This document shows, piece by piece, positions 1 to 64,000 of a stretch of 64,000 bases of DNA. Every line of letters begins with the position of its first letter. Positions within the stretch are counted from its first letter, which is position 1. The position numbers were made by a program, and so were the translations under genes. A model generated the notes under the pieces. It was given only the letters and a program-made list of their open reading frames with translations, was not told the DNA's origin and made no database searches. The stretch is taken from NCBI GenBank assembly GCA_964016885.1, contig OZ024742.1, positions 70,990,001-71,054,000 on the forward strand. The letters are read 5' to 3'. This DNA comes from Eledone cirrhosa (lineage: Eukaryota).

Positions 1-930
1 CTGTCAAACCCATGCAAGTGTGGAAAAACGAATGTAAAAATGGCTGTGTGTATATATATATATATATTATTGTTCAACTCATACCAACATAGATAAAGCT
101 GATGTAAAAACAATGGTGATGGTCTTAAATATCTCCTCACTTATAGTTCTGGTTCTTATTCCTCATGTATGAGTGGACTAAAACTTGTGAAATTAAATAC
201 CTTTCTTCAAAACTTAAACCAAAATAAATATGAACTCATAACTTCAGACAAATCATATTGACTGTATTTGTGAGAGAGAGAGATGAAAGACTCAACTGGA
301 TACAGATCATTTCGACTGTATTTGAGAAATGAAAATGAGGTTAATTGTTCTTATCCGTGTATTTTCTCAATGTGAGCTCATGTAGAAATACCAATGTCCA
401 CTTCAAATGTAGGCTGCATATTTTGGGGATGTCCAGTACATTGCCAACTTCGCCTTTCAGCCTTTTATGGTCAAATAAATAAAGTAGTAGTCTAGGGTAG
501 TAGATTGGCAGTATTGTTAGAGCATCGGACAAGATGCCTTATATATGTTCAGAGTCTGCATTTTGACACAAGAAAAATGGTAGAATGATAAGACTAGGGC
601 TCTTTATTTTTAAAGCAACCAAGAAACCGCCTAGATTTCCTGCTAGACCTGCATGTGTGAAAGCCATCAAAACACCCACAAGACTTCTAGATGTCAATGA
701 CTGAACAGTAGATGTATCTATGGTGACATCTTTCACTGTTAGCAAAACCTCTATCAATGACTAGACTGTAGGTCTTGTGTGTACAAGTGATTTACGAAGT
801 AAAATGTTCATCAGTAGGTTGTTTTTCAATTTAAGACTGCAGAGATTTGCTATCATTTGTGGTTTATGTAACATTTACATTGTTTCAAAGCTCTTTCTCT
901 TTTTTTCATGTGAACAACTTTCATGTCGTC

Positions 931-1360
931 CTCTATACAACAGTCCTCCATACAGTAGTTCTCTATAAAGTAGTCCTCCATACAGTAGTTCTCTATAAAG
1001 TAGTCCTCCATACACTAGTTCTCTATAAAGTAGTCCTCCACACAGTAGCTCTCTATAAAGTAGTCCTCCATACAGTAGTTCTCTATAAAGTAGTCCTCCA
1101 TACAGTAGTTCTCTATAAAGTAGTCCTCCATACAGTAGCTCTCTATAAAGTAGTCCTCCATACAGTAGTTCTTTATAAAGTAGTCCTCCATACAGTAGTT
1201 CTTTATAAAGTAGTCCTCCATACAGTAGTTCTTTATAAAGTAGTCCTCCATACAACAGTCTTCTATACAACAGATCTCTATACAACAGTCTTCTATACAA
1301 CAGATCTCTATGCAACAGTCTTACATACAGCATCCCTCCATACAGTTGTCCACTATGCTG
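931..1360. repeat. 30-bp minisatellite (CTCTATAAAGTAGTCCTCCATACAGTAGTT) grading into degenerate 15-bp units
   Basis: About 10 near-perfect 30-mers at ~941-1250, then 15-mers such as tacaacagtcttcta and tacaacagatctcta. Confidence 0.95.
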
Positions 1361-2129
1361 TAGTTCTCTTTGTTTTGTCAAGTATCATATCATTTGTAAT
1401 TGAGTTTTCTTTATCATATTTGTACACTATTAACAGAACAGGTACACCCCTTATTTTTTTGTAAGATCTGAATAAAAGTGTTGGTTTGCATTTGCATTGC
1501 ATCCAACAATAAAACAGCGCTTCAAAGTTTTTCTTTGGGTCTGCAAGGTTAGCCTTTGATTTAGCAGGAGGAAATAGCTGTAAGATGCTGCTACTGTATA
1601 TTTTGACTTTCACTTAAGTTATCATTACAAATTGATGTTTAGTCAGTTGTCTGTATCTCATTCTGTTACATAACATACTGGTGTTTAGTCAGTTGATTCT
1701 CTCCTTCTCTTACAAAACATTTATTCCTATCAATCATCATCATATAATGTCCATGCTGACATGGGTTAAACAGATTATTATAGACCAGGTCAGTACTTAA
1801 TTAGAGCTATTTTCCTCCCAGATGGCCCAAAGAGGAGGGTCGGTCACATCTCGCGTTCTGGCTTTTAGCATGGTTTCTATTGCTGGATGTCTTTCCCATG
1901 ACCAACCACTTTGTAGAGTGTACTAGGTGCATGTTATCATGGCACGAACATTAAAGAGGTTTTCTCCTTAACACAACTCAAGAATTCTCTCAGCTTTTTG
2001 TTTGGTATGGTTTCTACAGCTAAAACTAACCACTTTACACAATTTGGGATATTTCTGATCGTGATCCCAGCACCGGGTAGTTGTAACCAGTTTTTATTCT
2101 TGTAGTTATTTAGTTTGCTGACTATTGGA

Positions 2130-2410
2130 TGTAGCATGATCAAATGGTTAAGCTTGCTTCATAATCATGAGGTTTTGTGTTCAATCCCACTGCATAGCAT
2201 TTTGGGTTGGTGCCTTTTATCATAGCCTCTGGTTGACTCAAGCTTCGTGAGTGAAATTGCGTAGACTGAAACTGTTTCGAAGCCCGTCAAGTGTACTGTA
2301 CCTGTAATTGAAAGGACCAGCCTTGCCACACACTGTCAGTGCTAAATCTTCCTATGAATTATGTTAAAGATATATGTGTTCATGGACTATACAACCACTA
2401 ACACATTAAT
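2130..2410 (+). mobile_element. Degenerate tRNA-derived SINE plus adjoining repeat, interrupted at ~2411
   Basis: Decayed A/B box-like head (aaatggttaag...gtgttcaatccc) and body ending gtagactgaaactgtttcgaagcccgtc. The downstream part is homologous to 57690-57825 and resumes at ~3427. Confidence 0.6.
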
Positions 2411-3426
2411 ATATATATTCGTGTAAAAGTCTTTAGGCGGGCGATGGTCAGACATCCCGTCTAATTGGATATTGTTTACTGGCACATAGTCAAAGAAGGA
2501 ATAAGGAACATACCTCAATTTTATGTTATAAAAACATTTTTTAATAGGAGCAATTACAGAATATATTAGTGCTCCTAAGTTGGGATATATTTAAGTCGTC
2601 GTATACTGCCGCATGGTGTGATATCGCCCTTTTGATCACTGCGTAGAAACACGTCTCTTTTTCCCGAGGAGATCATCGTTTAATAAATATTATTTCAGCT
2701 ACTGACGTCAGAACTAAGGGCAGTTAATCGACTGCCTTCACAGTTAACGCTAGATGGCGTGATCTTCTACATGGCCTCCCACCAGATTTTTAGAAAATTA
2801 AATAAAAATCGGTTCATCGAATCATGTATGTAGAAAAACCGATTAGCAACCAGCAAAAATCCCAAACCAAGGAGCAATCAGCCCAACCGAGCATGAAGGG
2901 CACAACAAATTTCAAAAATACATATTAAACAAGCATGCAAGAACGTGAAAGGAAAAAACAAATGTAATAAAATGTATGAATTTTTAAAACCATTTTTTAA
3001 GGTTTGATTTATGGGGTTAACTATTACATGGTCTAAACCCATGCTAGCATGGAAGATAGATGTTAAACGATGATGATATTACTTTTGAGGAGCTTGAAAT
3101 TTAACCTAGAATCCAAAGTACCCAAAGTACTGTATAAGTAGCAGAAGCTCAACTTTAGGGCAGGCTTCATTGAAGTAGGCACTTGTTTGGGTAAATTTTT
3201 AGTCTCGGACATGTATTTGCAATAATATAAATTTGCCTTTTCATGACGATTTTGTAACAGTGTTATTTCTACATACAGGGTGATACCTTGACTCACAAAT
3301 ATTGACCTGTTATCTGTGAAATACTAGGGTCAACTTTTAAACAAGATCTATGGAAAATTCCAGATTTTTTGGCCAAAAGTAGGGAGTCCACTTTTACATG
3401 AGATGGACCATTACACGAGTATATAT
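2411..3426. mobile_element. ~1 kb non-autonomous DNA transposon with 16-bp TIRs in a TA-rich target (Tc1/mariner superfamily-like)
   Basis: Left end atatatattcgtgtaa versus the reverse complement of the right end atatatactcgtgtaa (1 mismatch). It splits an older repeat and has no transposase ORF. Confidence 0.6.
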
Positions 3427-3814
3427 ATTAATTATCAAGTAGGTATTTCTATTGATGAACAGCTGGAACACTCATAGTTGAAGCTGAAAAAAGTCAATTT
3501 CTATTTTTTTCTCTTTTACTGGTGATGATGATGAAATGTTAAAAGTAAATGTCTTGATTTTCTAATTACTTTACAATTTTGTTTGGTCTATCAGAAAAGT
3601 TCTGAGGCCATCTCTCTCTCTTTCTCACAATACTGAAGAATCCTTTATACCCAAATTTGATCTAATCACTTTCAACAAAGTTTTCATTGCCAATATTTCC
3701 TTTCATTATTGATTTATCCAGTATGTCTCAAACAATGTATTAAGCATTTCAAACTGATTGATTTTCATTTTTCTTTTTTTTTTTCCTGATCAATTTTACT
3801 TTTGATTTCCACAG

Positions 3815-3941
3815 GAAAACCACCAGCAAGTGGTTAGTGATTGTTCCAAGGCCCTGGAATTAAATCCTAGATATATTAAAGCTTTAACTCGTCGAGCCAA
3901 ATCAGCTGACCAAATAGGCAACTTGAAATTGGCTTTAGAAG
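3815..3941 (+). CDS. TOMM70: TOM70-like mitochondrial import receptor, internal coding exon (first in window), TPR clamp region
   Basis: Pyrimidine tract and acag acceptor at 3811-3814, gtgaga donor at 3942. Translates ENHQQVVSDCSKALELNPRYIKALTRRAKSADQIGNLKLALE(D), similar to the TOM70 motif DCTKAVELNPKYVKALFRRAKA. 127 nt, ends in phase 1. Confidence 0.88.
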
Positions 3942-4070
3942 GTGAGAATAACTATACAATATCATTGTCACTACTAACCATTCTATCATCATATTCTATT
4001 CAATTAATATCATAGCAGAAGAGATGTTTCTCCCTCTGTCTGTCTGTCACACTTAAATGTATGTATATAA

Positions 4071-5204
4071 TACAAGGGTCAGCTGACCCAGATACTCTCA
4101 TGGAATGTGACCAAATGAGGTTTGTTTTTCAACATAGTCCTCCTTGTGGTTCATACACTTCTTCCATCGGTGTTGCAGTGCTTGGATACCGTTGGTGAAG
4201 AAGCTTTCATCCTGTTGGTGAAAAAAGTCATCACCAGCAGATATGACATCATCATCACTGCAATACTGGTTCCTAGCCAAGTGATTTTTCAAGTTGGGTG
4301 ACAGATGATAGTTAGCTGTAGCCAAATCAGGAATATAGAGAAAGTGATGAACTAGTTCAAAGCCATAGTTACACACAGCAGCCATTGAAACCAATGACTC
4401 GTGTGCTGGAGCATTGTCCTGATGAAACGTCAGTTTTCCTAGGTGTATGATCTTGACAGCCTTTCATAACTCTCTCAGCAAGTTGGCATTGTACTCTCCA
4501 TTGATGGTGTGGCTCTTCTGAAGATAGTCAATAAAGACAATGCCTTTTGTATCCAAAAAAACTGAGGTCATCACCTTCCCTTCAGATGAAACAACTTTGG
4601 CCTTTGGATCAGATGATGAGAGGTGTATACACTGCATGGATTGTCTCTTTGTCTCTGGTTCACACTGATGAACCCAACACTCATCCTACCACAATGTCAG
4701 ATTTTCCTGTGATGTAACACCCACCGAGCAGAAACCTTTGTCATGCGTAAGGATATGCTAATAGTATTGTTTATTTGATTTATACCCAATCGCCTGTCAT
4801 CCATCACCATGTGGTGAACACGTTTTCCTCAATGATGAAAGTTGCAGTACATCCAGATCTTGGGTCATCTTCAAGACTCTCTCGTCTCTTCCTAAATTTA
4901 GTTGCCTACTTTTGCACTGTTGATAAAGCTGGAGCGTCATCCCCTAATGTAGCAATCATGTCAGCATGAATGTCCTTGGGGTCTAAACCCTTTTTCTGTA
5001 GGTGCTTGATAAAACCACAATGTCAAATTTTGTCCATTTTTAATAGAAGTCACTACTAGTTTTCTGTTGACGTCTTCTGTGAACAGTTAGATGTCAGCTT
5101 ACCTGGAAAGAATCAATGCAGATATTAATCAGAGTTGGAATTAATGCATGCAATATTTCACAGCTCTAGTATCACTCCTGTGAACTTTTGAGCCCACCCT
5201 TGTA
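4071..5204 (-). mobile_element. Decayed mariner transposon (transposase pseudogene)
   Basis: Termini TACAAGGGT...ACCCTTGTA with TA ends. N-terminus from ATG 5037 (IHADMIATLGDDAPALSTV...ESLEDDPRSG). C-terminus YIPDLATANYHLSPNLK...GIQALQHRWKKC...DYVEK, a decayed YSPDLAPSD motif. Contains stops and deletions. Confidence 0.92.
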
Positions 5205-5267
5205 CATATAACCTTTTGGGGTTCTTTCAAAATATAGACAATACAACAAAGACTTTCGCTATAATTG

Positions 5268-5452
5268 TTTCTACTTTTGGCACAAGGCCAGCAATTATCC
5301 CAGTGCATTACTGGTACTTTATTTTATCGACCCTGTAAGGATGAAAGGCAAACTTAAACTCGGCAGGATTTGAACTCAGACCATAAAGGGCCGTAACTCT
5401 TTGCTGCAAAGCATGGCGTCCAACCCTCTACCGATACTGCCAATCCACCGCC
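5268..5452 (-). mobile_element. SINE copy (family with the tttgcctttcatcctt core)
   Basis: The reverse complement reads ggcggtggattggcagtatcggtagag...tctgagttcaaatcctgccgag...tttgcctttcatcctt. Related + strand copies lie near 9855, 11150 and 58020. Confidence 0.7.
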
Positions 5453-5520
5453 AAGACTTTCACTATAATGACAGGTTGTTGTTGAAAGAGAAATACAATG
5501 AGAGAGAGAGTGTATGAAAG

Positions 5521-8500
5521 ATAGATAGATTTGTTTCTTTATTAGCCACAGGGGCACAAAAGAAGAGGACAAATACAAAGGCGGAAGTTTACATACAATA
5601 AAAACGTGTAAAATATTATCACAAATGCAATTTCAAAGTTAATTGATTTTTCCCCAATAGGGGGAGACATTTCATATGGGTAACACATACCCCCCAAAAA
5701 ATGTGCAACCCTCATCTCCAGGAGTACAAAGAGTTTGTACCCCTTTCCTCTCTTCCTCTTTTTCCTCAACCTATAGGCTGATATAGAGAGAAGGCCCATT
5801 CACTCGGGCCTTCTCGCCACTTTCACCCACCTTTCATAAAATTTACTGGGGTACAGCACCTCTCTCTCCATCCTGATTCTTCTTCCAAAGTGGTATTTGA
5901 AAAAAAGAATCGGTTGTTGGTCGGAGAGAAAGGTGTCTGACCTCAGCCCTCTTAACCTTGTCCACCATACAACCTCTTTCGCCATAGCTATCACACAAAG
6001 GAAAACCGCCTCTCCTTAGTTTTTGAAGGAGGATGGCGGTTTGATCATGACAATGGACTCGGTGGTCAACCGGATTGGTCTGACCCGCGACAATAGTCGT
6101 TCTACATAGCCCCACAGGTCGGTAACGCCCGGGCAGTGTATGAATGCATGCGCGACGGTTTCTTCATCTCGGACAGATCTTTTTCGAAGGGTCCCTGCCC
6201 GGGCGCCCATGTCTGTAGAGCTTGTCTCGAACTGGTAGAGCTCCTCGGTAGCACTGCCAGGCCAAGGACTTTTGGAAGTTGTCCATCGGTCCCGGGCGGA
6301 AGGTCTTACAGAACAGACTGGCTAGTTCGTCTTCCTCTACGCCTAGAGCTTCTCTGAGCGCATCGTCGCACTTGCTGCGGATCAACCCTCTATAGAATGA
6401 CGAAGTGGAGGCTCCACTGATCGCCGGGTCCCCCTGCCAGAGAGCTGTGAACGCCTGAGCACATTCGATGTGCCAGTCCCCCATTTTCCTCGGTCTTTGC
6501 TTGACCCAGGACTGCAGCTAGGTCAGCGAGACAAGTCGTGGGAAGGCTCGCCTCATGAATGGGGCCCACATCGCTTGTCCGGTGAGGAATACGTGGAGGT
6601 GCCGCAGCCTGAGAGCGTGTTTGCGCATCGTCAGCCACGGCATCCCCAGCCCTCCGTTTGAAGGGTGTTGGCAGCAGATGGATCTTCTCACCAAAGGAGC
6701 CCGCTTCTTCCAAAGGAATTGGAAGAGCGCGCGCTCCATTTTGGTGAGCGTTTTGGCTGGACAAGGCACGACGGTCAAGCGGTAGTAGATGACGGACGCT
6801 ATAAAAGTGTTCGCCACCTACGCTCGACCTTTCAAGGATAGTTTGCACTCAGCCCACTTCTGGGTGAGTGCAAACACCTTGGCCGTCACGTTGTTCCAGT
6901 TCTTCTCCACCTGGAGGTCCGGACCAAACCAGACCCCGGGTCGCTTTACTGGTCCTTCCGTCTAGCGTCCGACGCCGCCATTGGAAGGCATCGGTTTGCC
7001 TCTTCACGATCCGAGTTGCAAACCGATGGACTTGTCCCGGTTCAGCTTCGCTCCTATGAACCTTTCGTATTCCTTCAGTAAGGTGCCAACTTCCTCGATT
7101 TGCGAGGTGCTTGACGCCATTACTGTCACGGCGTCGGCGTAGGCCTACGCCGCTTTCCGCACTCGCGGTTCCAGAGGGATGCCCTGCAATAGCTCCAACT
7201 TCTGCAATAGTGGCTCAAGAGTCGGTACGTACAGAAGGGAGGAGAGAGGGCATCCCTGTCGGATGGATCGCGTGATATGGAACGGCTCCGAGAGGTAGCC
7301 CTTCACCTTGACCCTTGAGCAGATGTTGCTGTTGTGCATTGCAGCAATCCAGCCCCTGAACACAGGTACAAAGCCTGCCGCCTCGAGCACCGCATCCAGG
7401 TAACGTTGGTCAACCCTATCGAAAGCCTTAGACGGATCCAAGTTGATCAGGGCCCCACCGAAGCCGGGTTTACACCCTACCTTCTCTGTGATGTATCGCT
7501 TGAGGTGGAGGTTGTCGTGTATGGACCTGGTCGGGATTGCACATGTCTGCGCTTCTCCCACCAGGTTTTTGACGACAAGCGCCAGCCTCTTTGCCAACAC
7601 CTTGGCCAAAATCTCTAAACTCTGTGTTTAGCAGAGTTATGGGCCTGAAGTTGCCTATGTCATCCCCCATATTCTCATCCTTCCTGACTAGTGTGACTAA
7701 GCCCCTGGTCACAGAACTGGGAATTCTCCCGTTCTGCTGCCAGTTGTAGTAGACCGCTTCCAGGAGACCGGAGAACAAGTCCGGTATTCCTATATAAAAT
7801 TCGTAGGGTAGACCGTCGAGACCTGGAGATTTGCGTTTGCCGCATTGGCTCAGCACGTCCCCTATCTCAGCGGCCGAAATCGGCCTTTCGCAGAACTTCG
7901 CCTTGCTGTCCGAGAGTCGCGGTAGGCCATCGAGGTATGGACCGAAATCCATAGCCCCTCCCGGCGCGCTGCCCTGCCCGAACAGTTGAGCAAAGTGCCG
8001 CTGAAAGGCCGCGCACATCTGCTTCGGCTCACGTATCACGCATCCGTCTTAGTCCTTCAAAGACCGAATCGTGGACTTGTTGCCACTTTTCGCCTCCGTC
8101 ACTCGGGCCCAGCTAACAGCTTTGGCTCCCTTGTTTCTCAGAGTACGTATTTTGCTTCTGACAACGCAGCCTTCATGCTTTGCGTCGAAGAACTGGTCCT
8201 AGGCCGTTCTCGTCGCTAGCACATTGGCTACGTTGCCACTCCTAAGTGCCTCTTCTACTTTATCTACCAGTTCCTTTTCGGTCTTATTTCTATCTAACAC
8301 TAATTCTTTACTAAAACCTATCGAGTCTAATCTAACTGCCCTCTTGAGAGAGTACCACCATCTGTTGTTGACAATGGCCCCCGTCAAGTGCTGCTTAACT
8401 AAAGTGCTAATCCGTCTACTGTAGGCTTTGCATGTCGGTAACGACAAGTTCAGCTTCCAGTAGCCGGGTCCCTGCCTATGGGTTTTGTCAAGGTTGACTA

Positions 8501-9540
8501 AGCAGGTCACTAATTTGTGATCTGAATAGGCAACCACGAACATTTGTGGACAGCTTAACATGTCCCTATCCTTCTTTCTAACTAGAACCCTATCTAGGTA
8601 CGATCTAGATGTTCCGCTGCGATTAGTCCACGTCCACAGTGGCACAGTCGGAAAATCTAGTCGATATCTATCAGCCAGGTCAAATCGGCTGATTAACTGT
8701 TTGAGGCTGTTACACCCCCCTCTATCGGGACATGCTCCCACATAGTCCCAACGTGCACCTAGGATTCCATTCCAGTCCCCCACTAACAGCAGAGAGCGAG
8801 ATGTTCCTAGAAAAGTCTCTAGACGTTTGAAGAAGTCTGGCCGCGGTGTCCCGGATGGGGCATATGCGGTCACCAGCCTGAAGGCTCCACCTTCACTACC
8901 GTCAATGTCTAGGACCACCAGTCGGCCCTCTTGGTCTAGATGTACCGTCTGTGTTATGAGGTCCAGGTGTTTCCGCAGCAAAACGGCAACCCCACCCCCA
9001 CCTCCCGCCTGACAGAGAGATGCGTAGATCTCAAAGTCGTCGAAGATGGGGGCCAGTTGTCGCTCGCTGTGGATCCTGGCTACTACATCCATACTGTGCA
9101 ACCTGAGGCCGTTTAAGAGTTTGCCCTGTCTCCAGGGCATCCCCAGCCCGCGTACATTCACACATCCAACTCTTATATTGGCCATGTTGGTGCTGAAAAG
9201 TTAAAAGAAGAGGAAAAGAAATCACTCACCTCTTTGTCTCCTGGGGACCAGGCTGCACAATTTCCATGGGGTTGTTTGGTGGGGTGGTGGTCTCTGGCGG
9301 GGTGGGGAGGGGGTGTCAGGTCAGGTGGGGTGGAGAAACATTTCAAAAGGACGCGGTTATAGGGTTTGACGCAGGGGTTACCTACGTCGTTAGGAAATTT
9401 TTCTTTTAACTGTTTATGTGTGTCCATGGAGATCCTAATCATTTTAAGATTAGGATTCTCTGCAGAGGGTGTAAAAGTTTTATAGATTGAGAGATAGTGT
9501 TGAAAACAAGGGAATTTTAAGTGCATGTCTGTCAACATAT
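5521..9540 (-). mobile_element. Decayed L1/Tx1-clade non-LTR retrotransposon: possible ORF1 3' remnant, ORF2 (APE endonuclease, RT, C-terminal Cys/His motif) and 3' UTR
   Basis: APE motifs NVRGL, YAP, GDWN, YLDRVL and SDH (8199-9185). RT motifs PGLDGLPYEFY, FRPITLLN, KAFDRV, RQGCPLS and YADA. C-terminal CPR...ETVAHAFIHC. AATAAA at 5538-5543 (- strand) with a short (ATCT)n tail. Several frameshifts and stops; GC-rich compared with the flanks. The 5' boundary is approximate. Confidence 0.93.
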
Positions 9541-10747
9541 GACAGAAAAAAAAACGAGTTGTATATTTTTGTATGTCCTAAGGAAAACTGGTCCCCAACT
9601 AGTCTAATAGAAATTTTGTGGTAACATTAGATCTTAACACGAGAAATGACAAATTTATACTCAGTCTACCTTCACATTAAATATTCAACACAACCAAGTC
9701 ATTAGTCATCATCATCATTGTTTTTACCTCCACATATCCATGTTAGCATGAGTTGGATGTTTTGCAACTGTTTTAGTTGTTTCTTATGACATGCAAGTAT
9801 ATGGTGTATCTATTCTAAATCAGATATACAGATAAAGCAAAGGACAAAATACACTCTGGGTTCAAATCATGCCAAGGCCAGTTTTACCTTTCATTTGTTT
9901 GGAGATCATAAAGACTCAATCCAAGGCAGTGGATTGTCGGATTTGTTAAAGCATTGAACGAAGTGCTTCGTGGTATTTCTAAGTGGGCAACTAATCAAGT
10001 TGTCCAGTTAAACACCACCCACCACCTGCCCTTTAGGGGTCTTGTTGCAAGCATTCCTTGCAGGTCTCTGATTTGAGGATACCTTCCTCCTGCCCTTCCT
10101 CTCTCCTCTAGCATAGTTGAAAGAGAGGTCAATCATCACCCTCACAACACAATAGAAACTCTTAAGTCTGCTATTTCCAGCACAAGGTCTAGCATTGATA
10201 GAGATCATCTGATTTGGACATGCCAATCCTAACGGAGGATTCATTGAATAGATATCATAAATGTATTGTAAATAATATTTGTACCAATTTGTAGCTAAAT
10301 ATAGCATTTCATTGATGTGCTATGCATCTTTTTCTAAAAAAAACTGGCGCATTTTGTATCTAAGTGACACTCTTATCCCAGCATCATCAGAGAAAAGTAG
10401 ATAATGAATTGTTGAGGATGATTAGAAAAGAACCAGTGATAAATGTTTGGAAAAGAAATGGAATGAGATTGTTGGGTCATGTGTTGAAGGATGAGTGACT
10501 GGGTAAGAGGAATGATGGAAATTAATATGGAAAGAAGTTGAAGAGGATGACAAAGAAAGACATGGCTAAAGATTATGGTGCAGAAATGAAAGCCAGGGGT
10601 TTGGTGGGGTGGAGGAATGCAGGTGAAAGAATAAATCAAAGGAGCTTAGTTTGGGGTCTGCAAGGCTAACCCTTGCTTTGGTAAGGGTAATGGCCTTAAA
10701 ATGTTGTTGATGTCAGTTATATAACTTTCCATTTATTCTATTTCCAG

Positions 10748-10857
10748 ATTTAACTTTGTTATGCATGTTGGAAAATTTTGCAAATGTGAACACTGTCAAC
10801 TTTTCTGAAAGAGTTCTACGAGACCTTGGAAAACAGAAAGCTAAAGTTGAAATGGCA
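10748..10857 (+). CDS. TOMM70: TOM70-like coding exon 2 in window
   Basis: tttccag acceptor, gtaagt donor at 10858. G+AT completes Asp; (D)LTLLCMLENFANVNTVNFSERVLRDLGKQKAKVEMA resembles TOM70 DVTAVCILEGFQN...DKVLKLLGKEKAKE. Phase 1 in, phase 0 out. Confidence 0.88.
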
Positions 10858-11734
10858 GTAAGTTTTTTTTTCTTTTTTATCAAGCAATCTGAATATTTAT
10901 TAATATACTAATAGCTTTGTAAAACTAACAAACACTTGGATTCTAAACTTATCAGCACTCTATCTATCTTCTAAAATACTTTTGTTTTAAAAGCTGAAAT
11001 TACATTTGTGTTGGAGCATTCATGATGTCTTTTGTATTAAATCCTTAAGATATTTCAAGATTCCTAGGTTGATTTAGAACTAAGAACCTGGTTATCTGAG
11101 TATAGAATCTCCAATATTAATTCACTTTTGGAATTTCGCTTTGAAGAACAGGCAGACAAAAATTAGAACGCTGGAATGAGTCTCTGTTATATGAGTTCAA
11201 ATCCCATCTAGGACAACTTTACCTTTCGTCCTTTAAGGGTTGATAAAGTCCCTGTCTGTGGCAGTGATTTGACAAAATTGTTAAAGCACTGAATGGTATG
11301 CCTTGCTGTATCTGTTCTGAATTTAAATCCTACGTTGTGATATTCCTATCATTAAAACATCCAAAAAAACCTGTAAGATGCGACCTCATAGAAGACCAGC
11401 TAAACTTATGCAAATGTGAGCTGTAACAACCCATAATTTGACATTTTTATTAACATTGGCTTCTCTCTAAATAACCTCATATTAACTACCAGTTGAATTC
11501 TCTAGGTGAATTTAAAAGAAAGCTGAAGGCTTACAAATGGCTTTTTTGGCTATGATTTGTTACTTATCAATGTTAGACTGGTTCTTATCTGTTCTCATGA
11601 ACTTATCTACTCCTTTGTCCATGTGACTTCATACATCCCCATTCTCCCTGTGTAACTTCATGTACACATGTATCTCATTAACTTCATGTTCACTTCAACA
11701 ACTTATACTTACACTACAGTTGTATGCATGTATT

Positions 11735-12060
11735 CATCATCTCATTTTACGTCCACTTTTCCCTGCTTGCAAGGGTGGGACGGGAACTGATTCTGGCTTG
11801 ATTTCTACAGCTGGATGCTCTTCCTAACACCAACCTCATTTACAGTGAGTGCTGGGTGCTTTTTTGCCGTGGCACCTCCACGACCAATTTGCAGTGGAAT
11901 GATTTGGACCCCAGTCCCTATCATCTCATTTCTACAGCTGAGTAAACTGGAGCAATGTGAAATAAAGTGTCTTGCTCAAGGACACAACACATCACCTGGT
12001 CTGAGAATTGAACTCACAACCTTTCGATTGCAAGGCCAATGCTCTAACCACTGAGCCATG
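11735..12060 (-). mobile_element. Near-intact tRNA-derived SINE with CORE-like body and GAT-repeat tail
   Basis: On the - strand: A box TGGCTCAGTGG, B box GAGTTCAATTC, body gtgtccttgagcaagacactt, tail ...ggacgtaaaatgagatgatg. A near-identical copy lies at 61915-62228. Confidence 0.85.
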
Positions 12061-12352
12061 TATTATATTATATTATTCCAGAACATCTTATTTATTACAT
12101 CAAATCTTAATGTCCATATGAAACCACATTAGCAAGACATTGAAAAATACAAAACATCACGATGACTGAATTGTATTAAATATTGAAGTCTTTACTCTAA
12201 TACTGTTAAATATCACAACAATCTGTACACTAGTAAAGATGCTATAAACATTTGAATTAATAAACTGTTTTTTAGATATTTTCTGCTAAATCATTCCAGT
12301 TTATTAAGAATTAATAGTTTTAATTAGAACACATTTTTTACTTGTAGAATGT

Positions 12353-12442
12353 AATCTTAGTTGTGGAATTAATAACCATCTATTGTGTTGTTAGTACAAT
12401 ACAATCTTAGTTGTGGAATTAATAACCATCTATTGTGTTGTT
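12353..12442. repeat. Direct duplication, ~40-bp identity, ~50-bp period
   Basis: aatcttagttgtggaattaataaccatctattgtgttgtt occurs twice. Confidence 0.9.
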
Positions 12443-12582
12443 TGTGAATTTTCTGTTAAATTTCTGAATCACTATGTTTAATGAACTTTCTCATTTGCTC
12501 TTTCTCTGATCAGTAACCTCAAAATAGCTGAACATTTTTTAATTAGAAACACAAAATTCTATGTTCTGTTTGATTTTTGCAG

Positions 12583-12686
12583 TCTCGGAAGCCTTCTCTA
12601 CCTTCAAAGACTTTCATGAAAGCTTTCAGAGACATGTTCCGAAATGATCCAATTTTCAATTTTGACACTTCAAAAATTATTGAAAG
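12583..12686 (+). CDS. TOMM70: TOM70-like coding exon 3 in window
   Basis: tttttgcag acceptor, gtatgt donor at 12687. SRKPSLPSKTFMKAFRDMFRNDPIFNFDTSKIIE(S) resembles TOM70 NREPLMPSPQFIKSYFSSFTDD. Phase 0 in, phase 2 out. Confidence 0.85.
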
Positions 12687-12815
12687 GTATGTTTTATTTA
12701 TTTCATCTTTGTTTTATTATTCATTTCTAAATCTATTTGGACATTTTAATGGTGATCCAATTTGTCTTCCATCAATGTTTTTTATTTGTTTTATTCATTC
12801 TTTTACTGTTGCAGA

Positions 12816-12963
12816 GGTTTCTTACATAATGGTAAAGAGACTAAAACATTAGGCTTCTTATATAGTGGTCAATATATCAAAACATTAGGATTTTTACATA
12901 ATGGTAAAGATACTAAAAACATTAGTTTTCTTAGATAATGGTCAAGACACTAAAAATATTAGG
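12816..12963. repeat. Degenerate ~36-37 bp minisatellite, 4 units, next to the large satellite
   Basis: Units resemble ttcttacataatggtaaagagactaaaacattagg. Confidence 0.8.
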
Positions 12964-12984
12964 TTGCAGTATCATTGTTGTTGC

Positions 12985-15900
12985 TAGAGAAACTGAAGAA
13001 GCCAGTCATGTGTGTGTTTAGTAGACAGAAACTGATGAAGCCAGTCACATGTGTGTGTTTAGTAGACAGAAGCTGAAGAAGTTGGTCATATGTGTGTGTT
13101 TAGTAGATAGAAACTGAAGAAGCCAGTCATGTGTGTGTTTAGTAGACAGAAGCTGAAGAAGCCAGTCATGTGTGTGTTTAGTAGACAGAAACTGAAGAAG
13201 CCAGACATATGTGTGTGTTTGGTAGATAGAAACTGAAGAAGCCAGTCATGTGTGTGTTTAGTAGACAGAAGCTGAAGAAGCCAGTCATGTGTGTGTTTAG
13301 TAGACAGAAGCTGAAGAAGCCATTCATGTGTGTGTTTAGTAGACAGAAGCTGAAGAAGCCAGTCATGTGTGTGTTTAGTAGACAGAAACTGAAGAAGCCA
13401 GACATATGTGTGTGTTTAGTCGACAGAAGCTGAAGAAGCCAGACATATGTGTGTGTTTAGTCGACAGAAGCTGAAGAAGCCAGTCATGTGTGTGTTTAGT
13501 CGACAGAAGCTGAAGAAGCCAGTCATGTGTGTGTTTAGTAGACAGAAGCTGAAGAAGCCAGTCATGTGTGTGTTTAGTACACAGAAGCTGAAGAAGCCAG
13601 TCATGTGTGTGTTTAGTTGACAGAAACTGAAGAAGCCAGTCATATGTGTGTTTAGTTGACAGAAACTGAAGAAGCCAGTCATGTGTGTGTTTAGTAGACA
13701 GAAACTTAAGAACCCAGTCATGTGTGTGTTTAGTAGACAGAAGCTGAAGAAGCCAGTCATGTGTGTGTTTAGTAGACTGAAGCTGAAGAAGCCAGTCATG
13801 TGTGTGTTTAATAGACAGAAACTGAAGAAGCCAGTCATGTGTGTGTTTAGTAGACAGAAACTGAAGAAGCCAGTCATGTGTGTGTTTAGTAGACAGAAGC
13901 TGAAGAAGCCAGTCATGTGTGTGTTTAGTAGACAGAAGCTGAAGAAGCCAGTCATGTGTGTGTTTAGTAGACAGAAGCTGAAGAAGCCAGTCATGTGTGT
14001 GTTTAGTAGACAGAAGCTGAAGAAGCCAGTCATGTGTGTGTTTAGTAGACAGTAGCTGAAGAAGCCAGTCATGTGTATGTTTAGTTGACAGAAACTGAAG
14101 AAGCCAGTCATATGTGTGTTTAGTAGACAGAAGCTGAAGAAGCCAGTCATGTGTGTGTTTAGTTGACAGAAACTGAAGAAGCCAGTCATGTGTGTGTTTA
14201 GTTGACAGAAACTGAAGAAGCCAGTCATGTGTGTGTTTAGTTGACAGAAACTGAAGAAGCCAGTCATATGTGTGTTTAGTTGACAGAAACTGAAGAAGCC
14301 AGTCATGTGTGTGTTTAGTAGACAGAAGCTGAAGAAGCCAGTCATATGTGTGTTTAGTTGACAGAAACTGAAGAAGCCAGTCATATGTGTGTTTAGTTGA
14401 CAGAAACTGAAGAAGCCAGTCATGTGTGTGTTTAGTAGACAGAAGCTGAAGAACCCAGTCATATGTGTGTTTAGTTGACAGAAACTGAAGAAGCCAGTCA
14501 TATGTGTGTTTAGTTGACAGAAACTGAAGAAGCCAGTCATGTGTGTGTTTAGTAGACAGAAACTGAAGAAGCCAGTCATGTGTGTGTTTAGTAGACAGAA
14601 ACTGAAGAAGCCAGTCATGTGTGTGTTTAGTTGACAGAAACTGAAGAAGCCAGTCATATGTGTGTTTAGTTGACAGAAACTGAAGAAGCCAGTCATATGT
14701 GTGTTTAGTTGACAGAAACTGAAGAAGCCAGTCATGTGTGTGTTTAGTAGACAGAAGCTGAAGAACCCAGTCATGTGTGTGTTTAGTAGACAGAAGCTGA
14801 AGAAGCCAGTCATGTGTGTGTTTAGTAGACAGAAGCTGAAGAAGCCAGTCATGTGTGTGTTTAGTAGACAGAAGCTGAAGAAGCCAGTCATGTGTGTGTT
14901 TAGTAGACAGAAGCTGAAGAAGCCAGTCATATGTGTGTTTAGTAGACAGAAACTGAAGAACCCAGTCATGTGTGTGTTTAGTAGACAGAAGCTGAAGAAG
15001 CCAGTCATGTGTATGTTTAGTTGACAGAAACTGAAGAAGCCAGTCATGTGTGTGTTGAGTAGACAGAAACTGAAGAAGCCAGTCATGTGTGTGTTTAGTT
15101 GACAGAAACTGAAGCCAGTCATGTGTGTGTTTAGTAGACAGAAACTGAAGACGCCAGTCATGTGTGTGTTTAGTAGACAGAAACTGAAGAAGCCGGTCAT
15201 GTGTGTGTTTAGTAGACAGAAAGTGAAGAAACCAGTCATGTGTATGTTTAGTAGACAGAAAGTGAAGAAGCCAGTCATGTGTGTGTTTAGTAGACAGAAA
15301 CTGAAGAAGCCAGTCATGTGTGTGTTTAGTTGACAGAAACTGAAGCCAGTCATGTGTGTGTTTAGTTGACAGAAACTGAAGAAGCCAGTCATGTGTGTGT
15401 TTAGTTGACAGAAACTGAAGAAGCCAGTCATATGTGTGTTTAGTTGACAGAAACTGAAGAAGCCAGTCATGTGTGTGTTTAGTAGACAGAAACTTAAGAA
15501 CCCAGTCATGTGTGTGTTTAGTAGACAGAAGCTGAAGAAGCCAGTCATGTGTGTGTTTAGTAGACTGAAGCTGAAGAAGCCAGTCATGTGTGTGTTTAGT
15601 TGACAGAAAGTGAAGAAGCCAGTCATGTGTGTGTTTAGTAGATAGAAACTGAAGGCGCCAGTCATGTGTGTGTTTAGTAGACAGAAGCTGAAGAAGCCAG
15701 TCATGTGTGTGTTTAGTAGACAGAAGCTGAAGAAGCCAGTCATGTGTGTGTTTAGTTGACAGAAAGTGAAGAAGCCAGTCATGTGTGTGTTTAGTAGACA
15801 GAAGCTGAAGAAGCCAGTCATGTGTGTGTTTAGTTGACAGAAAGTGAAGAAGCCAGTCATGTGTGTGTTTAGTAGACAGAAGCTGAAGAAGCCAGTCATG

Positions 15901-18900
15901 TGTGTGTTTAGTAGACAGAAGCTGAAGAAGCCAGTCATGTGTGTGTTTAGTAGACAGAAGCTGAAGAAGCCAGTCATGTGTGTGTTTAGTAGACAGAAGC
16001 TGAAGAAGCCAGTCGTGTGTGTGTTTAGTAGACAGAAGCTGAAGAAGCCAGTCATGTGTGTGTTTAGTAGACAGAAGCTGAAGAAGCCAGTCATGTGTGT
16101 GTTTAGTAGACAGAAACTGAAGAAGCCAGTCATATGTGTGTTTAGTTGACAGAAACTGAAGAAGCCAGTCATGTGTGTGTTTAGTAGACAGAAGCTGAAG
16201 AAGCCAGTCATGTGTGTGTTTAGTAGACAGTAGCTGAAGAAGCCAGTCATGTGTATGTTTAGTTGACAGAAACTGAAGAAGCCAGTCATATGTGTGTTTA
16301 GTAGACAGAAGCTGAAGAAGCCAGTCATGTGTGTGTTTAGTTGACAGAAACTGAAGAAGCCAGTCATGTGTGTGTTTAGTTGACAGAAACTGAAGAAGCC
16401 AGTCATGTGTATGTTTAGTTGACAGAAACTGAAGAAGCCAGTCATGTGTGTGTTGAGTAGACAGAAACTGAAGAAGCCAGTCATGTGTGTGTTTAGTTGA
16501 CAGAAACTGAAGCCAGTCATGTGTGTGTTTAGTAGACAGAAACTGAAGACGCCAGTCATGTGTGTGTTTAGTAGACAGAAACTGAAGAAGCCGGTCATGT
16601 GTGTGTTTAGTAGACAGAAAGTGAAGAAACCAGTCATGTGTGTGTTTAGTAGACAGAAAGTGAAGAAGCCAGTCATGTGTGTGTTTAGTAGACAGAAACT
16701 GAAGAAGCCAGTCATGTGTGTGTTTAGTTGACAGAAACTGAAGCCAGTCATGTGTGTGTTTAGTTGACAGAAACTGAAGAAGCCAGTCATGTGTGTGTTT
16801 AGTTGACAGAAACTGAAGAAGCCAGTCATATGTGTGTTTAGTTGACAGAAACTGAAGAAGCCAGTCATGTGTGTGTTTAGTAGACAGAAACTTAAGAACC
16901 CAGTCATGTGTGTGTTTAGTAGACAGAAGCTGAAGAAGCCAGTCATGTGTGTGTTTAGTAGACTGAAGCTGAAGAAGCCAGTCATGTGTGTGTTTAGTAG
17001 ATAGAAACTGAAGGCGCCAGTCATGTGTGTGTTTAGTAGACAGAAACTGAAGAAGCCAGTCATGTGTGTGTTTAATAGACAGAAACTGAAGAAGCCAGTC
17101 ATGTGTGTGTTTAGTAGACAGAAACAGAAGAAGCCAGTCATGTGTGTGTTTAGTAGACAGAAGCTGAAGAAGCCAGTCATGTGTGTGTTTAGTAGACAGA
17201 AGCTGAAGAAGCCAGTCATATGTGTGTTTAGTTGACAGAAACTGAAGAAGCCAGTCATGTGTGTGTTTAGTAGACAGAAACTTAAGAACCCAGTCATGTG
17301 TGTGTTTAGTAGACAGAAGCTGAAGAAGCCAGTCATGTGTGTGTTTAGTAGACAGAAGCTGAAGAAGCCAGTCATATGTGTGTTTAGTAGACAGAAGCTG
17401 AAGAAGCCAGTCATGTGTGTGTTTAGTTGACAGAAACTGAAGAAGCCAGTCATGTGTGTGTTTAGTTGACAGAAACTGAAGAAGCCAGTCATGTGTGTGT
17501 TTAGTTGACAGAAACTGAAGAAGCCAGTCATGTGTGTGTTTAGTAGACAGAAACTGAAGAAGCCAGTCATGTGTGTGTTTAGTAGACAGAAGCTGAAGAA
17601 GCCAGTCATGTGTGTGTTTAGTAGACAGAAGCTGAAGAAGCCAGTCATATGTGTGTTTAGTAGACAGAAACTGAAGAACCCAGTCATGTGTGTGTTTAGT
17701 AGACAGAAGCTGAAGAAGCCAGTCATGTGTATGTTTAGTTGACAGAAACTGAAGAAGCCAGTCATGTGTGTGTTGAGTAGACAGAAACTGAAGAAGCCAG
17801 TCATGTGTGTGTTTAGTTGACAGAAACTGAAGCCAGTCATGTGTGTGTTTAGTAGACAGAAACTGAAGACGCCAGTCATGTGTGTGTTTAGTAGACAGAA
17901 ACTGAAGAAGCCGGTCATGTGTGTGTTTAGTAGACAGAAAGTGAAGAAACCAGTCATGTGTGTGTTTAGTAGACAGAAAGTGAAGAAGCCAGTCATGTGT
18001 GTGTTTAGTAGACAGAAACTGAAGAAGCCAGTCATGTGTGTGTTTAGTTGACAGAAACTGAAGCCAGTCATGTGTGTGTTTAGTTGACAGAAACTGAAGA
18101 AGCCAGTCATGTGTGTGTTTAGTTGACAGAAACTGAAGAAGCCAGTCATATGTGTGTTTAGTTGACAGAAACTGAAGAAGCCAGTCATGTGTGTGTTTAG
18201 TAGACAGAAACTTAAGAACCCAGTCATGTGTGTGTTTAGTAGACAGTAGCTGAAGAAGCCAGTCATGTGTGTGTTTAGTAGACTGAAGCTGAAGAAGCCA
18301 GTCATGTGTGTGTTTAGTAGATAGAAACTGAAGGCGCCAGTCATGTGTGTGTTTAGTAGACAGAAACTAAAGAAGCCAGTCATGTGTGTGTTTAATAGAC
18401 AGAAACTGAAGAAGCCAGTCATGTGTGTGTTTAGTAGACAGAAACAGAAGAAGCCAGTCATGTGTGTGTTTAGTAGACAGAAGCTGAAGAAGCCAGTCAT
18501 GTGTGTGTTTAGTAGACAGAAGCTGAAGAAGCCCGTCATGTGTGTGTTTAGTAGACAGAAGCTGAAGAAGCCAGTCATATGTGTGTTTAGTAGACAGAAA
18601 CTGAAGAACCCAGTCATGTGTGTGTTTAGTAGACAGAAGCTGAAGAAGCCAGTCATGTGTGTGTTTCGTCGACAGAAACTGAAGAAGCCAGTCATATGTG
18701 TGTTTAGTAGACAGAAACTGAAGAAGCCAGTCATGTGTGTGTTTAGTAGACAGAAGCTGAAGAAGCCAGTCATGTGTATGTTTAGTTGACAGAAACTGAA
18801 GAAGCCAGTCATGTGTGTGTTTAGTTGACAGAAACTGAAGAAGCCAGTCATATGTGTGTTTAGTTGACAGAAACTGAAGAACCCAGTCATGTGTGTGTTT

Positions 18901-21900
18901 AGTAGACAGAAGCTGAAGAAGCCAGTCATGTGTGTGTTTAGTAGACAGAAGCTGAAGAAGCCAGTCATATGTGTGTTTAGTAGACAGAAGCTGAAGAAGC
19001 CAGTCATGTGTGTGTTTAGTTGACAGAAAGTGAAGAAGCCAGTCATATGCGTGTTTAGTAGACAGAAGCTGAAGAAGCCAGTCTTGTGTGTGTTTAGTAG
19101 ACAGAAGCTGAAGAAGCCAGTCATGTGTGTGTTTAGTAGACAGAAGCTGAAGAAGCCAGTCATGTGTGTGTTTAGTAGACAGAAGCTGAAGAAGCCAGTC
19201 ATGTGTGTGTTTAGTAGACAGAAGCTGAAGAAGCCAGTCATATGTGTGTTTAGTAGACTGAAACTGAAGAACCCAGTCATGTGTGTGTTTAGTAGACAGA
19301 AGCTGAAGAAGCCAGTCATGTGTATGTTTAGTTGACAGAAACTGAAGAAGCCAGTCATGTGTGTGTTGAGTAGACAGAAACTGAAGAAGCCAGTCATGTG
19401 TGTGTTTAGTTGACAGAAACTGAAGCCAGTCACGTGTGTGTTTAGTAGACAGAAACTGAAGACGCCAGTCATGTGTGTGTTTAGTAGACAGAAACTGAAG
19501 AAGCCGGTCATGTGTGTGTTTAGTAGACAGAAAGTGAAGAAACCAGTCATGTGTGTGTTTAGTAGACAGAAAGTGAAGAAGCCAGTCATGTGTGTGTTTA
19601 GTAGACAGAAACTGAAGAAGCCAGTCATGTGTGTGTTTAGTTGACAGAAACTGAAGCCAGTCATGTGTGTGTTTAGTTGACAGAAACTGAAGAAGCCAGT
19701 CATGTGTGTGTTTAGTAGACAGAAGCTGAAGAAGCCAGTCATGTGTGTGTTTAGTTGACAGAAACTGAAGAAGCCAGTCATGTGTGTGTTTAGTTGACAG
19801 AAACTGAAGCCAGTCATGTGTGTGTTTAGTTGACAGAAACTGAAGAAGCCAGTCATGTGTGTGTTTAGTAGACAGAAGCTGAAGAAGCCAGTCATGTGTG
19901 TGTTTAGTTGACAGAAACTGAAGAAGCCAGTCATATGTGTGTTTAGTTGACAGAAACTGAAGAAGCCAGTCATGTGTGTGTTTAGTAGACAGAAACTTAA
20001 GAACCCAGTCATGTGTGTGTTTAGTAGACAGAAGCTGAAGAAGCCAGTCATGTGTGTGTTTAGTAGACTGAAGCTGAAGAAGCCAGTCATGTGTGTGTTT
20101 AGTAGATAGAAACTGAAGGCGCCAGTCATGTGTGTGTTTAGTAGACAGAAACTAAAGAAGCCAGTCATGTGTGTGTTTAATAGACAGAAACTGAAGAAGC
20201 CAGTCATGTGTGTGTTTAGTAGACAGAAACAGAAGAAGCCAGTCATGTGTGTGTTTAGTAGACAGAAGCTGAAGAAGCCAGTCATGTGTGTGTTTAGTAG
20301 ACAGAAGCTGAAGAAGCCAGTCATGTGTGTGTTTAGTAGACAGAAGCTGAAGAAGCCAGTCATATGTGTGTTTAGTAGACAGAAACTGAAGAACCCAGTC
20401 ATGTGTGTGTTTAGTAGACAGAAGCTGAAGAAGCCAGTCATGTGTGTGTTTCGTCGACAGAAACTGAAGAAGCCAGTCATGTGTGTGTTTAGTAGACAGA
20501 AGCTGAAGAAGCCAGTCATGTGTATGTTTAGTTGACAGAAACTGAAGAAGCCAGTCATATGTGTGTTTAGTTGACAGAAACTGAAGAACCCAGTCATGTG
20601 TGTGTTTAGTAGACAGAAGCTGAAGAAGCCAGTCATGTGTGTGTTTAGTAGACAGAAGCTGAAGAAGCCAGTCATATGTGTGTTTAGTAGACAGAAGCTG
20701 AAGAAGCCAGTCATGTGTGTGTTTAGTTGACAGAAAGTGAAGAAGCCAGTCATATGCGTGTTTAGTAGACAGAAGCTGAAGAAGCCAGTCATGTGTGTGT
20801 TTAGTAGACAGAAACTGAAGAAGCCAGTCATGTGTGTGTTTAGTAGACAGAAGCTGAAGAAGCCAGTCATATGTGTGTTTAGTAGACAGAAACTGAAGAA
20901 CCCAGTCATGTGTGTGTTTAGTAGACAGAAGCTGAAGAAGCCAGTCATGTGTGTGTTTATTCGACAGAAACTGAAGAAGCCAGTCATATGTGTGTTTAGT
21001 AGACAGAAGCTGAAGAAGCCAGTCATGTGTGTGTTTAGTAGACAGAAACTGAAGAAGCCAGTCATATGTGTGTTTAGTTGACAGAAACTGAAGCCAGTCA
21101 TGTGTGTGTTTAATAGACAGAAACTGAAGAAGCCAATTATGTGTGTGTTTAGTAGACAGAAACTGAAGAAGCCAGTCATGTGTGTGTTTAGTTGACAGAA
21201 ACTGAAGAAGCCAGTCATATGTGTGTTTAGTAGACAGAAGCTGAAGAAGCCAGTCATGTGTGTGTTTAGTTGACAGAAACTGAAGAAGCCAGTCATATGT
21301 GTGTTTAGTTGACAGAAACTGAAGAACCCAGTCATGTGTGTGTTTAGTAGACAGAAGCTGAAGAAGCCAGTCATGTGTGTGTTTAGTAGACAGAAGCTGA
21401 AGAAGCCAGTCATATGTGTGTTTTGTAGACAGAAACTGAAGAACCCAGTCATGTGTGTGTTTAGTAGACAGAAGCTGAAGAAGCCAGTCATGTGTGTGTT
21501 TAGTCGACAGAAACTGAAGAAGCCAGTCATGTGTGTGTTTAGTAGACAGAAGCTGAAGAAGCCAGTCATATGTGTGTTTAGTTGACAGAAAGTGAAGAAG
21601 CCAGTCATGTGTGTGTTTAGTAGACAGAAGCTGAAGAAGCCAGTCATATGTGTGTTTAGTTGACAGAAACTGAAGAAGCCAGTCATGTGTGTGTTTAGTA
21701 GACAGAAGCTGAAGAAGCCAGTCATGTGTGTGTTTAGTTGACAGAAAGTGAAGAAGCCAGTCATATGCGTGTTTAGTTGACAGAAGCTGAAGAAGCCAGT
21801 CATGTGTGTGTTTAGTAGACAGAAGCTGAAGAAGCCAGTCATGTGTGTGTTTAGTAGACAAAAACTGAAGACGCCAGTCATGTGTGTGTTTAGTAGACAG

Positions 21901-24900
21901 AAACTGAAGAAGCCGGTCATGTGTGTGTTTAGTAGACAGAAAGTGAAGAAACCAGTCATGTGTGTGTTTAGTAGACAGAAAGTGAAGAAGCCAGTCATGT
22001 GTGTGTTTAGTAGACAGAAACTGAAGAAGCCAGTCATGTGTGTGTTTAGTTGCCAGAAACTGAAGCCAGTCATGTGTGTGTTTAGTTGACAGAAACTGAA
22101 GAAGCCAGTCATGTGTGTGTTTAGTTGACAGAAACTGAAGAAGCCAGTCATATGTGTGTTTAGTTGACAGAAACTGAAGAAGCCAGTCATGTGTGTGTTT
22201 AGTAGACAAAAACTTAAGAACCCAGTCATGTGTATGTTTAGTAGACAGAAGCTGAAGAAGCCAGTCATGTGTGTGTTTAGTAGACTGAAGCTGAAGAAGC
22301 CAGTCATGTGTGTGTTTAGTAGATAGAAACTGAAGGCGCCAGTCATGTGTGTGTTTAGTAGACAGAAACTAAAGAAGCCAGTCATGTGTGTGTTTAATAG
22401 ACAGAAACTGAAGAAGCCAGTCATGTGTGTGTTTAGTAGACAGAAACAGAAGAAGCCAGTCATGTGTGTGTTTAGTAGACAGAAGCTGAAGAAGCCAGTC
22501 ATGTGTGTGTTTAGTAGACAGAAGCTGAAGAAGCCCGTCATGTGTGTGTTTAGTAGACAGAAGCTGAAGAAGCCAGTCATATGTGTGTTTAGTAGACAGA
22601 AACTGAAGAACCCAGTCATGTGTGTGTTTAGTAGACAGAAGCTGAAGAAGCCAGTCATGTGTGTGTTTCGTCGACAGAAACTGAAGAAGCCAGTCATATG
22701 TGTGTTTAGTAGACAGAAACTGAAGAAGCCAGTCATGTGTGTGTTTAGTAGACAGAAGCTGAAGAAGCCAGTCATGTGTGTGTTTAGTAGACAGAAGCTG
22801 AAGAAGCCAGTCATGTGTGTGTTTAGTTGACAGAAACTGAAGAAGCCAGTCATATGTGTGTTTAGTTGACAGAAACTGAAGAACCCAGTCATGTGTGTGT
22901 TTAGTAGACAGAAGCTGAAGAAGCCAGTCATGTGTGTGTTTAGTAGACAGAAGCTGAAGAAGCCAGTCATATGTGTGTTTAGTAGACAGAAGCTGAAGAA
23001 GCCAGTCATGTGTGTGTTTAGTTGACAGAAAGTGAAGAAGCCAGTCATATGCGTGTTTAGTAGACAGAAGCTGAAGAAGCCAGTCATGTGTGTGTTTAGT
23101 AGACAGAAGCTGAAGAAGCCAGTCATGTGTGTGTTTAGTAGACAGAAGCTGAAGAAGCCAGTCATGTGTGTGTTTAGTAGACAGAAGCTGAAGAAGCCAG
23201 TCATGTGTGTGTTTAGTAGACAGAAGCTGAAGAAGCCAGTCATGTGTGTGTTTAGTAGACAGAAGCTGAAGAAGCCAGTCATATGTGTGTTTAGTAGACA
23301 GAAACTGAAGAACCCAGTCATGTGTGTGTTTAGTAGACAGAAGCTGAAGAAGCCAGTCATGTGTATGTTTAATAGACAGAAACTGAAGAAGCCAGTCATG
23401 TGTGTGTTGAGTAGACAGAAACTGAAGAAGCCAGTCATGTGTGTGTTTAGTTGACAGAAACTGAAGCCAGTCACGTGTGTGTTTAGTAGACAGAAACTGA
23501 AGACGCCAGTCATGTGTGTGTTTAGTAGACAGAAACTGAAGAAGCCGGTCATGTGTGTGTTTAGTAGACAGAAAGTGAAGAAACCAGTCATGTGTGTGTT
23601 TAGTAGACAGAAAGTGAAGAAGCCAGTCATGTGTGTGTTTAGTAGACAGAAACTGAAGAAGCCAGTCATGTGTGTGTTTAGTTGACAGAAACTGAAGCCA
23701 GTCATGTGTGTGTTTAGTTGACAGAAACTGAAGAAGCCAGTCATGTGTGTGTTTAGTTGACAGAAACTGAAGAAGCCAGTCATATGTGTGTTTAGTTGAC
23801 AGAAACTGAAGAAGCCAGTCATGTGTGTGTTTAGTAGACAGAAACTTAAGAACCCAGTCATGTGTGTGTTTAGTAGACAGAAGCTGAAGAAGCCAGTCAT
23901 GTGTGTGTTTAGTAGACTGAAGCTGAAGAAGCCAGTCATGTGTGTGTTTAGTAGATAGAAACTGAAGGCGCCAGTCATGTGTGTGTTTAGTAGACAGAAA
24001 CTAAAGAAGCCAGTCATGTGTGTGTTTAATAGACAGAAACTGAAGAAGCCAGTCATGTGTGTGTTTAGTAGACAGAAACAGAAGAAGCCAGTCATGTGTG
24101 TGTTTAGTAGACAGAAGCTGAAGAAGCCAGTCATGTGTGTGTTTAGTAGACAGAAGCTGAAGAAGCCAGTCATGTGTGTGTTTAGTAGACAGAAGCTGAA
24201 GAAGCCAGTCATATGTGTGTTTAGTAAACAGAAACTGAAGAACCCAGTCATGTGTGTGTTTAGTAGACAGAAGCTGAAGAAGCCAGTCATGTGTGTGTTT
24301 CGTCGACAGAAACTGAAGAAGCCAGTCATATGTGTGTTTAGTAGACAGAAACTGAAGAAGCCAGTCATGTGTGTGTTTAGTAGACAGAAGCTGAAGAAGC
24401 CAGTCATGTGTATGTTTAGTTGACAGAAACTGAAGAAGCCAGTCATATGTGTGTTTAGTAGACAGAAGCTGAAGAAGCCAGTCATGTGTGTGTTTAGTTG
24501 ACAGAAACTGAAGAAGCCAGTCATATGTGTGTTTAGTTGACAGAAACTGAAGAACCCAGTCATGTGTGTGTTTAGTAGACAGAAGCTGAAGAAGCCAGTC
24601 ATGTGTGTGTTTAGTAGACAGAAGCTGAAGAAGCCAGTCATATGTGTGTTTAGTAGACAGAAGCTGAAGAAGCCAGTCATATGTGTGTTTAGTAGACAGA
24701 AACTGAAGAACCCAGTCATGTGTGTGTTTAGTAGACAGAAGCTGAAGAAGCCAGTCATGTGTGTGTTTAGTAGACAGAAGCTGAAGAAGCCAGTCATATG
24801 TGTGTTTAGTAGACAGAAGCTGAAGAAGCCAGTCATGTGTGTGTTTAGTTGACAGAAAGTGAAGAAGCCAGTCATATGCGTGTTTAGTAGACAGAAGCTG

Positions 24901-27900
24901 AAGAAGCCAGTCATGTGTGTGTTTAGTAGACAGAAACTGAAGAACCCAGTCATGTGTGTGTTTAGTAGACAGAAGCTGAAGAAGCCAGTCATATGTGTGT
25001 TTAGTAGACAGAAACTGAAGAACCCAGTCATGTGTGTGTTTAGTAGACAGAAGCTGAAGAAGCCAGTCATGTGTGTGTTTAGTAGACAGAAGCTGAAGAA
25101 GCCAGTCATATGTGTGTTTAGTAGACAGAAGCTGAAGAAGCCAGTCATGTGTGTGTTTAGTTGACAGAAAGTGAAGAAGCCAGTCATATGCGTGTTTAGT
25201 AGACAGAAGCTGAAGAAGCCAGTCATGTGTGTGTTTAGTAGACAGAAACTGAAGAAGCCAGTCATGTGTGTGTTTAGTAGACAGAAGCTGAAGAAGCCAG
25301 TCATATGTGTGTTTAGTAGACAGAAACTGAAGAACCCAGTCATGTGTGTGTTTAGTAGACAGAAGCTGAAGAAGCCAGTCATGTGTGTGTTTAGTCGACA
25401 GAAACTGAAGAAGCCAGTCATATGTGTGTTTAGTAGACAGAAGCTGAAGAAGCCAGTCATGTGTGTGTTTAGTAGACAGAAACTGAAGAAGCCAGTCATA
25501 TGTGTGTTTAGTTGACAGAAACTGAAGCCAGTCATGTGTGTGTTTAATAGACAGAAACTGAAGAAGCCAATTATGTGTGTGTTTAGTAGACAGAAACTGA
25601 AGAAGCCAGTCATGTGTGTGTTTAGTTGACAGAAACTGAAGAAGCCAGTCATGTGTGTGTTTAGTAGACAGAAGCTGAAGAAGCCAGTCATATGTGTGTT
25701 TAGTAGACAGAAGCTGAAGAAGCCAGTCATGTGTGTGTTTCGTCGACAGAAACTGAAGAAGCCAGTCATGTGTGTGTTTAGTAGACAGAAGCTGAAGAAG
25801 CCAGTCATGTGTATGTTTAGTTGACAGAAACTGAAGAAGCCAGTCATATGTGTGTTTAGTTGACAGAAACTGAAGAACCCAGTCATGTGTGTGTTTAGTA
25901 GACAGAAGCTGAAGAAGCCAGTCATGTGTGTGTTTAGTAGACAGAAGCTGAAGAAGCCAGTCATATGTGTGTTTAGTAGACAGAAGCTGAAGAAGCCAGT
26001 CATGTGTGTGTTTAGTTGACAGAAAGTGAAGAAGCCAGTCATATGCGTGTTTAGTAGACAGAAGCTGAAGAAGCCAGTCATGTGTGTGTTTAGTAGACAG
26101 AAACTGAAGAAGCCAGTCATGTGTGTGTTTAGTAGACAGAAGCTGAAGAAGCCAGTCATATGTGTGTTTAGTAGACAGAAACTGAAGAACCCAGTCATGT
26201 GTGTGTTTAGTAGACAGAAGCTGAAGAAGCCAGTCATGTGTGTGTTTAGTCGACAGAAACTGAAGAAGCCAGTCATATGTGTGTTTAGTAGACAGAAGCT
26301 GAAGAAGCCAGTCATGTGTGTGTTTAGTAGACAGAAACTGAAGAAGCCAGTCATATGTGTGTTTAGTTGACAGAAACTGAAGCCAGTCATGTGTGTGTTT
26401 AATAGACAGAAACTGAAGAAGCCAATTATGTGTGTGTTTAGTAGACAGAAACTGAAGAAGCCAGTCATGTGTGTGTTTAGTTGACAGAAACTGAAGAAGC
26501 CAGTCATATGTGTGTTTAGTAGACAGAAGCTGAAGAAGCCAGTCATGTGTGTGTTTAGTTGACAGAAACTGAAGAAGCCAGTCATATGTGTGTTTAGTTG
26601 ACAGAAACTGAAGAACCCAGTCATGTGTGTGTTTAGTAGACAGAAGCTGAAGAAGCCAGTCATGTGTGTGTTTAGTAGACAGAAGCTGAAGAAGCCAGTC
26701 ATATGTGTGTTTTGTAGACAGAAACTGAAGAACCCAGTCATGTGTGTGTTTAGTAGACAGAAGCTGAAGAAGCCAGTCATGTGTGTGTTTAGTCGACAGA
26801 AACTGAAGAAGCCAGTCATATCTGTGTTTAGTAGACAGAAACTGAAGAAGCCAGTCATGTGTGTGTTTAGTAGACAGAAGCTGAAGAAGCCAGTCATGTG
26901 TATGTTTAGTTGACAGAAACTGAAGAAGCCAGTCATATGTGTGTTTAGTAGACAGAAGCTGAAGAAGCCAGTCATGTGTGTGTTTAGTTGACAGAAACTG
27001 AAGAAGCCAGTCATATGTGTGTTTAGTTGACAGAAACTGAAGAACCCAGTCATGTGTGTGTTTAGTAGACAGAAGCTGAAGAAGCCAGTCATGTGTGTGT
27101 TTAGTAGACAGAAACTGAAGAAGCCAGTCATGTGTGTGTTTAGTTGACAGAAAGTGAAGAAGCCAGTCATGTGTGTGTTTAGTTGACAGAAGCTGAAGAA
27201 GCCAGTCATGTGTGTGTTTAGTTGACAGAAAGTGAAGAAGCCAGTCATATGCGTGTTTAGTTGACAGAAGCTGAAGAAGCCAGTCATGTGTGTGTTTAGT
27301 AGACAGAAGCTGAAGAAGCCAGTCATGTGTGTGTTTAGTAGACAAAAACTGAAGACGCCAGTCATGTGTGTGTTTAGTAGACAGAAACTGAAGAAGCCGG
27401 TCATGTGTGTGTTTAGTAGACAGAAAGTGAAGAAACCAGTCATGTGTGTGTTTAGTAGACAGAAAGTGAAGAAGCCAGTCATGTGTGTGTTTAGTAGACA
27501 GAAACTGAAGAAGCCAGTCATGTGTGTGTTTAGTTGACAGAAACTGAAGCCAGTCATGTGTGTGTTTAGTTGACAGAAACTGAAGAAGCCAGTCATGTGT
27601 GTGTTTAGTTGACAGAAACTGAAGAAGCCAGTCATATGTGTGTTTAGTTGACAGAAACTGAAGAAGCCAGTCATGTGTGTGTTTAGTAGACAGAAACTTA
27701 AGAACCCAGTCATGTGTGTGTTTAGTAGACAGAAGCTGAAGAAGCCAGTCATGTGTGTGTTTAGTAGACTGAAGCTGAAGAAGCCAGTCATGTGTGTGTT
27801 TAGTAGATAGAAACTGAAGGCGCCAGTCATGTGTGTGTTTAGTAGACAGAAACTAAAGAAGCCAGTCATGTGTGTGTTTAATAGACAGAAACTGAAGAAG

Positions 27901-30900
27901 CCAGTCATGTGTGTGTTTAGTAGACAGAAACAGAAGAAGCCAGTCATGTGTGTGTTTAGTAGACAGAAGCTGAAGAAGCCAGTCATGTGTGTGTTTAGTA
28001 GACAGAAGCTGAAGAAGCCCGTCATGTGTGTGTTTAGTAGACAGAAGCTGAAGAAGCCAGTCATATGTGTGTTTAGTAGACAGAAACTGAAGAACCCAGT
28101 CATGTGTGTGTTTAGTAGACAGAAGCTGAAGAAGCCAGTCATGTGTGTGTTTCGTCGACAGAAACTGAAGAAGCCAGTCATATGTGTGTTTAGTAGACAG
28201 TAACTGAAGAAGCCAGTCATGTGTGTGTTTAGTAGACAGAAGCTGAAGAAGCCAGTCATGTGTATGTTTAGTTGACAGAAACTGAAGAAGCCAGTCATAT
28301 GTGTGTTTAGTAGACAGAAGCTGAAGAAGCCAGTCATGTGTGTGTTTAGTTGACAGAAACTGAAGAAGCCAGTCATATGTGTGTTTAGTTGACAGAAACT
28401 GAAGAACCCAGTCATGTGTGTGTTTAGTAGACAGAAGCTGAAGAAGCCAGTCATGTGTGTGTTTAGTAGACAGAAGCTGAAGAAGCCAGTCATATGTGTG
28501 TTTAGTAGACAGAAGCTGAAGAAGCCAGTCATGTGTGTGTTTAGTTGACAGAAAGTGAAGAAGCCAGTCATATGCGTGTTTAGTAGACAGAAGCTGAAGA
28601 AGCCAGTCATGTGTGTGTTTAGTAGACAGAAGCTGAAGAAGCCAGTCATGTGTGTGTTTAGTAGACAGAAGCTGAAGAAGCCAGTCATGTGTGTGTTTAG
28701 TAGACAGAAGCTGAAGAAGCCAGTCATATGTGTGTTTAGTAGACAGAAACTGAAGAACCCAGTCATGTGTGTGTTTAGTAGACAGAAGCTGAAGAAGCCA
28801 GTCATGTGTGTGTTTAGTAGACAGAAACTGAAGAAGCCAGTCATGTGTGTGTTGAGTAGACAGAAACTGAAGAAGCCAGTCATGTGTGTGTTTAGTTGAC
28901 AGAAACTGAAGAAGCCAGTCATGTGTGTGTTGAGTAGACAGAAACTGAAGAAGCCAGTCATGTGTGTGTTTAGTAGATAGAAACTGAAGGCGCCAGTCAT
29001 GTGTGTGTTTAGTAGACAGAAACTAAAGAAGCCAGTCATGTGTGTGTTTAATAGACAGAAACTGAAGAAGCCAGTCATGTGTGTGTTTAGTAGACAGAAA
29101 CAGAAGAAGCCAGTCATGTGTGTGTTTAGTAGACAGAAGCTGAAGAAGCCAGTCATGTGTGTGTTTAGTAGACAGAAGCTGAAGAAGCCAGTCATGTGTG
29201 TGTTTAGTAGACAGAAGCTGAAGAAGCCAGTCATATGTGTGTTTAGTAGACAGAAACTGAAGAACCCAGTCATGTGTGTGTTTAGTAGACAGAAGCTGAA
29301 GAAGCCAGTCATGTGTGTGTTTCGTCGACAGAAACTGAAGAAGCCAGTCATATGTGTGTTTAGTAGACAGAAACTGAAGAAGCCAGTCATGTGTGTGTTT
29401 AGTAGACAGAAGCTGAAGAAGCCAGTCATGTGTATGTTTAGTTGACAGAAACTGAAGAAGCCAGTCATATGTGTGTTTAGTAGACAGAAGCTGAAGAAGC
29501 CAGTCATGTGTGTGTTTAGTTGACAGAAACTGAAGAAGCCAGTCATATGTGTGTTTAGTTGACAGAAACTGAAGAACCCAGTCATGTGTGTGTTTAGTAG
29601 ACAGAAGCTGAAGAAGCCAGTCATGTGTGTGTTTAGTAGACAGAAGCTGAAGAAGCCAGTCATATGTGTGTTTAGTAGACAGAAGCTGAAGAAGCCAGTC
29701 ATGTGTGTGTTTAGTTGACAGAAAGTGAAGAAGCCAGTCATATGCGTGTTTAGTAGACAGAAGCTGAAGAAGCCAGTCATGTGTGTGTTTAGTAGACAGA
29801 AACTGAAGAAGCCAGTCATGTGTGTGTTTAGTAGACAGAAGCTGAAGAAGCCAGTCATATGTGTGTTTAGTAGACAGAAACTGAAGAACCCAGTCATGTG
29901 TGTGTTTAGTAGACAGAAGCTGAAGAAGCCAGTCATGTGTGTGTTTAGTCGACAGAAACTGAAGAAGCCAGTCATATGTGTGTTTAGTAGACAGAAGCTG
30001 AAGAAGCCAGTCATGTGTGTGTTTAGTAGACAGAAACTGAAGAAGCCAGTCATATGTGTGTTTAGTTGACAGAAACTGAAGCCAGTCATGTGTGTGTTTA
30101 ATAGACAGAAACTGAAGAAGCCAATTATGTGTGTGTTTAGTAGACAGAAACTGAAGAAGCCAGTCATGTGTGTGTTTAGTTGACAGAAACTGAAGAAGCC
30201 AGTCATGTGTGTGTTTAGTAGACAGAAGCTGAAGAAGCCAGTCATATGTGTGTTTAGTAGACAGAAGCTGAAGAAGCCAGTCATGTGTGTGTTTCGTCGA
30301 CAGAAACTGAAGAAGCCAGTCATGTGTGTGTTTAGTAGACAGAAGCTGAAGAAGCCAGTCATGTGTATGTTTAGTTGACAGAAACTGAAGAAGCCAGTCA
30401 TATGTGTGTTTAGTTGACAGAAACTGAAGAACCCAGTCATGTGTGTGTTTAGTAGACAGAAGCTGAAGAAGCCAGTCATGTGTGTGTTTAGTAGACAGAA
30501 GCTGAAGAAGCCAGTCATATGTGTGTTTAGTAGACAGAAGCTGAAGAAGCCAGTCATGTGTGTGTTTAGTTGACAGAAAGTGAAGAAGCCAGTCATATGC
30601 GTGTTTAGTAGACAGAAGCTGAAGAAGCCAGTCATGTGTGTGTTTAGTAGACAGAAACTGAAGAAGCCAGTCATGTGTGTGTTTAGTAGACAGAAGCTGA
30701 AGAAGCCAGTCATATGTGTGTTTAGTAGACAGAAACTGAAGAACCCAGTCATGTGTGTGTTTAGTAGACAGAAGCTGAAGAAGCCAGTCATGTGTGTGTT
30801 TAGTCGACAGAAACTGAAGAAGCCAGTCATATGTGTGTTTAGTAGACAGAAGCTGAAGAAGCCAGTCATGTGTGTGTTTAGTAGACAGAAACTGAAGAAG

Positions 30901-33900
30901 CCAGTCATATGTGTGTTTAGTTGACAGAAACTGAAGCCAGTCATGTGTGTGTTTAATAGACAGAAACTGAAGAAGCCAATTATGTGTGTGTTTAGTAGAC
31001 AGAAACTGAAGAAGCCAGTCATGTGTGTGTTTAGTTGACAGAAACTGAAGAAGCCAGTCATATGTGTGTTTAGTAGACAGAAGCTGAAGAAGCCAGTCAT
31101 GTGTGTGTTTAGTTGACAGAAACTGAAGAAGCCAGTCATATGTGTGTTTAGTTGACAGAAACTGAAGAACCCAGTCATGTGTGTGTTTAGTAGACAGAAG
31201 CTGAAGAAGCCAGTCATATGTGTGTTTTGTAGACAGAAACTGAAGAACCCAGTCATGTGTGTGTTTAGTAGACAGAAGCTGAAGAAGCCAGTCATGTGTG
31301 TGTTTAGTCGACAGAAACTGAAGAAGCCAGTCATATGTGTGTTTAGTAGACAGAAACTGAAGAAGCCAGTCATGTGTGTGTTTAGTAGACAGAAGCTGAA
31401 GAAGCCAGTCATGTGTATGTTTAGTTGACAGAAACTGAAGAAGCCAGTCATATGTGTGTTTAGTAGACAGAAGCTGAAGAAGCCAGTCATGTGTGTGTTT
31501 AGTTGACAGAAACTGAAGAAGCCAGTCATATGTGTGTTTAGTTGACAGAAACTGAAGAACCCAGTCATGTGTGTGTTTAGTAGACAGAAGCTGAAGAAGC
31601 CAGTCATGTGTGTGTTTAGTAGACAGAAGCTGAAGAAGCCAGTCATATGTGTGTTTAGTAGACAGAAGCTGAAGAAGCCAGTCATGTGTGTGTTTAGTTG
31701 ACAGAAAGTGAAGAAGCCAGTCATATGCGTGTTTAGTTGACAGAAGCTGAAGAAGCCAGTCATGTGTGTGTTTAGTAGACAGAAGCTGAAGAAGCCAGTC
31801 ATGTGTGTGTTTAGTAGACAAAAACTGAAGACGCCAGTCATGTGTGTGTTTAGTAGACAGAAACTGAAGAAGCCGGTCATGTGTGTGTTTAGTAGACAGA
31901 AAGTGAAGAAACCAGTCATGTGTGTGTTTAGTAGACAGAAAGTGAAGAAGCCAGTCATGTGTGTGTTTAGTAGACAGAAACTGAAGAAGCCAGTCATGTG
32001 TGTGTTTAGTTGACAGAAACTGAAGCCAGTCATGTGTGTGTTTAGTTGACAGAAACTGAAGAAGCCAGTCATGTGTGTGTTTAGTTGACAGAAACTGAAG
32101 AAGCCAGTCATATGTGTGTTTAGTTGACAGAAACTGAAGAAGCCAGTCATGTGTGTGTTTAGTAGACAGAAACTTAAGAACCCAGTCATGTGTGTGTTTA
32201 GTAGACAGAAGCTGAAGAAGCCAGTCATGTGTGTGTTTAGTAGACTGAAGCTGAAGAAGCCAGTCATGTGTGTGTTTAGTAGATAGAAACTGAAGGCGCC
32301 AGTCATGTGTGTGTTTAGTAGACAGAAACTAAAGAAGCCAGTCATGTGTGTGTTTAATAGACAGAAACTGAAGAAGCCAGTCATGTGTGTGTTTAGTAGA
32401 CAGAAACAGAAGAAGCCAGTCATGTGTGTGTTTAGTAGACAGAAGCTGAAGAAGCCAGTCATGTGTGTGTTTAGTAGACAGAAGCTGAAGAAGCCCGTCA
32501 TGTGTGTGTTTAGTAGACAGAAGCTGAAGAAGCCAGTCATATGTGTGTTTAGTAGACAGAAACTGAAGAACCCAGTCATGTGTGTGTTTAGTAGACAGAA
32601 GCTGAAGAAGCCAGTCATGTGTGTGTTTCGTCGACAGAAACTGAAGAAGCCAGTCATATGTGTGTTTAGTAGACAGTAACTGAAGAAGCCAGTCATGTGT
32701 GTGTTTAGTAGACAGAAGCTGAAGAAGCCAGTCATGTGTATGTTTAGTTGACAGAAACTGAAGAAGCCAGTCATATGTGTGTTTAGTAGACAGAAGCTGA
32801 AGAAGCCAGTCATGTGTGTGTTTAGTTGACAGAAACTGAAGAAGCCAGTCATATGTGTGTTTAGTTGACAGAAACTGAAGAACCCAGTCATGTGTGTGTT
32901 TAGTAGACAGAAGCTGAAGAAGCCAGTCATGTGTGTGTTTAGTAGACAGAAGCTGAAGAAGCCAGTCATATGTGTGTTTAGTAGACAGAAGCTGAAGAAG
33001 CCAGTCATGTGTGTGTTTAGTTGACAGAAAGTGAAGAAGCCAGTCATATGCGTGTTTAGTAGACAGAAGCTGAAGAAGCCAGTCATGTGTGTGTTTAGTA
33101 GACAGAAGCTGAAGAAGCCAGTCATGTGTGTGTTTAGTAGACAGAAGCTGAAGAAGCCAGTCATGTGTGTGTTTAGTAGACAGAAGCTGAAGAAGCCAGT
33201 CATGTGTGTGTTTAGTAGACAGAAGCTGAAGAAGCCAGTCATGTGTGTGTTTAGTAGACAGAAGCTGAAGAAGCCAGTCATATGTGTGTTTAGTAGACAG
33301 AAACTGAAGAACCCAGTCATGTGTGTGTTTAGTAGACAGAAGCTGAAGAAGCCAGTCATGTGTGTGTTTAGTAGACAGAAACTGAAGAAGCCAGTCATGT
33401 GTGTGTTGAGTAGACAGAAACTGAAGAAGCCAGTCATGTGTGTGTTTAGTTGACAGAAACTGAAGAAGCCAGTCATGTGTGTGTTGAGTAGACAGAAACT
33501 GAAGAAGCCAGTCATGTGTGTGTTTAGTTGACAGAAACTGAAGAACCCAGTCATGTGTGTGTTTAGTAGACAGAAGCTGAAGAAGCCAGTCATGTGTATG
33601 TTTAGTTGACAGAAACTGAAGAAGCCAGTCATGTGTATGTTTAGTTGACAGAAACTGAAGAAGCCAGTCATGTGTGTGTTGAGTAGACAGAAACTGAAGA
33701 AGCCAGTCATGTGTGTGTTTAGTTGACAGAAACTGAAGAAGCCAGTCATGTGTGTGTTTAGTTGACAGAAACTGAAGAAGCCAGTCATGTGTATGTTTAG
33801 TTGACAGAAACTGAAGAAGCCAGTCATGTGTGTGTTGAGTAGACAGAAACTGAAGAAGCCAGTCATGTGTGTGTTTAGTTGACAGAAACTGAAGAAGCCA

Positions 33901-36900
33901 GTCATGTGTATGTTTAGTTGACAGAAACTGAAGAAGCCAGTCATGTGTGTGTTGAGTAGACAGAAACTGAAGAAGCCAGTCATGTGTGTGTTTAGTTGAC
34001 AGAAACTGAAGCCAGTCACGTGTGTGTTTAGTAGACAGAAACTGAAGACGCCAGTCATGTGTGTGTTTAGTAGACAGAAACTGAAGAAGCCGGTCATGTG
34101 TGTGTTGAGTAGACAGAAGCTGAAGAAGCCAGTCATGTGTATGTTTAGTTGACAGAAACTGAAGAAGCCAGTCATGTGTGTGTTGAGTAGACAGAAGCTG
34201 AAGAAGCCAGTCATGTGTATGTTTAGTTGACAGAAACTGAAGAAGCCAGTCATGTGTGTGTTGAGTAGACAGAAACTGAAGAAGCCAGTCATGTGTGTGT
34301 TTAGTTGACAGAAACTGAAGCCAGTCACGTGTGTGTTTAGTAGACAGAAACTGAAGACGCCAGTCATGTGTGTGTTTAGTAGACAGAAACTGAAGAAGCC
34401 GGTCATGTGTGTGTTTAGTAGACAGAAAGTAAAGAAACCAGTCATGTGTGTGTTTAGTAGACAGAAAGTGAAGAAGCCAGTCATGTGTGTGTTTAGTAGA
34501 CAGAAACTGAAGAAGCCAGTCATGTGTGTGTTTAGTTGACAGAAACTGAAGCCAGTCATGTGTGTGTTTAGTTGACAGAAACTGAAGAAGCCAGTCATGT
34601 GTGTGTTTAGTTGACAGAAACTGAAGAAGCCAGTCATATGTGTGTTTAGTTGACAGAAACTGAAGAAGCCAGTCATGTGTGTGTTTAGTAGACAGAAACT
34701 TAAGAACCCAGTCATGTGTGTGTTTAGTAGACAGAAGCTGAAGAAGCCAGTCATGTGTGTGTTTAGTAGACTGAAGCTGAAGAAGCCAGTCATGTGTGTG
34801 TTTAGTAGATAGAAACTGAAGGCGCCAGTCATGTGTGTGTTTAGTAGACAGAAACTAAAGAAGCCAGTCATGTGTGTGTTTAATAGACAGAAACTGAAGA
34901 AGCCAGTCATGTGTGTGTTTAGTAGACAGAAACAGAAGAAGCCAGTCATGTGTGTGTTTAGTAGACAGAAGCTGAAGAAGCCAGTCATGTGTGTGTTTAG
35001 TAGACAGAAGCTGAAGAAGCCAGTCATGTGTGTGTTTAGTAGACAGAAGCTGAAGAAGCCAGTCATATGTGTGTTTAGTAGACAGAAACTGAAGAACCCA
35101 GTCATGTGTGTGTTTAGTAGACAGAAGCTGAAGAAGCCAGTCATGTGTGTGTTTCGTCGACAGAAACTGAAGAAGCCAGTCATATGTGTGTTTAGTAGAC
35201 AGAAACTGAAGAAGCCAGTCATGTGTGTGTTTAGTAGACAGAAGCTGAAGAAGCCAGTCATGTGTATGTTTAGTTGACAGAAACTGAAGAAGCCAGTCAT
35301 ATGTGTGTTTAGTAGACAGAAGCTGAAGAAGCGAGTCATGTGTGTGTTTAGTTGACAGAAACTGAAGAAGCCAGTCATATGTGTGTTTAGTTGACAGAAA
35401 CTGAAGAACCCAGTCATGTGTGTGTTTAGTAGACAGAAGCTGAAGAAGCCAGTCATGTGTGTGTTTAGTAGACAGAAGCTGAAGAAGCCAGTCATATGTG
35501 TGTTTAGTAGACAGAAGCTGAAGAAGCCAGTCATGTGTGTGTTTAGTTGACAGAAAGTGAAGAAGCCAGTCATATGCGTGTTTAGTAGACAGAAGCTGAA
35601 GAAGACAGTCATGTGTGTGTTTAGTAGACAGAAACTGAAGAAGCCAGTCATGTGTGTGTTTAGTAGACAGAAGCTGAAGAAGCCAGTCATATGTGTGTTT
35701 AGTAGACAGAAACTGAAGAACCCAGTCATGTGTGTGTTTAGTAGACAGAAGCTGAAGAAGCCAGTCATGTGTGTGTTTAGTCGACAGAAACTGAAGAAGC
35801 CAGTCATATGTGTGTTTAGTAGACAGAAGCTGAAGAAGCCAGTCATGTGTGTGTTTAGTAGACAGAAACTGAAGAAGCCAGTCATATGTGTGTTTAGTTG
35901 ACAGAAACTGAAGCCAGTCATGTGTGTGTTTAATAGACAGAAACTGAAGAAGCCAATTATGTGTGTGTTTAGTAGACAGAAACTGAAGAAGCCAGTCATG
36001 TGTGTGTTTAGTTGACAGAAACTGAAGAAGCCAGTCATATGTGTGTTTAGTAGACAGAAGCTGAAGAAGCCAGTCATGTGTGTGTTTAGTTGACAGAAAC
36101 TGAAGAAGCCAGTCATATGTGTGTTTAGTTGACAGAAACTGAAGAACCCAGTCATGTGTGTGTTTAGTAGACAGAAGCTGAAGAAGCCAGTCATGTGTGT
36201 GTTTAGTAGACAGAAGCTGAAGAAGCCAGTCATATGTGTGTTTTGTAGACAGAAACTGAAGAACCCAGTCATGTGTGTGTTTAGTAGACAGAAGCTGAAG
36301 AAGCCAGTCATGTGTGTGTTTAGTCGACAGAAACTGAAGAAGCCAGTCATATGTGTGTTTAGTAGACAGAAACTGAAGAAGCCAGTCATGTGTGTGTTTA
36401 GTAGACAGAAGCTGAAGAAGCCAGTCATGTGTATGTTTAGTTGACAGAAACTGAAGAAGCCAGTCATATGTGTGTTTAGTAGACAGAAGCTGAAGAAGCC
36501 AGTCATGTGTGTGTTTAGTTGACAGAAACTGAAGAAGCCAGTCATATGTGTGTTTAGTTGACAGAAACTGAAGAACCCAGTCATGTGTGTGTTTAGTAGA
36601 CAGAAGCTGAAGAAGCCAGTCATGTGTGTGTTTAGTAGACAGAAGCTGAAGAAGCCAGTCATATGTGTGTTTAGTAGACAGAAGCTGAAGAAGCCAGTCA
36701 TGTGTGTGTTTAGTTGACAGAAAGTGAAGAAGCCAGTCATATGCGTGTTTAGTTGACAGAAGCTGAAGAAGCCAGTCATGTGTGTGTTTAGTAGACAGAA
36801 GCTGAAGAAGCCAGTCATGTGTGTGTTTAGTAGACAGAAACTGAAGACGCCAGTCATGTGTGTGTTTAGTAGACAGAAACTGAAGAAGCCGGTCATGTGT

Positions 36901-39900
36901 GTGTTTAGTAGACAGAAAGTGAAGAAACCAGTCATGTGTGTGTTTAGTAGACAGAAAGTGAAGAAGCCAGTCATGTGTGTGTTTAGTAGACAGAAACTGA
37001 AGAAGCCAGTCATGTGTGTGTTTAGTTGACAGAAACTGAAGCCAGTCATGTGTGTGTTTAGTTGACAGAAACTGAAGAAGCCAGTCATGTGTGTGTTTAG
37101 TTGACAGAAACTGAAGAAGCCAGTCATATGTGTGTTTAGTTGACAGAAACTGAAGAAGCCAGTCATGTGTGTGTTTAGTAGACAGAAACTTAAGAACCCA
37201 GTCATGTGTGTGTTTAGTAGACAGAAGCTGAAGAAGCCAGTCATGTGTGTGTTTAGTAGACTGAAGCTGAAGAAGCCAGTCATGTGTGTGTTTAGTAGAT
37301 AGAAACTGAAGGCGCCAGTCATGTGTGTGTTTAGTAGACAGAAACTAAAGAAGCCAGTCATGTGTGTGTTTAATAGACAGAAACTGAAGAAGCCAGTCAT
37401 GTGTGTGTTTAGTAGACAGAAACAGAAGAAGCCAGTCATGTGTGTGTTTAGTAGACAGAAGCTGAAGAAGCCAGTCATGTGTGTGTTTAGTAGACAGAAG
37501 CTGAAGAAGCCAGTCATGTGTGTGTTTAGTAGACAGAAGCTGAAGAAGCCAGTCATATGTGTGTTTAGTAGACAGAAACTGAAGAACCCAGTCATGTGTG
37601 TGTTTAGTAGACAGAAGCTGAAGAAGCCAGTCATGTGTGTGTTTCGTCGACAGAAACTGAAGAAGCCAGTCATATGTGTGTTTAGTAGACAGAAACTGAA
37701 GAAGCCAGTCATGTGTGTGTTTAGTAGACAGAAGCTGATGAAGCCAGTCATGTGTATGTTTAGTTGACAGAAACTGAAGAAGCCAGTCATATGTGTGTTT
37801 AGTAGACAGAAGCTGAAGAAGCCAGTCATGTGTGTGTTTAGTTGACAGAAACTGAAGAAGCCAGTCATATGTGTGTTTAGTTGACAGAAACTGAAGAACC
37901 CAGTCATGTGTGTGTTTAGTAGACAGAAGCTGAAGAAGCCAGTCATGTGTGTGTTTAGTAGACAGAAGCTGAAGAAGCCAGTCATATGTGTGTTTAGTAG
38001 ACAGAAGCTGAAGAAGCCAGTCATGTGTGTGTTTAGTTGACAGAAAGTGAAGAAGCCAGTCATATGCGTGTTTAGTAGACAGAAGCTGAAGAAGCCAGTC
38101 ATGTGTGTGTTTAGTAGACAGAAGCTGAAGAAGCCAGTCATGTGTGTGTTTAGTAGACAGAAGCTGAAGAAGCCAGTCATGTGTGTGTTTAGTAGACAGA
38201 AGCTGAAGAAGCCAGTCATGTGTGTGTTTAGTAGACAGAAGCTGAAGAAGCCAGTCATGTGTGTGTTTAGTAGACAGAAGCTGAAGAAGCCAGTCATATG
38301 TGTGTTTAGTTGACAGAAACTGAAGAAGCCAGTCATGTGTGTGTTGAGTAGACAGAAACTGAAGAACCCAGTCATGTGTGTGTTTAGTAGACAGAAGCTG
38401 AAGAAGCCAGTCATGTGTATGTTTAGTTGACAGAAACTGAAGAAGCCAGTCATGTGTGTGTTTAGTAGACAGAAGCTGAAGAACCCAGTCATGTGTGTGT
38501 TTAGTAGACAGAAGCTGAAGAAGCCAGTCATGTGTATGTTTAGTTGACAGAAACTGAAGAAGCCAGTCATGTGTGTGTTGAGTAGACAGAAACTGAAGAA
38601 CCCAGTCATGTGTGTGTTTAGTAGACAGAAGCTGAAGAAGCCAGTCATGTGTATGTTTAGTTGACAGAAACTGAAGAAGCCAGTCATGTGTGTGTTGAGT
38701 AGACAGAAACTGAAGAAGCCAGTCATGTGTGTGTTTAGTTGACAGAAACTGAAGAAGCCAGTCATGTGTGTGTTTAGTAGACAGAAACTTAAGAACCCAG
38801 TCATGTGTGTGTTTAGTAGACAGAAGCTGAAGAAGCCAGTCATGTGTGTGTTTAGTAGACTGAAGCTGAAGAAGCCAGTCATGTGTGTGTTTAGTAGATA
38901 GAAACTGAAGGCGCCAGTCATGTGTGTGTTTAGTAGACAGAAACTAAAGAAGCCAGTCATGTGTGTGTTTAATAGACAGAAACTGAAGAAGCCAGTCATG
39001 TGTGTGTTTAGTAGACAGAAACAGAAGAAGCCAGTCATGTGTGTGTTTAGTAGACAGAAGCTGAAGAAGCCAGTCATGTGTGTGTTTAGTAGACAGAAGC
39101 TGAAGAAGCCAGTCATGTGTGTGTTTAGTAGACAGAAGCTGAAGAAGCCAGTCATATGTGTGTTTAGTAGACAGAAACTGAAGAACCCAGTCATGTGTGT
39201 GTTTAGTAGACAGAAGCTGAAGAAGCCAGTCATGTGTGTGTTTCGTCGACAGAAACTGAAGAAGCCAGTCATATGTGTGTTTAGTAGACAGAAACTGAAG
39301 AAGCCAGTCATGTGTGTGTTTAGTAGACAGAAGCTGAAGAAGCCAGTCATGTGTATGTTTAGTTGACAGAAACTGAAGAAGCCAGTCATATGTGTGTTTA
39401 GTAGACAGAAGCTGAAGAAGCCAGTCATGTGTGTGTTTAGTTGACAGAAACTGAAGAAGCCAGTCATATGTGTGTTTAGTTGACAGAAACTGAAGAACCC
39501 AGTCATGTGTGTGTTTAGTAGACAGAAGCTGAAGAAGCCAGTCATGTGTGTGTTTAGTAGACAGAAGCTGAAGAAGCCAGTCATATGTGTGTTTAGTAGA
39601 CAGAAGCTGAAGAAGCCAGTCATGTGTGTGTTTAGTTGACAGAAAGTGAAGAAGCCAGTCATATGCGTGTTTAGTAGACAGAAGCTGAAGAAGCCAGTCA
39701 TGTGTGTGTTTAGTAGACAGAAACTGAAGAAGCCAGTCATGTGTGTGTTTAGTAGACAGAAGCTGAAGAAGCCAGTCATATGTGTGTTTAGTAGACAGAA
39801 ACTGAAGAACCCAGTCATGTGTGTGTTTAGTAGACAGAAGCTGAAGAAGCCAGTCATGTGTGTGTTTAGTCGACAGAAACTGAAGAAGCCAGTCATATGT

Positions 39901-42900
39901 GTGTTTAGTAGACAGAAGCTGAAGAAGCCAGTCATGTGTGTGTTTAGTAGACAGAAACTGAAGAAGCCAGTCATATGTGTGTTTAGTTGACAGAAACTGA
40001 AGCCAGTCATGTGTGTGTTTAATAGACAGAAACTGAAGAAGCCAATTATGTGTGTGTTTAGTAGACAGAAACTGAAGAAGCCAGTCATGTGTGTGTTTAG
40101 TTGACAGAAACTGAAGAAGCCAGTCATATGTGTGTTTAGTAGACAGAAGCTGAAGAAGCCAGTCATGTGTGTGTTTAGTTGACAGAAACTGAAGAAGCCA
40201 GTCATATGTGTGTTTAGTTGACAGAAACTGAAGAACCCAGTCATGTGTGTGTTTAGTAGACAGAAGCTGAAGAAGCCAGTCATATGTGTGTTTTGTAGAC
40301 AGAAACTGAAGAACCCAGTCATGTGTGTGTTTAGTAGACTGAAGCTGAAGAAGCCAGTCATGTGTGTGTTTAGTAGATAGAAACTGAAGGCGCCAGTCAT
40401 GTGTGTGTTTAGTAGACAGAAACTAAAGAAGCCAGTCATGTGTGTGTTTAATAGACAGAAACTGAAGAAGCCAGTCATGTGTGTGTTTAGTAGACAGAAA
40501 CAGAAGAAGCCAGTCATGTGTGTGTTTAGTAGACAGAAGCTGAAGAAGCCAGTCATGTGTGTGTTTAGTAGACAGAAGCTGAAGAAGCCAGTCATGTGTG
40601 TGTTTAGTAGACAGAAGCTGAAGAAGCCAGTCATATGTGTGTTTAGTAGACAGAAACTGAAGAACCCAGTCATGTGTGTGTTTAGTAGACAGAAGCTGAA
40701 GAAGCCAGTCATGTGTGTGTTTCGTCGACAGAAACTGAAGAAGCCAGTCATATGTGTGTTTAGTAGACAGAAACTGAAGAAGCCAGTCATGTGTGTGTTT
40801 AGTAGACAGAAGCTGAAGAAGCCAGTCATGTGTATGTTTAGTTGACAGAAACTGAAGAAGCCAGTCATATGTGTGTTTAGTAGACAGAAGCTGAAGAAGC
40901 CAGTCATGTGTGTGTTTAGTTGACAGAAACTGAAGAAGCCAGTCATATGTGTGTTTAGTTGACAGAAACTGAAGAACCCAGTCATGTGTGTGTTTAGTAG
41001 ACAGAAGCTGAAGAAGCCAGTCATGTGTGTGTTTAGTAGACAGAAGCTGAAGAAGCCAGTCATATGTGTGTTTAGTAGACAGAAGCTGAAGAAGCCAGTC
41101 ATGTGTGTGTTTAGTTGACAGAAAGTGAAGAAGCCAGTCATATGCGTGTTTAGTAGACAGAAGCTGAAGAAGCCAGTCATATGTGTGTTTAGTAGACAGA
41201 AGCTGAAGAAGCCAGTCATGTGTGTGTTTAGTAGACAGAAGCTGAAGAAGCCAGTCATGTGTGTGTTTAGTAGACAGAAGCTGAAGAAGCCAGTCATGTG
41301 TGTGTTTAGTAGACAGAAGCTGAAGAAGCCAGTCATGTGTGTGTTTAGTAGACAGAAACTGAAGAAGCCAGTCATGTGTGTGTTTAGTAGACAGAAGCTG
41401 AAGAAGCCAGTCATATGTGTGTTTAGTAGACAGAAACTGAAGAACCCAGTCATGTGTGTGTTTAGTAGACAGAAGCTGAAGAAGCCAGTCATGTGTATGT
41501 TTAGTTGACAGAAACTGAAGAAGCCAGTCATGTGTGTGTTGAGTAGACAGAAACTGAAGAAGCCAGTCATGTGTGTGTTTAGTTGACAGAAACTGAAGCC
41601 AGTCATGTGTGTGTTGAGTAGACAGAAACTGAAGAAGCCAGTCATGTGTGTGTTTAGTTGACAGAAACTGAAGCCAGTCATGTGTGTGTTTAGTAGACAG
41701 AAACTGAAGAAGCCAGTCATGTGTGTGTTTAGTAAACAGAAACTGAAGAAGCCAGTCATGTGTGTGTTTAGTTGACAGAAACTGAAGCCAGTCATGTGTG
41801 TGTTTAGTTGACAGAAACTGAAGAAGCCAGTCATGTGTGTGTTTAGTTGACAGAAACTGAAGCCAGTCATGTGTGTGTTTAGTTGACAGAAACTGAAGAA
41901 GCCAGTCATGTGTGTGTTTAGTTGACAGAAACTGAAGAAGCCAGTCATATGTGTGTTTAGTTGACAGAAACTGAAGAAGCCAGTCATGTGTGTGTTTAGT
42001 AGACAGAAACTTAAGAACCCAGTCATGTGTGTGTTTAGTAGACAGAAGCTGAAGAAGCCAGTCATGTGTGTGTTTAGTAGACTGAAGCTGAAGAAGCCAG
42101 TCATGTGTGTGTTTAGTAGATAGAAACTGAAGGCGCCAGTCATGTGTGTGTTTAGTAGACAGAAACTAAAGAAGCCAGTCATGTGTGTGTTTAATAGACA
42201 GAAGCTGAAGAAGCCAGTCATGTGTGTGTTTAGTAGACAGAAGCTGAAGAAGCCAGTCATGTGTGTGTTTAGTAGACAGAAGCTGAAGAAGCCAGTCATG
42301 TGTGTGTTTAGTAGACAGAAGCTGAAGAAGCCAGTCATGTGTGTGTTTAATAGACAGAAACTGAAGAAGCCAGTCATGTGTGTGTTTAGTAGACAGAAAC
42401 TGAAGAAGCCAGTCATGTGTGTGTTTAGTAGACAGAAGCTGAAGAAGCCAGTCATGTGTGTGTTTAGTAGACAGAAGCTGAAGAAGCCAGTCATGTGTGT
42501 GTTTAGTAGACAGAAGCTGAAGAAGCCAGTCATGTGTGTGTTTAGTAGACAGAAGCTGAAGAAGCCAGTCATGTGTGTGTTTAGTAGACAGAAGCTGAAG
42601 AAGCCAGTCATATGTGTGTTTAGTAGACAGAAACTGAAGAACCCAGTCATGTGTGTGTTTAGTAGACAGAAGCTGAAGAAGCCAGTCATGTGTGTGTTTC
42701 GTCGACAGAAACTGAAGAAGCCAGTCATATGTGTGTTTAGTAGACAGAAACTGAAGAAGCCAGTCATGTGTGTGTTTAGTAGACAGAAGCTGAAGAAGCC
42801 AGTCATGTGTATGTTTAGTTGACAGAAACTGAAGAAGCCAGTCATATGTGTGTTTAGTAGACAGAAGCTGAAGAAGCCAGTCATGTGTGTGTTTAGTTGA

Positions 42901-45900
42901 CAGAAACTGAAGAAGCCAGTCATATGTGTGTTTAGTTGACAGAAACTGAAGAACCCAGTCATGTGTGTGTTTAGTAGACAGAAGCTGAAGAAGCCAGTCA
43001 TGTGTGTGTTTAGTAGACAGAAGCTGAAGAAGCCAGTCATATGTGTGTTTAGTAGACAGAAGCTGAAGAAGCCAGTCATGTGTGTGTTTAGTTGACAGAA
43101 AGTGAAGAAGCCAGTCATATGCGTGTTTAGTAGACAGAAGCTGAAGAAGCCAGTCATGTGTGTGTTTAGTAGACAGAAACTGAAGAAGCCAGTCATGTGT
43201 GTGTTTAGTAGACAGAAGCTGAAGAAGCCAGTCATATGTGTGTTTAGTAGACAGAAACTGAAGAACCCAGTCATGTGTGTGTTTAGTAGACAGAAGCTGA
43301 AGAAGCCAGTCATGTGTGTGTTTAGTCGACAGAAACTGAAGAAGCCAGTCATATGTGTGTTTAGTAGACAGAAGCTGAAGAAGCCAGTCATGTGTGTGTT
43401 TAGTAAACAGAAACTGAAGAAGCCAGTCATATGTGTGTTTAGTTGACAGAAACTGAAGCCAGTCATGTGTGTGTTTAATAGACAGAAACTGAAGAAGCCA
43501 ATTATGTGTGTGTTTAGTAGACAGAAACTGAAGAAGCCAGTCATGTGTGTGTTTAGTTGACAGAAACTGAAGAAGCCAGTCATATGTGTGTTTAGTAGAC
43601 AGAAACTGAAGAACCCAGTCATGTGTGTGTTTAGTAGACAGAAGCTGAAGAAGCCAGTCATGTGTGTGTTTCGTCGACAGAAACTGAAGAAGCCAGTCAT
43701 ATGTGTGTTTAGTAGACAGAAACTGAAGAAGCCAGTCATGTGTGTGTTTAGTAGACAGAAGCTGAAGAAGCCAGTCATGTGTATGTTTAGTTGACAGAAA
43801 CTGAAGAAGCCAGTCATATGTGTGTTTAGTAGACAGAAGCTGAAGAAGCCAGTCATGTGTGTGTTTAGTTGACAGAAACTGAAGAAGCCAGTCATATGTG
43901 TGTTTAGTTGACAGAAACTGAAGAACCCAGTCATGTGTGTGTTTAGTAGACAGAAGCTGAAGAAGCCAGTCATGTGTGTGTTTAGTAGACAGAAGCTGAA
44001 GAAGCCAGTCATATGTGTGTTTAGTAGACAGAAGCTGAAGAAGCCAGTCATGTGTGTGTTTAGTTGACAGAAAGTGAAGAAGCCAGTCATATGCGTGTTT
44101 AGTAGACAGAAGCTGAAGAAGCCAGTCATGTGTGTGTTTAGTAGACAGAAACTGAAGAAGCCAGTCATGTGTGTGTTTAGTAGACAGAAGCTGAAGAAGC
44201 CAGTCATATGTGTGTTTAGTAGACAGAAACTGAAGAACCCAGTCATGTGTGTGTTTAGTAGACAGAAGCTGAAGAAGCCAGTCATGTGTGTGTTTAATAG
44301 ACAGAAACTGAAGAAGCCAGTCATGTGTGTGTTTAGTAGACAGAAGCTGAAGAAGCCAGTCATGTGTGTGTTTAGTAGACAGAAGCTGAAGAAGCCAGTC
44401 ATGTGTGTGTTTAGTAGACAGAAGCTGAAGAAGCCAGTCATGTGTGTGTTTAGTAGACAGAAGCTGAAGAAGCCAGTCATGTGTGTGTTTAATAGACAGA
44501 AACTGAAGAAGCCAGTCATGTGTGTGTTTAGTAGACAGAAGCTGAAGAAGCCAGTCATGTGTGTGTTTAGTAGACAGAAGCTGAAGAAGCCAGTCATGTG
44601 TGTGTTTAGTAGACAGAAGCTGAAGAAGCCAGTCATGTGTGTGTTTAGTAGACAGAAGCTGAAGAAGCCAGTCATATGTGTGTTTAGTAGACAGAAACAG
44701 AAGAAGCCAGTCATGTGTGTGTTTAGTAGACAGAAGCTGAAGAAGCCAGTCATGTGTGTGTTTAGTAGACAGAAGCTGAAGAAGCCAGTCATGTGTGTGT
44801 TTAGTAGACAGAAGCTGAAGAAGCCAGTCATGTGTGTGTTTAGTAGACAGAAGCTGAAGAAGCCAGTCATATGTGTGTTTAGTAGACAGAAACTGAAGAA
44901 CCCAGTCATGTGTGTGTTTAGTAGACAGAAGCTGAAGAAGCCAGTCATGTGTGTGTTTCGTCGACAGAAACTGAAGAAGCCAGTCATATGTGTGTTTAGT
45001 AGACAGAAACTGAAGAAGCCAGTCATGTGTGTGTTTAGTAGACAGAAGCTGAAGAAGCCAGTCATGTGTATGTTTAGTTGACAGAAACTGAAGAAGCCAG
45101 TCATATGTGTGTTTAGTAGACAGAAGCTGAAGAAGCCAGTCATGTGTGTGTTTAGTTGACAGAAACTGAAGAAGCCAGTCATATGTGTGTTTAGTTGACA
45201 GAAACTGAAGAACCCAGTCATGTGTGTGTTTAGTAGACAGAAGCTGAAGAAGCCAGTCATGTGTGTGTTTAGTAGACAGAAGCTGAAGAAGCCAGTCATA
45301 TGTGTGTTTAGTAGACAGAAGCTGAAGAAGCCAGTCATGTGTGTGTTTAGTTGACAGAAAGTGAAGAAGCCAGTCATATGCGTGTTTAGTAGACAGAAGC
45401 TGAAGAAGCCAGTCATGTGTGTGTTTAGTAGACAGAAACTGAAGAAGCCAGTCATGTGTGTGTTTAGTAGACAGAAGCTGAAGAAGCCAGTCATATGTGT
45501 GTTTAGTAGACAGAAACTGAAGAACCCAGTCATGTGTGTGTTTAGTAGACAGAAGCTGAAGAAGCCAGTCATGTGTGTGTTTAGTCGACAGAAACTGAAG
45601 AAGCCAGTCATATGTGTGTTTAGTAGACAGAAGCTGAAGAAGCCAGTCATGTGTGTGTTTAGTAGACAGAAACTGAAGAAGCCAGTCATATGTGTGTTTA
45701 GTTGACAGAAACTGAAGCCAGTCATGTGTGTGTTTAATAGACAGAAACTGAAGAAGCCAATTATGTGTGTGTTTAGTAGACAGAAACTGAAGAAGCCAGT
45801 CATGTGTGTGTTTAGTTGACAGAAACTGAAGAAGCCAGTCATATGTGTGTTTAGTAGACAGAAGCTGAAGAAGCCAGTCATGTGTGTGTTTAGTTGACAG

Positions 45901-48900
45901 AAACTGAAGAAGCCAGTCATATGTGTGTTTAGTTGACAGAAACTGAAGAACCCAGTCATGTGTGTGTTTAGTAGACAGAAGCTGAAGAAGCCAGTCATGT
46001 GTGTGTTTAGTAGACAGAAGCTGAAGAAGCCAGTCATATGTGTGTTTTGTAGACAGAAACTGAAGAACCCAGTCATGTGTGTGTTTAGTAGACTGAAGCT
46101 GAAGAAGCCAGTCATGTGTGTGTTTAGTAGATAGAAACTGAAGGCGCCAGTCATGTGTGTGTTTAGTAGACAGAAACTAAAGAAGCCAGTCATGTGTGTG
46201 TTTAATAGACAGAAACTGAAGAAGCCAGTCATGTGTGTGTTTAGTAGACAGAAACAGAAGAAGCCAGTCATGTGTGTGTTTAGTAGACAGAAGCTGAAGA
46301 AGCCAGTCATGTGTGTGTTTAGTAGACAGAAGCTGAAGAAGCCAGTCATGTGTGTGTTTAGTAGACAGAAGCTGAAGAAGCCAGTCATATGTGTGTTTAG
46401 TAGACAGAAACTGAAGAACCCAGTCATGTGTGTGTTTAGTAGACAGAAGCTGAAGAAGCCAGTCATGTGTGTGTTTCGTCGACAGAAACTGAAGAAGCCA
46501 GTCATGTGTGTGTTTAGTAGACAGAAGCTGAAGAAGCCAGTCATGTGTATGTTTAGTTGACAGAAACTGAAGAAGCCAGTCATATGTGTGTTTAGTAGAC
46601 AGAAGCTGAAGAAGCCAGTCATGTGTGTGTTTAGTAGACAGAAACTGAAGAAGCCAGTCATGTGTGTGTTTAGTAGACAGAAGCTGAAGAAGCCAGTCAT
46701 GTGTATGTTTAGTTGACAGAAACTGAAGAAGCCAGTCATATGTGTGTTTAGTAGACAGAAGCTGAAGAAGCCAGTCATGTGTGTGTTTAGTTGACAGAAA
46801 CTGAAGAAGCCAGTCATATGTGTGTTTAGTTGACAGAAACTGAAGAACCCAGTCATGTGTGTGTTTAGTAGACAGAAGCTGAAGAAGCCAGTCATGTGTG
46901 TGTTTAGTAGACAGAAGCTGAAGAAGCCAGTCATATGTGTGTTTAGTAGACAGAAGCTGAAGAAGCCAGTCATGTGTGTGTTTAGTTGACAGAAAGTGAA
47001 GAAGCCAGTCATATGCGTGTTTAGTAGACAGAAGCTGAAGAAGCCAGTCATGTGTGTGTTTAGTAGACAGAAGCTGAAGAAGCCAGTCATGTGTGTGTTT
47101 AGTAGACAGAAGCTGAAGAAGCCAGTCATGTGTGTGTTTAGTAGACAGAAACTGAAGAAGCCAGTCATGTGTGTGTTTAGTAGACAGAAGCTGAAGAAGC
47201 CAGTCATATGTGTGTTTAGTAGACAGAAACTGAAGAACCCAGTCATGTGTGTGTTTAGTAGACAGAAGCTGAAGAAGCCAGTCATGTGTATGTTTAGTTG
47301 ACAGAAACTGAAGAAGCCAGTCATGTGTGTGTTGAGTAGACAGAAACTGAAGAAGCCAGTCATGTGTGTGTTTAATAGACAGAAACTGAAGCCAGTCATG
47401 TGTGTGTTTAGTAGACAGAAACTGAAGACGCCAGTCATGTGTGTGTTTAGTAGACAGAAACTGAAGAAGCCGGTCATGTGTGTGTTTAGTAGACAGAAAG
47501 TGAAGAAACCAGTCATGTGTGTGTTTAGTAGACAGAAAGTGAAGAAGCCAGTCATGTGTGTGTTTAGTAAACAGAAACTGAAGAAGCCAGTCATGTGTGT
47601 GTTTAGTTGACAGAAACTGAAGCCAGTCATGTGTGTGTTTAGTTGACAGAAACTGAAGAAGCCAGTCATGTGTGTGTTTAGTTGACAGAAACTGAAGCCA
47701 GTCATGTGTGTGTTTAGTTGACAGAAACTGAAGAAGCCAGTCATGTGTGTGTTTAGTTGACAGAAACTGAAGAAGCCAGTCATATGTGTGTTTAGTTGAC
47801 AGAAACTGAAGAAGCCAGTCATGTGTGTGTTTAGTAGACAGAAACTTAAGAACCCAGTCATGTGTGTGTTTAGTAGACAGAAGCTGAAGAAGCCAGTCAT
47901 GTGTGTGTTTAGTAGACTGAAGCTGAAGAAGCCAGTCATGTGTGTGTTTAGTAGATAGAAACTGAAGGCGCCAGTCATGTGTGTGTTTAGTAGACAGAAA
48001 CTAAAGAAGCCAGTCATGTGTGTGTTTAGTAGACAGAAGCTGAAGAAGCCAGTCATGTGTGTGTTTCGTCGACAGAAACTGAAGAAGCCAGTCATATGTG
48101 TGTTTAGTAGACAGAAACTGAAGAAGCCAGTCATGTGTGTGTTTAGTAGACAGAAGCTGAAGAAGCCAGTCATGTGTATGTTTAGTTGACAGAAACTGAA
48201 GAAGCCAGTCATATGTGTGTTTAGTAGACAGAAGCTGAAGAAGCCAGTCATGTGTGTGTTTAGTTGACAGAAACTGAAGAAGCCAGTCATATGTGTGTTT
48301 AGTTGACAGAAACTGAAGAACCCAGTCATGTGTGTGTTTAGTAGACAGAAGCTGAAGAAGCCAGTCATGTGTGTGTTTAGTAGACAGAAGCTGAAGAAGC
48401 CAGTCATATGTGTGTTTAGTAGACAGAAGCTGAAGAAGCCAGTCATGTGTGTGTTTAGTTGACAGAAAGTGAAGAAGCCAGTCATATGCGTGTTTAGTAG
48501 ACAGAAGCTGAAGAAGCCAGTCATGTGTGTGTTTAGTAGACAGAAACTGAAGAAGCCAGTCATGTGTGTGTTTAGTAGACAGAAGCTGAAGAAGCCAGTC
48601 ATATGTGTGTTTAGTAGACAGAAACTGAAGAACCCAGTCATGTGTGTGTTTAGTAGACAGAAGCTGAAGAAGCCAGTCATGTGTGTGTTTAGTCGACAGA
48701 AACTGAAGAAGCCAGTCATATGTGTGTTTAGTAGACAGAAGCTGAAGAAGCCAGTCATGTGTGTGTTTAGTAAACAGAAACTGAAGAAGCCAGTCATATG
48801 TGTGTTTAGTTGACAGAAACTGAAGCCAGTCATGTGTGTGTTTAATAGACAGAAACTGAAGAAGCCAATTATGTGTGTGTTTAGTAGACAGAAACTGAAG

Positions 48901-51900
48901 AAGCCAGTCATGTGTGTGTTTAGTTGACAGAAACTGAAGAAGCCAGTCATATGTGTGTTTAGTAGACAGAAGCTGAAGAAGCCAGTCATGTGTGTGTTTA
49001 GTTGACAGAAACTGAAGAAGCCAGTCATATGTGTGTTTAGTTGACAGAAACTGAAGAACCCAGTCATGTGTGTGTTTAGTAGACAGAAGCTGAAGAAGCC
49101 AGTCATGTGTGTGTTTAGTAGACAGAAGCTGAAGAAGCCAGTCATATGTGTGTTTTGTAGACAGAAACTGAAGAACCCAGTTATGTGTGTGTTTAGTAGA
49201 CAGAAGCTGAAGAAGCCAGTCATGTGTGTGTTTAGTCGACAGAAACTGAAGAAGCCAGTCATATGTGTGTTTAGTAGACAGAAACTGAAGAAGCCAGTCA
49301 TGTGTGTGTTTAGTAGACAGAAGCTGAAGAAGCCAGTCATGTGTATGTTTAGTTGACAGAAACTGAAGAAGCCAGTCATATGTGTGTTTAGTAGACAGAA
49401 GCTGAAGAAGCCAGTCATGTGTGTGTTTAGTTGACAGAAACTGAAGAAGCCAGTCATATGTGTGTTTAGTTGACAGAAACTGAAGAACCCAGTCATGTGT
49501 GTGTTTAGTAGACAGAAGCTGAAGAAGCCAGTCATGTGTGTGTTTAGTAGACAGAAGCTGAAGAAGCCAGTCATATGTGTGTTTAGTAGACAGAAGCTGA
49601 AGAAGCCAGTCATGTGTGTGTTTAGTTGACAGAAAGTGAAGAAGCCAGTCATATGCGTGTTTAGTTGACAGAAGCTGAAGAAGCCAGTCATGTGTGTGTT
49701 TAGTAGACAGAAGCTGAAGAAGCCAGTCATGTGTGTGTTTAGTAGACAGAAACTGAAGACGCCAGTCATGTGAGTGTTTAGTAGACAGAAACTGAAGAAG
49801 CCGGTCATGTGTGTGTTTAGTAGACAGAAGCTGAAGAAGCCAGTCATATGTGTGTTTAGTAGACAGAAGCTGAAGAAGCCAGTCATGTGTGTGTTTAGTT
49901 GACAGAAACTGAAGAAGCCAGTCATGTGAGTGTTTAGTAGACAGAAACTGAAGAAGCCAGTCATGTGTGTGTTTAGTAGACAGAAGCTGAAGAAGCCAGT
50001 CATGTGTGTGTTTAGTTGACAGAAACTGAAGAAGCCAGTCATGTGTATGTTTAGTAGACAGAAAGTGAAGAAGCCAGTCATGTGTGTGTTTAGTAGACAG
50101 AAGCTGAAGAAGCCAGTCATATGTGTGTTTAGTAGACAGAAACTGAAGAAGCCAGTCATGTGTATGTTTAGTAGACAGAAAGTGAAGAAGCCAGTCATGT
50201 GTGTGTTTAGTAGACAGAAACTGAAGAAGCCAGTCATGTGTGTGTTTAGTTGACAGAAACTGAAGCCAGTCATGTGTGTGTTTAGTTGACAGAAACTGAA
50301 GAAGCCAGTCATGTGTGTGTTTAGTTGACAGAAACTGAAGAAGCCAGTCATATGTGTGTTTAGTTGACAGAAACTGAAGAAGCCAGTCATGTGTGTGTTT
50401 AGTAGACAGAAACTTAAGAACCCAGTCATGTGTGTGTTTAGTAGACAGAAGCTGAAGAAGCCAGTCATGTGTGTGTTTAGTAGACTGAAGCTGAAGAAGC
50501 CAGTCATGTGTGTGTTTAGTAGATAGAAACTGAAGGCGCCAGTCATGTGTGTGTTTAGTAGACAGAAACTAAAGAAGCCAGTCATGTGTGTGTTTAATAG
50601 ACAGAAACTGAAGAAGCCAGTCATGTGTGTGTTTAGTAGACAGAAACAGAAGAAGCCAGTCATGTGTGTGTTTAGTAGACAGAAGCTGAAGAAGCCAGTC
50701 ATGTGTGTGTTTAGTAGACAGAAGCTGAAGAACCCAGTCATGTGTGTGTTTAGTAGACAGAAGCTGAAGAAGCCAGTCATGTGTGTGTTTCGTCGACAGA
50801 AACTGAAGAAGCCAGTCATATGTGTGTTTAGTAGACAGAAACTGAAGAAGCCAGTCATGTGTGTGTTTAGTAGACAGAAGCTGAAGAAGCCAGTCATGTG
50901 TATGTTTAGTTGACAGAAACTGAAGAAGCCAGTCATATGTGTGTTTAGTAGACAGAAGCTGAAGAAGCCAGTCATGTGTGTGTTTAGTTGACAGAAACTG
51001 AAGAAGCCAGTCATATGTGTGTTTAGTTGACAGAAACTGAAGAACCCAGTCATGTGTGTGTTTAGTAGACAGAAGCTGAAGAAGCCAGTCATGTGTGTGT
51101 TTAGTAGACAGAAGCTGAAGAAGCCAGTCATATGTGTGTTTAGTAGACAGAAAGTGAAGAAGCCAGTCATGTGTGTGTTTAGTTGACAGAAAGTGAAGAA
51201 GCCAGTCATATGCGTGTTTAGTAGACAGAAGCTGAAGAAGCCAGTCATATGTGTGTTTAGTAGACAGAAGCTGAAGAAGCCAGTCATGTGTGTGTTTAGT
51301 TGACAGAAACTGAAGAAGCCAGTCATGTGTGTGTTTAGTTGACAGAAAGTGAAGAAGCCAGTCATATGCGTGTTTAGTAGACAGAAGCTGAAGAAGCCAG
51401 TCATGTGTGTGTTTAGTAGACAGAAGCTGAAGAAGCCAGTCATGTGTGTGTTTAGTAGACAGAAGCTGAAGAAGCCAGTCATGTGTGTGTTTAGTAGACA
51501 GAAGCTGAAGAAGCCAGTCATGTGTGTGTTTAGTAGACAGAAGCTGAAGAAGCCAGTCATGTGTGTGTTTAGTAGACAGAAGCTGAAGAAGCCAGTCATA
51601 TGTGTGTTTAGTAGACAGAAACTGAAGAACCCAGTCATGTGTGTGTTTAGTAGACAGAAGCTGAAGAAGCCAGTCATGTGTATGTTTAGTTGACAGAAAC
51701 TGAAGAAGCCAGTCATGTGTGTGTTGAGTAGACAGAAACTGAAGAAGCCAGTCATGTGTGTGTTTAGTTGACAGAAACTGAAGAAGCCAGTCATATGTGT
51801 GTTTAGTAGACAGAAGCTGAAGAAGCCAGTCATGTGTGTGTTTAGTAGACAGAAGCTGAAGAAGCCAGTCATGTGTGTGTTTAGTAGACAGAAGCTGAAG

Positions 51901-54900
51901 AAGCCAGTCATGTGTGTGTTTAGTAGACAGAAGCTGAAGAAGCCAGTCATGTGTGTGTTTAGTAGACAGAAGCTGAAGAAGCCAGTCATGTGTGTGTTTA
52001 GTAGACAGAAGCTGAAGAAGCCAGTCATGTGTGTGTTTAGTTGACAGAAACTGAAGCCAGTCATGTGTGTGTTTAGTTGACAGAAACTGAAGACGCCAGT
52101 CATGTGTGTGTTTAGTAGACAGAAACTGAAGAAGCCGGTCATGTGTGTGTTTAGTAGACAGAAAGTGAAGAAACCAGTCATGTGTGTGTTTAGTAGACAG
52201 AAAGTGAAGAAGCCAGTCATGTGTGTGTTTAGTAGACAGAAACTGAAGAAGCCAGTCATGTGTGTGTTTAGTTGACAGAAACTGAAGAAGCCAGTCATGT
52301 GTGTGTTTAGTTGACAGAAACTGAAGCCAGTCACGTGTGTGTTTAGTAGACAGAAGCTGAAGAAGCCAGTCATGTGTGTGTTTAGTAGACAGAAACTGAA
52401 GAAGCCGGTCATGTGTGTGTTTAGTAGACAGAAACTGAAGAAGCCAGTCATGTGTGTGTTTAGTAGACAGAAACTGAAGAAGCCGGTCATGTGTGTGTTT
52501 AGTAGACAGAAAGTGAAGAAACCAGTCATGTGTGTGTTTAGTAGACAGAAAGTGAAGAAACCAGTCATGTGTGTGTTTAGTAGACAGAAAGTGAAGAAGC
52601 CAGTCATGTGTGTGTTTAGTAGACAGAAACTGAAGAAGCCAGTCATGTGTGTGTTTAGTTGACAGAAACTGAAGAAGCCAGTCATGTGTGTGTTTAGTTG
52701 ACAGAAACTGAAGAAGCCGGTCATGTGTGTGTTTAGTAGACAGAAAGTGAAGAAGCCAGTCATGTGTGTGTTTAGTAGACAGAAACTGAAGAAGCCAGTC
52801 ATGTGTGTGTTTAGTAGACAGAAGCTGAAGAAGCCTGTCATGTGTATGTTTAGTTGACAGAAACTGAAGAAGCCAGTCATGTGTGTGTTTAGTAGACAGA
52901 AACTGAAGAACCCAGTCATGTGTGTGTTTAGTTGACAGAAACTGAAGAAGCCAGTCATGTGTGTGTTTAGTTGACAGAAACTGAAGAAGCCAGTCATATG
53001 TGTGTTTAGTTGACAGAAACTGAAGAAGCCAGTCATGTGTGTGTTTAGTAGACAGAAACTTAAGAACCCAGTCATGTGTGTGTTTAGTAGACAGAAGCTG
53101 AAGAAGCCAGTCATGTGTGTGTTTAGTAGACTGAAGCTGAAGAAGCCAGTCATGTGTGTGTTTAGTAGACAGAAACTAAAGAAGCCAGTCATGTGTGTGT
53201 TTAATAGACAGAAACTGAAGAAGCCAGTCATGTGTGTGTTTAGTAGACAGAAACAGAAGAAGCCAGTCATGTGTGTGTTTAGTAGACAGAAGCTGAAGAA
53301 GCCAGTCATGTGTGTGTTTAGTAGACAGAAGCTGAAGAAGCCAGTCATGTGTGTGTTTAGTAGACAGAAGCTGAAGAAGCCAGTCATATGTGTGTTTAGT
53401 AGACAGAAACTGAAGAACCCAGTCATGTGTGTGTTTAGTAGACAGAAGCTGAAGAAGCCAGTCATGTGTGTGTTTCGTCGACAGAAACTGAAGAAGCCAG
53501 TCATATGTGTGTTTAGTAGACAGAAACTGAAGAAGCCAGTCATGTGTGTGTTTAGTAGACAGAAGCTGAAGAAGCCAGTCATGTGTATGTTTAGTTGACA
53601 GAAACTGAAGAAGCCAGTCATATGTGTGTTTAGTAGACAGAAGCTGAAGAAGCCAGTCATGTGTGTGTTTAGTTGACAGAAACTGAAGAAGCCAGTCATA
53701 TGTGTGTTTAGTTGACAGAAACTGAAGAACCCAGTCATGTGTGTGTTTAGTAGACAGAAGCTGAAGAAGCCAGTCATGTGTGTGTTTAGTAGACAGAAGC
53801 TGAAGAAGCCAGTCATATGTGTGTTTAGTAGACAGAAGCTGAAGAAGCCAGTCATGTGTGTGTTTAGTTGACAGAAAGTGAAGAAGCCAGTCATATGCGT
53901 GTTTAGTAGACAGAAGCTGAAGAAGCCAGTCATGTGTGTGTTTAGTAGACAGAAACTGAAGAAGCCAGTCATGTGTGTGTTTAGTAGACAGAAGCTGAAG
54001 AAGCCAGTCATATGTGTGTTTAGTAGACAGAAACTGAAGAACCCAGTCATGTGTGTGTTTAGTAGACAGAAGCTGAAGAAGCCAGTCATGTGTGTGTTTA
54101 GTCGACAGAAACTGAAGAAGCCAGTCATATGTGTGTTTAGTAGACAGAAGCTGAAGAAGCCAGTCATGTGTGTGTTTAGTAGACAGAAACTGAAGCCAGT
54201 CATGTGTGTGTTTAATAGACAGAAACTGAAGAAGCCAATTATGTGTGTGTTTAGTAGACAGAAACTGAAGAAGCCAGTCATGTGTGTGTTTAGTTGACAG
54301 AAACTGAAGAAGCCAGTCATATGTGTGTTTAGTAGACAGAAGCTGAAGAAGCCAGTCATGTGTGTGTTTAGTTGACAGAAACTGAAGAAGCCAGTCATAT
54401 GTGTGTTTAGTTGACAGAAACTGAAGAACCCAGTCATGTGTGTGTTTAGTAGACAGAAGCTGAAGAAGCCAGTCATGTGTGTGTTTAGTAGACAGAAGCT
54501 GAAGAAGCCAGTCATATGTGTGTTTTGTAGACAGAAACTGAAGAACCCAGTCATGTGTGTGTTTAGTAGACAGAAGCTGAAGAAGCCAGTCATGTGTATG
54601 TTTAGTTGACAGAAACTGAAGAAGCCAGTCATGTGTGTGTTTAGTTGACAGAAACTGAAGCCAGTCATGTGTGTGTTTAGTAGACAGAAGCTGAAGAAGC
54701 CAGTCATATGTGTGTTTAGTAGACAGAAACTGAAGAACCCAGTCATGTGTGTGTTTAGTAGACAGAAACTGAAGAACCCAGTCATGTGTGTGTTTAGTAG
54801 ACAGAAGCTGAAGAAGCCAGTCATGTGTGTGTTTAGTAGACAGAAGCTGAAGAAGCCAGTCATGTGTGTGTTTAGTAGACTGAAGCTGAAGAAGCCAGTC

Positions 54901-56910
54901 ATGTGTGTGTTTAATAGACAGAAACTGAAGACGCCAGTCATGTGTGTGTTGAGTAGACAGAAACTGAAGAAGCCAGTCATGTGTGTGTTAAGTAGACAGA
55001 AAGTGAAGACGCCAGTCATGTGTGTGTTTAGTAGACAGAAACTGAAGAAGCCAGTCATGTGTGTGTTTAGTAGACAGAAGCTGAAGAAGCCAGTCATGTG
55101 TGTGTTTAGTAGACAGAAGCTGAAGAAGCCAGTCATGTGTGTGTTTAGTAGACAGAAACTGAAGAACCCAGTCATGTGTGTGTTTAGTAGACAGAAACTG
55201 AAGAAGCCAGTCATATGTGTGTTTAGTAGACAGAAACTGAAGAAGCCAGTCATATGTGTGTTTAGTTGACAGAAAGTGAAGAAGCCAGTCATGTGTGTGT
55301 TTAATAGACAGAAACTGAAGAAGCCAGTCATGTGTGTGTTTAGTTGACAGAAACTGAAGAAGCCAGTCATGTGTGTGTTTAGTCGACAGAAACTGAAGAA
55401 GCCAGTCATGTGTGTGTTTAGTTGACAGAAACTGAAGAAGCCAGTCATGTGTGTGTTTAATAGACAGAAACTGAAGACGCCAGTCATATGTGTGTTTAAT
55501 AGACAGAAACTGAAGAAGCCAGTCATGTGTGTGTTTAGTCGACAGAAACTGAAGAAGCCAGTCATGTGTGTGTTTAATAGACAGAAACTGAAGAAGCCAG
55601 TCATGTGTGTGTTTAATAGACAGAAACTGAAGAAGCCAGTCATGTGTGTGTTTAGTCGACAGAAACTGAAGAAGCCAGTCATGTGTGTGTTTAATAGACA
55701 GAAACTGAAGACGCCAGTCATATGTGTGTTTAGTTGACAGAAACTGAAGAAGCCAGTCATGTGCGTGTTTAGTTGACAGAAAGTGAAGAACCCAGTCATG
55801 TGTGTGTTTAGTAGACAGAAGCTGAAGAAGCCAGTCATGTGTGTGTTTAGTAGACAGAAGCTGAAGAAGCCAGTCATATGTGTGTTTAGTAGACAGAAGC
55901 TGAAGAAGCCAGTCATGTGTGTGTTTAGTAGACAGAAGCTGAAGAAGCCAGTCATATGTGTGTTTAGTAGACAGAAGCTGAAGAAGCCAGTCATGTGTGT
56001 GTTTAGTTGACAGAAAGTGAAGAACCCAGTCATGTGTGTGTTTAGTAGACAGAAGCTGAAGAAGCTAGTCATGTGTGTGTTTAGTAGACAGAAGCTGAAG
56101 AAGCCAGTCATATGTGTGTTTAGTAGACAGAAGCTGAAGAAGCCAGTCATGTGTGTGTTTAGTTGACAGAAAGTGAAGAAGCCAGTCATATGCGTGTTTA
56201 GTTGGCAGAAGCTGAAGAAGCCAGTCATATGTGTGTTTAGTAGACAGAAGCTGAAGAAGCCAGTCATGTGTGTGTTTAGTAGACAGAAACTGAAGAAGCC
56301 AGTCATGTGTGTGTTTAATAGACAGAAACTGAAGAAGCCAGTCATGTGTGTGTTTAGTAGACAGAAACTGAAGAAGCCAGTCATGTGTGTGTTAAGTAAA
56401 CAGAAAGTGAAGACGCCAGTCATGTGTATGTTTAATAGACAGAAACTGAAGACGCCAGTCATGTGTGTGTTTAGTAGACAGAAAGTGAAGACGCCAGTCA
56501 TGTGTGTGTTAAGTAGACAGAAAGTGAAGACGCCAGTCATGTGTGTGTTAAGTAGACAGAAAGTGAAGACGCCAGTCATGTGTGTGTTTAGTAGACAGAA
56601 AGTGAAGACGCCAGTCATGTGTGTGTTAAGTAGACAGAAAGTGAAGACGCCAGTCATGTGTGTGTTAAGTAGACAGAAAGTGAAGACGCCAGTCATGTGT
56701 GTGTTAAGTAGACAGAAAGTGAAGACGCCAGTCATATGTGTGTTAAGTAGACAGAAAGTGAAGACGCCAGTCATGTGTGTGTTAAGTAGACAGAAAGTGA
56801 AGACGCCAGTCATGTGTGTGTTTAGTAGACAGAAAGTGAAGACGCCAGTCATGTGTGTGTATGCTTAATAGATACAAACTGATGAAGGCAGTCATGTATG
56901 TGTGTGTGTT
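12985..56910. repeat. Giant intronic 39-bp tandem satellite, ~1,130 units, consensus TTTAGTAGACAGAARCTGAAGAAGCCAGTCATGTGTGTG
   Basis: Directly visible. 36-bp units (one GAA lost) are scattered through it, and 41-bp or degenerate units occur only at the edges. It fills the intron 12687-57030. Confidence 0.99.
13416..56852 (-). other. Uninterrupted 14,478-codon ORF, (MTGFFSFCLLNTH)n, within the satellite; coding function unproven
   Basis: From the ORF track; one unit equals 13 codons and the ORF ends coincide with the degenerate array edges. The confidence value refers to it being a real protein-coding gene. Confidence 0.1.
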
Positions 56911-57030
56911 ATTTATATTGACACCATAGCATCTGGGGCAAGATAAGTGGTAATTTATTTAATATGTAATGTTATGTTTTGTATTCTTGTTGACACTTCT
57001 TAATATTTCCAATTTCTATTTTGTTTTCAG

Positions 57031-57238
57031 TTCACCCTTTATAGAGGCTTGCAAACAATTTTCTAAATGTCAGTGTGATGTTATTGATTTGTGCACCAAA
57101 GAACTGGATCAAGCTGATTCACCCTACATAAACAAAGCAAGATTGTTGCGAGGAACTGCTCACTTTTATATGGGTGCTTTTACTGATGCTATTACTGACT
57201 TTGAGGATTTAATTCAAAGTGAAAATGTTAATAAAAAT
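57031..57238 (+). CDS. TOMM70: TOM70-like coding exon 4 in window
   Basis: ttgttttcag acceptor, gtaagt donor at 57239. AG+T completes Ser, matching the phase of the exon ending at 12686. Translates SPFIEACKQFSKCQCDVIDLCTKELDQADSPYINKARLLRGTAHFYMGAFTDAITDFEDLIQSENVNKN (TPR; compare CSKEID...ALLLRATFYLLIG). Confidence 0.88.
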
Positions 57239-57332
57239 GTAAGTTTAACATAATTACATATTTCTTTACATGTCTTGGATTTATTAGGCTAATATATGTT
57301 TTATTAGTAATATTTCAACATGGACACAGTGA

Positions 57333-57470
57333 AGTCATATGACCTTGTAGTTGAAGTGTTGGTCTCAGCATAGTAAAGGTTTGACCCCTGGAAATGGTAG
57401 CACATTGTGTCCTTGTACAAATCACTTAATTTTACATTGCTCCAGTCCACACAGTTGAAAAAAGTGAGTC
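57333..57470 (+). mobile_element. Degenerate SINE of the 11735-12060 family, opposite orientation
   Basis: ttgtgtccttgtacaaatcacttaattttacattgctccagt matches the reverse complement of ~11945-11988. Confidence 0.65.
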
Positions 57471-58227
57471 TCAGCAGTAACTGGAAATTAACCTTGTTAC
57501 AGACAGAGGCCCTGTCTATGGGGAAGTTTTGTACTGTTGATTGCTTCATAGAACATGAAACTGGGGCTAGTATCCAGCCTCATGAATTTCCGATTCAAGG
57601 ATGGCTTTTATGTGGACTGTGGACACATCAGAGTTGGATGGTTAAGAAGTCTGCTTCACAATCAAGAAACCTCATGTTTGATTCCAGCCTTATCACACAG
57701 TGCCGTGTTGAATCTTGCTGAGAATTATGTTATGAATACAAGTGTCTGTGAAATACTTAGCTATTTGCATGTTACTACAAGGGAGGCCTTTCTGTTAATC
57801 AAATAGCTGGAACACTTATTGTCAAACACTACATAGGTCCATTTATTTTTATATTTGAAGGGCTTTTTTTAAAATGTATGTTACAATATATTAATCAATA
57901 TAAGTCACAATATATCAGTCAATATAATTAAGTGAATAGTGAAATATTTATTTCTTGTTGAACTGACAGAAGCAGCAAGTGAAGTCATTAGACGATAGGA
58001 TTTAAAGTTTTTGTTCCGTCACTCTACAGTTTGAATTCAAATCTCACTAAGGTCAACTTTGCCTTTCATCCTTTCGTGGGTTGATAAAATAAAGCAACAG
58101 GCCAGGATGATGGATTGTTGGAATTGTTAGAATCTTGAATGAGATGTGTTGTAGTATTTTTTCCGGCTCTTTATGTTTTGAATTCAAATCCTGCTGTGAT
58201 CTATTTGGGTGGTAAACTTTATCTGTG

Positions 58228-58365
58228 ACCTGGTTTAACAGCACCACCTGACCTTAGGATAGATTTAACAGAGTCCTCTTTGTTTAACACCACCACTTGG
58301 CCTTAGGGTACCTTTAACAGAGTCCACTCTGTTTAACATCACCAGCTGGTGTTAAACAGAGTCCA
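58228..58365. repeat. ~49-bp tandem repeat (about 2.5 units) ending in a fold-back palindrome
   Basis: gtttaacagcaccacctgaccttagg...tttaacagagtcc is repeated; inverted arms at 58326-58362. Confidence 0.75.
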
Positions 58366-59018
58366 GTTTGAGAATACCTTCCTCCTTCACACTCAAGTCT
58401 CGGAAGCTATGTAAAGCATCATAGGATCTATCCTTTTTACTTTTAATAATAATGTATCGAATCTAATCAACTAACAATAAGCTAGATTAGAGGATTTCCA
58501 GTTTTAAAGTCATATTATTTTCCACTTTGACTTTTACCTGTGAACAACTGAAAGATATTAACAAAATATTAGATTGATGTTTACAATAATGGCCTTCATC
58601 ATCATCACTTTTTACATGTTTTCCATACTAGAATGGCATGGGTGGGATGTCAAGTTTTGAGACTATGATTGGTCAGATGGCTACATCTTGCTCATATGTT
58701 CCATTTTGTCATGATTTCTATGGCTAGATGCTCTTCCTAAATACCAAACACTTTTTCAAAGTGTATTGGGTGCATTTTATCGTGGCACTACCACTGACAA
58801 AGTGTACTAGGATCATTTTATCATGACACCAACACTCATTGTAACTGCAGAAGGATGAAGTATGTTCCATATTTTAGTGAGAACAGGAATGATCATAGCA
58901 CCAGTACTACCCCATTACAGAGTGTACTGGGTACATTTTATCATAGCACCAGCACTACCACACAAAAGAAATCTTTGTTATAAATAAATGAATATCATTG
59001 TCTTTTTTTTATATTTAG

Positions 59019-59153
59019 ATAAAAGTCAGTGCTTTGATCAAAAAAGCTAGTTGTTACAGTCAGCAAAGCATGGCTGCAGAAGCTATGGAAATGTATAGTG
59101 AAGCTGTTAACATTGACCCAGAAAATGTTGATATATATTTTCATAGAGGACAG
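59019..59153 (+). CDS. TOMM70: TOM70-like coding exon 5 in window
   Basis: tttag acceptor, gtaagt donor at 59154, 135 nt, phase 0/0. IKVSALIKKASCYSQQSMAAEAMEMYSEAVNIDPENVDIYFHRGQ (compare ALIKRGSM...IDPQNADVYHHRGQ). Confidence 0.9.
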
Positions 59154-59563
59154 GTAAGTTGCCAAGTTTATAATTTAGCTAATAATGGATAAAGAATTGA
59201 TAATTCTATTCAATAGTCTGTGTTTCATGAAGTTGAAATGAATGATTGAATGAAATGAAATTTACAGTTCAAAAGCTGGCTTCTTACAATATTACATCTC
59301 TTAGCTGGTTTCTCAGGTGTTTTAATGATAAAGGACATGGTCCTATCAGGAAAAGCAATACAAAATTAAGCATCTTGTTCAAGAAAACAACACACCACCT
59401 GGTTTAGAAATCGTATCTACCAATTTATATGAATCCAACACTAACCACTAGGCTATATGCCTTCCAATTTCATGAAGTTGAGAAGTATGATTTTACAATT
59501 TAATTAAATCACTTTACACCAAGTAGTTAGAAATAATATTTTAATTGTTATATAGTAAGCTGT

Positions 59564-59717
59564 TGTCCAGCCATATAAAGTGGTCATCATTACATTAGTT
59601 TATAGAGAGATGTCCAGCCATATGTTAAGTGGTCATCCTTGCACCAGTTTATAGAGAGATGTCCAGCTATATGTTATGTAAAGTGGTCATCCTTACACCA
59701 GTTTATAGAGAGATGTA
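59564..59717. repeat. 47-54 bp tandem repeat, 3 units, with a fourth split by a LINE insertion
   Basis: tgtccagccatat...aagtggtcatccttacaccagtttatagagaga at 59564, 59611 and 59660; it resumes at ~60364. Confidence 0.85.
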
Positions 59718-60363
59718 TAATAATAATGAAAATTACATACAGTGCTTAGGTGCACTACAACTCATCAAAGGTGCATGTATTGTACATAGAATAATGTACA
59801 AATCAGAAATGCGAACAGTTTGAGTCATGACACACGCGCGCATGCGTGTGTATGAAGGATGAATATCAGGTGTAGTGTTGGGGGATTTCAGGAAGCATGG
59901 AAGTTTTTAAGGTTGCAGTGTCCCGACAGCAGGTAGTTTGTTCCATGCTTGAAAAAATGTTTCTGAAAGTCATGGGAGCTGTACTGTTTTCTGATTTTGT
60001 AGGCATGTCCACAGGTGTTAGACATATGTAATTCAAAAAGGTGCTCAGGGTTGTTGTTGGAAAGATGGTTAATAATTTGGTGGGTGTCTACCAAGTCAGT
60101 TGCCAGACGTCAGAGCTTTAATGTATCCATGCCCAGGGAAGCAAGGTGTTCAGAGTATGGTAGATGCCTGATGGAGGGTATTCGTTTTGTTGCACGTCTC
60201 TGAACAATTTCCAGGAGATCAATGTTCTGAGGAAGATTGGGGTTCCAGACTGGTGATGCAAATTCTAAATGTGGACGCACTATAGCTATATACAGCTTTA
60301 AATAGATAGGTGGAGAGCGGTTGACAAAGGTCTTACTGAGTGATGCTAAGACACCCTCGGCCT
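59718..60363 (-). mobile_element. 5'-truncated CR1-like LINE 3' fragment
   Basis: The - strand translates LKLYIAIVRPHLEFASPVWNP...LEIVQRRATKRIP...Y...GHAYKI, typical of CR1-group ORF2 C-termini. It has a premature stop and an (ATT)n tail at ~59718-59727. Confidence 0.88.
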
Positions 60364-60989
60364 TGTAGCCATATATTATATAAAGTGGTCATTTATACCC
60401 TCAATTTGTGTACATTTTAGGGGTTTTAAAAGAAAAAAAGAAACATTTTTAATAATGTATAATAAAAAGAAAAAAGCTTTCTTTCATTTAGTTTCTACGA
60501 TTGATGAATATGTATTTGTCATCATCATCATCATTTTATGGCTGTTTTTATGTTTGTTGGCATGGGTTGGATAGTCTCACTGTCTGAAATTAGTATTTGT
60601 CAGTGGACCATGTTTTGCTTTTACATTCCATTTTGGTATGATTTCTATGACTAGATCCCCTTCCTAACACCAACTGCTTTACAGTGTGTACTAGGTGCAT
60701 TTTTTCCTGGCACCAACTCAACCACTTTACAGAGTGAACTGGGTGCATTTCGTAATGGTACTAACGCTACCACTTTACAGAGTATACTTGGTGCATTTTA
60801 TTGTGTCACCAATGTTAGTGATCATTACCCTCAGCAAAGCAGAGAGAGAGGGGCAGTAATGATGAGTTGAAAGTATGATGGAAGTGGCATACTTTGTAAT
60901 TTCTAAGTATTGTTCATATTGCTGATATTTATGAAAAACATAAACAAATGTCACCTTTTGCTCTGTATGTTTTTAATGCTGTCAGTATG

Positions 60990-61150
60990 GTGACACACAT
61001 ATACAACTGACTTCCCTAGTTTTCATTTGTCGGATTCATTCATAAAGCAGACATTGGTCAGACCAAGGCTATTGTAGAGGACACTTGCCTAAGATGCCAT
61101 GCAGTGTGATCAAACCTGACTACTAGTTGTACTTCTTAACCCCAGCCATA
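60990..61150 (-). mobile_element. Degenerate SINE of the same family as 2130-2295
   Basis: The reverse complement reads tggctggggttaagaag...cactgcatggcatcttaggcaagtgtcctctacaatagcc...gaaaactagggaagtcagttgtatatgtgtgt. Confidence 0.65.
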
Positions 61151-61584
61151 AACTCATTAATTATGTTTGTATATGTAAATGTGGTTAATTTTCATATAAT
61201 TTAATTGCCATATATTAATTCTTGTCAGATGGAATTGTTTTGTTGCAGTTTTTTATGGTAGTTTGTAACTGTAATGTTATGTTTACAAGTGGCTAATTGA
61301 GTGTTTATAGAGTTGGATAGAAAGCTCTCTGTGCTCAAATCCCACCGAGGTCATCTTTGCTTTTATTCCTTCCATGGTCTCTCTCTTGCTTTCTCTTTCT
61401 TCTCTAAAAGAGGGATGGGCTTTGCCATGTTAAAATGCCCAAACGTGCCATATATCACAATGGTGCCCCTACAACTCCATCAGGAGTTAAGTGTCTATGA
61501 TTAGAATGTTATGCCATTAGCCTATCATGCTAAAGATGTTGCAGCGTTAGCTTATTTAACACTATATTTTTATTATCTTCTCAG

Positions 61585-61690
61585 CTCCTGATGATACAAG
61601 ATCGCTGTGATGAGAGTGTTCGAGATTATGAAAAGTGTATAGAACTGGACCCAAACTTTCCTCATGCCCACGTTTACAAGTGTCTTGGAG
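61585..61690 (+). CDS. TOMM70: TOM70-like coding exon 6 in window
   Basis: cttctcag acceptor, gtatac donor at 61691. LLMIQDRCDESVRDYEKCIELDPNFPHAHVYKCLG(E), a TPR (compare EEAVADFDECIRLRP...QKCFA). Phase 0 in, phase 1 out. Confidence 0.85.
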
Positions 61691-61914
61691 GTATACAAAA
61701 CTTTTCCATTTTCATCATTGTTTTACATTGGTTTTTCCATACTGGCATGGGTCGGATGGGTCATCACAGTCTAAGACAAGACAGTTCAAATCCATGTCTT
61801 GTTCATACGTTCCATTTTCAGCATGTTTTCTACAGCTAGAGGCATTTATCAGATTCCTCTTATATGCAGCTTTTCCCTTACTTGTGCTCCTCTAGTCATA
61901 CACAATATTATGTC

Positions 61915-62228
61915 ATCATCATTTCATTTTACGTCCGCTTTTTCCCTGCTTGCAAGGGTGGGATGGGAACTGATTCTGGCTTGATTTCTACAGCTGGATG
62001 CCTTCCTAACACCAACCTCATTTACAGTGAGTGCTGAGTGCTTTTTTTTGCCGTGGCACCTCCACGTCCACTTTGCAGTGGAATGATATGGACCCCAGTC
62101 CCTATCATCTCATTTCTACAGCTGAGTAAACTGGAGCAATGTGAAATAAAGTGTCTTGCTCAAGGAAACAACACATCACCCGGTCTGAGAATTGAACTCA
62201 CAACCTTTCGATTGCAAGGCCAATGCTC
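61915..62228 (-). mobile_element. Second copy of the same SINE, lacking the extreme 5' A box
   Basis: Aligns by eye with 11735-12045 with few differences. Confidence 0.85.
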
Positions 62229-62932
62229 CATTGGAGAATATTCTATTTCTTTCCCACCTTTGTAAATCATCCACATTCAAGGCCTCCATCTCATTACCAT
62301 GCAGCCTCTCACTTGGTATCCAGCAGCATACAATCTGAGAAGCTACCATTGTTAGTAAAAATTTTAGAAGCCCCTTCAATGTTTTCTACCCTGACTTTAT
62401 ACTGTTATTCATCATCATCATCATCACCGTTTTACGTCCGTTCTTCCATGCTAGCATGGGTTGTGTTATTATATTTTTAATACACTCACTGTCCACTAAT
62501 TAGGTCACCTAGATAGGAAAAGCTATCAACTATGTCTAATGAGTCTTTAAGGTAGTTGATGGAATTTATTTCTTGTGTAATCTTACTTTTTACTACTCTT
62601 GTACATCTACCATATATTAAATCTATCCATTACACCTTTTGTGTATCTACCATATATAAAGACTACCTTCTCTACCAGTTTACTGGTGATTCCATTACAA
62701 TTCTTGTATATTCATCAGTTACACTGTGTATACCATTTTGAAATTCTACCTACTCTCGTTTTCCATGGTGAACATGGCCCTTTTCCTGATGGTAGCAGGA
62801 TCTTGTTTTCTTTCTTACTTAACTAAAACTTCAGTTTTTGCATAGTTTGAAGCCACTTGATTCTAAAAATGTTTAAAGAGTCAGCTATAAGAACTGTCTT
62901 CAGCATACTGGAATTTGCATGGATAGTCAGTC

Positions 62933-63161
62933 TTAATCCTTTAACATTCACATTACTCTATATTTACTATTGTATTTTCACGGTAAAGTCTTTACTTCAC
63001 ATAATTATCTCATATAATATCGAATCTACGAGATTTTGATGTTATTTATTTTGAGAACAATACCTTAATGTCGGTATGAGTGGCTGGTTATGGCTGGTTT
63101 GAACAGAAAGAGGTGAGGAAATTCTGGCCGGATACGGCCGATTTAAATGCTAAAGGGTTAA
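62933..63161. mobile_element. piggyBac-type MITE (~229 bp) with TTAA target duplication
   Basis: TTAA-tcctttaacatt ... aatgctaaaggg-TTAA; the TIRs match at 10/12 positions and there is no ORF. Confidence 0.75.
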
Positions 63162-63582
63162 ACTCCTGTTTTTGGCCTGCAAGACTAATAAGTAAGAAGC
63201 TGCTGAGAACTGTGCTTCTGTATATGGTTTATATAACCCTTGCAAGCCATTTATCTACCCCTAACTTCCTTGCTGACTTCCAGATTACAGATTAATTGCC
63301 AGGTATAGAAGCTGACAATATATATTCATCACTGTTTTTGTCTACCAAAGACATTGATAGACTTGAGGTTACAGTAAAAGGCATTTGCACAGTGGGGTGG
63401 AACTCAAAACCTTATAAGATTGCTAAGTGAACTTCATAAACACACTTCTATCAAAACTCTAGTCCTGTCTTTGTGCTGATGGTGTATGTGTTAATTAGTC
63501 AATGTTGAAAGTTCAGTATTTAAGCTTTTTTTAATTTGTAATTTATTTTATTACAAGAAAATATATTTTTATTTATTTTCAG

Positions 63583-63701
63583 AACATCGAGCTGCCTTAA
63601 TAAATAGCTCTGCGGATTCTTTAGAGAAAGTAGCAGCACTATTTGAAAAAGTTGTACAAAAGTTCCCAAATTGTATTGAAGCTAGGATCAAATATGGGCA
63701 A
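63583..63701 (+). CDS. TOMM70: TOM70-like coding exon 7 in window; the gene continues beyond the window
   Basis: ttttcag acceptor, gtgagt donor at 63702. (E)HRAALINSSADSLEKVAALFEKVVQKFPNCIEARIKYGQ (compare FEEVIKKFPRCAEGYALYAQ). Phase 1 in, phase 0 out. Confidence 0.87.
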
Positions 63702-63814
63702 GTGAGTTGTTGGGGTTTTTTTTTTTACGTTCTTATTATTTTTGCTTAGAGCAGAGTACAAAACATAACAAATAGACTTCAATTGGTATTTTTGAGAATG
63801 TTCTTGATTGCTTT

Positions 63815-63940
63815 TTTTAGGCTAATTGCTTCTCACAAGTGACCAGCTTGTTGGAAGGGACATATTAACTGTCTGACAGTCTTTTAGGCCAATTACTTCC
63901 CACAAGTGACAGGCCTGCTGCGGGAGAGATATACTACTTG
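63815..63940. repeat. Degenerate tandem duplication, ~67-bp period
   Basis: taggctaattgcttctcacaagtgac versus taggccaattacttcccacaagtgac. Confidence 0.6.
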
Positions 63941-64000
63941 CTGGTGGAGGTGTCACCACATTTCTGGTAACAGGAAGTAGGATTTGAATTCAGAACCCCC

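What the first reader, a model, noticed from the sequence alone, without database searches (positions are those of the whole stretch)
13416..56852. 43.4-kb antisense ORF (14,478 aa of MTGFFSFCLLNTH repeats) nested in a TOM70 intron, with frame-preserving variation
Seen: three frames are open in the consensus unit, but only this one stays open across ~1,100 units. Every internal length variant I saw is a 3-bp loss, although each unit has a (TG)n tract that does slip by 2 bp in edge units (~13020-13460). Many recurrent variants are synonymous here: Ser AGT/AGC, His CAC/CAT, Gly GGC/GGG/GGT, Thr ACT/ACC/ACG/ACA, Leu CTA/CTC/CTT/TTA, Phe TTC/TTT, Cys TGT/TGC. My rough hand tally is ~17 synonymous versus ~26 non-synonymous variant types. 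Inference: it could encode a giant hydrophobic Phe/Cys/His repeat polypeptide, or serve as a template for repeat-associated translation. Strong caveat: only one single-base change from the consensus (TGT>TGA) gives a stop in this frame, and recent amplification homogenises units, so neutrality may explain it.
Basis: partly seen in the sequence, partly recalled or inferred. Interest (0 to 1): 0.72.

Follow-up and report, generated by a model that had tools for sequence, protein, structure and literature searches.

The report
SINE-born minisatellite in octopus TOM70 intron
A 39-base piece of a common jumping-DNA element is repeated about 1,130 times inside one spliced-out intron of an octopus TOM70 gene; its 14,478-codon backwards reading frame is real but is likely a by-product of the repeat, although silent changes in it are more frequent than chance predicts and remain unexplained.

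Summary
The ORF is real: minus strand 56852-13416, 14,478 codons, no stop. It lies in a single-locus array of 1,128 units of 39 bp that fills 99% of intron 5 of an octopus TOM70 gene, and a transcript-like contig joins the exons across it. The unit matches the middle of a dispersed SINE-like element at 29 of 32 bases, plus its (TG)n tract; that frame is already open in 24 of 27 dispersed copies. The array holds only 42 substitution types and one 3-bp deletion type, spread by block duplications. Only 1 of 117 possible changes makes a stop, so an open frame is likely by chance (P 0.41-0.69). Giant arrays fill 10 of 84 sampled 10-kb stretches, and one holds 6,000-codon ORFs. A related species seems to have only a short, frameshifted array here. 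Against neutrality: 16 of 42 variant types are synonymous (9.5-11.4 expected, P 0.001-0.015, one of three open frames), and no mutation model removed this. Amino-acid changes are not conservative. Verdict: a SINE-derived minisatellite, likely a passenger. This scan noted a similar 13,000-codon array elsewhere in this genome.

The parts
13416..56852 (-). Open reading frame, 14,478 codons plus stop; about 1,115 repeats of a 13-residue unit; lies wholly inside the array
12988..56903 (+). 39-bp minisatellite, 1,128 units, 95 distinct unit sequences, single locus in the assembly
   Evidence: all 372 exact genome-wide pattern matches are accounted for by the window
12988..13465 (+). Left edge: older, more diverged units, five of them 41 bp (+2 before the TG tract); the last of these shifts the ORF into its stop
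18362..53171 (+). Core made of irregular higher-order blocks of about 30-100 units; a marker unit recurs 17 times; exact repeats up to 42 units long
56831..56903 (+). Degenerate right terminal units (one of 43 bp); hold an upstream out-of-frame ATG at 56895 (37 codons) on the minus strand
12687..57030 (+). TOM70 intron 5 (counted by coding blocks), GT..AG, 44,344 bp, 99% array
   Evidence: joined across by a contig of run X5
12583..12686 (+). TOM70 exon upstream of the array
57031..57238 (+). TOM70 exon downstream of the array; 91% identical to Octopus vulgaris TOM70
3815..3940 (+). TOM70 coding block (TPR region), approximate ends
10735..10857 (+). TOM70 coding block, approximate ends
   Evidence: loose end of the X5 contig
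59019..59153 (+). TOM70 exon
61564..61689 (+). TOM70 coding block, approximate ends
63576..63704 (+). TOM70 coding block, approximate ends
2134..2296 (+). A dispersed copy of the SINE-like element from which the unit derives

Best explanation
The ORF lies in a SINE-derived minisatellite that is spliced out with a TOM70 intron, and it is likely an untranslated by-product of a 39-base unit with one stop-poor frame. Shown: the unit is a 32-bp middle piece of a dispersed SINE-like element plus a short TG tract; the array is single-locus, homogeneous and built of repeated blocks; the exons are joined across it. Inferred: a SINE fragment was duplicated to a few TG-variable copies before the split from a related species; one lineage then fixed a 39-bp length and grew to about 44 kb by unequal exchange or replication-coupled block duplication. 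Growth was too recent for more than about 42 substitution types and one in-frame deletion to spread, and none hit the one stop-making site. The synonymous excess is then a tail event among the many such arrays in this genome.
For: Unit versus element consensus: 29 of 32 bases, alignment score 68 against a maximum of 37 in 2,000 shuffled units. The frame is open in 24 of 27 dispersed copies that could be placed. P(no stop) is 0.41-0.69 for 42 types under five neutral samplings. Control arrays gave 29 frameshift indel types per 457 substitution types in 7 arrays, so about 2.7 are expected here (P0 0.07; 0.14 without the noisiest array); the array has 1-2 such types, at its left edge. 10 of 84 arbitrarily placed 10-kb stretches are at least 80% one tandem array; one holds ORFs of 6,268 and 6,151 codons. 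A 1,967-nt contig of run X5 joins 12583-12686, 57029-57238 and 59019-59153 with no other letters. In organism B (about 6-9% intron divergence) one 833-nt contig at flank-like depth carries the left flank and units with a TG insertion and a longer TG tract. Replacement types average BLOSUM -0.69 against -0.48 possible (P 0.83); Leu>Gln is in 283 units.
Against: 16 of 42 types are synonymous against 9.5-11.4 expected; P 0.001-0.015 (all types) and 0.0005-0.028 (30 recurrent types) under Ts/Tv, 6- and 12-class, site-permutation, neighbour-matched, context-model and SINE-weighted nulls; one run gave P 0.0003. 0 of 60 and 0 of 72 control frames (overlapping sets of arrays) reached P 0.015. Singletons are 2 of 12 synonymous, recurrent types 14 of 30 (Fisher p 0.09), the direction selection would give. 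The 1,115-unit run without a frameshift is the longest among the giant arrays tiled (next 600 and 333). The control with 6,000-codon ORFs is a (GGT)n-rich unit whose slippage is in-frame by nature. Orthology of the organism-B contig rests on a 25-bp flank match.
Confidence: 0.9

Rival explanations
1. A young nested antisense gene: the array is transcribed from the minus strand and translated into a giant Phe/Thr/Leu-rich repeat polypeptide under weak purifying selection, exapted from a SINE fragment.
For: Synonymous excess in exactly the frame that stays open; no such excess in 72 control frames; no interior frameshift in 1,115 units; an in-frame ATG in nearly every unit (1,097 Met).
Against: The excess is not significant for the 22 types with 10 or more copies (P 0.08-0.16); copy numbers of synonymous and other types do not differ (p 0.11) and replacements are radical; the same peptide is read from non-coding dispersed copies; no unique leader or tail, weak ATG context and an upstream out-of-frame ATG; frame-breaking units at the apparent orthologous site in organism B.
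Confidence: 0.04
2. Repeat-associated translation from intron-derived or antisense RNA makes small amounts of repeat peptide without selection, as in human repeat-expansion loci (mechanism recalled; listings).
For: The array is necessarily transcribed in sense as pre-mRNA (host gene spliced across it).
Against: The sense open frame is broken by 307 stop-bearing units, so long products need antisense RNA, for which there is no evidence; the unit is 41% GC, unlike the GC-rich short repeats usually involved (recalled). It would not explain the synonymous excess.
Confidence: 0.03
3. Assembly artefact: consensus polishing removed indels, or the array length is inflated.
For: Raw long reads were not available; runs X1 and X2 may be the sample that was assembled and are contigs, which drop rare variants.
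Against: Short-read contigs of X1 and X2 pile up at depths of 15,000-33,000 on edge units against 12-15 on the flanks (summed depth, not a copy number) and list no indel on the units other than the known edge +2; other arrays of the same assembly do show 1-, 2- and 4-bp indel units; the fine block structure is not what a collapsed repeat would give.
Confidence: 0.03

Closest known systems
SINE-derived satellites (sSats) of squamate reptiles, Vassetzky et al. 2023, PMC10702118 (abstract, Discussion and section 17 read)
   Same: Tandem repeats of a portion of a SINE; loci of up to about 1,000 units; long loci more homogeneous; copy number can differ at orthologous loci of related species.
   Different: Mollusc host; single locus, in an intron, not subtelomeric (position 71 Mb on a 379-Mb contig); no extended SINE terminus found beside the array (most sSats have one; minor variants lack it); short 39-bp unit divisible by three, which gives a giant ORF.
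Single-locus intronic minisatellites / VNTRs with interspersed variant units (human CACNA1C 30-bp and ABCA7 25-bp arrays; names taken from earlier scan notes and a listing, papers not read)
   Same: Intronic, single-locus, variant units interspersed, diverged edges.
   Different: About 44 kb and 99% of the intron; such arrays are common in this genome.
Octopus tRNA-derived SINEs (OK, OR1, OR2 of Ohshima and Okada 1994; OR2 named as a CORE-SINE in PMC4758252, passages read; the 1994 paper was not seen)
   Same: The parent element is an abundant dispersed repeat of about 350 bp with A- and B-box-like motifs in its head (by eye, consensus recalled) and an A-rich end.
   Different: No sequence comparison with the named families was possible; ARAGORN and Rfam found no tRNA in five copies each.
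Giant coding VNTR exons (mucin, titin or filaggrin type; recalled)
   Same: One very long repeat ORF with in-frame length variants.
   Different: Those are exons of spliced genes with unique ends and conserved orthologues; this ORF begins and ends inside an intronic array on the opposite strand.

Membership tests
SINE-derived satellite | Unit is homologous to part of a dispersed SINE-like element | tested here: met
   29 of 32 bases; score 68 against a shuffled maximum of 37; 1,799 first-look candidates, 40 scored; 27 profile hits in about 0.8 Mb
SINE-derived satellite | Head-to-tail tandem array with homogenised units | tested here: met
   1,128 units, 93% matches, 95 unit types, repeated blocks
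SINE-derived satellite | Extended terminal unit reaching a SINE end (usual, not obligatory) | tested here: not met
   The profile of the element's head found no hit next to the array; the nearest hit on the left is at 2134-2296. The right flank was compared by eye only.
tRNA-derived SINE (parent element) | tRNA-related head with A and B boxes | tested here: inconclusive
   Box-like motifs seen by eye in the alignment (consensus recalled); ARAGORN 0 of 5 loci, Rfam no tRNA match in 5 loci
tRNA-derived SINE (parent element) | Short, non-coding, high-copy, A-rich 3' end | tested here: met
   About 140-bp head, the 32-bp piece, a TG tract and about 200 conserved bases ending in an A-rich stretch
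tRNA-derived SINE (parent element) | Target-site duplications and a LINE-related tail | not tested
   Not examined
CORE-SINE OR2 of Octopus | Sequence identity with the CORE domain and with OR2 | not testable with these tools
   No library of transposable elements is held; the 1994 paper is not in the library
Protein-coding VNTR gene | Uninterrupted frame | tested here: met
Protein-coding VNTR gene | Purifying selection on the peptide | tested here: inconclusive
   Synonymous excess P 0.001-0.015, but no conservative bias and no excess among common types
Protein-coding VNTR gene | Frame kept in a related species | tested here: not met
   Organism B contig has a TG insertion and a longer TG tract at the apparent orthologous site; orthology rests on a 25-bp flank match
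Protein-coding VNTR gene | Minus-strand transcript and translation | not testable with these tools
   Only unstranded contigs were available

The most novel reading that the evidence does not exclude
A recently expanded SINE-derived array has become a nested antisense gene. It is translated into a 1.6-MDa hydrophobic repeat polypeptide under weak purifying selection, as the synonymous excess in the one intact frame hints. This would be de novo birth of a giant protein from a SINE fragment within one octopus lineage.
Probability: 0.04. Interest if true: 0.85.

Novelty: new member of a known kind. Interest (0 to 1): 0.17.

Why it matters
As best read it is ordinary for this genome, but it shows two useful things. 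First, SINE-derived satellites, described in reptiles, also arise in an octopus, and one has swollen an intron of a core mitochondrial import gene to 44 kb while the exons are still joined exactly. Second, it is a worked warning: where about a tenth of a genome is giant minisatellite, ORFs of thousands of codons arise with no gene behind them. If the synonymous excess held up in other haplotypes and translation were shown, it would be a striking case of de novo giant-gene birth that could be tested directly.

Tried and rejected
Expression: the run search gave 'no RNA holder listed'; no evidence either way. Run X5 is of unrecorded kind, and I read it as RNA only because one contig joins exons. 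It also holds two short array-type contigs (69 and 86 nt); contigs give neither strand nor level, so I draw nothing from them. RAD-seq run X6 had no reads on the edge units, which is uninformative. Protein searches with 300 residues of the ORF: 0 of 7,998 scored candidates at E 0.001, lengths 165-525 only; Atlas first hit 0.90, an unnamed cluster, with recognition 652, within what shuffled sequences give; neither bears on whether it is a gene. Explanations of the synonymous excess that failed: transition bias, 6- and 12-class spectra and site hot spots, neighbour-matching changes (19 of 42 observed, 53 of 117 possible) and a context model from 17 control arrays, site rates in 43 dispersed copies (synonymous ratio 0.95 in this frame; weighted P 0.0014). 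A first translation of the dispersed copies used the wrong frame (10 of 27 open) and was redone in the ORF frame (24 of 27). tRNA searches on the element's head were blank. Rows dropped: control arrays were filtered by match rate, period, copy number and sequence complexity, which removed the 45-bp array of L133 from the tiling (its longest ORF is 1,581 codons in 50 kb); only arrays with at least 10, 9 or 13 variant types entered the tests; L027 duplicates L026 and was left out but not of the alignment; two requested stretches did not exist.
Full report
1. Observation. The ORF is there. Six-frame translation gives one stop-free stretch of 14,482 codons on the minus strand, and 56852..13416 gives 14,478 residues plus a stop. 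It lies inside a 39-bp tandem array at 12988-56903. Tiling gives 1,128 units but only 95 distinct sequences: 1,082 of 39 bp, 40 of 36 bp, five of 41 bp at the left edge and one of 43 bp at the right end. All 40 short units have the same 3-bp loss, so they are one indel type. The ORF stops because it crosses the last +2 edge unit.

2. Host gene. An exon peptide finds TOM70 structures as its best natural matches. The exon after the array is 91% identical to Octopus vulgaris TOM70 and 80% to that of Argonauta. The O. vulgaris protein maps in 12 ordered blocks on the plus strand, seven of them in the window. The array fills 43,916 of the 44,344 bases of the fifth intron (GT at 12687, AG at 57030). 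One 1,967-nt contig of run X5 joins 12583-12686, 57029-57238 and 59019-59153 with no other letters, and its loose end matches the exon before. The run's kind is not on record; I infer RNA from the joins. So the intron is removed exactly in at least that sample.

3. Origin of the unit. A search of the genome with six units found this locus and three weak 40-48-bp matches elsewhere. An exact unit pattern has 372 matches in the assembly and 372 in the window, so the array is single-locus. The weak matches belong to a dispersed repeat (1,799 candidates, 40 scored). Its consensus from 32 rows matches the unit at 29 of 32 bases and is followed by a TG tract; the alignment scores 68 against at most 37 for 2,000 shuffled units. 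The element has a head of about 140 bp with A- and B-box-like motifs (by eye; the box consensus is recalled) and about 200 conserved bases after the TG tract, ending in an A-rich stretch. A profile found 27 hits in about 0.8 Mb. I call it SINE-like: ARAGORN and Rfam did not confirm a tRNA head. The ORF frame is open over the 11 homologous codons in 24 of 27 copies, and L028 and L036 read MTGFCSFCLPN. The peptide is therefore inherited from a non-coding repeat.

4. History. The core consists of irregular blocks of about 30-100 units. A marker unit recurs 17 times and identical runs reach 42 units. Only 12 variant types are singletons in 43 kb, so the expansion is recent. Short-read contigs of X1 and X2 reach summed depths of 15,000-33,000 on edge units against 12-15 on the flanks. 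This is not a copy number, but it shows amplification in raw data; these runs may be the assembled sample. Run X4, a related species with about 6-9% intron divergence, shows depth 7-35 there. One 833-nt contig of X4 carries 25 bp of the left flank and units with a TG insertion and a longer TG tract. It shares two base variants with an edge unit of the window. I infer a short, length-variable ancestral array and a lineage-specific expansion of the 39-bp form.

5. Is the open frame more than chance? Drawing 42 types at random leaves this frame without a stop with P 0.41-0.69, against 0.003-0.10 for the other two open frames, which are indeed broken. Among 20,000 shuffled units, 98.5% have an open frame, 11% have one with at most one stop-making change, and about 35% would keep some frame open after 42 types. 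Seven control arrays of the same assembly have 29 frameshift indel types per 457 substitution types. That predicts 2.7 here, P(none) 0.07, or 0.14 without the noisiest array; this array has 1-2 such types, at its left edge. Its 1,115-unit run without a frameshift is still the longest among those tiled. Giant arrays are common: 10 of 84 arbitrarily placed 10-kb stretches are at least 80% one array, about half of them with a period divisible by three. One of them, (GGT)n-rich, holds ORFs of 6,268 and 6,151 codons; others reach 992-2,289. A rough extrapolation (inference, assuming about 50 kb per array) gives thousands of giant arrays and tens of intact giant ORFs in the genome.

6. The result against my reading. 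The synonymous share is high: 16 of 42 against 9.5-11.4 expected. P is 0.001-0.015 under Ts/Tv, 6- and 12-class, site-permutation, neighbour-matched, context-model and SINE-weighted nulls, and 0.0005-0.028 for the 30 recurrent types. One run with 41 types gave 0.0003. The other two open frames show nothing (P 0.07-0.82). None of 60, and later 72, control frames reached 0.015 (overlapping arrays), so the test is not loose. Singletons are 2 of 12 synonymous and recurrent types 14 of 30 (p 0.09). After allowing for three frames, P is about 0.003-0.05 for all types. Other marks of selection are absent. The excess is not significant for the 22 types with at least 10 copies (P 0.08-0.16). Copy numbers do not differ (p 0.11). 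Replacements are no more conservative than chance (BLOSUM -0.69 against -0.48), and Leu>Gln (283 units) and Leu>Arg (60) are common. The ORF has no unique leader or tail, and an out-of-frame ATG lies 43 bases upstream. With thousands of open frames in such arrays, several to tens should reach this P by chance (inference). I therefore treat it as an unexplained tail event and give the coding reading about 4%.

7. Mechanism. Shown: SINE-derived unit, single locus, block structure, exact joining of the exons, stop-poor frame. Inferred: seeding by a SINE fragment next to its TG tract, growth by unequal exchange or block duplication, tolerance by the host gene, and no translation. Untested: antisense transcription, translation, length polymorphism and any effect on TOM70 output.

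8. Comparison with what is known. It works like, and meets the two core tests of, the SINE-derived satellites of reptiles (PMC10702118; abstract, Discussion and section 17 read, supplements not seen). It differs in host, in being single-locus and intronic, and in lacking a detected SINE end beside the array. That paper says it is uncertain whether such satellites are restricted to squamates. Six searches (listings and abstract starts only) showed no report of such an array in an octopus; subscription papers, including the 1994 octopus SINE paper cited in PMC4758252 (passages read), are not held. It does not qualify as a coding VNTR gene: the frame seems broken in a relative, selection is inconclusive and expression is untested. 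Earlier unreviewed notes of this scan describe other giant intronic arrays in this genome, one with two 13,000-codon frames. I did not check those loci, but my own sampling shows that such arrays are common.

9. Verdict. Observation confirmed. New member of a known kind: a SINE-derived intronic minisatellite whose giant ORF is likely accidental (0.9). Interest 0.17, kept above the floor by the unexplained synonymous skew and the SINE origin.

Noticed in passing
window 5843-9200, minus strand: Frameshifted pieces that read like a non-LTR retrotransposon (endonuclease-like 333-codon frame at 8199-9200, reverse-transcriptase-like pieces at 7145-8048) inside TOM70 intron 3; labels by eye.
   Followed up: no
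window 4098-4970: Broken frames that look like a mariner/Tc1-type transposase remnant (by eye).
   Followed up: no
window 931-1254: A 30-bp minisatellite (10.8 copies, no indels) that also gives overlapping ORFs of 209, 169 and 101 codons: a small in-window example of the same effect.
   Followed up: partly
window 12815-12965: A 36-bp, 4-copy minisatellite just left of the array; organism B seems to have further copies here (joint 12900 to 12815).
   Followed up: no
L137, L136, L135, L062 (G000:C3:70930001-70967445): A 44-bp array of at least 37 kb (852 units) ends about 16 kb upstream of the first TOM70 coding block.
   Followed up: partly
L104, L152, L155 (G000:C7:50001501-50020304): An 18.6-kb 30/33-bp (GGT)n-rich array with minus-strand ORFs of 6,268 (His-rich) and 6,151 (Thr-rich) codons.
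   Followed up: partly
84 sampled 10-kb stretches of G000: About 13% of sampled bases lie in tandem arrays of 2 kb or more; several exceed 30-50 kb (periods 16, 19, 27/30, 45, 48, 65).
   Followed up: partly
window about 63330-63450, minus strand: A diverged inverted copy of the same SINE-like element in a later TOM70 intron; it could pair weakly with array RNA in the pre-mRNA (speculation).
   Followed up: no
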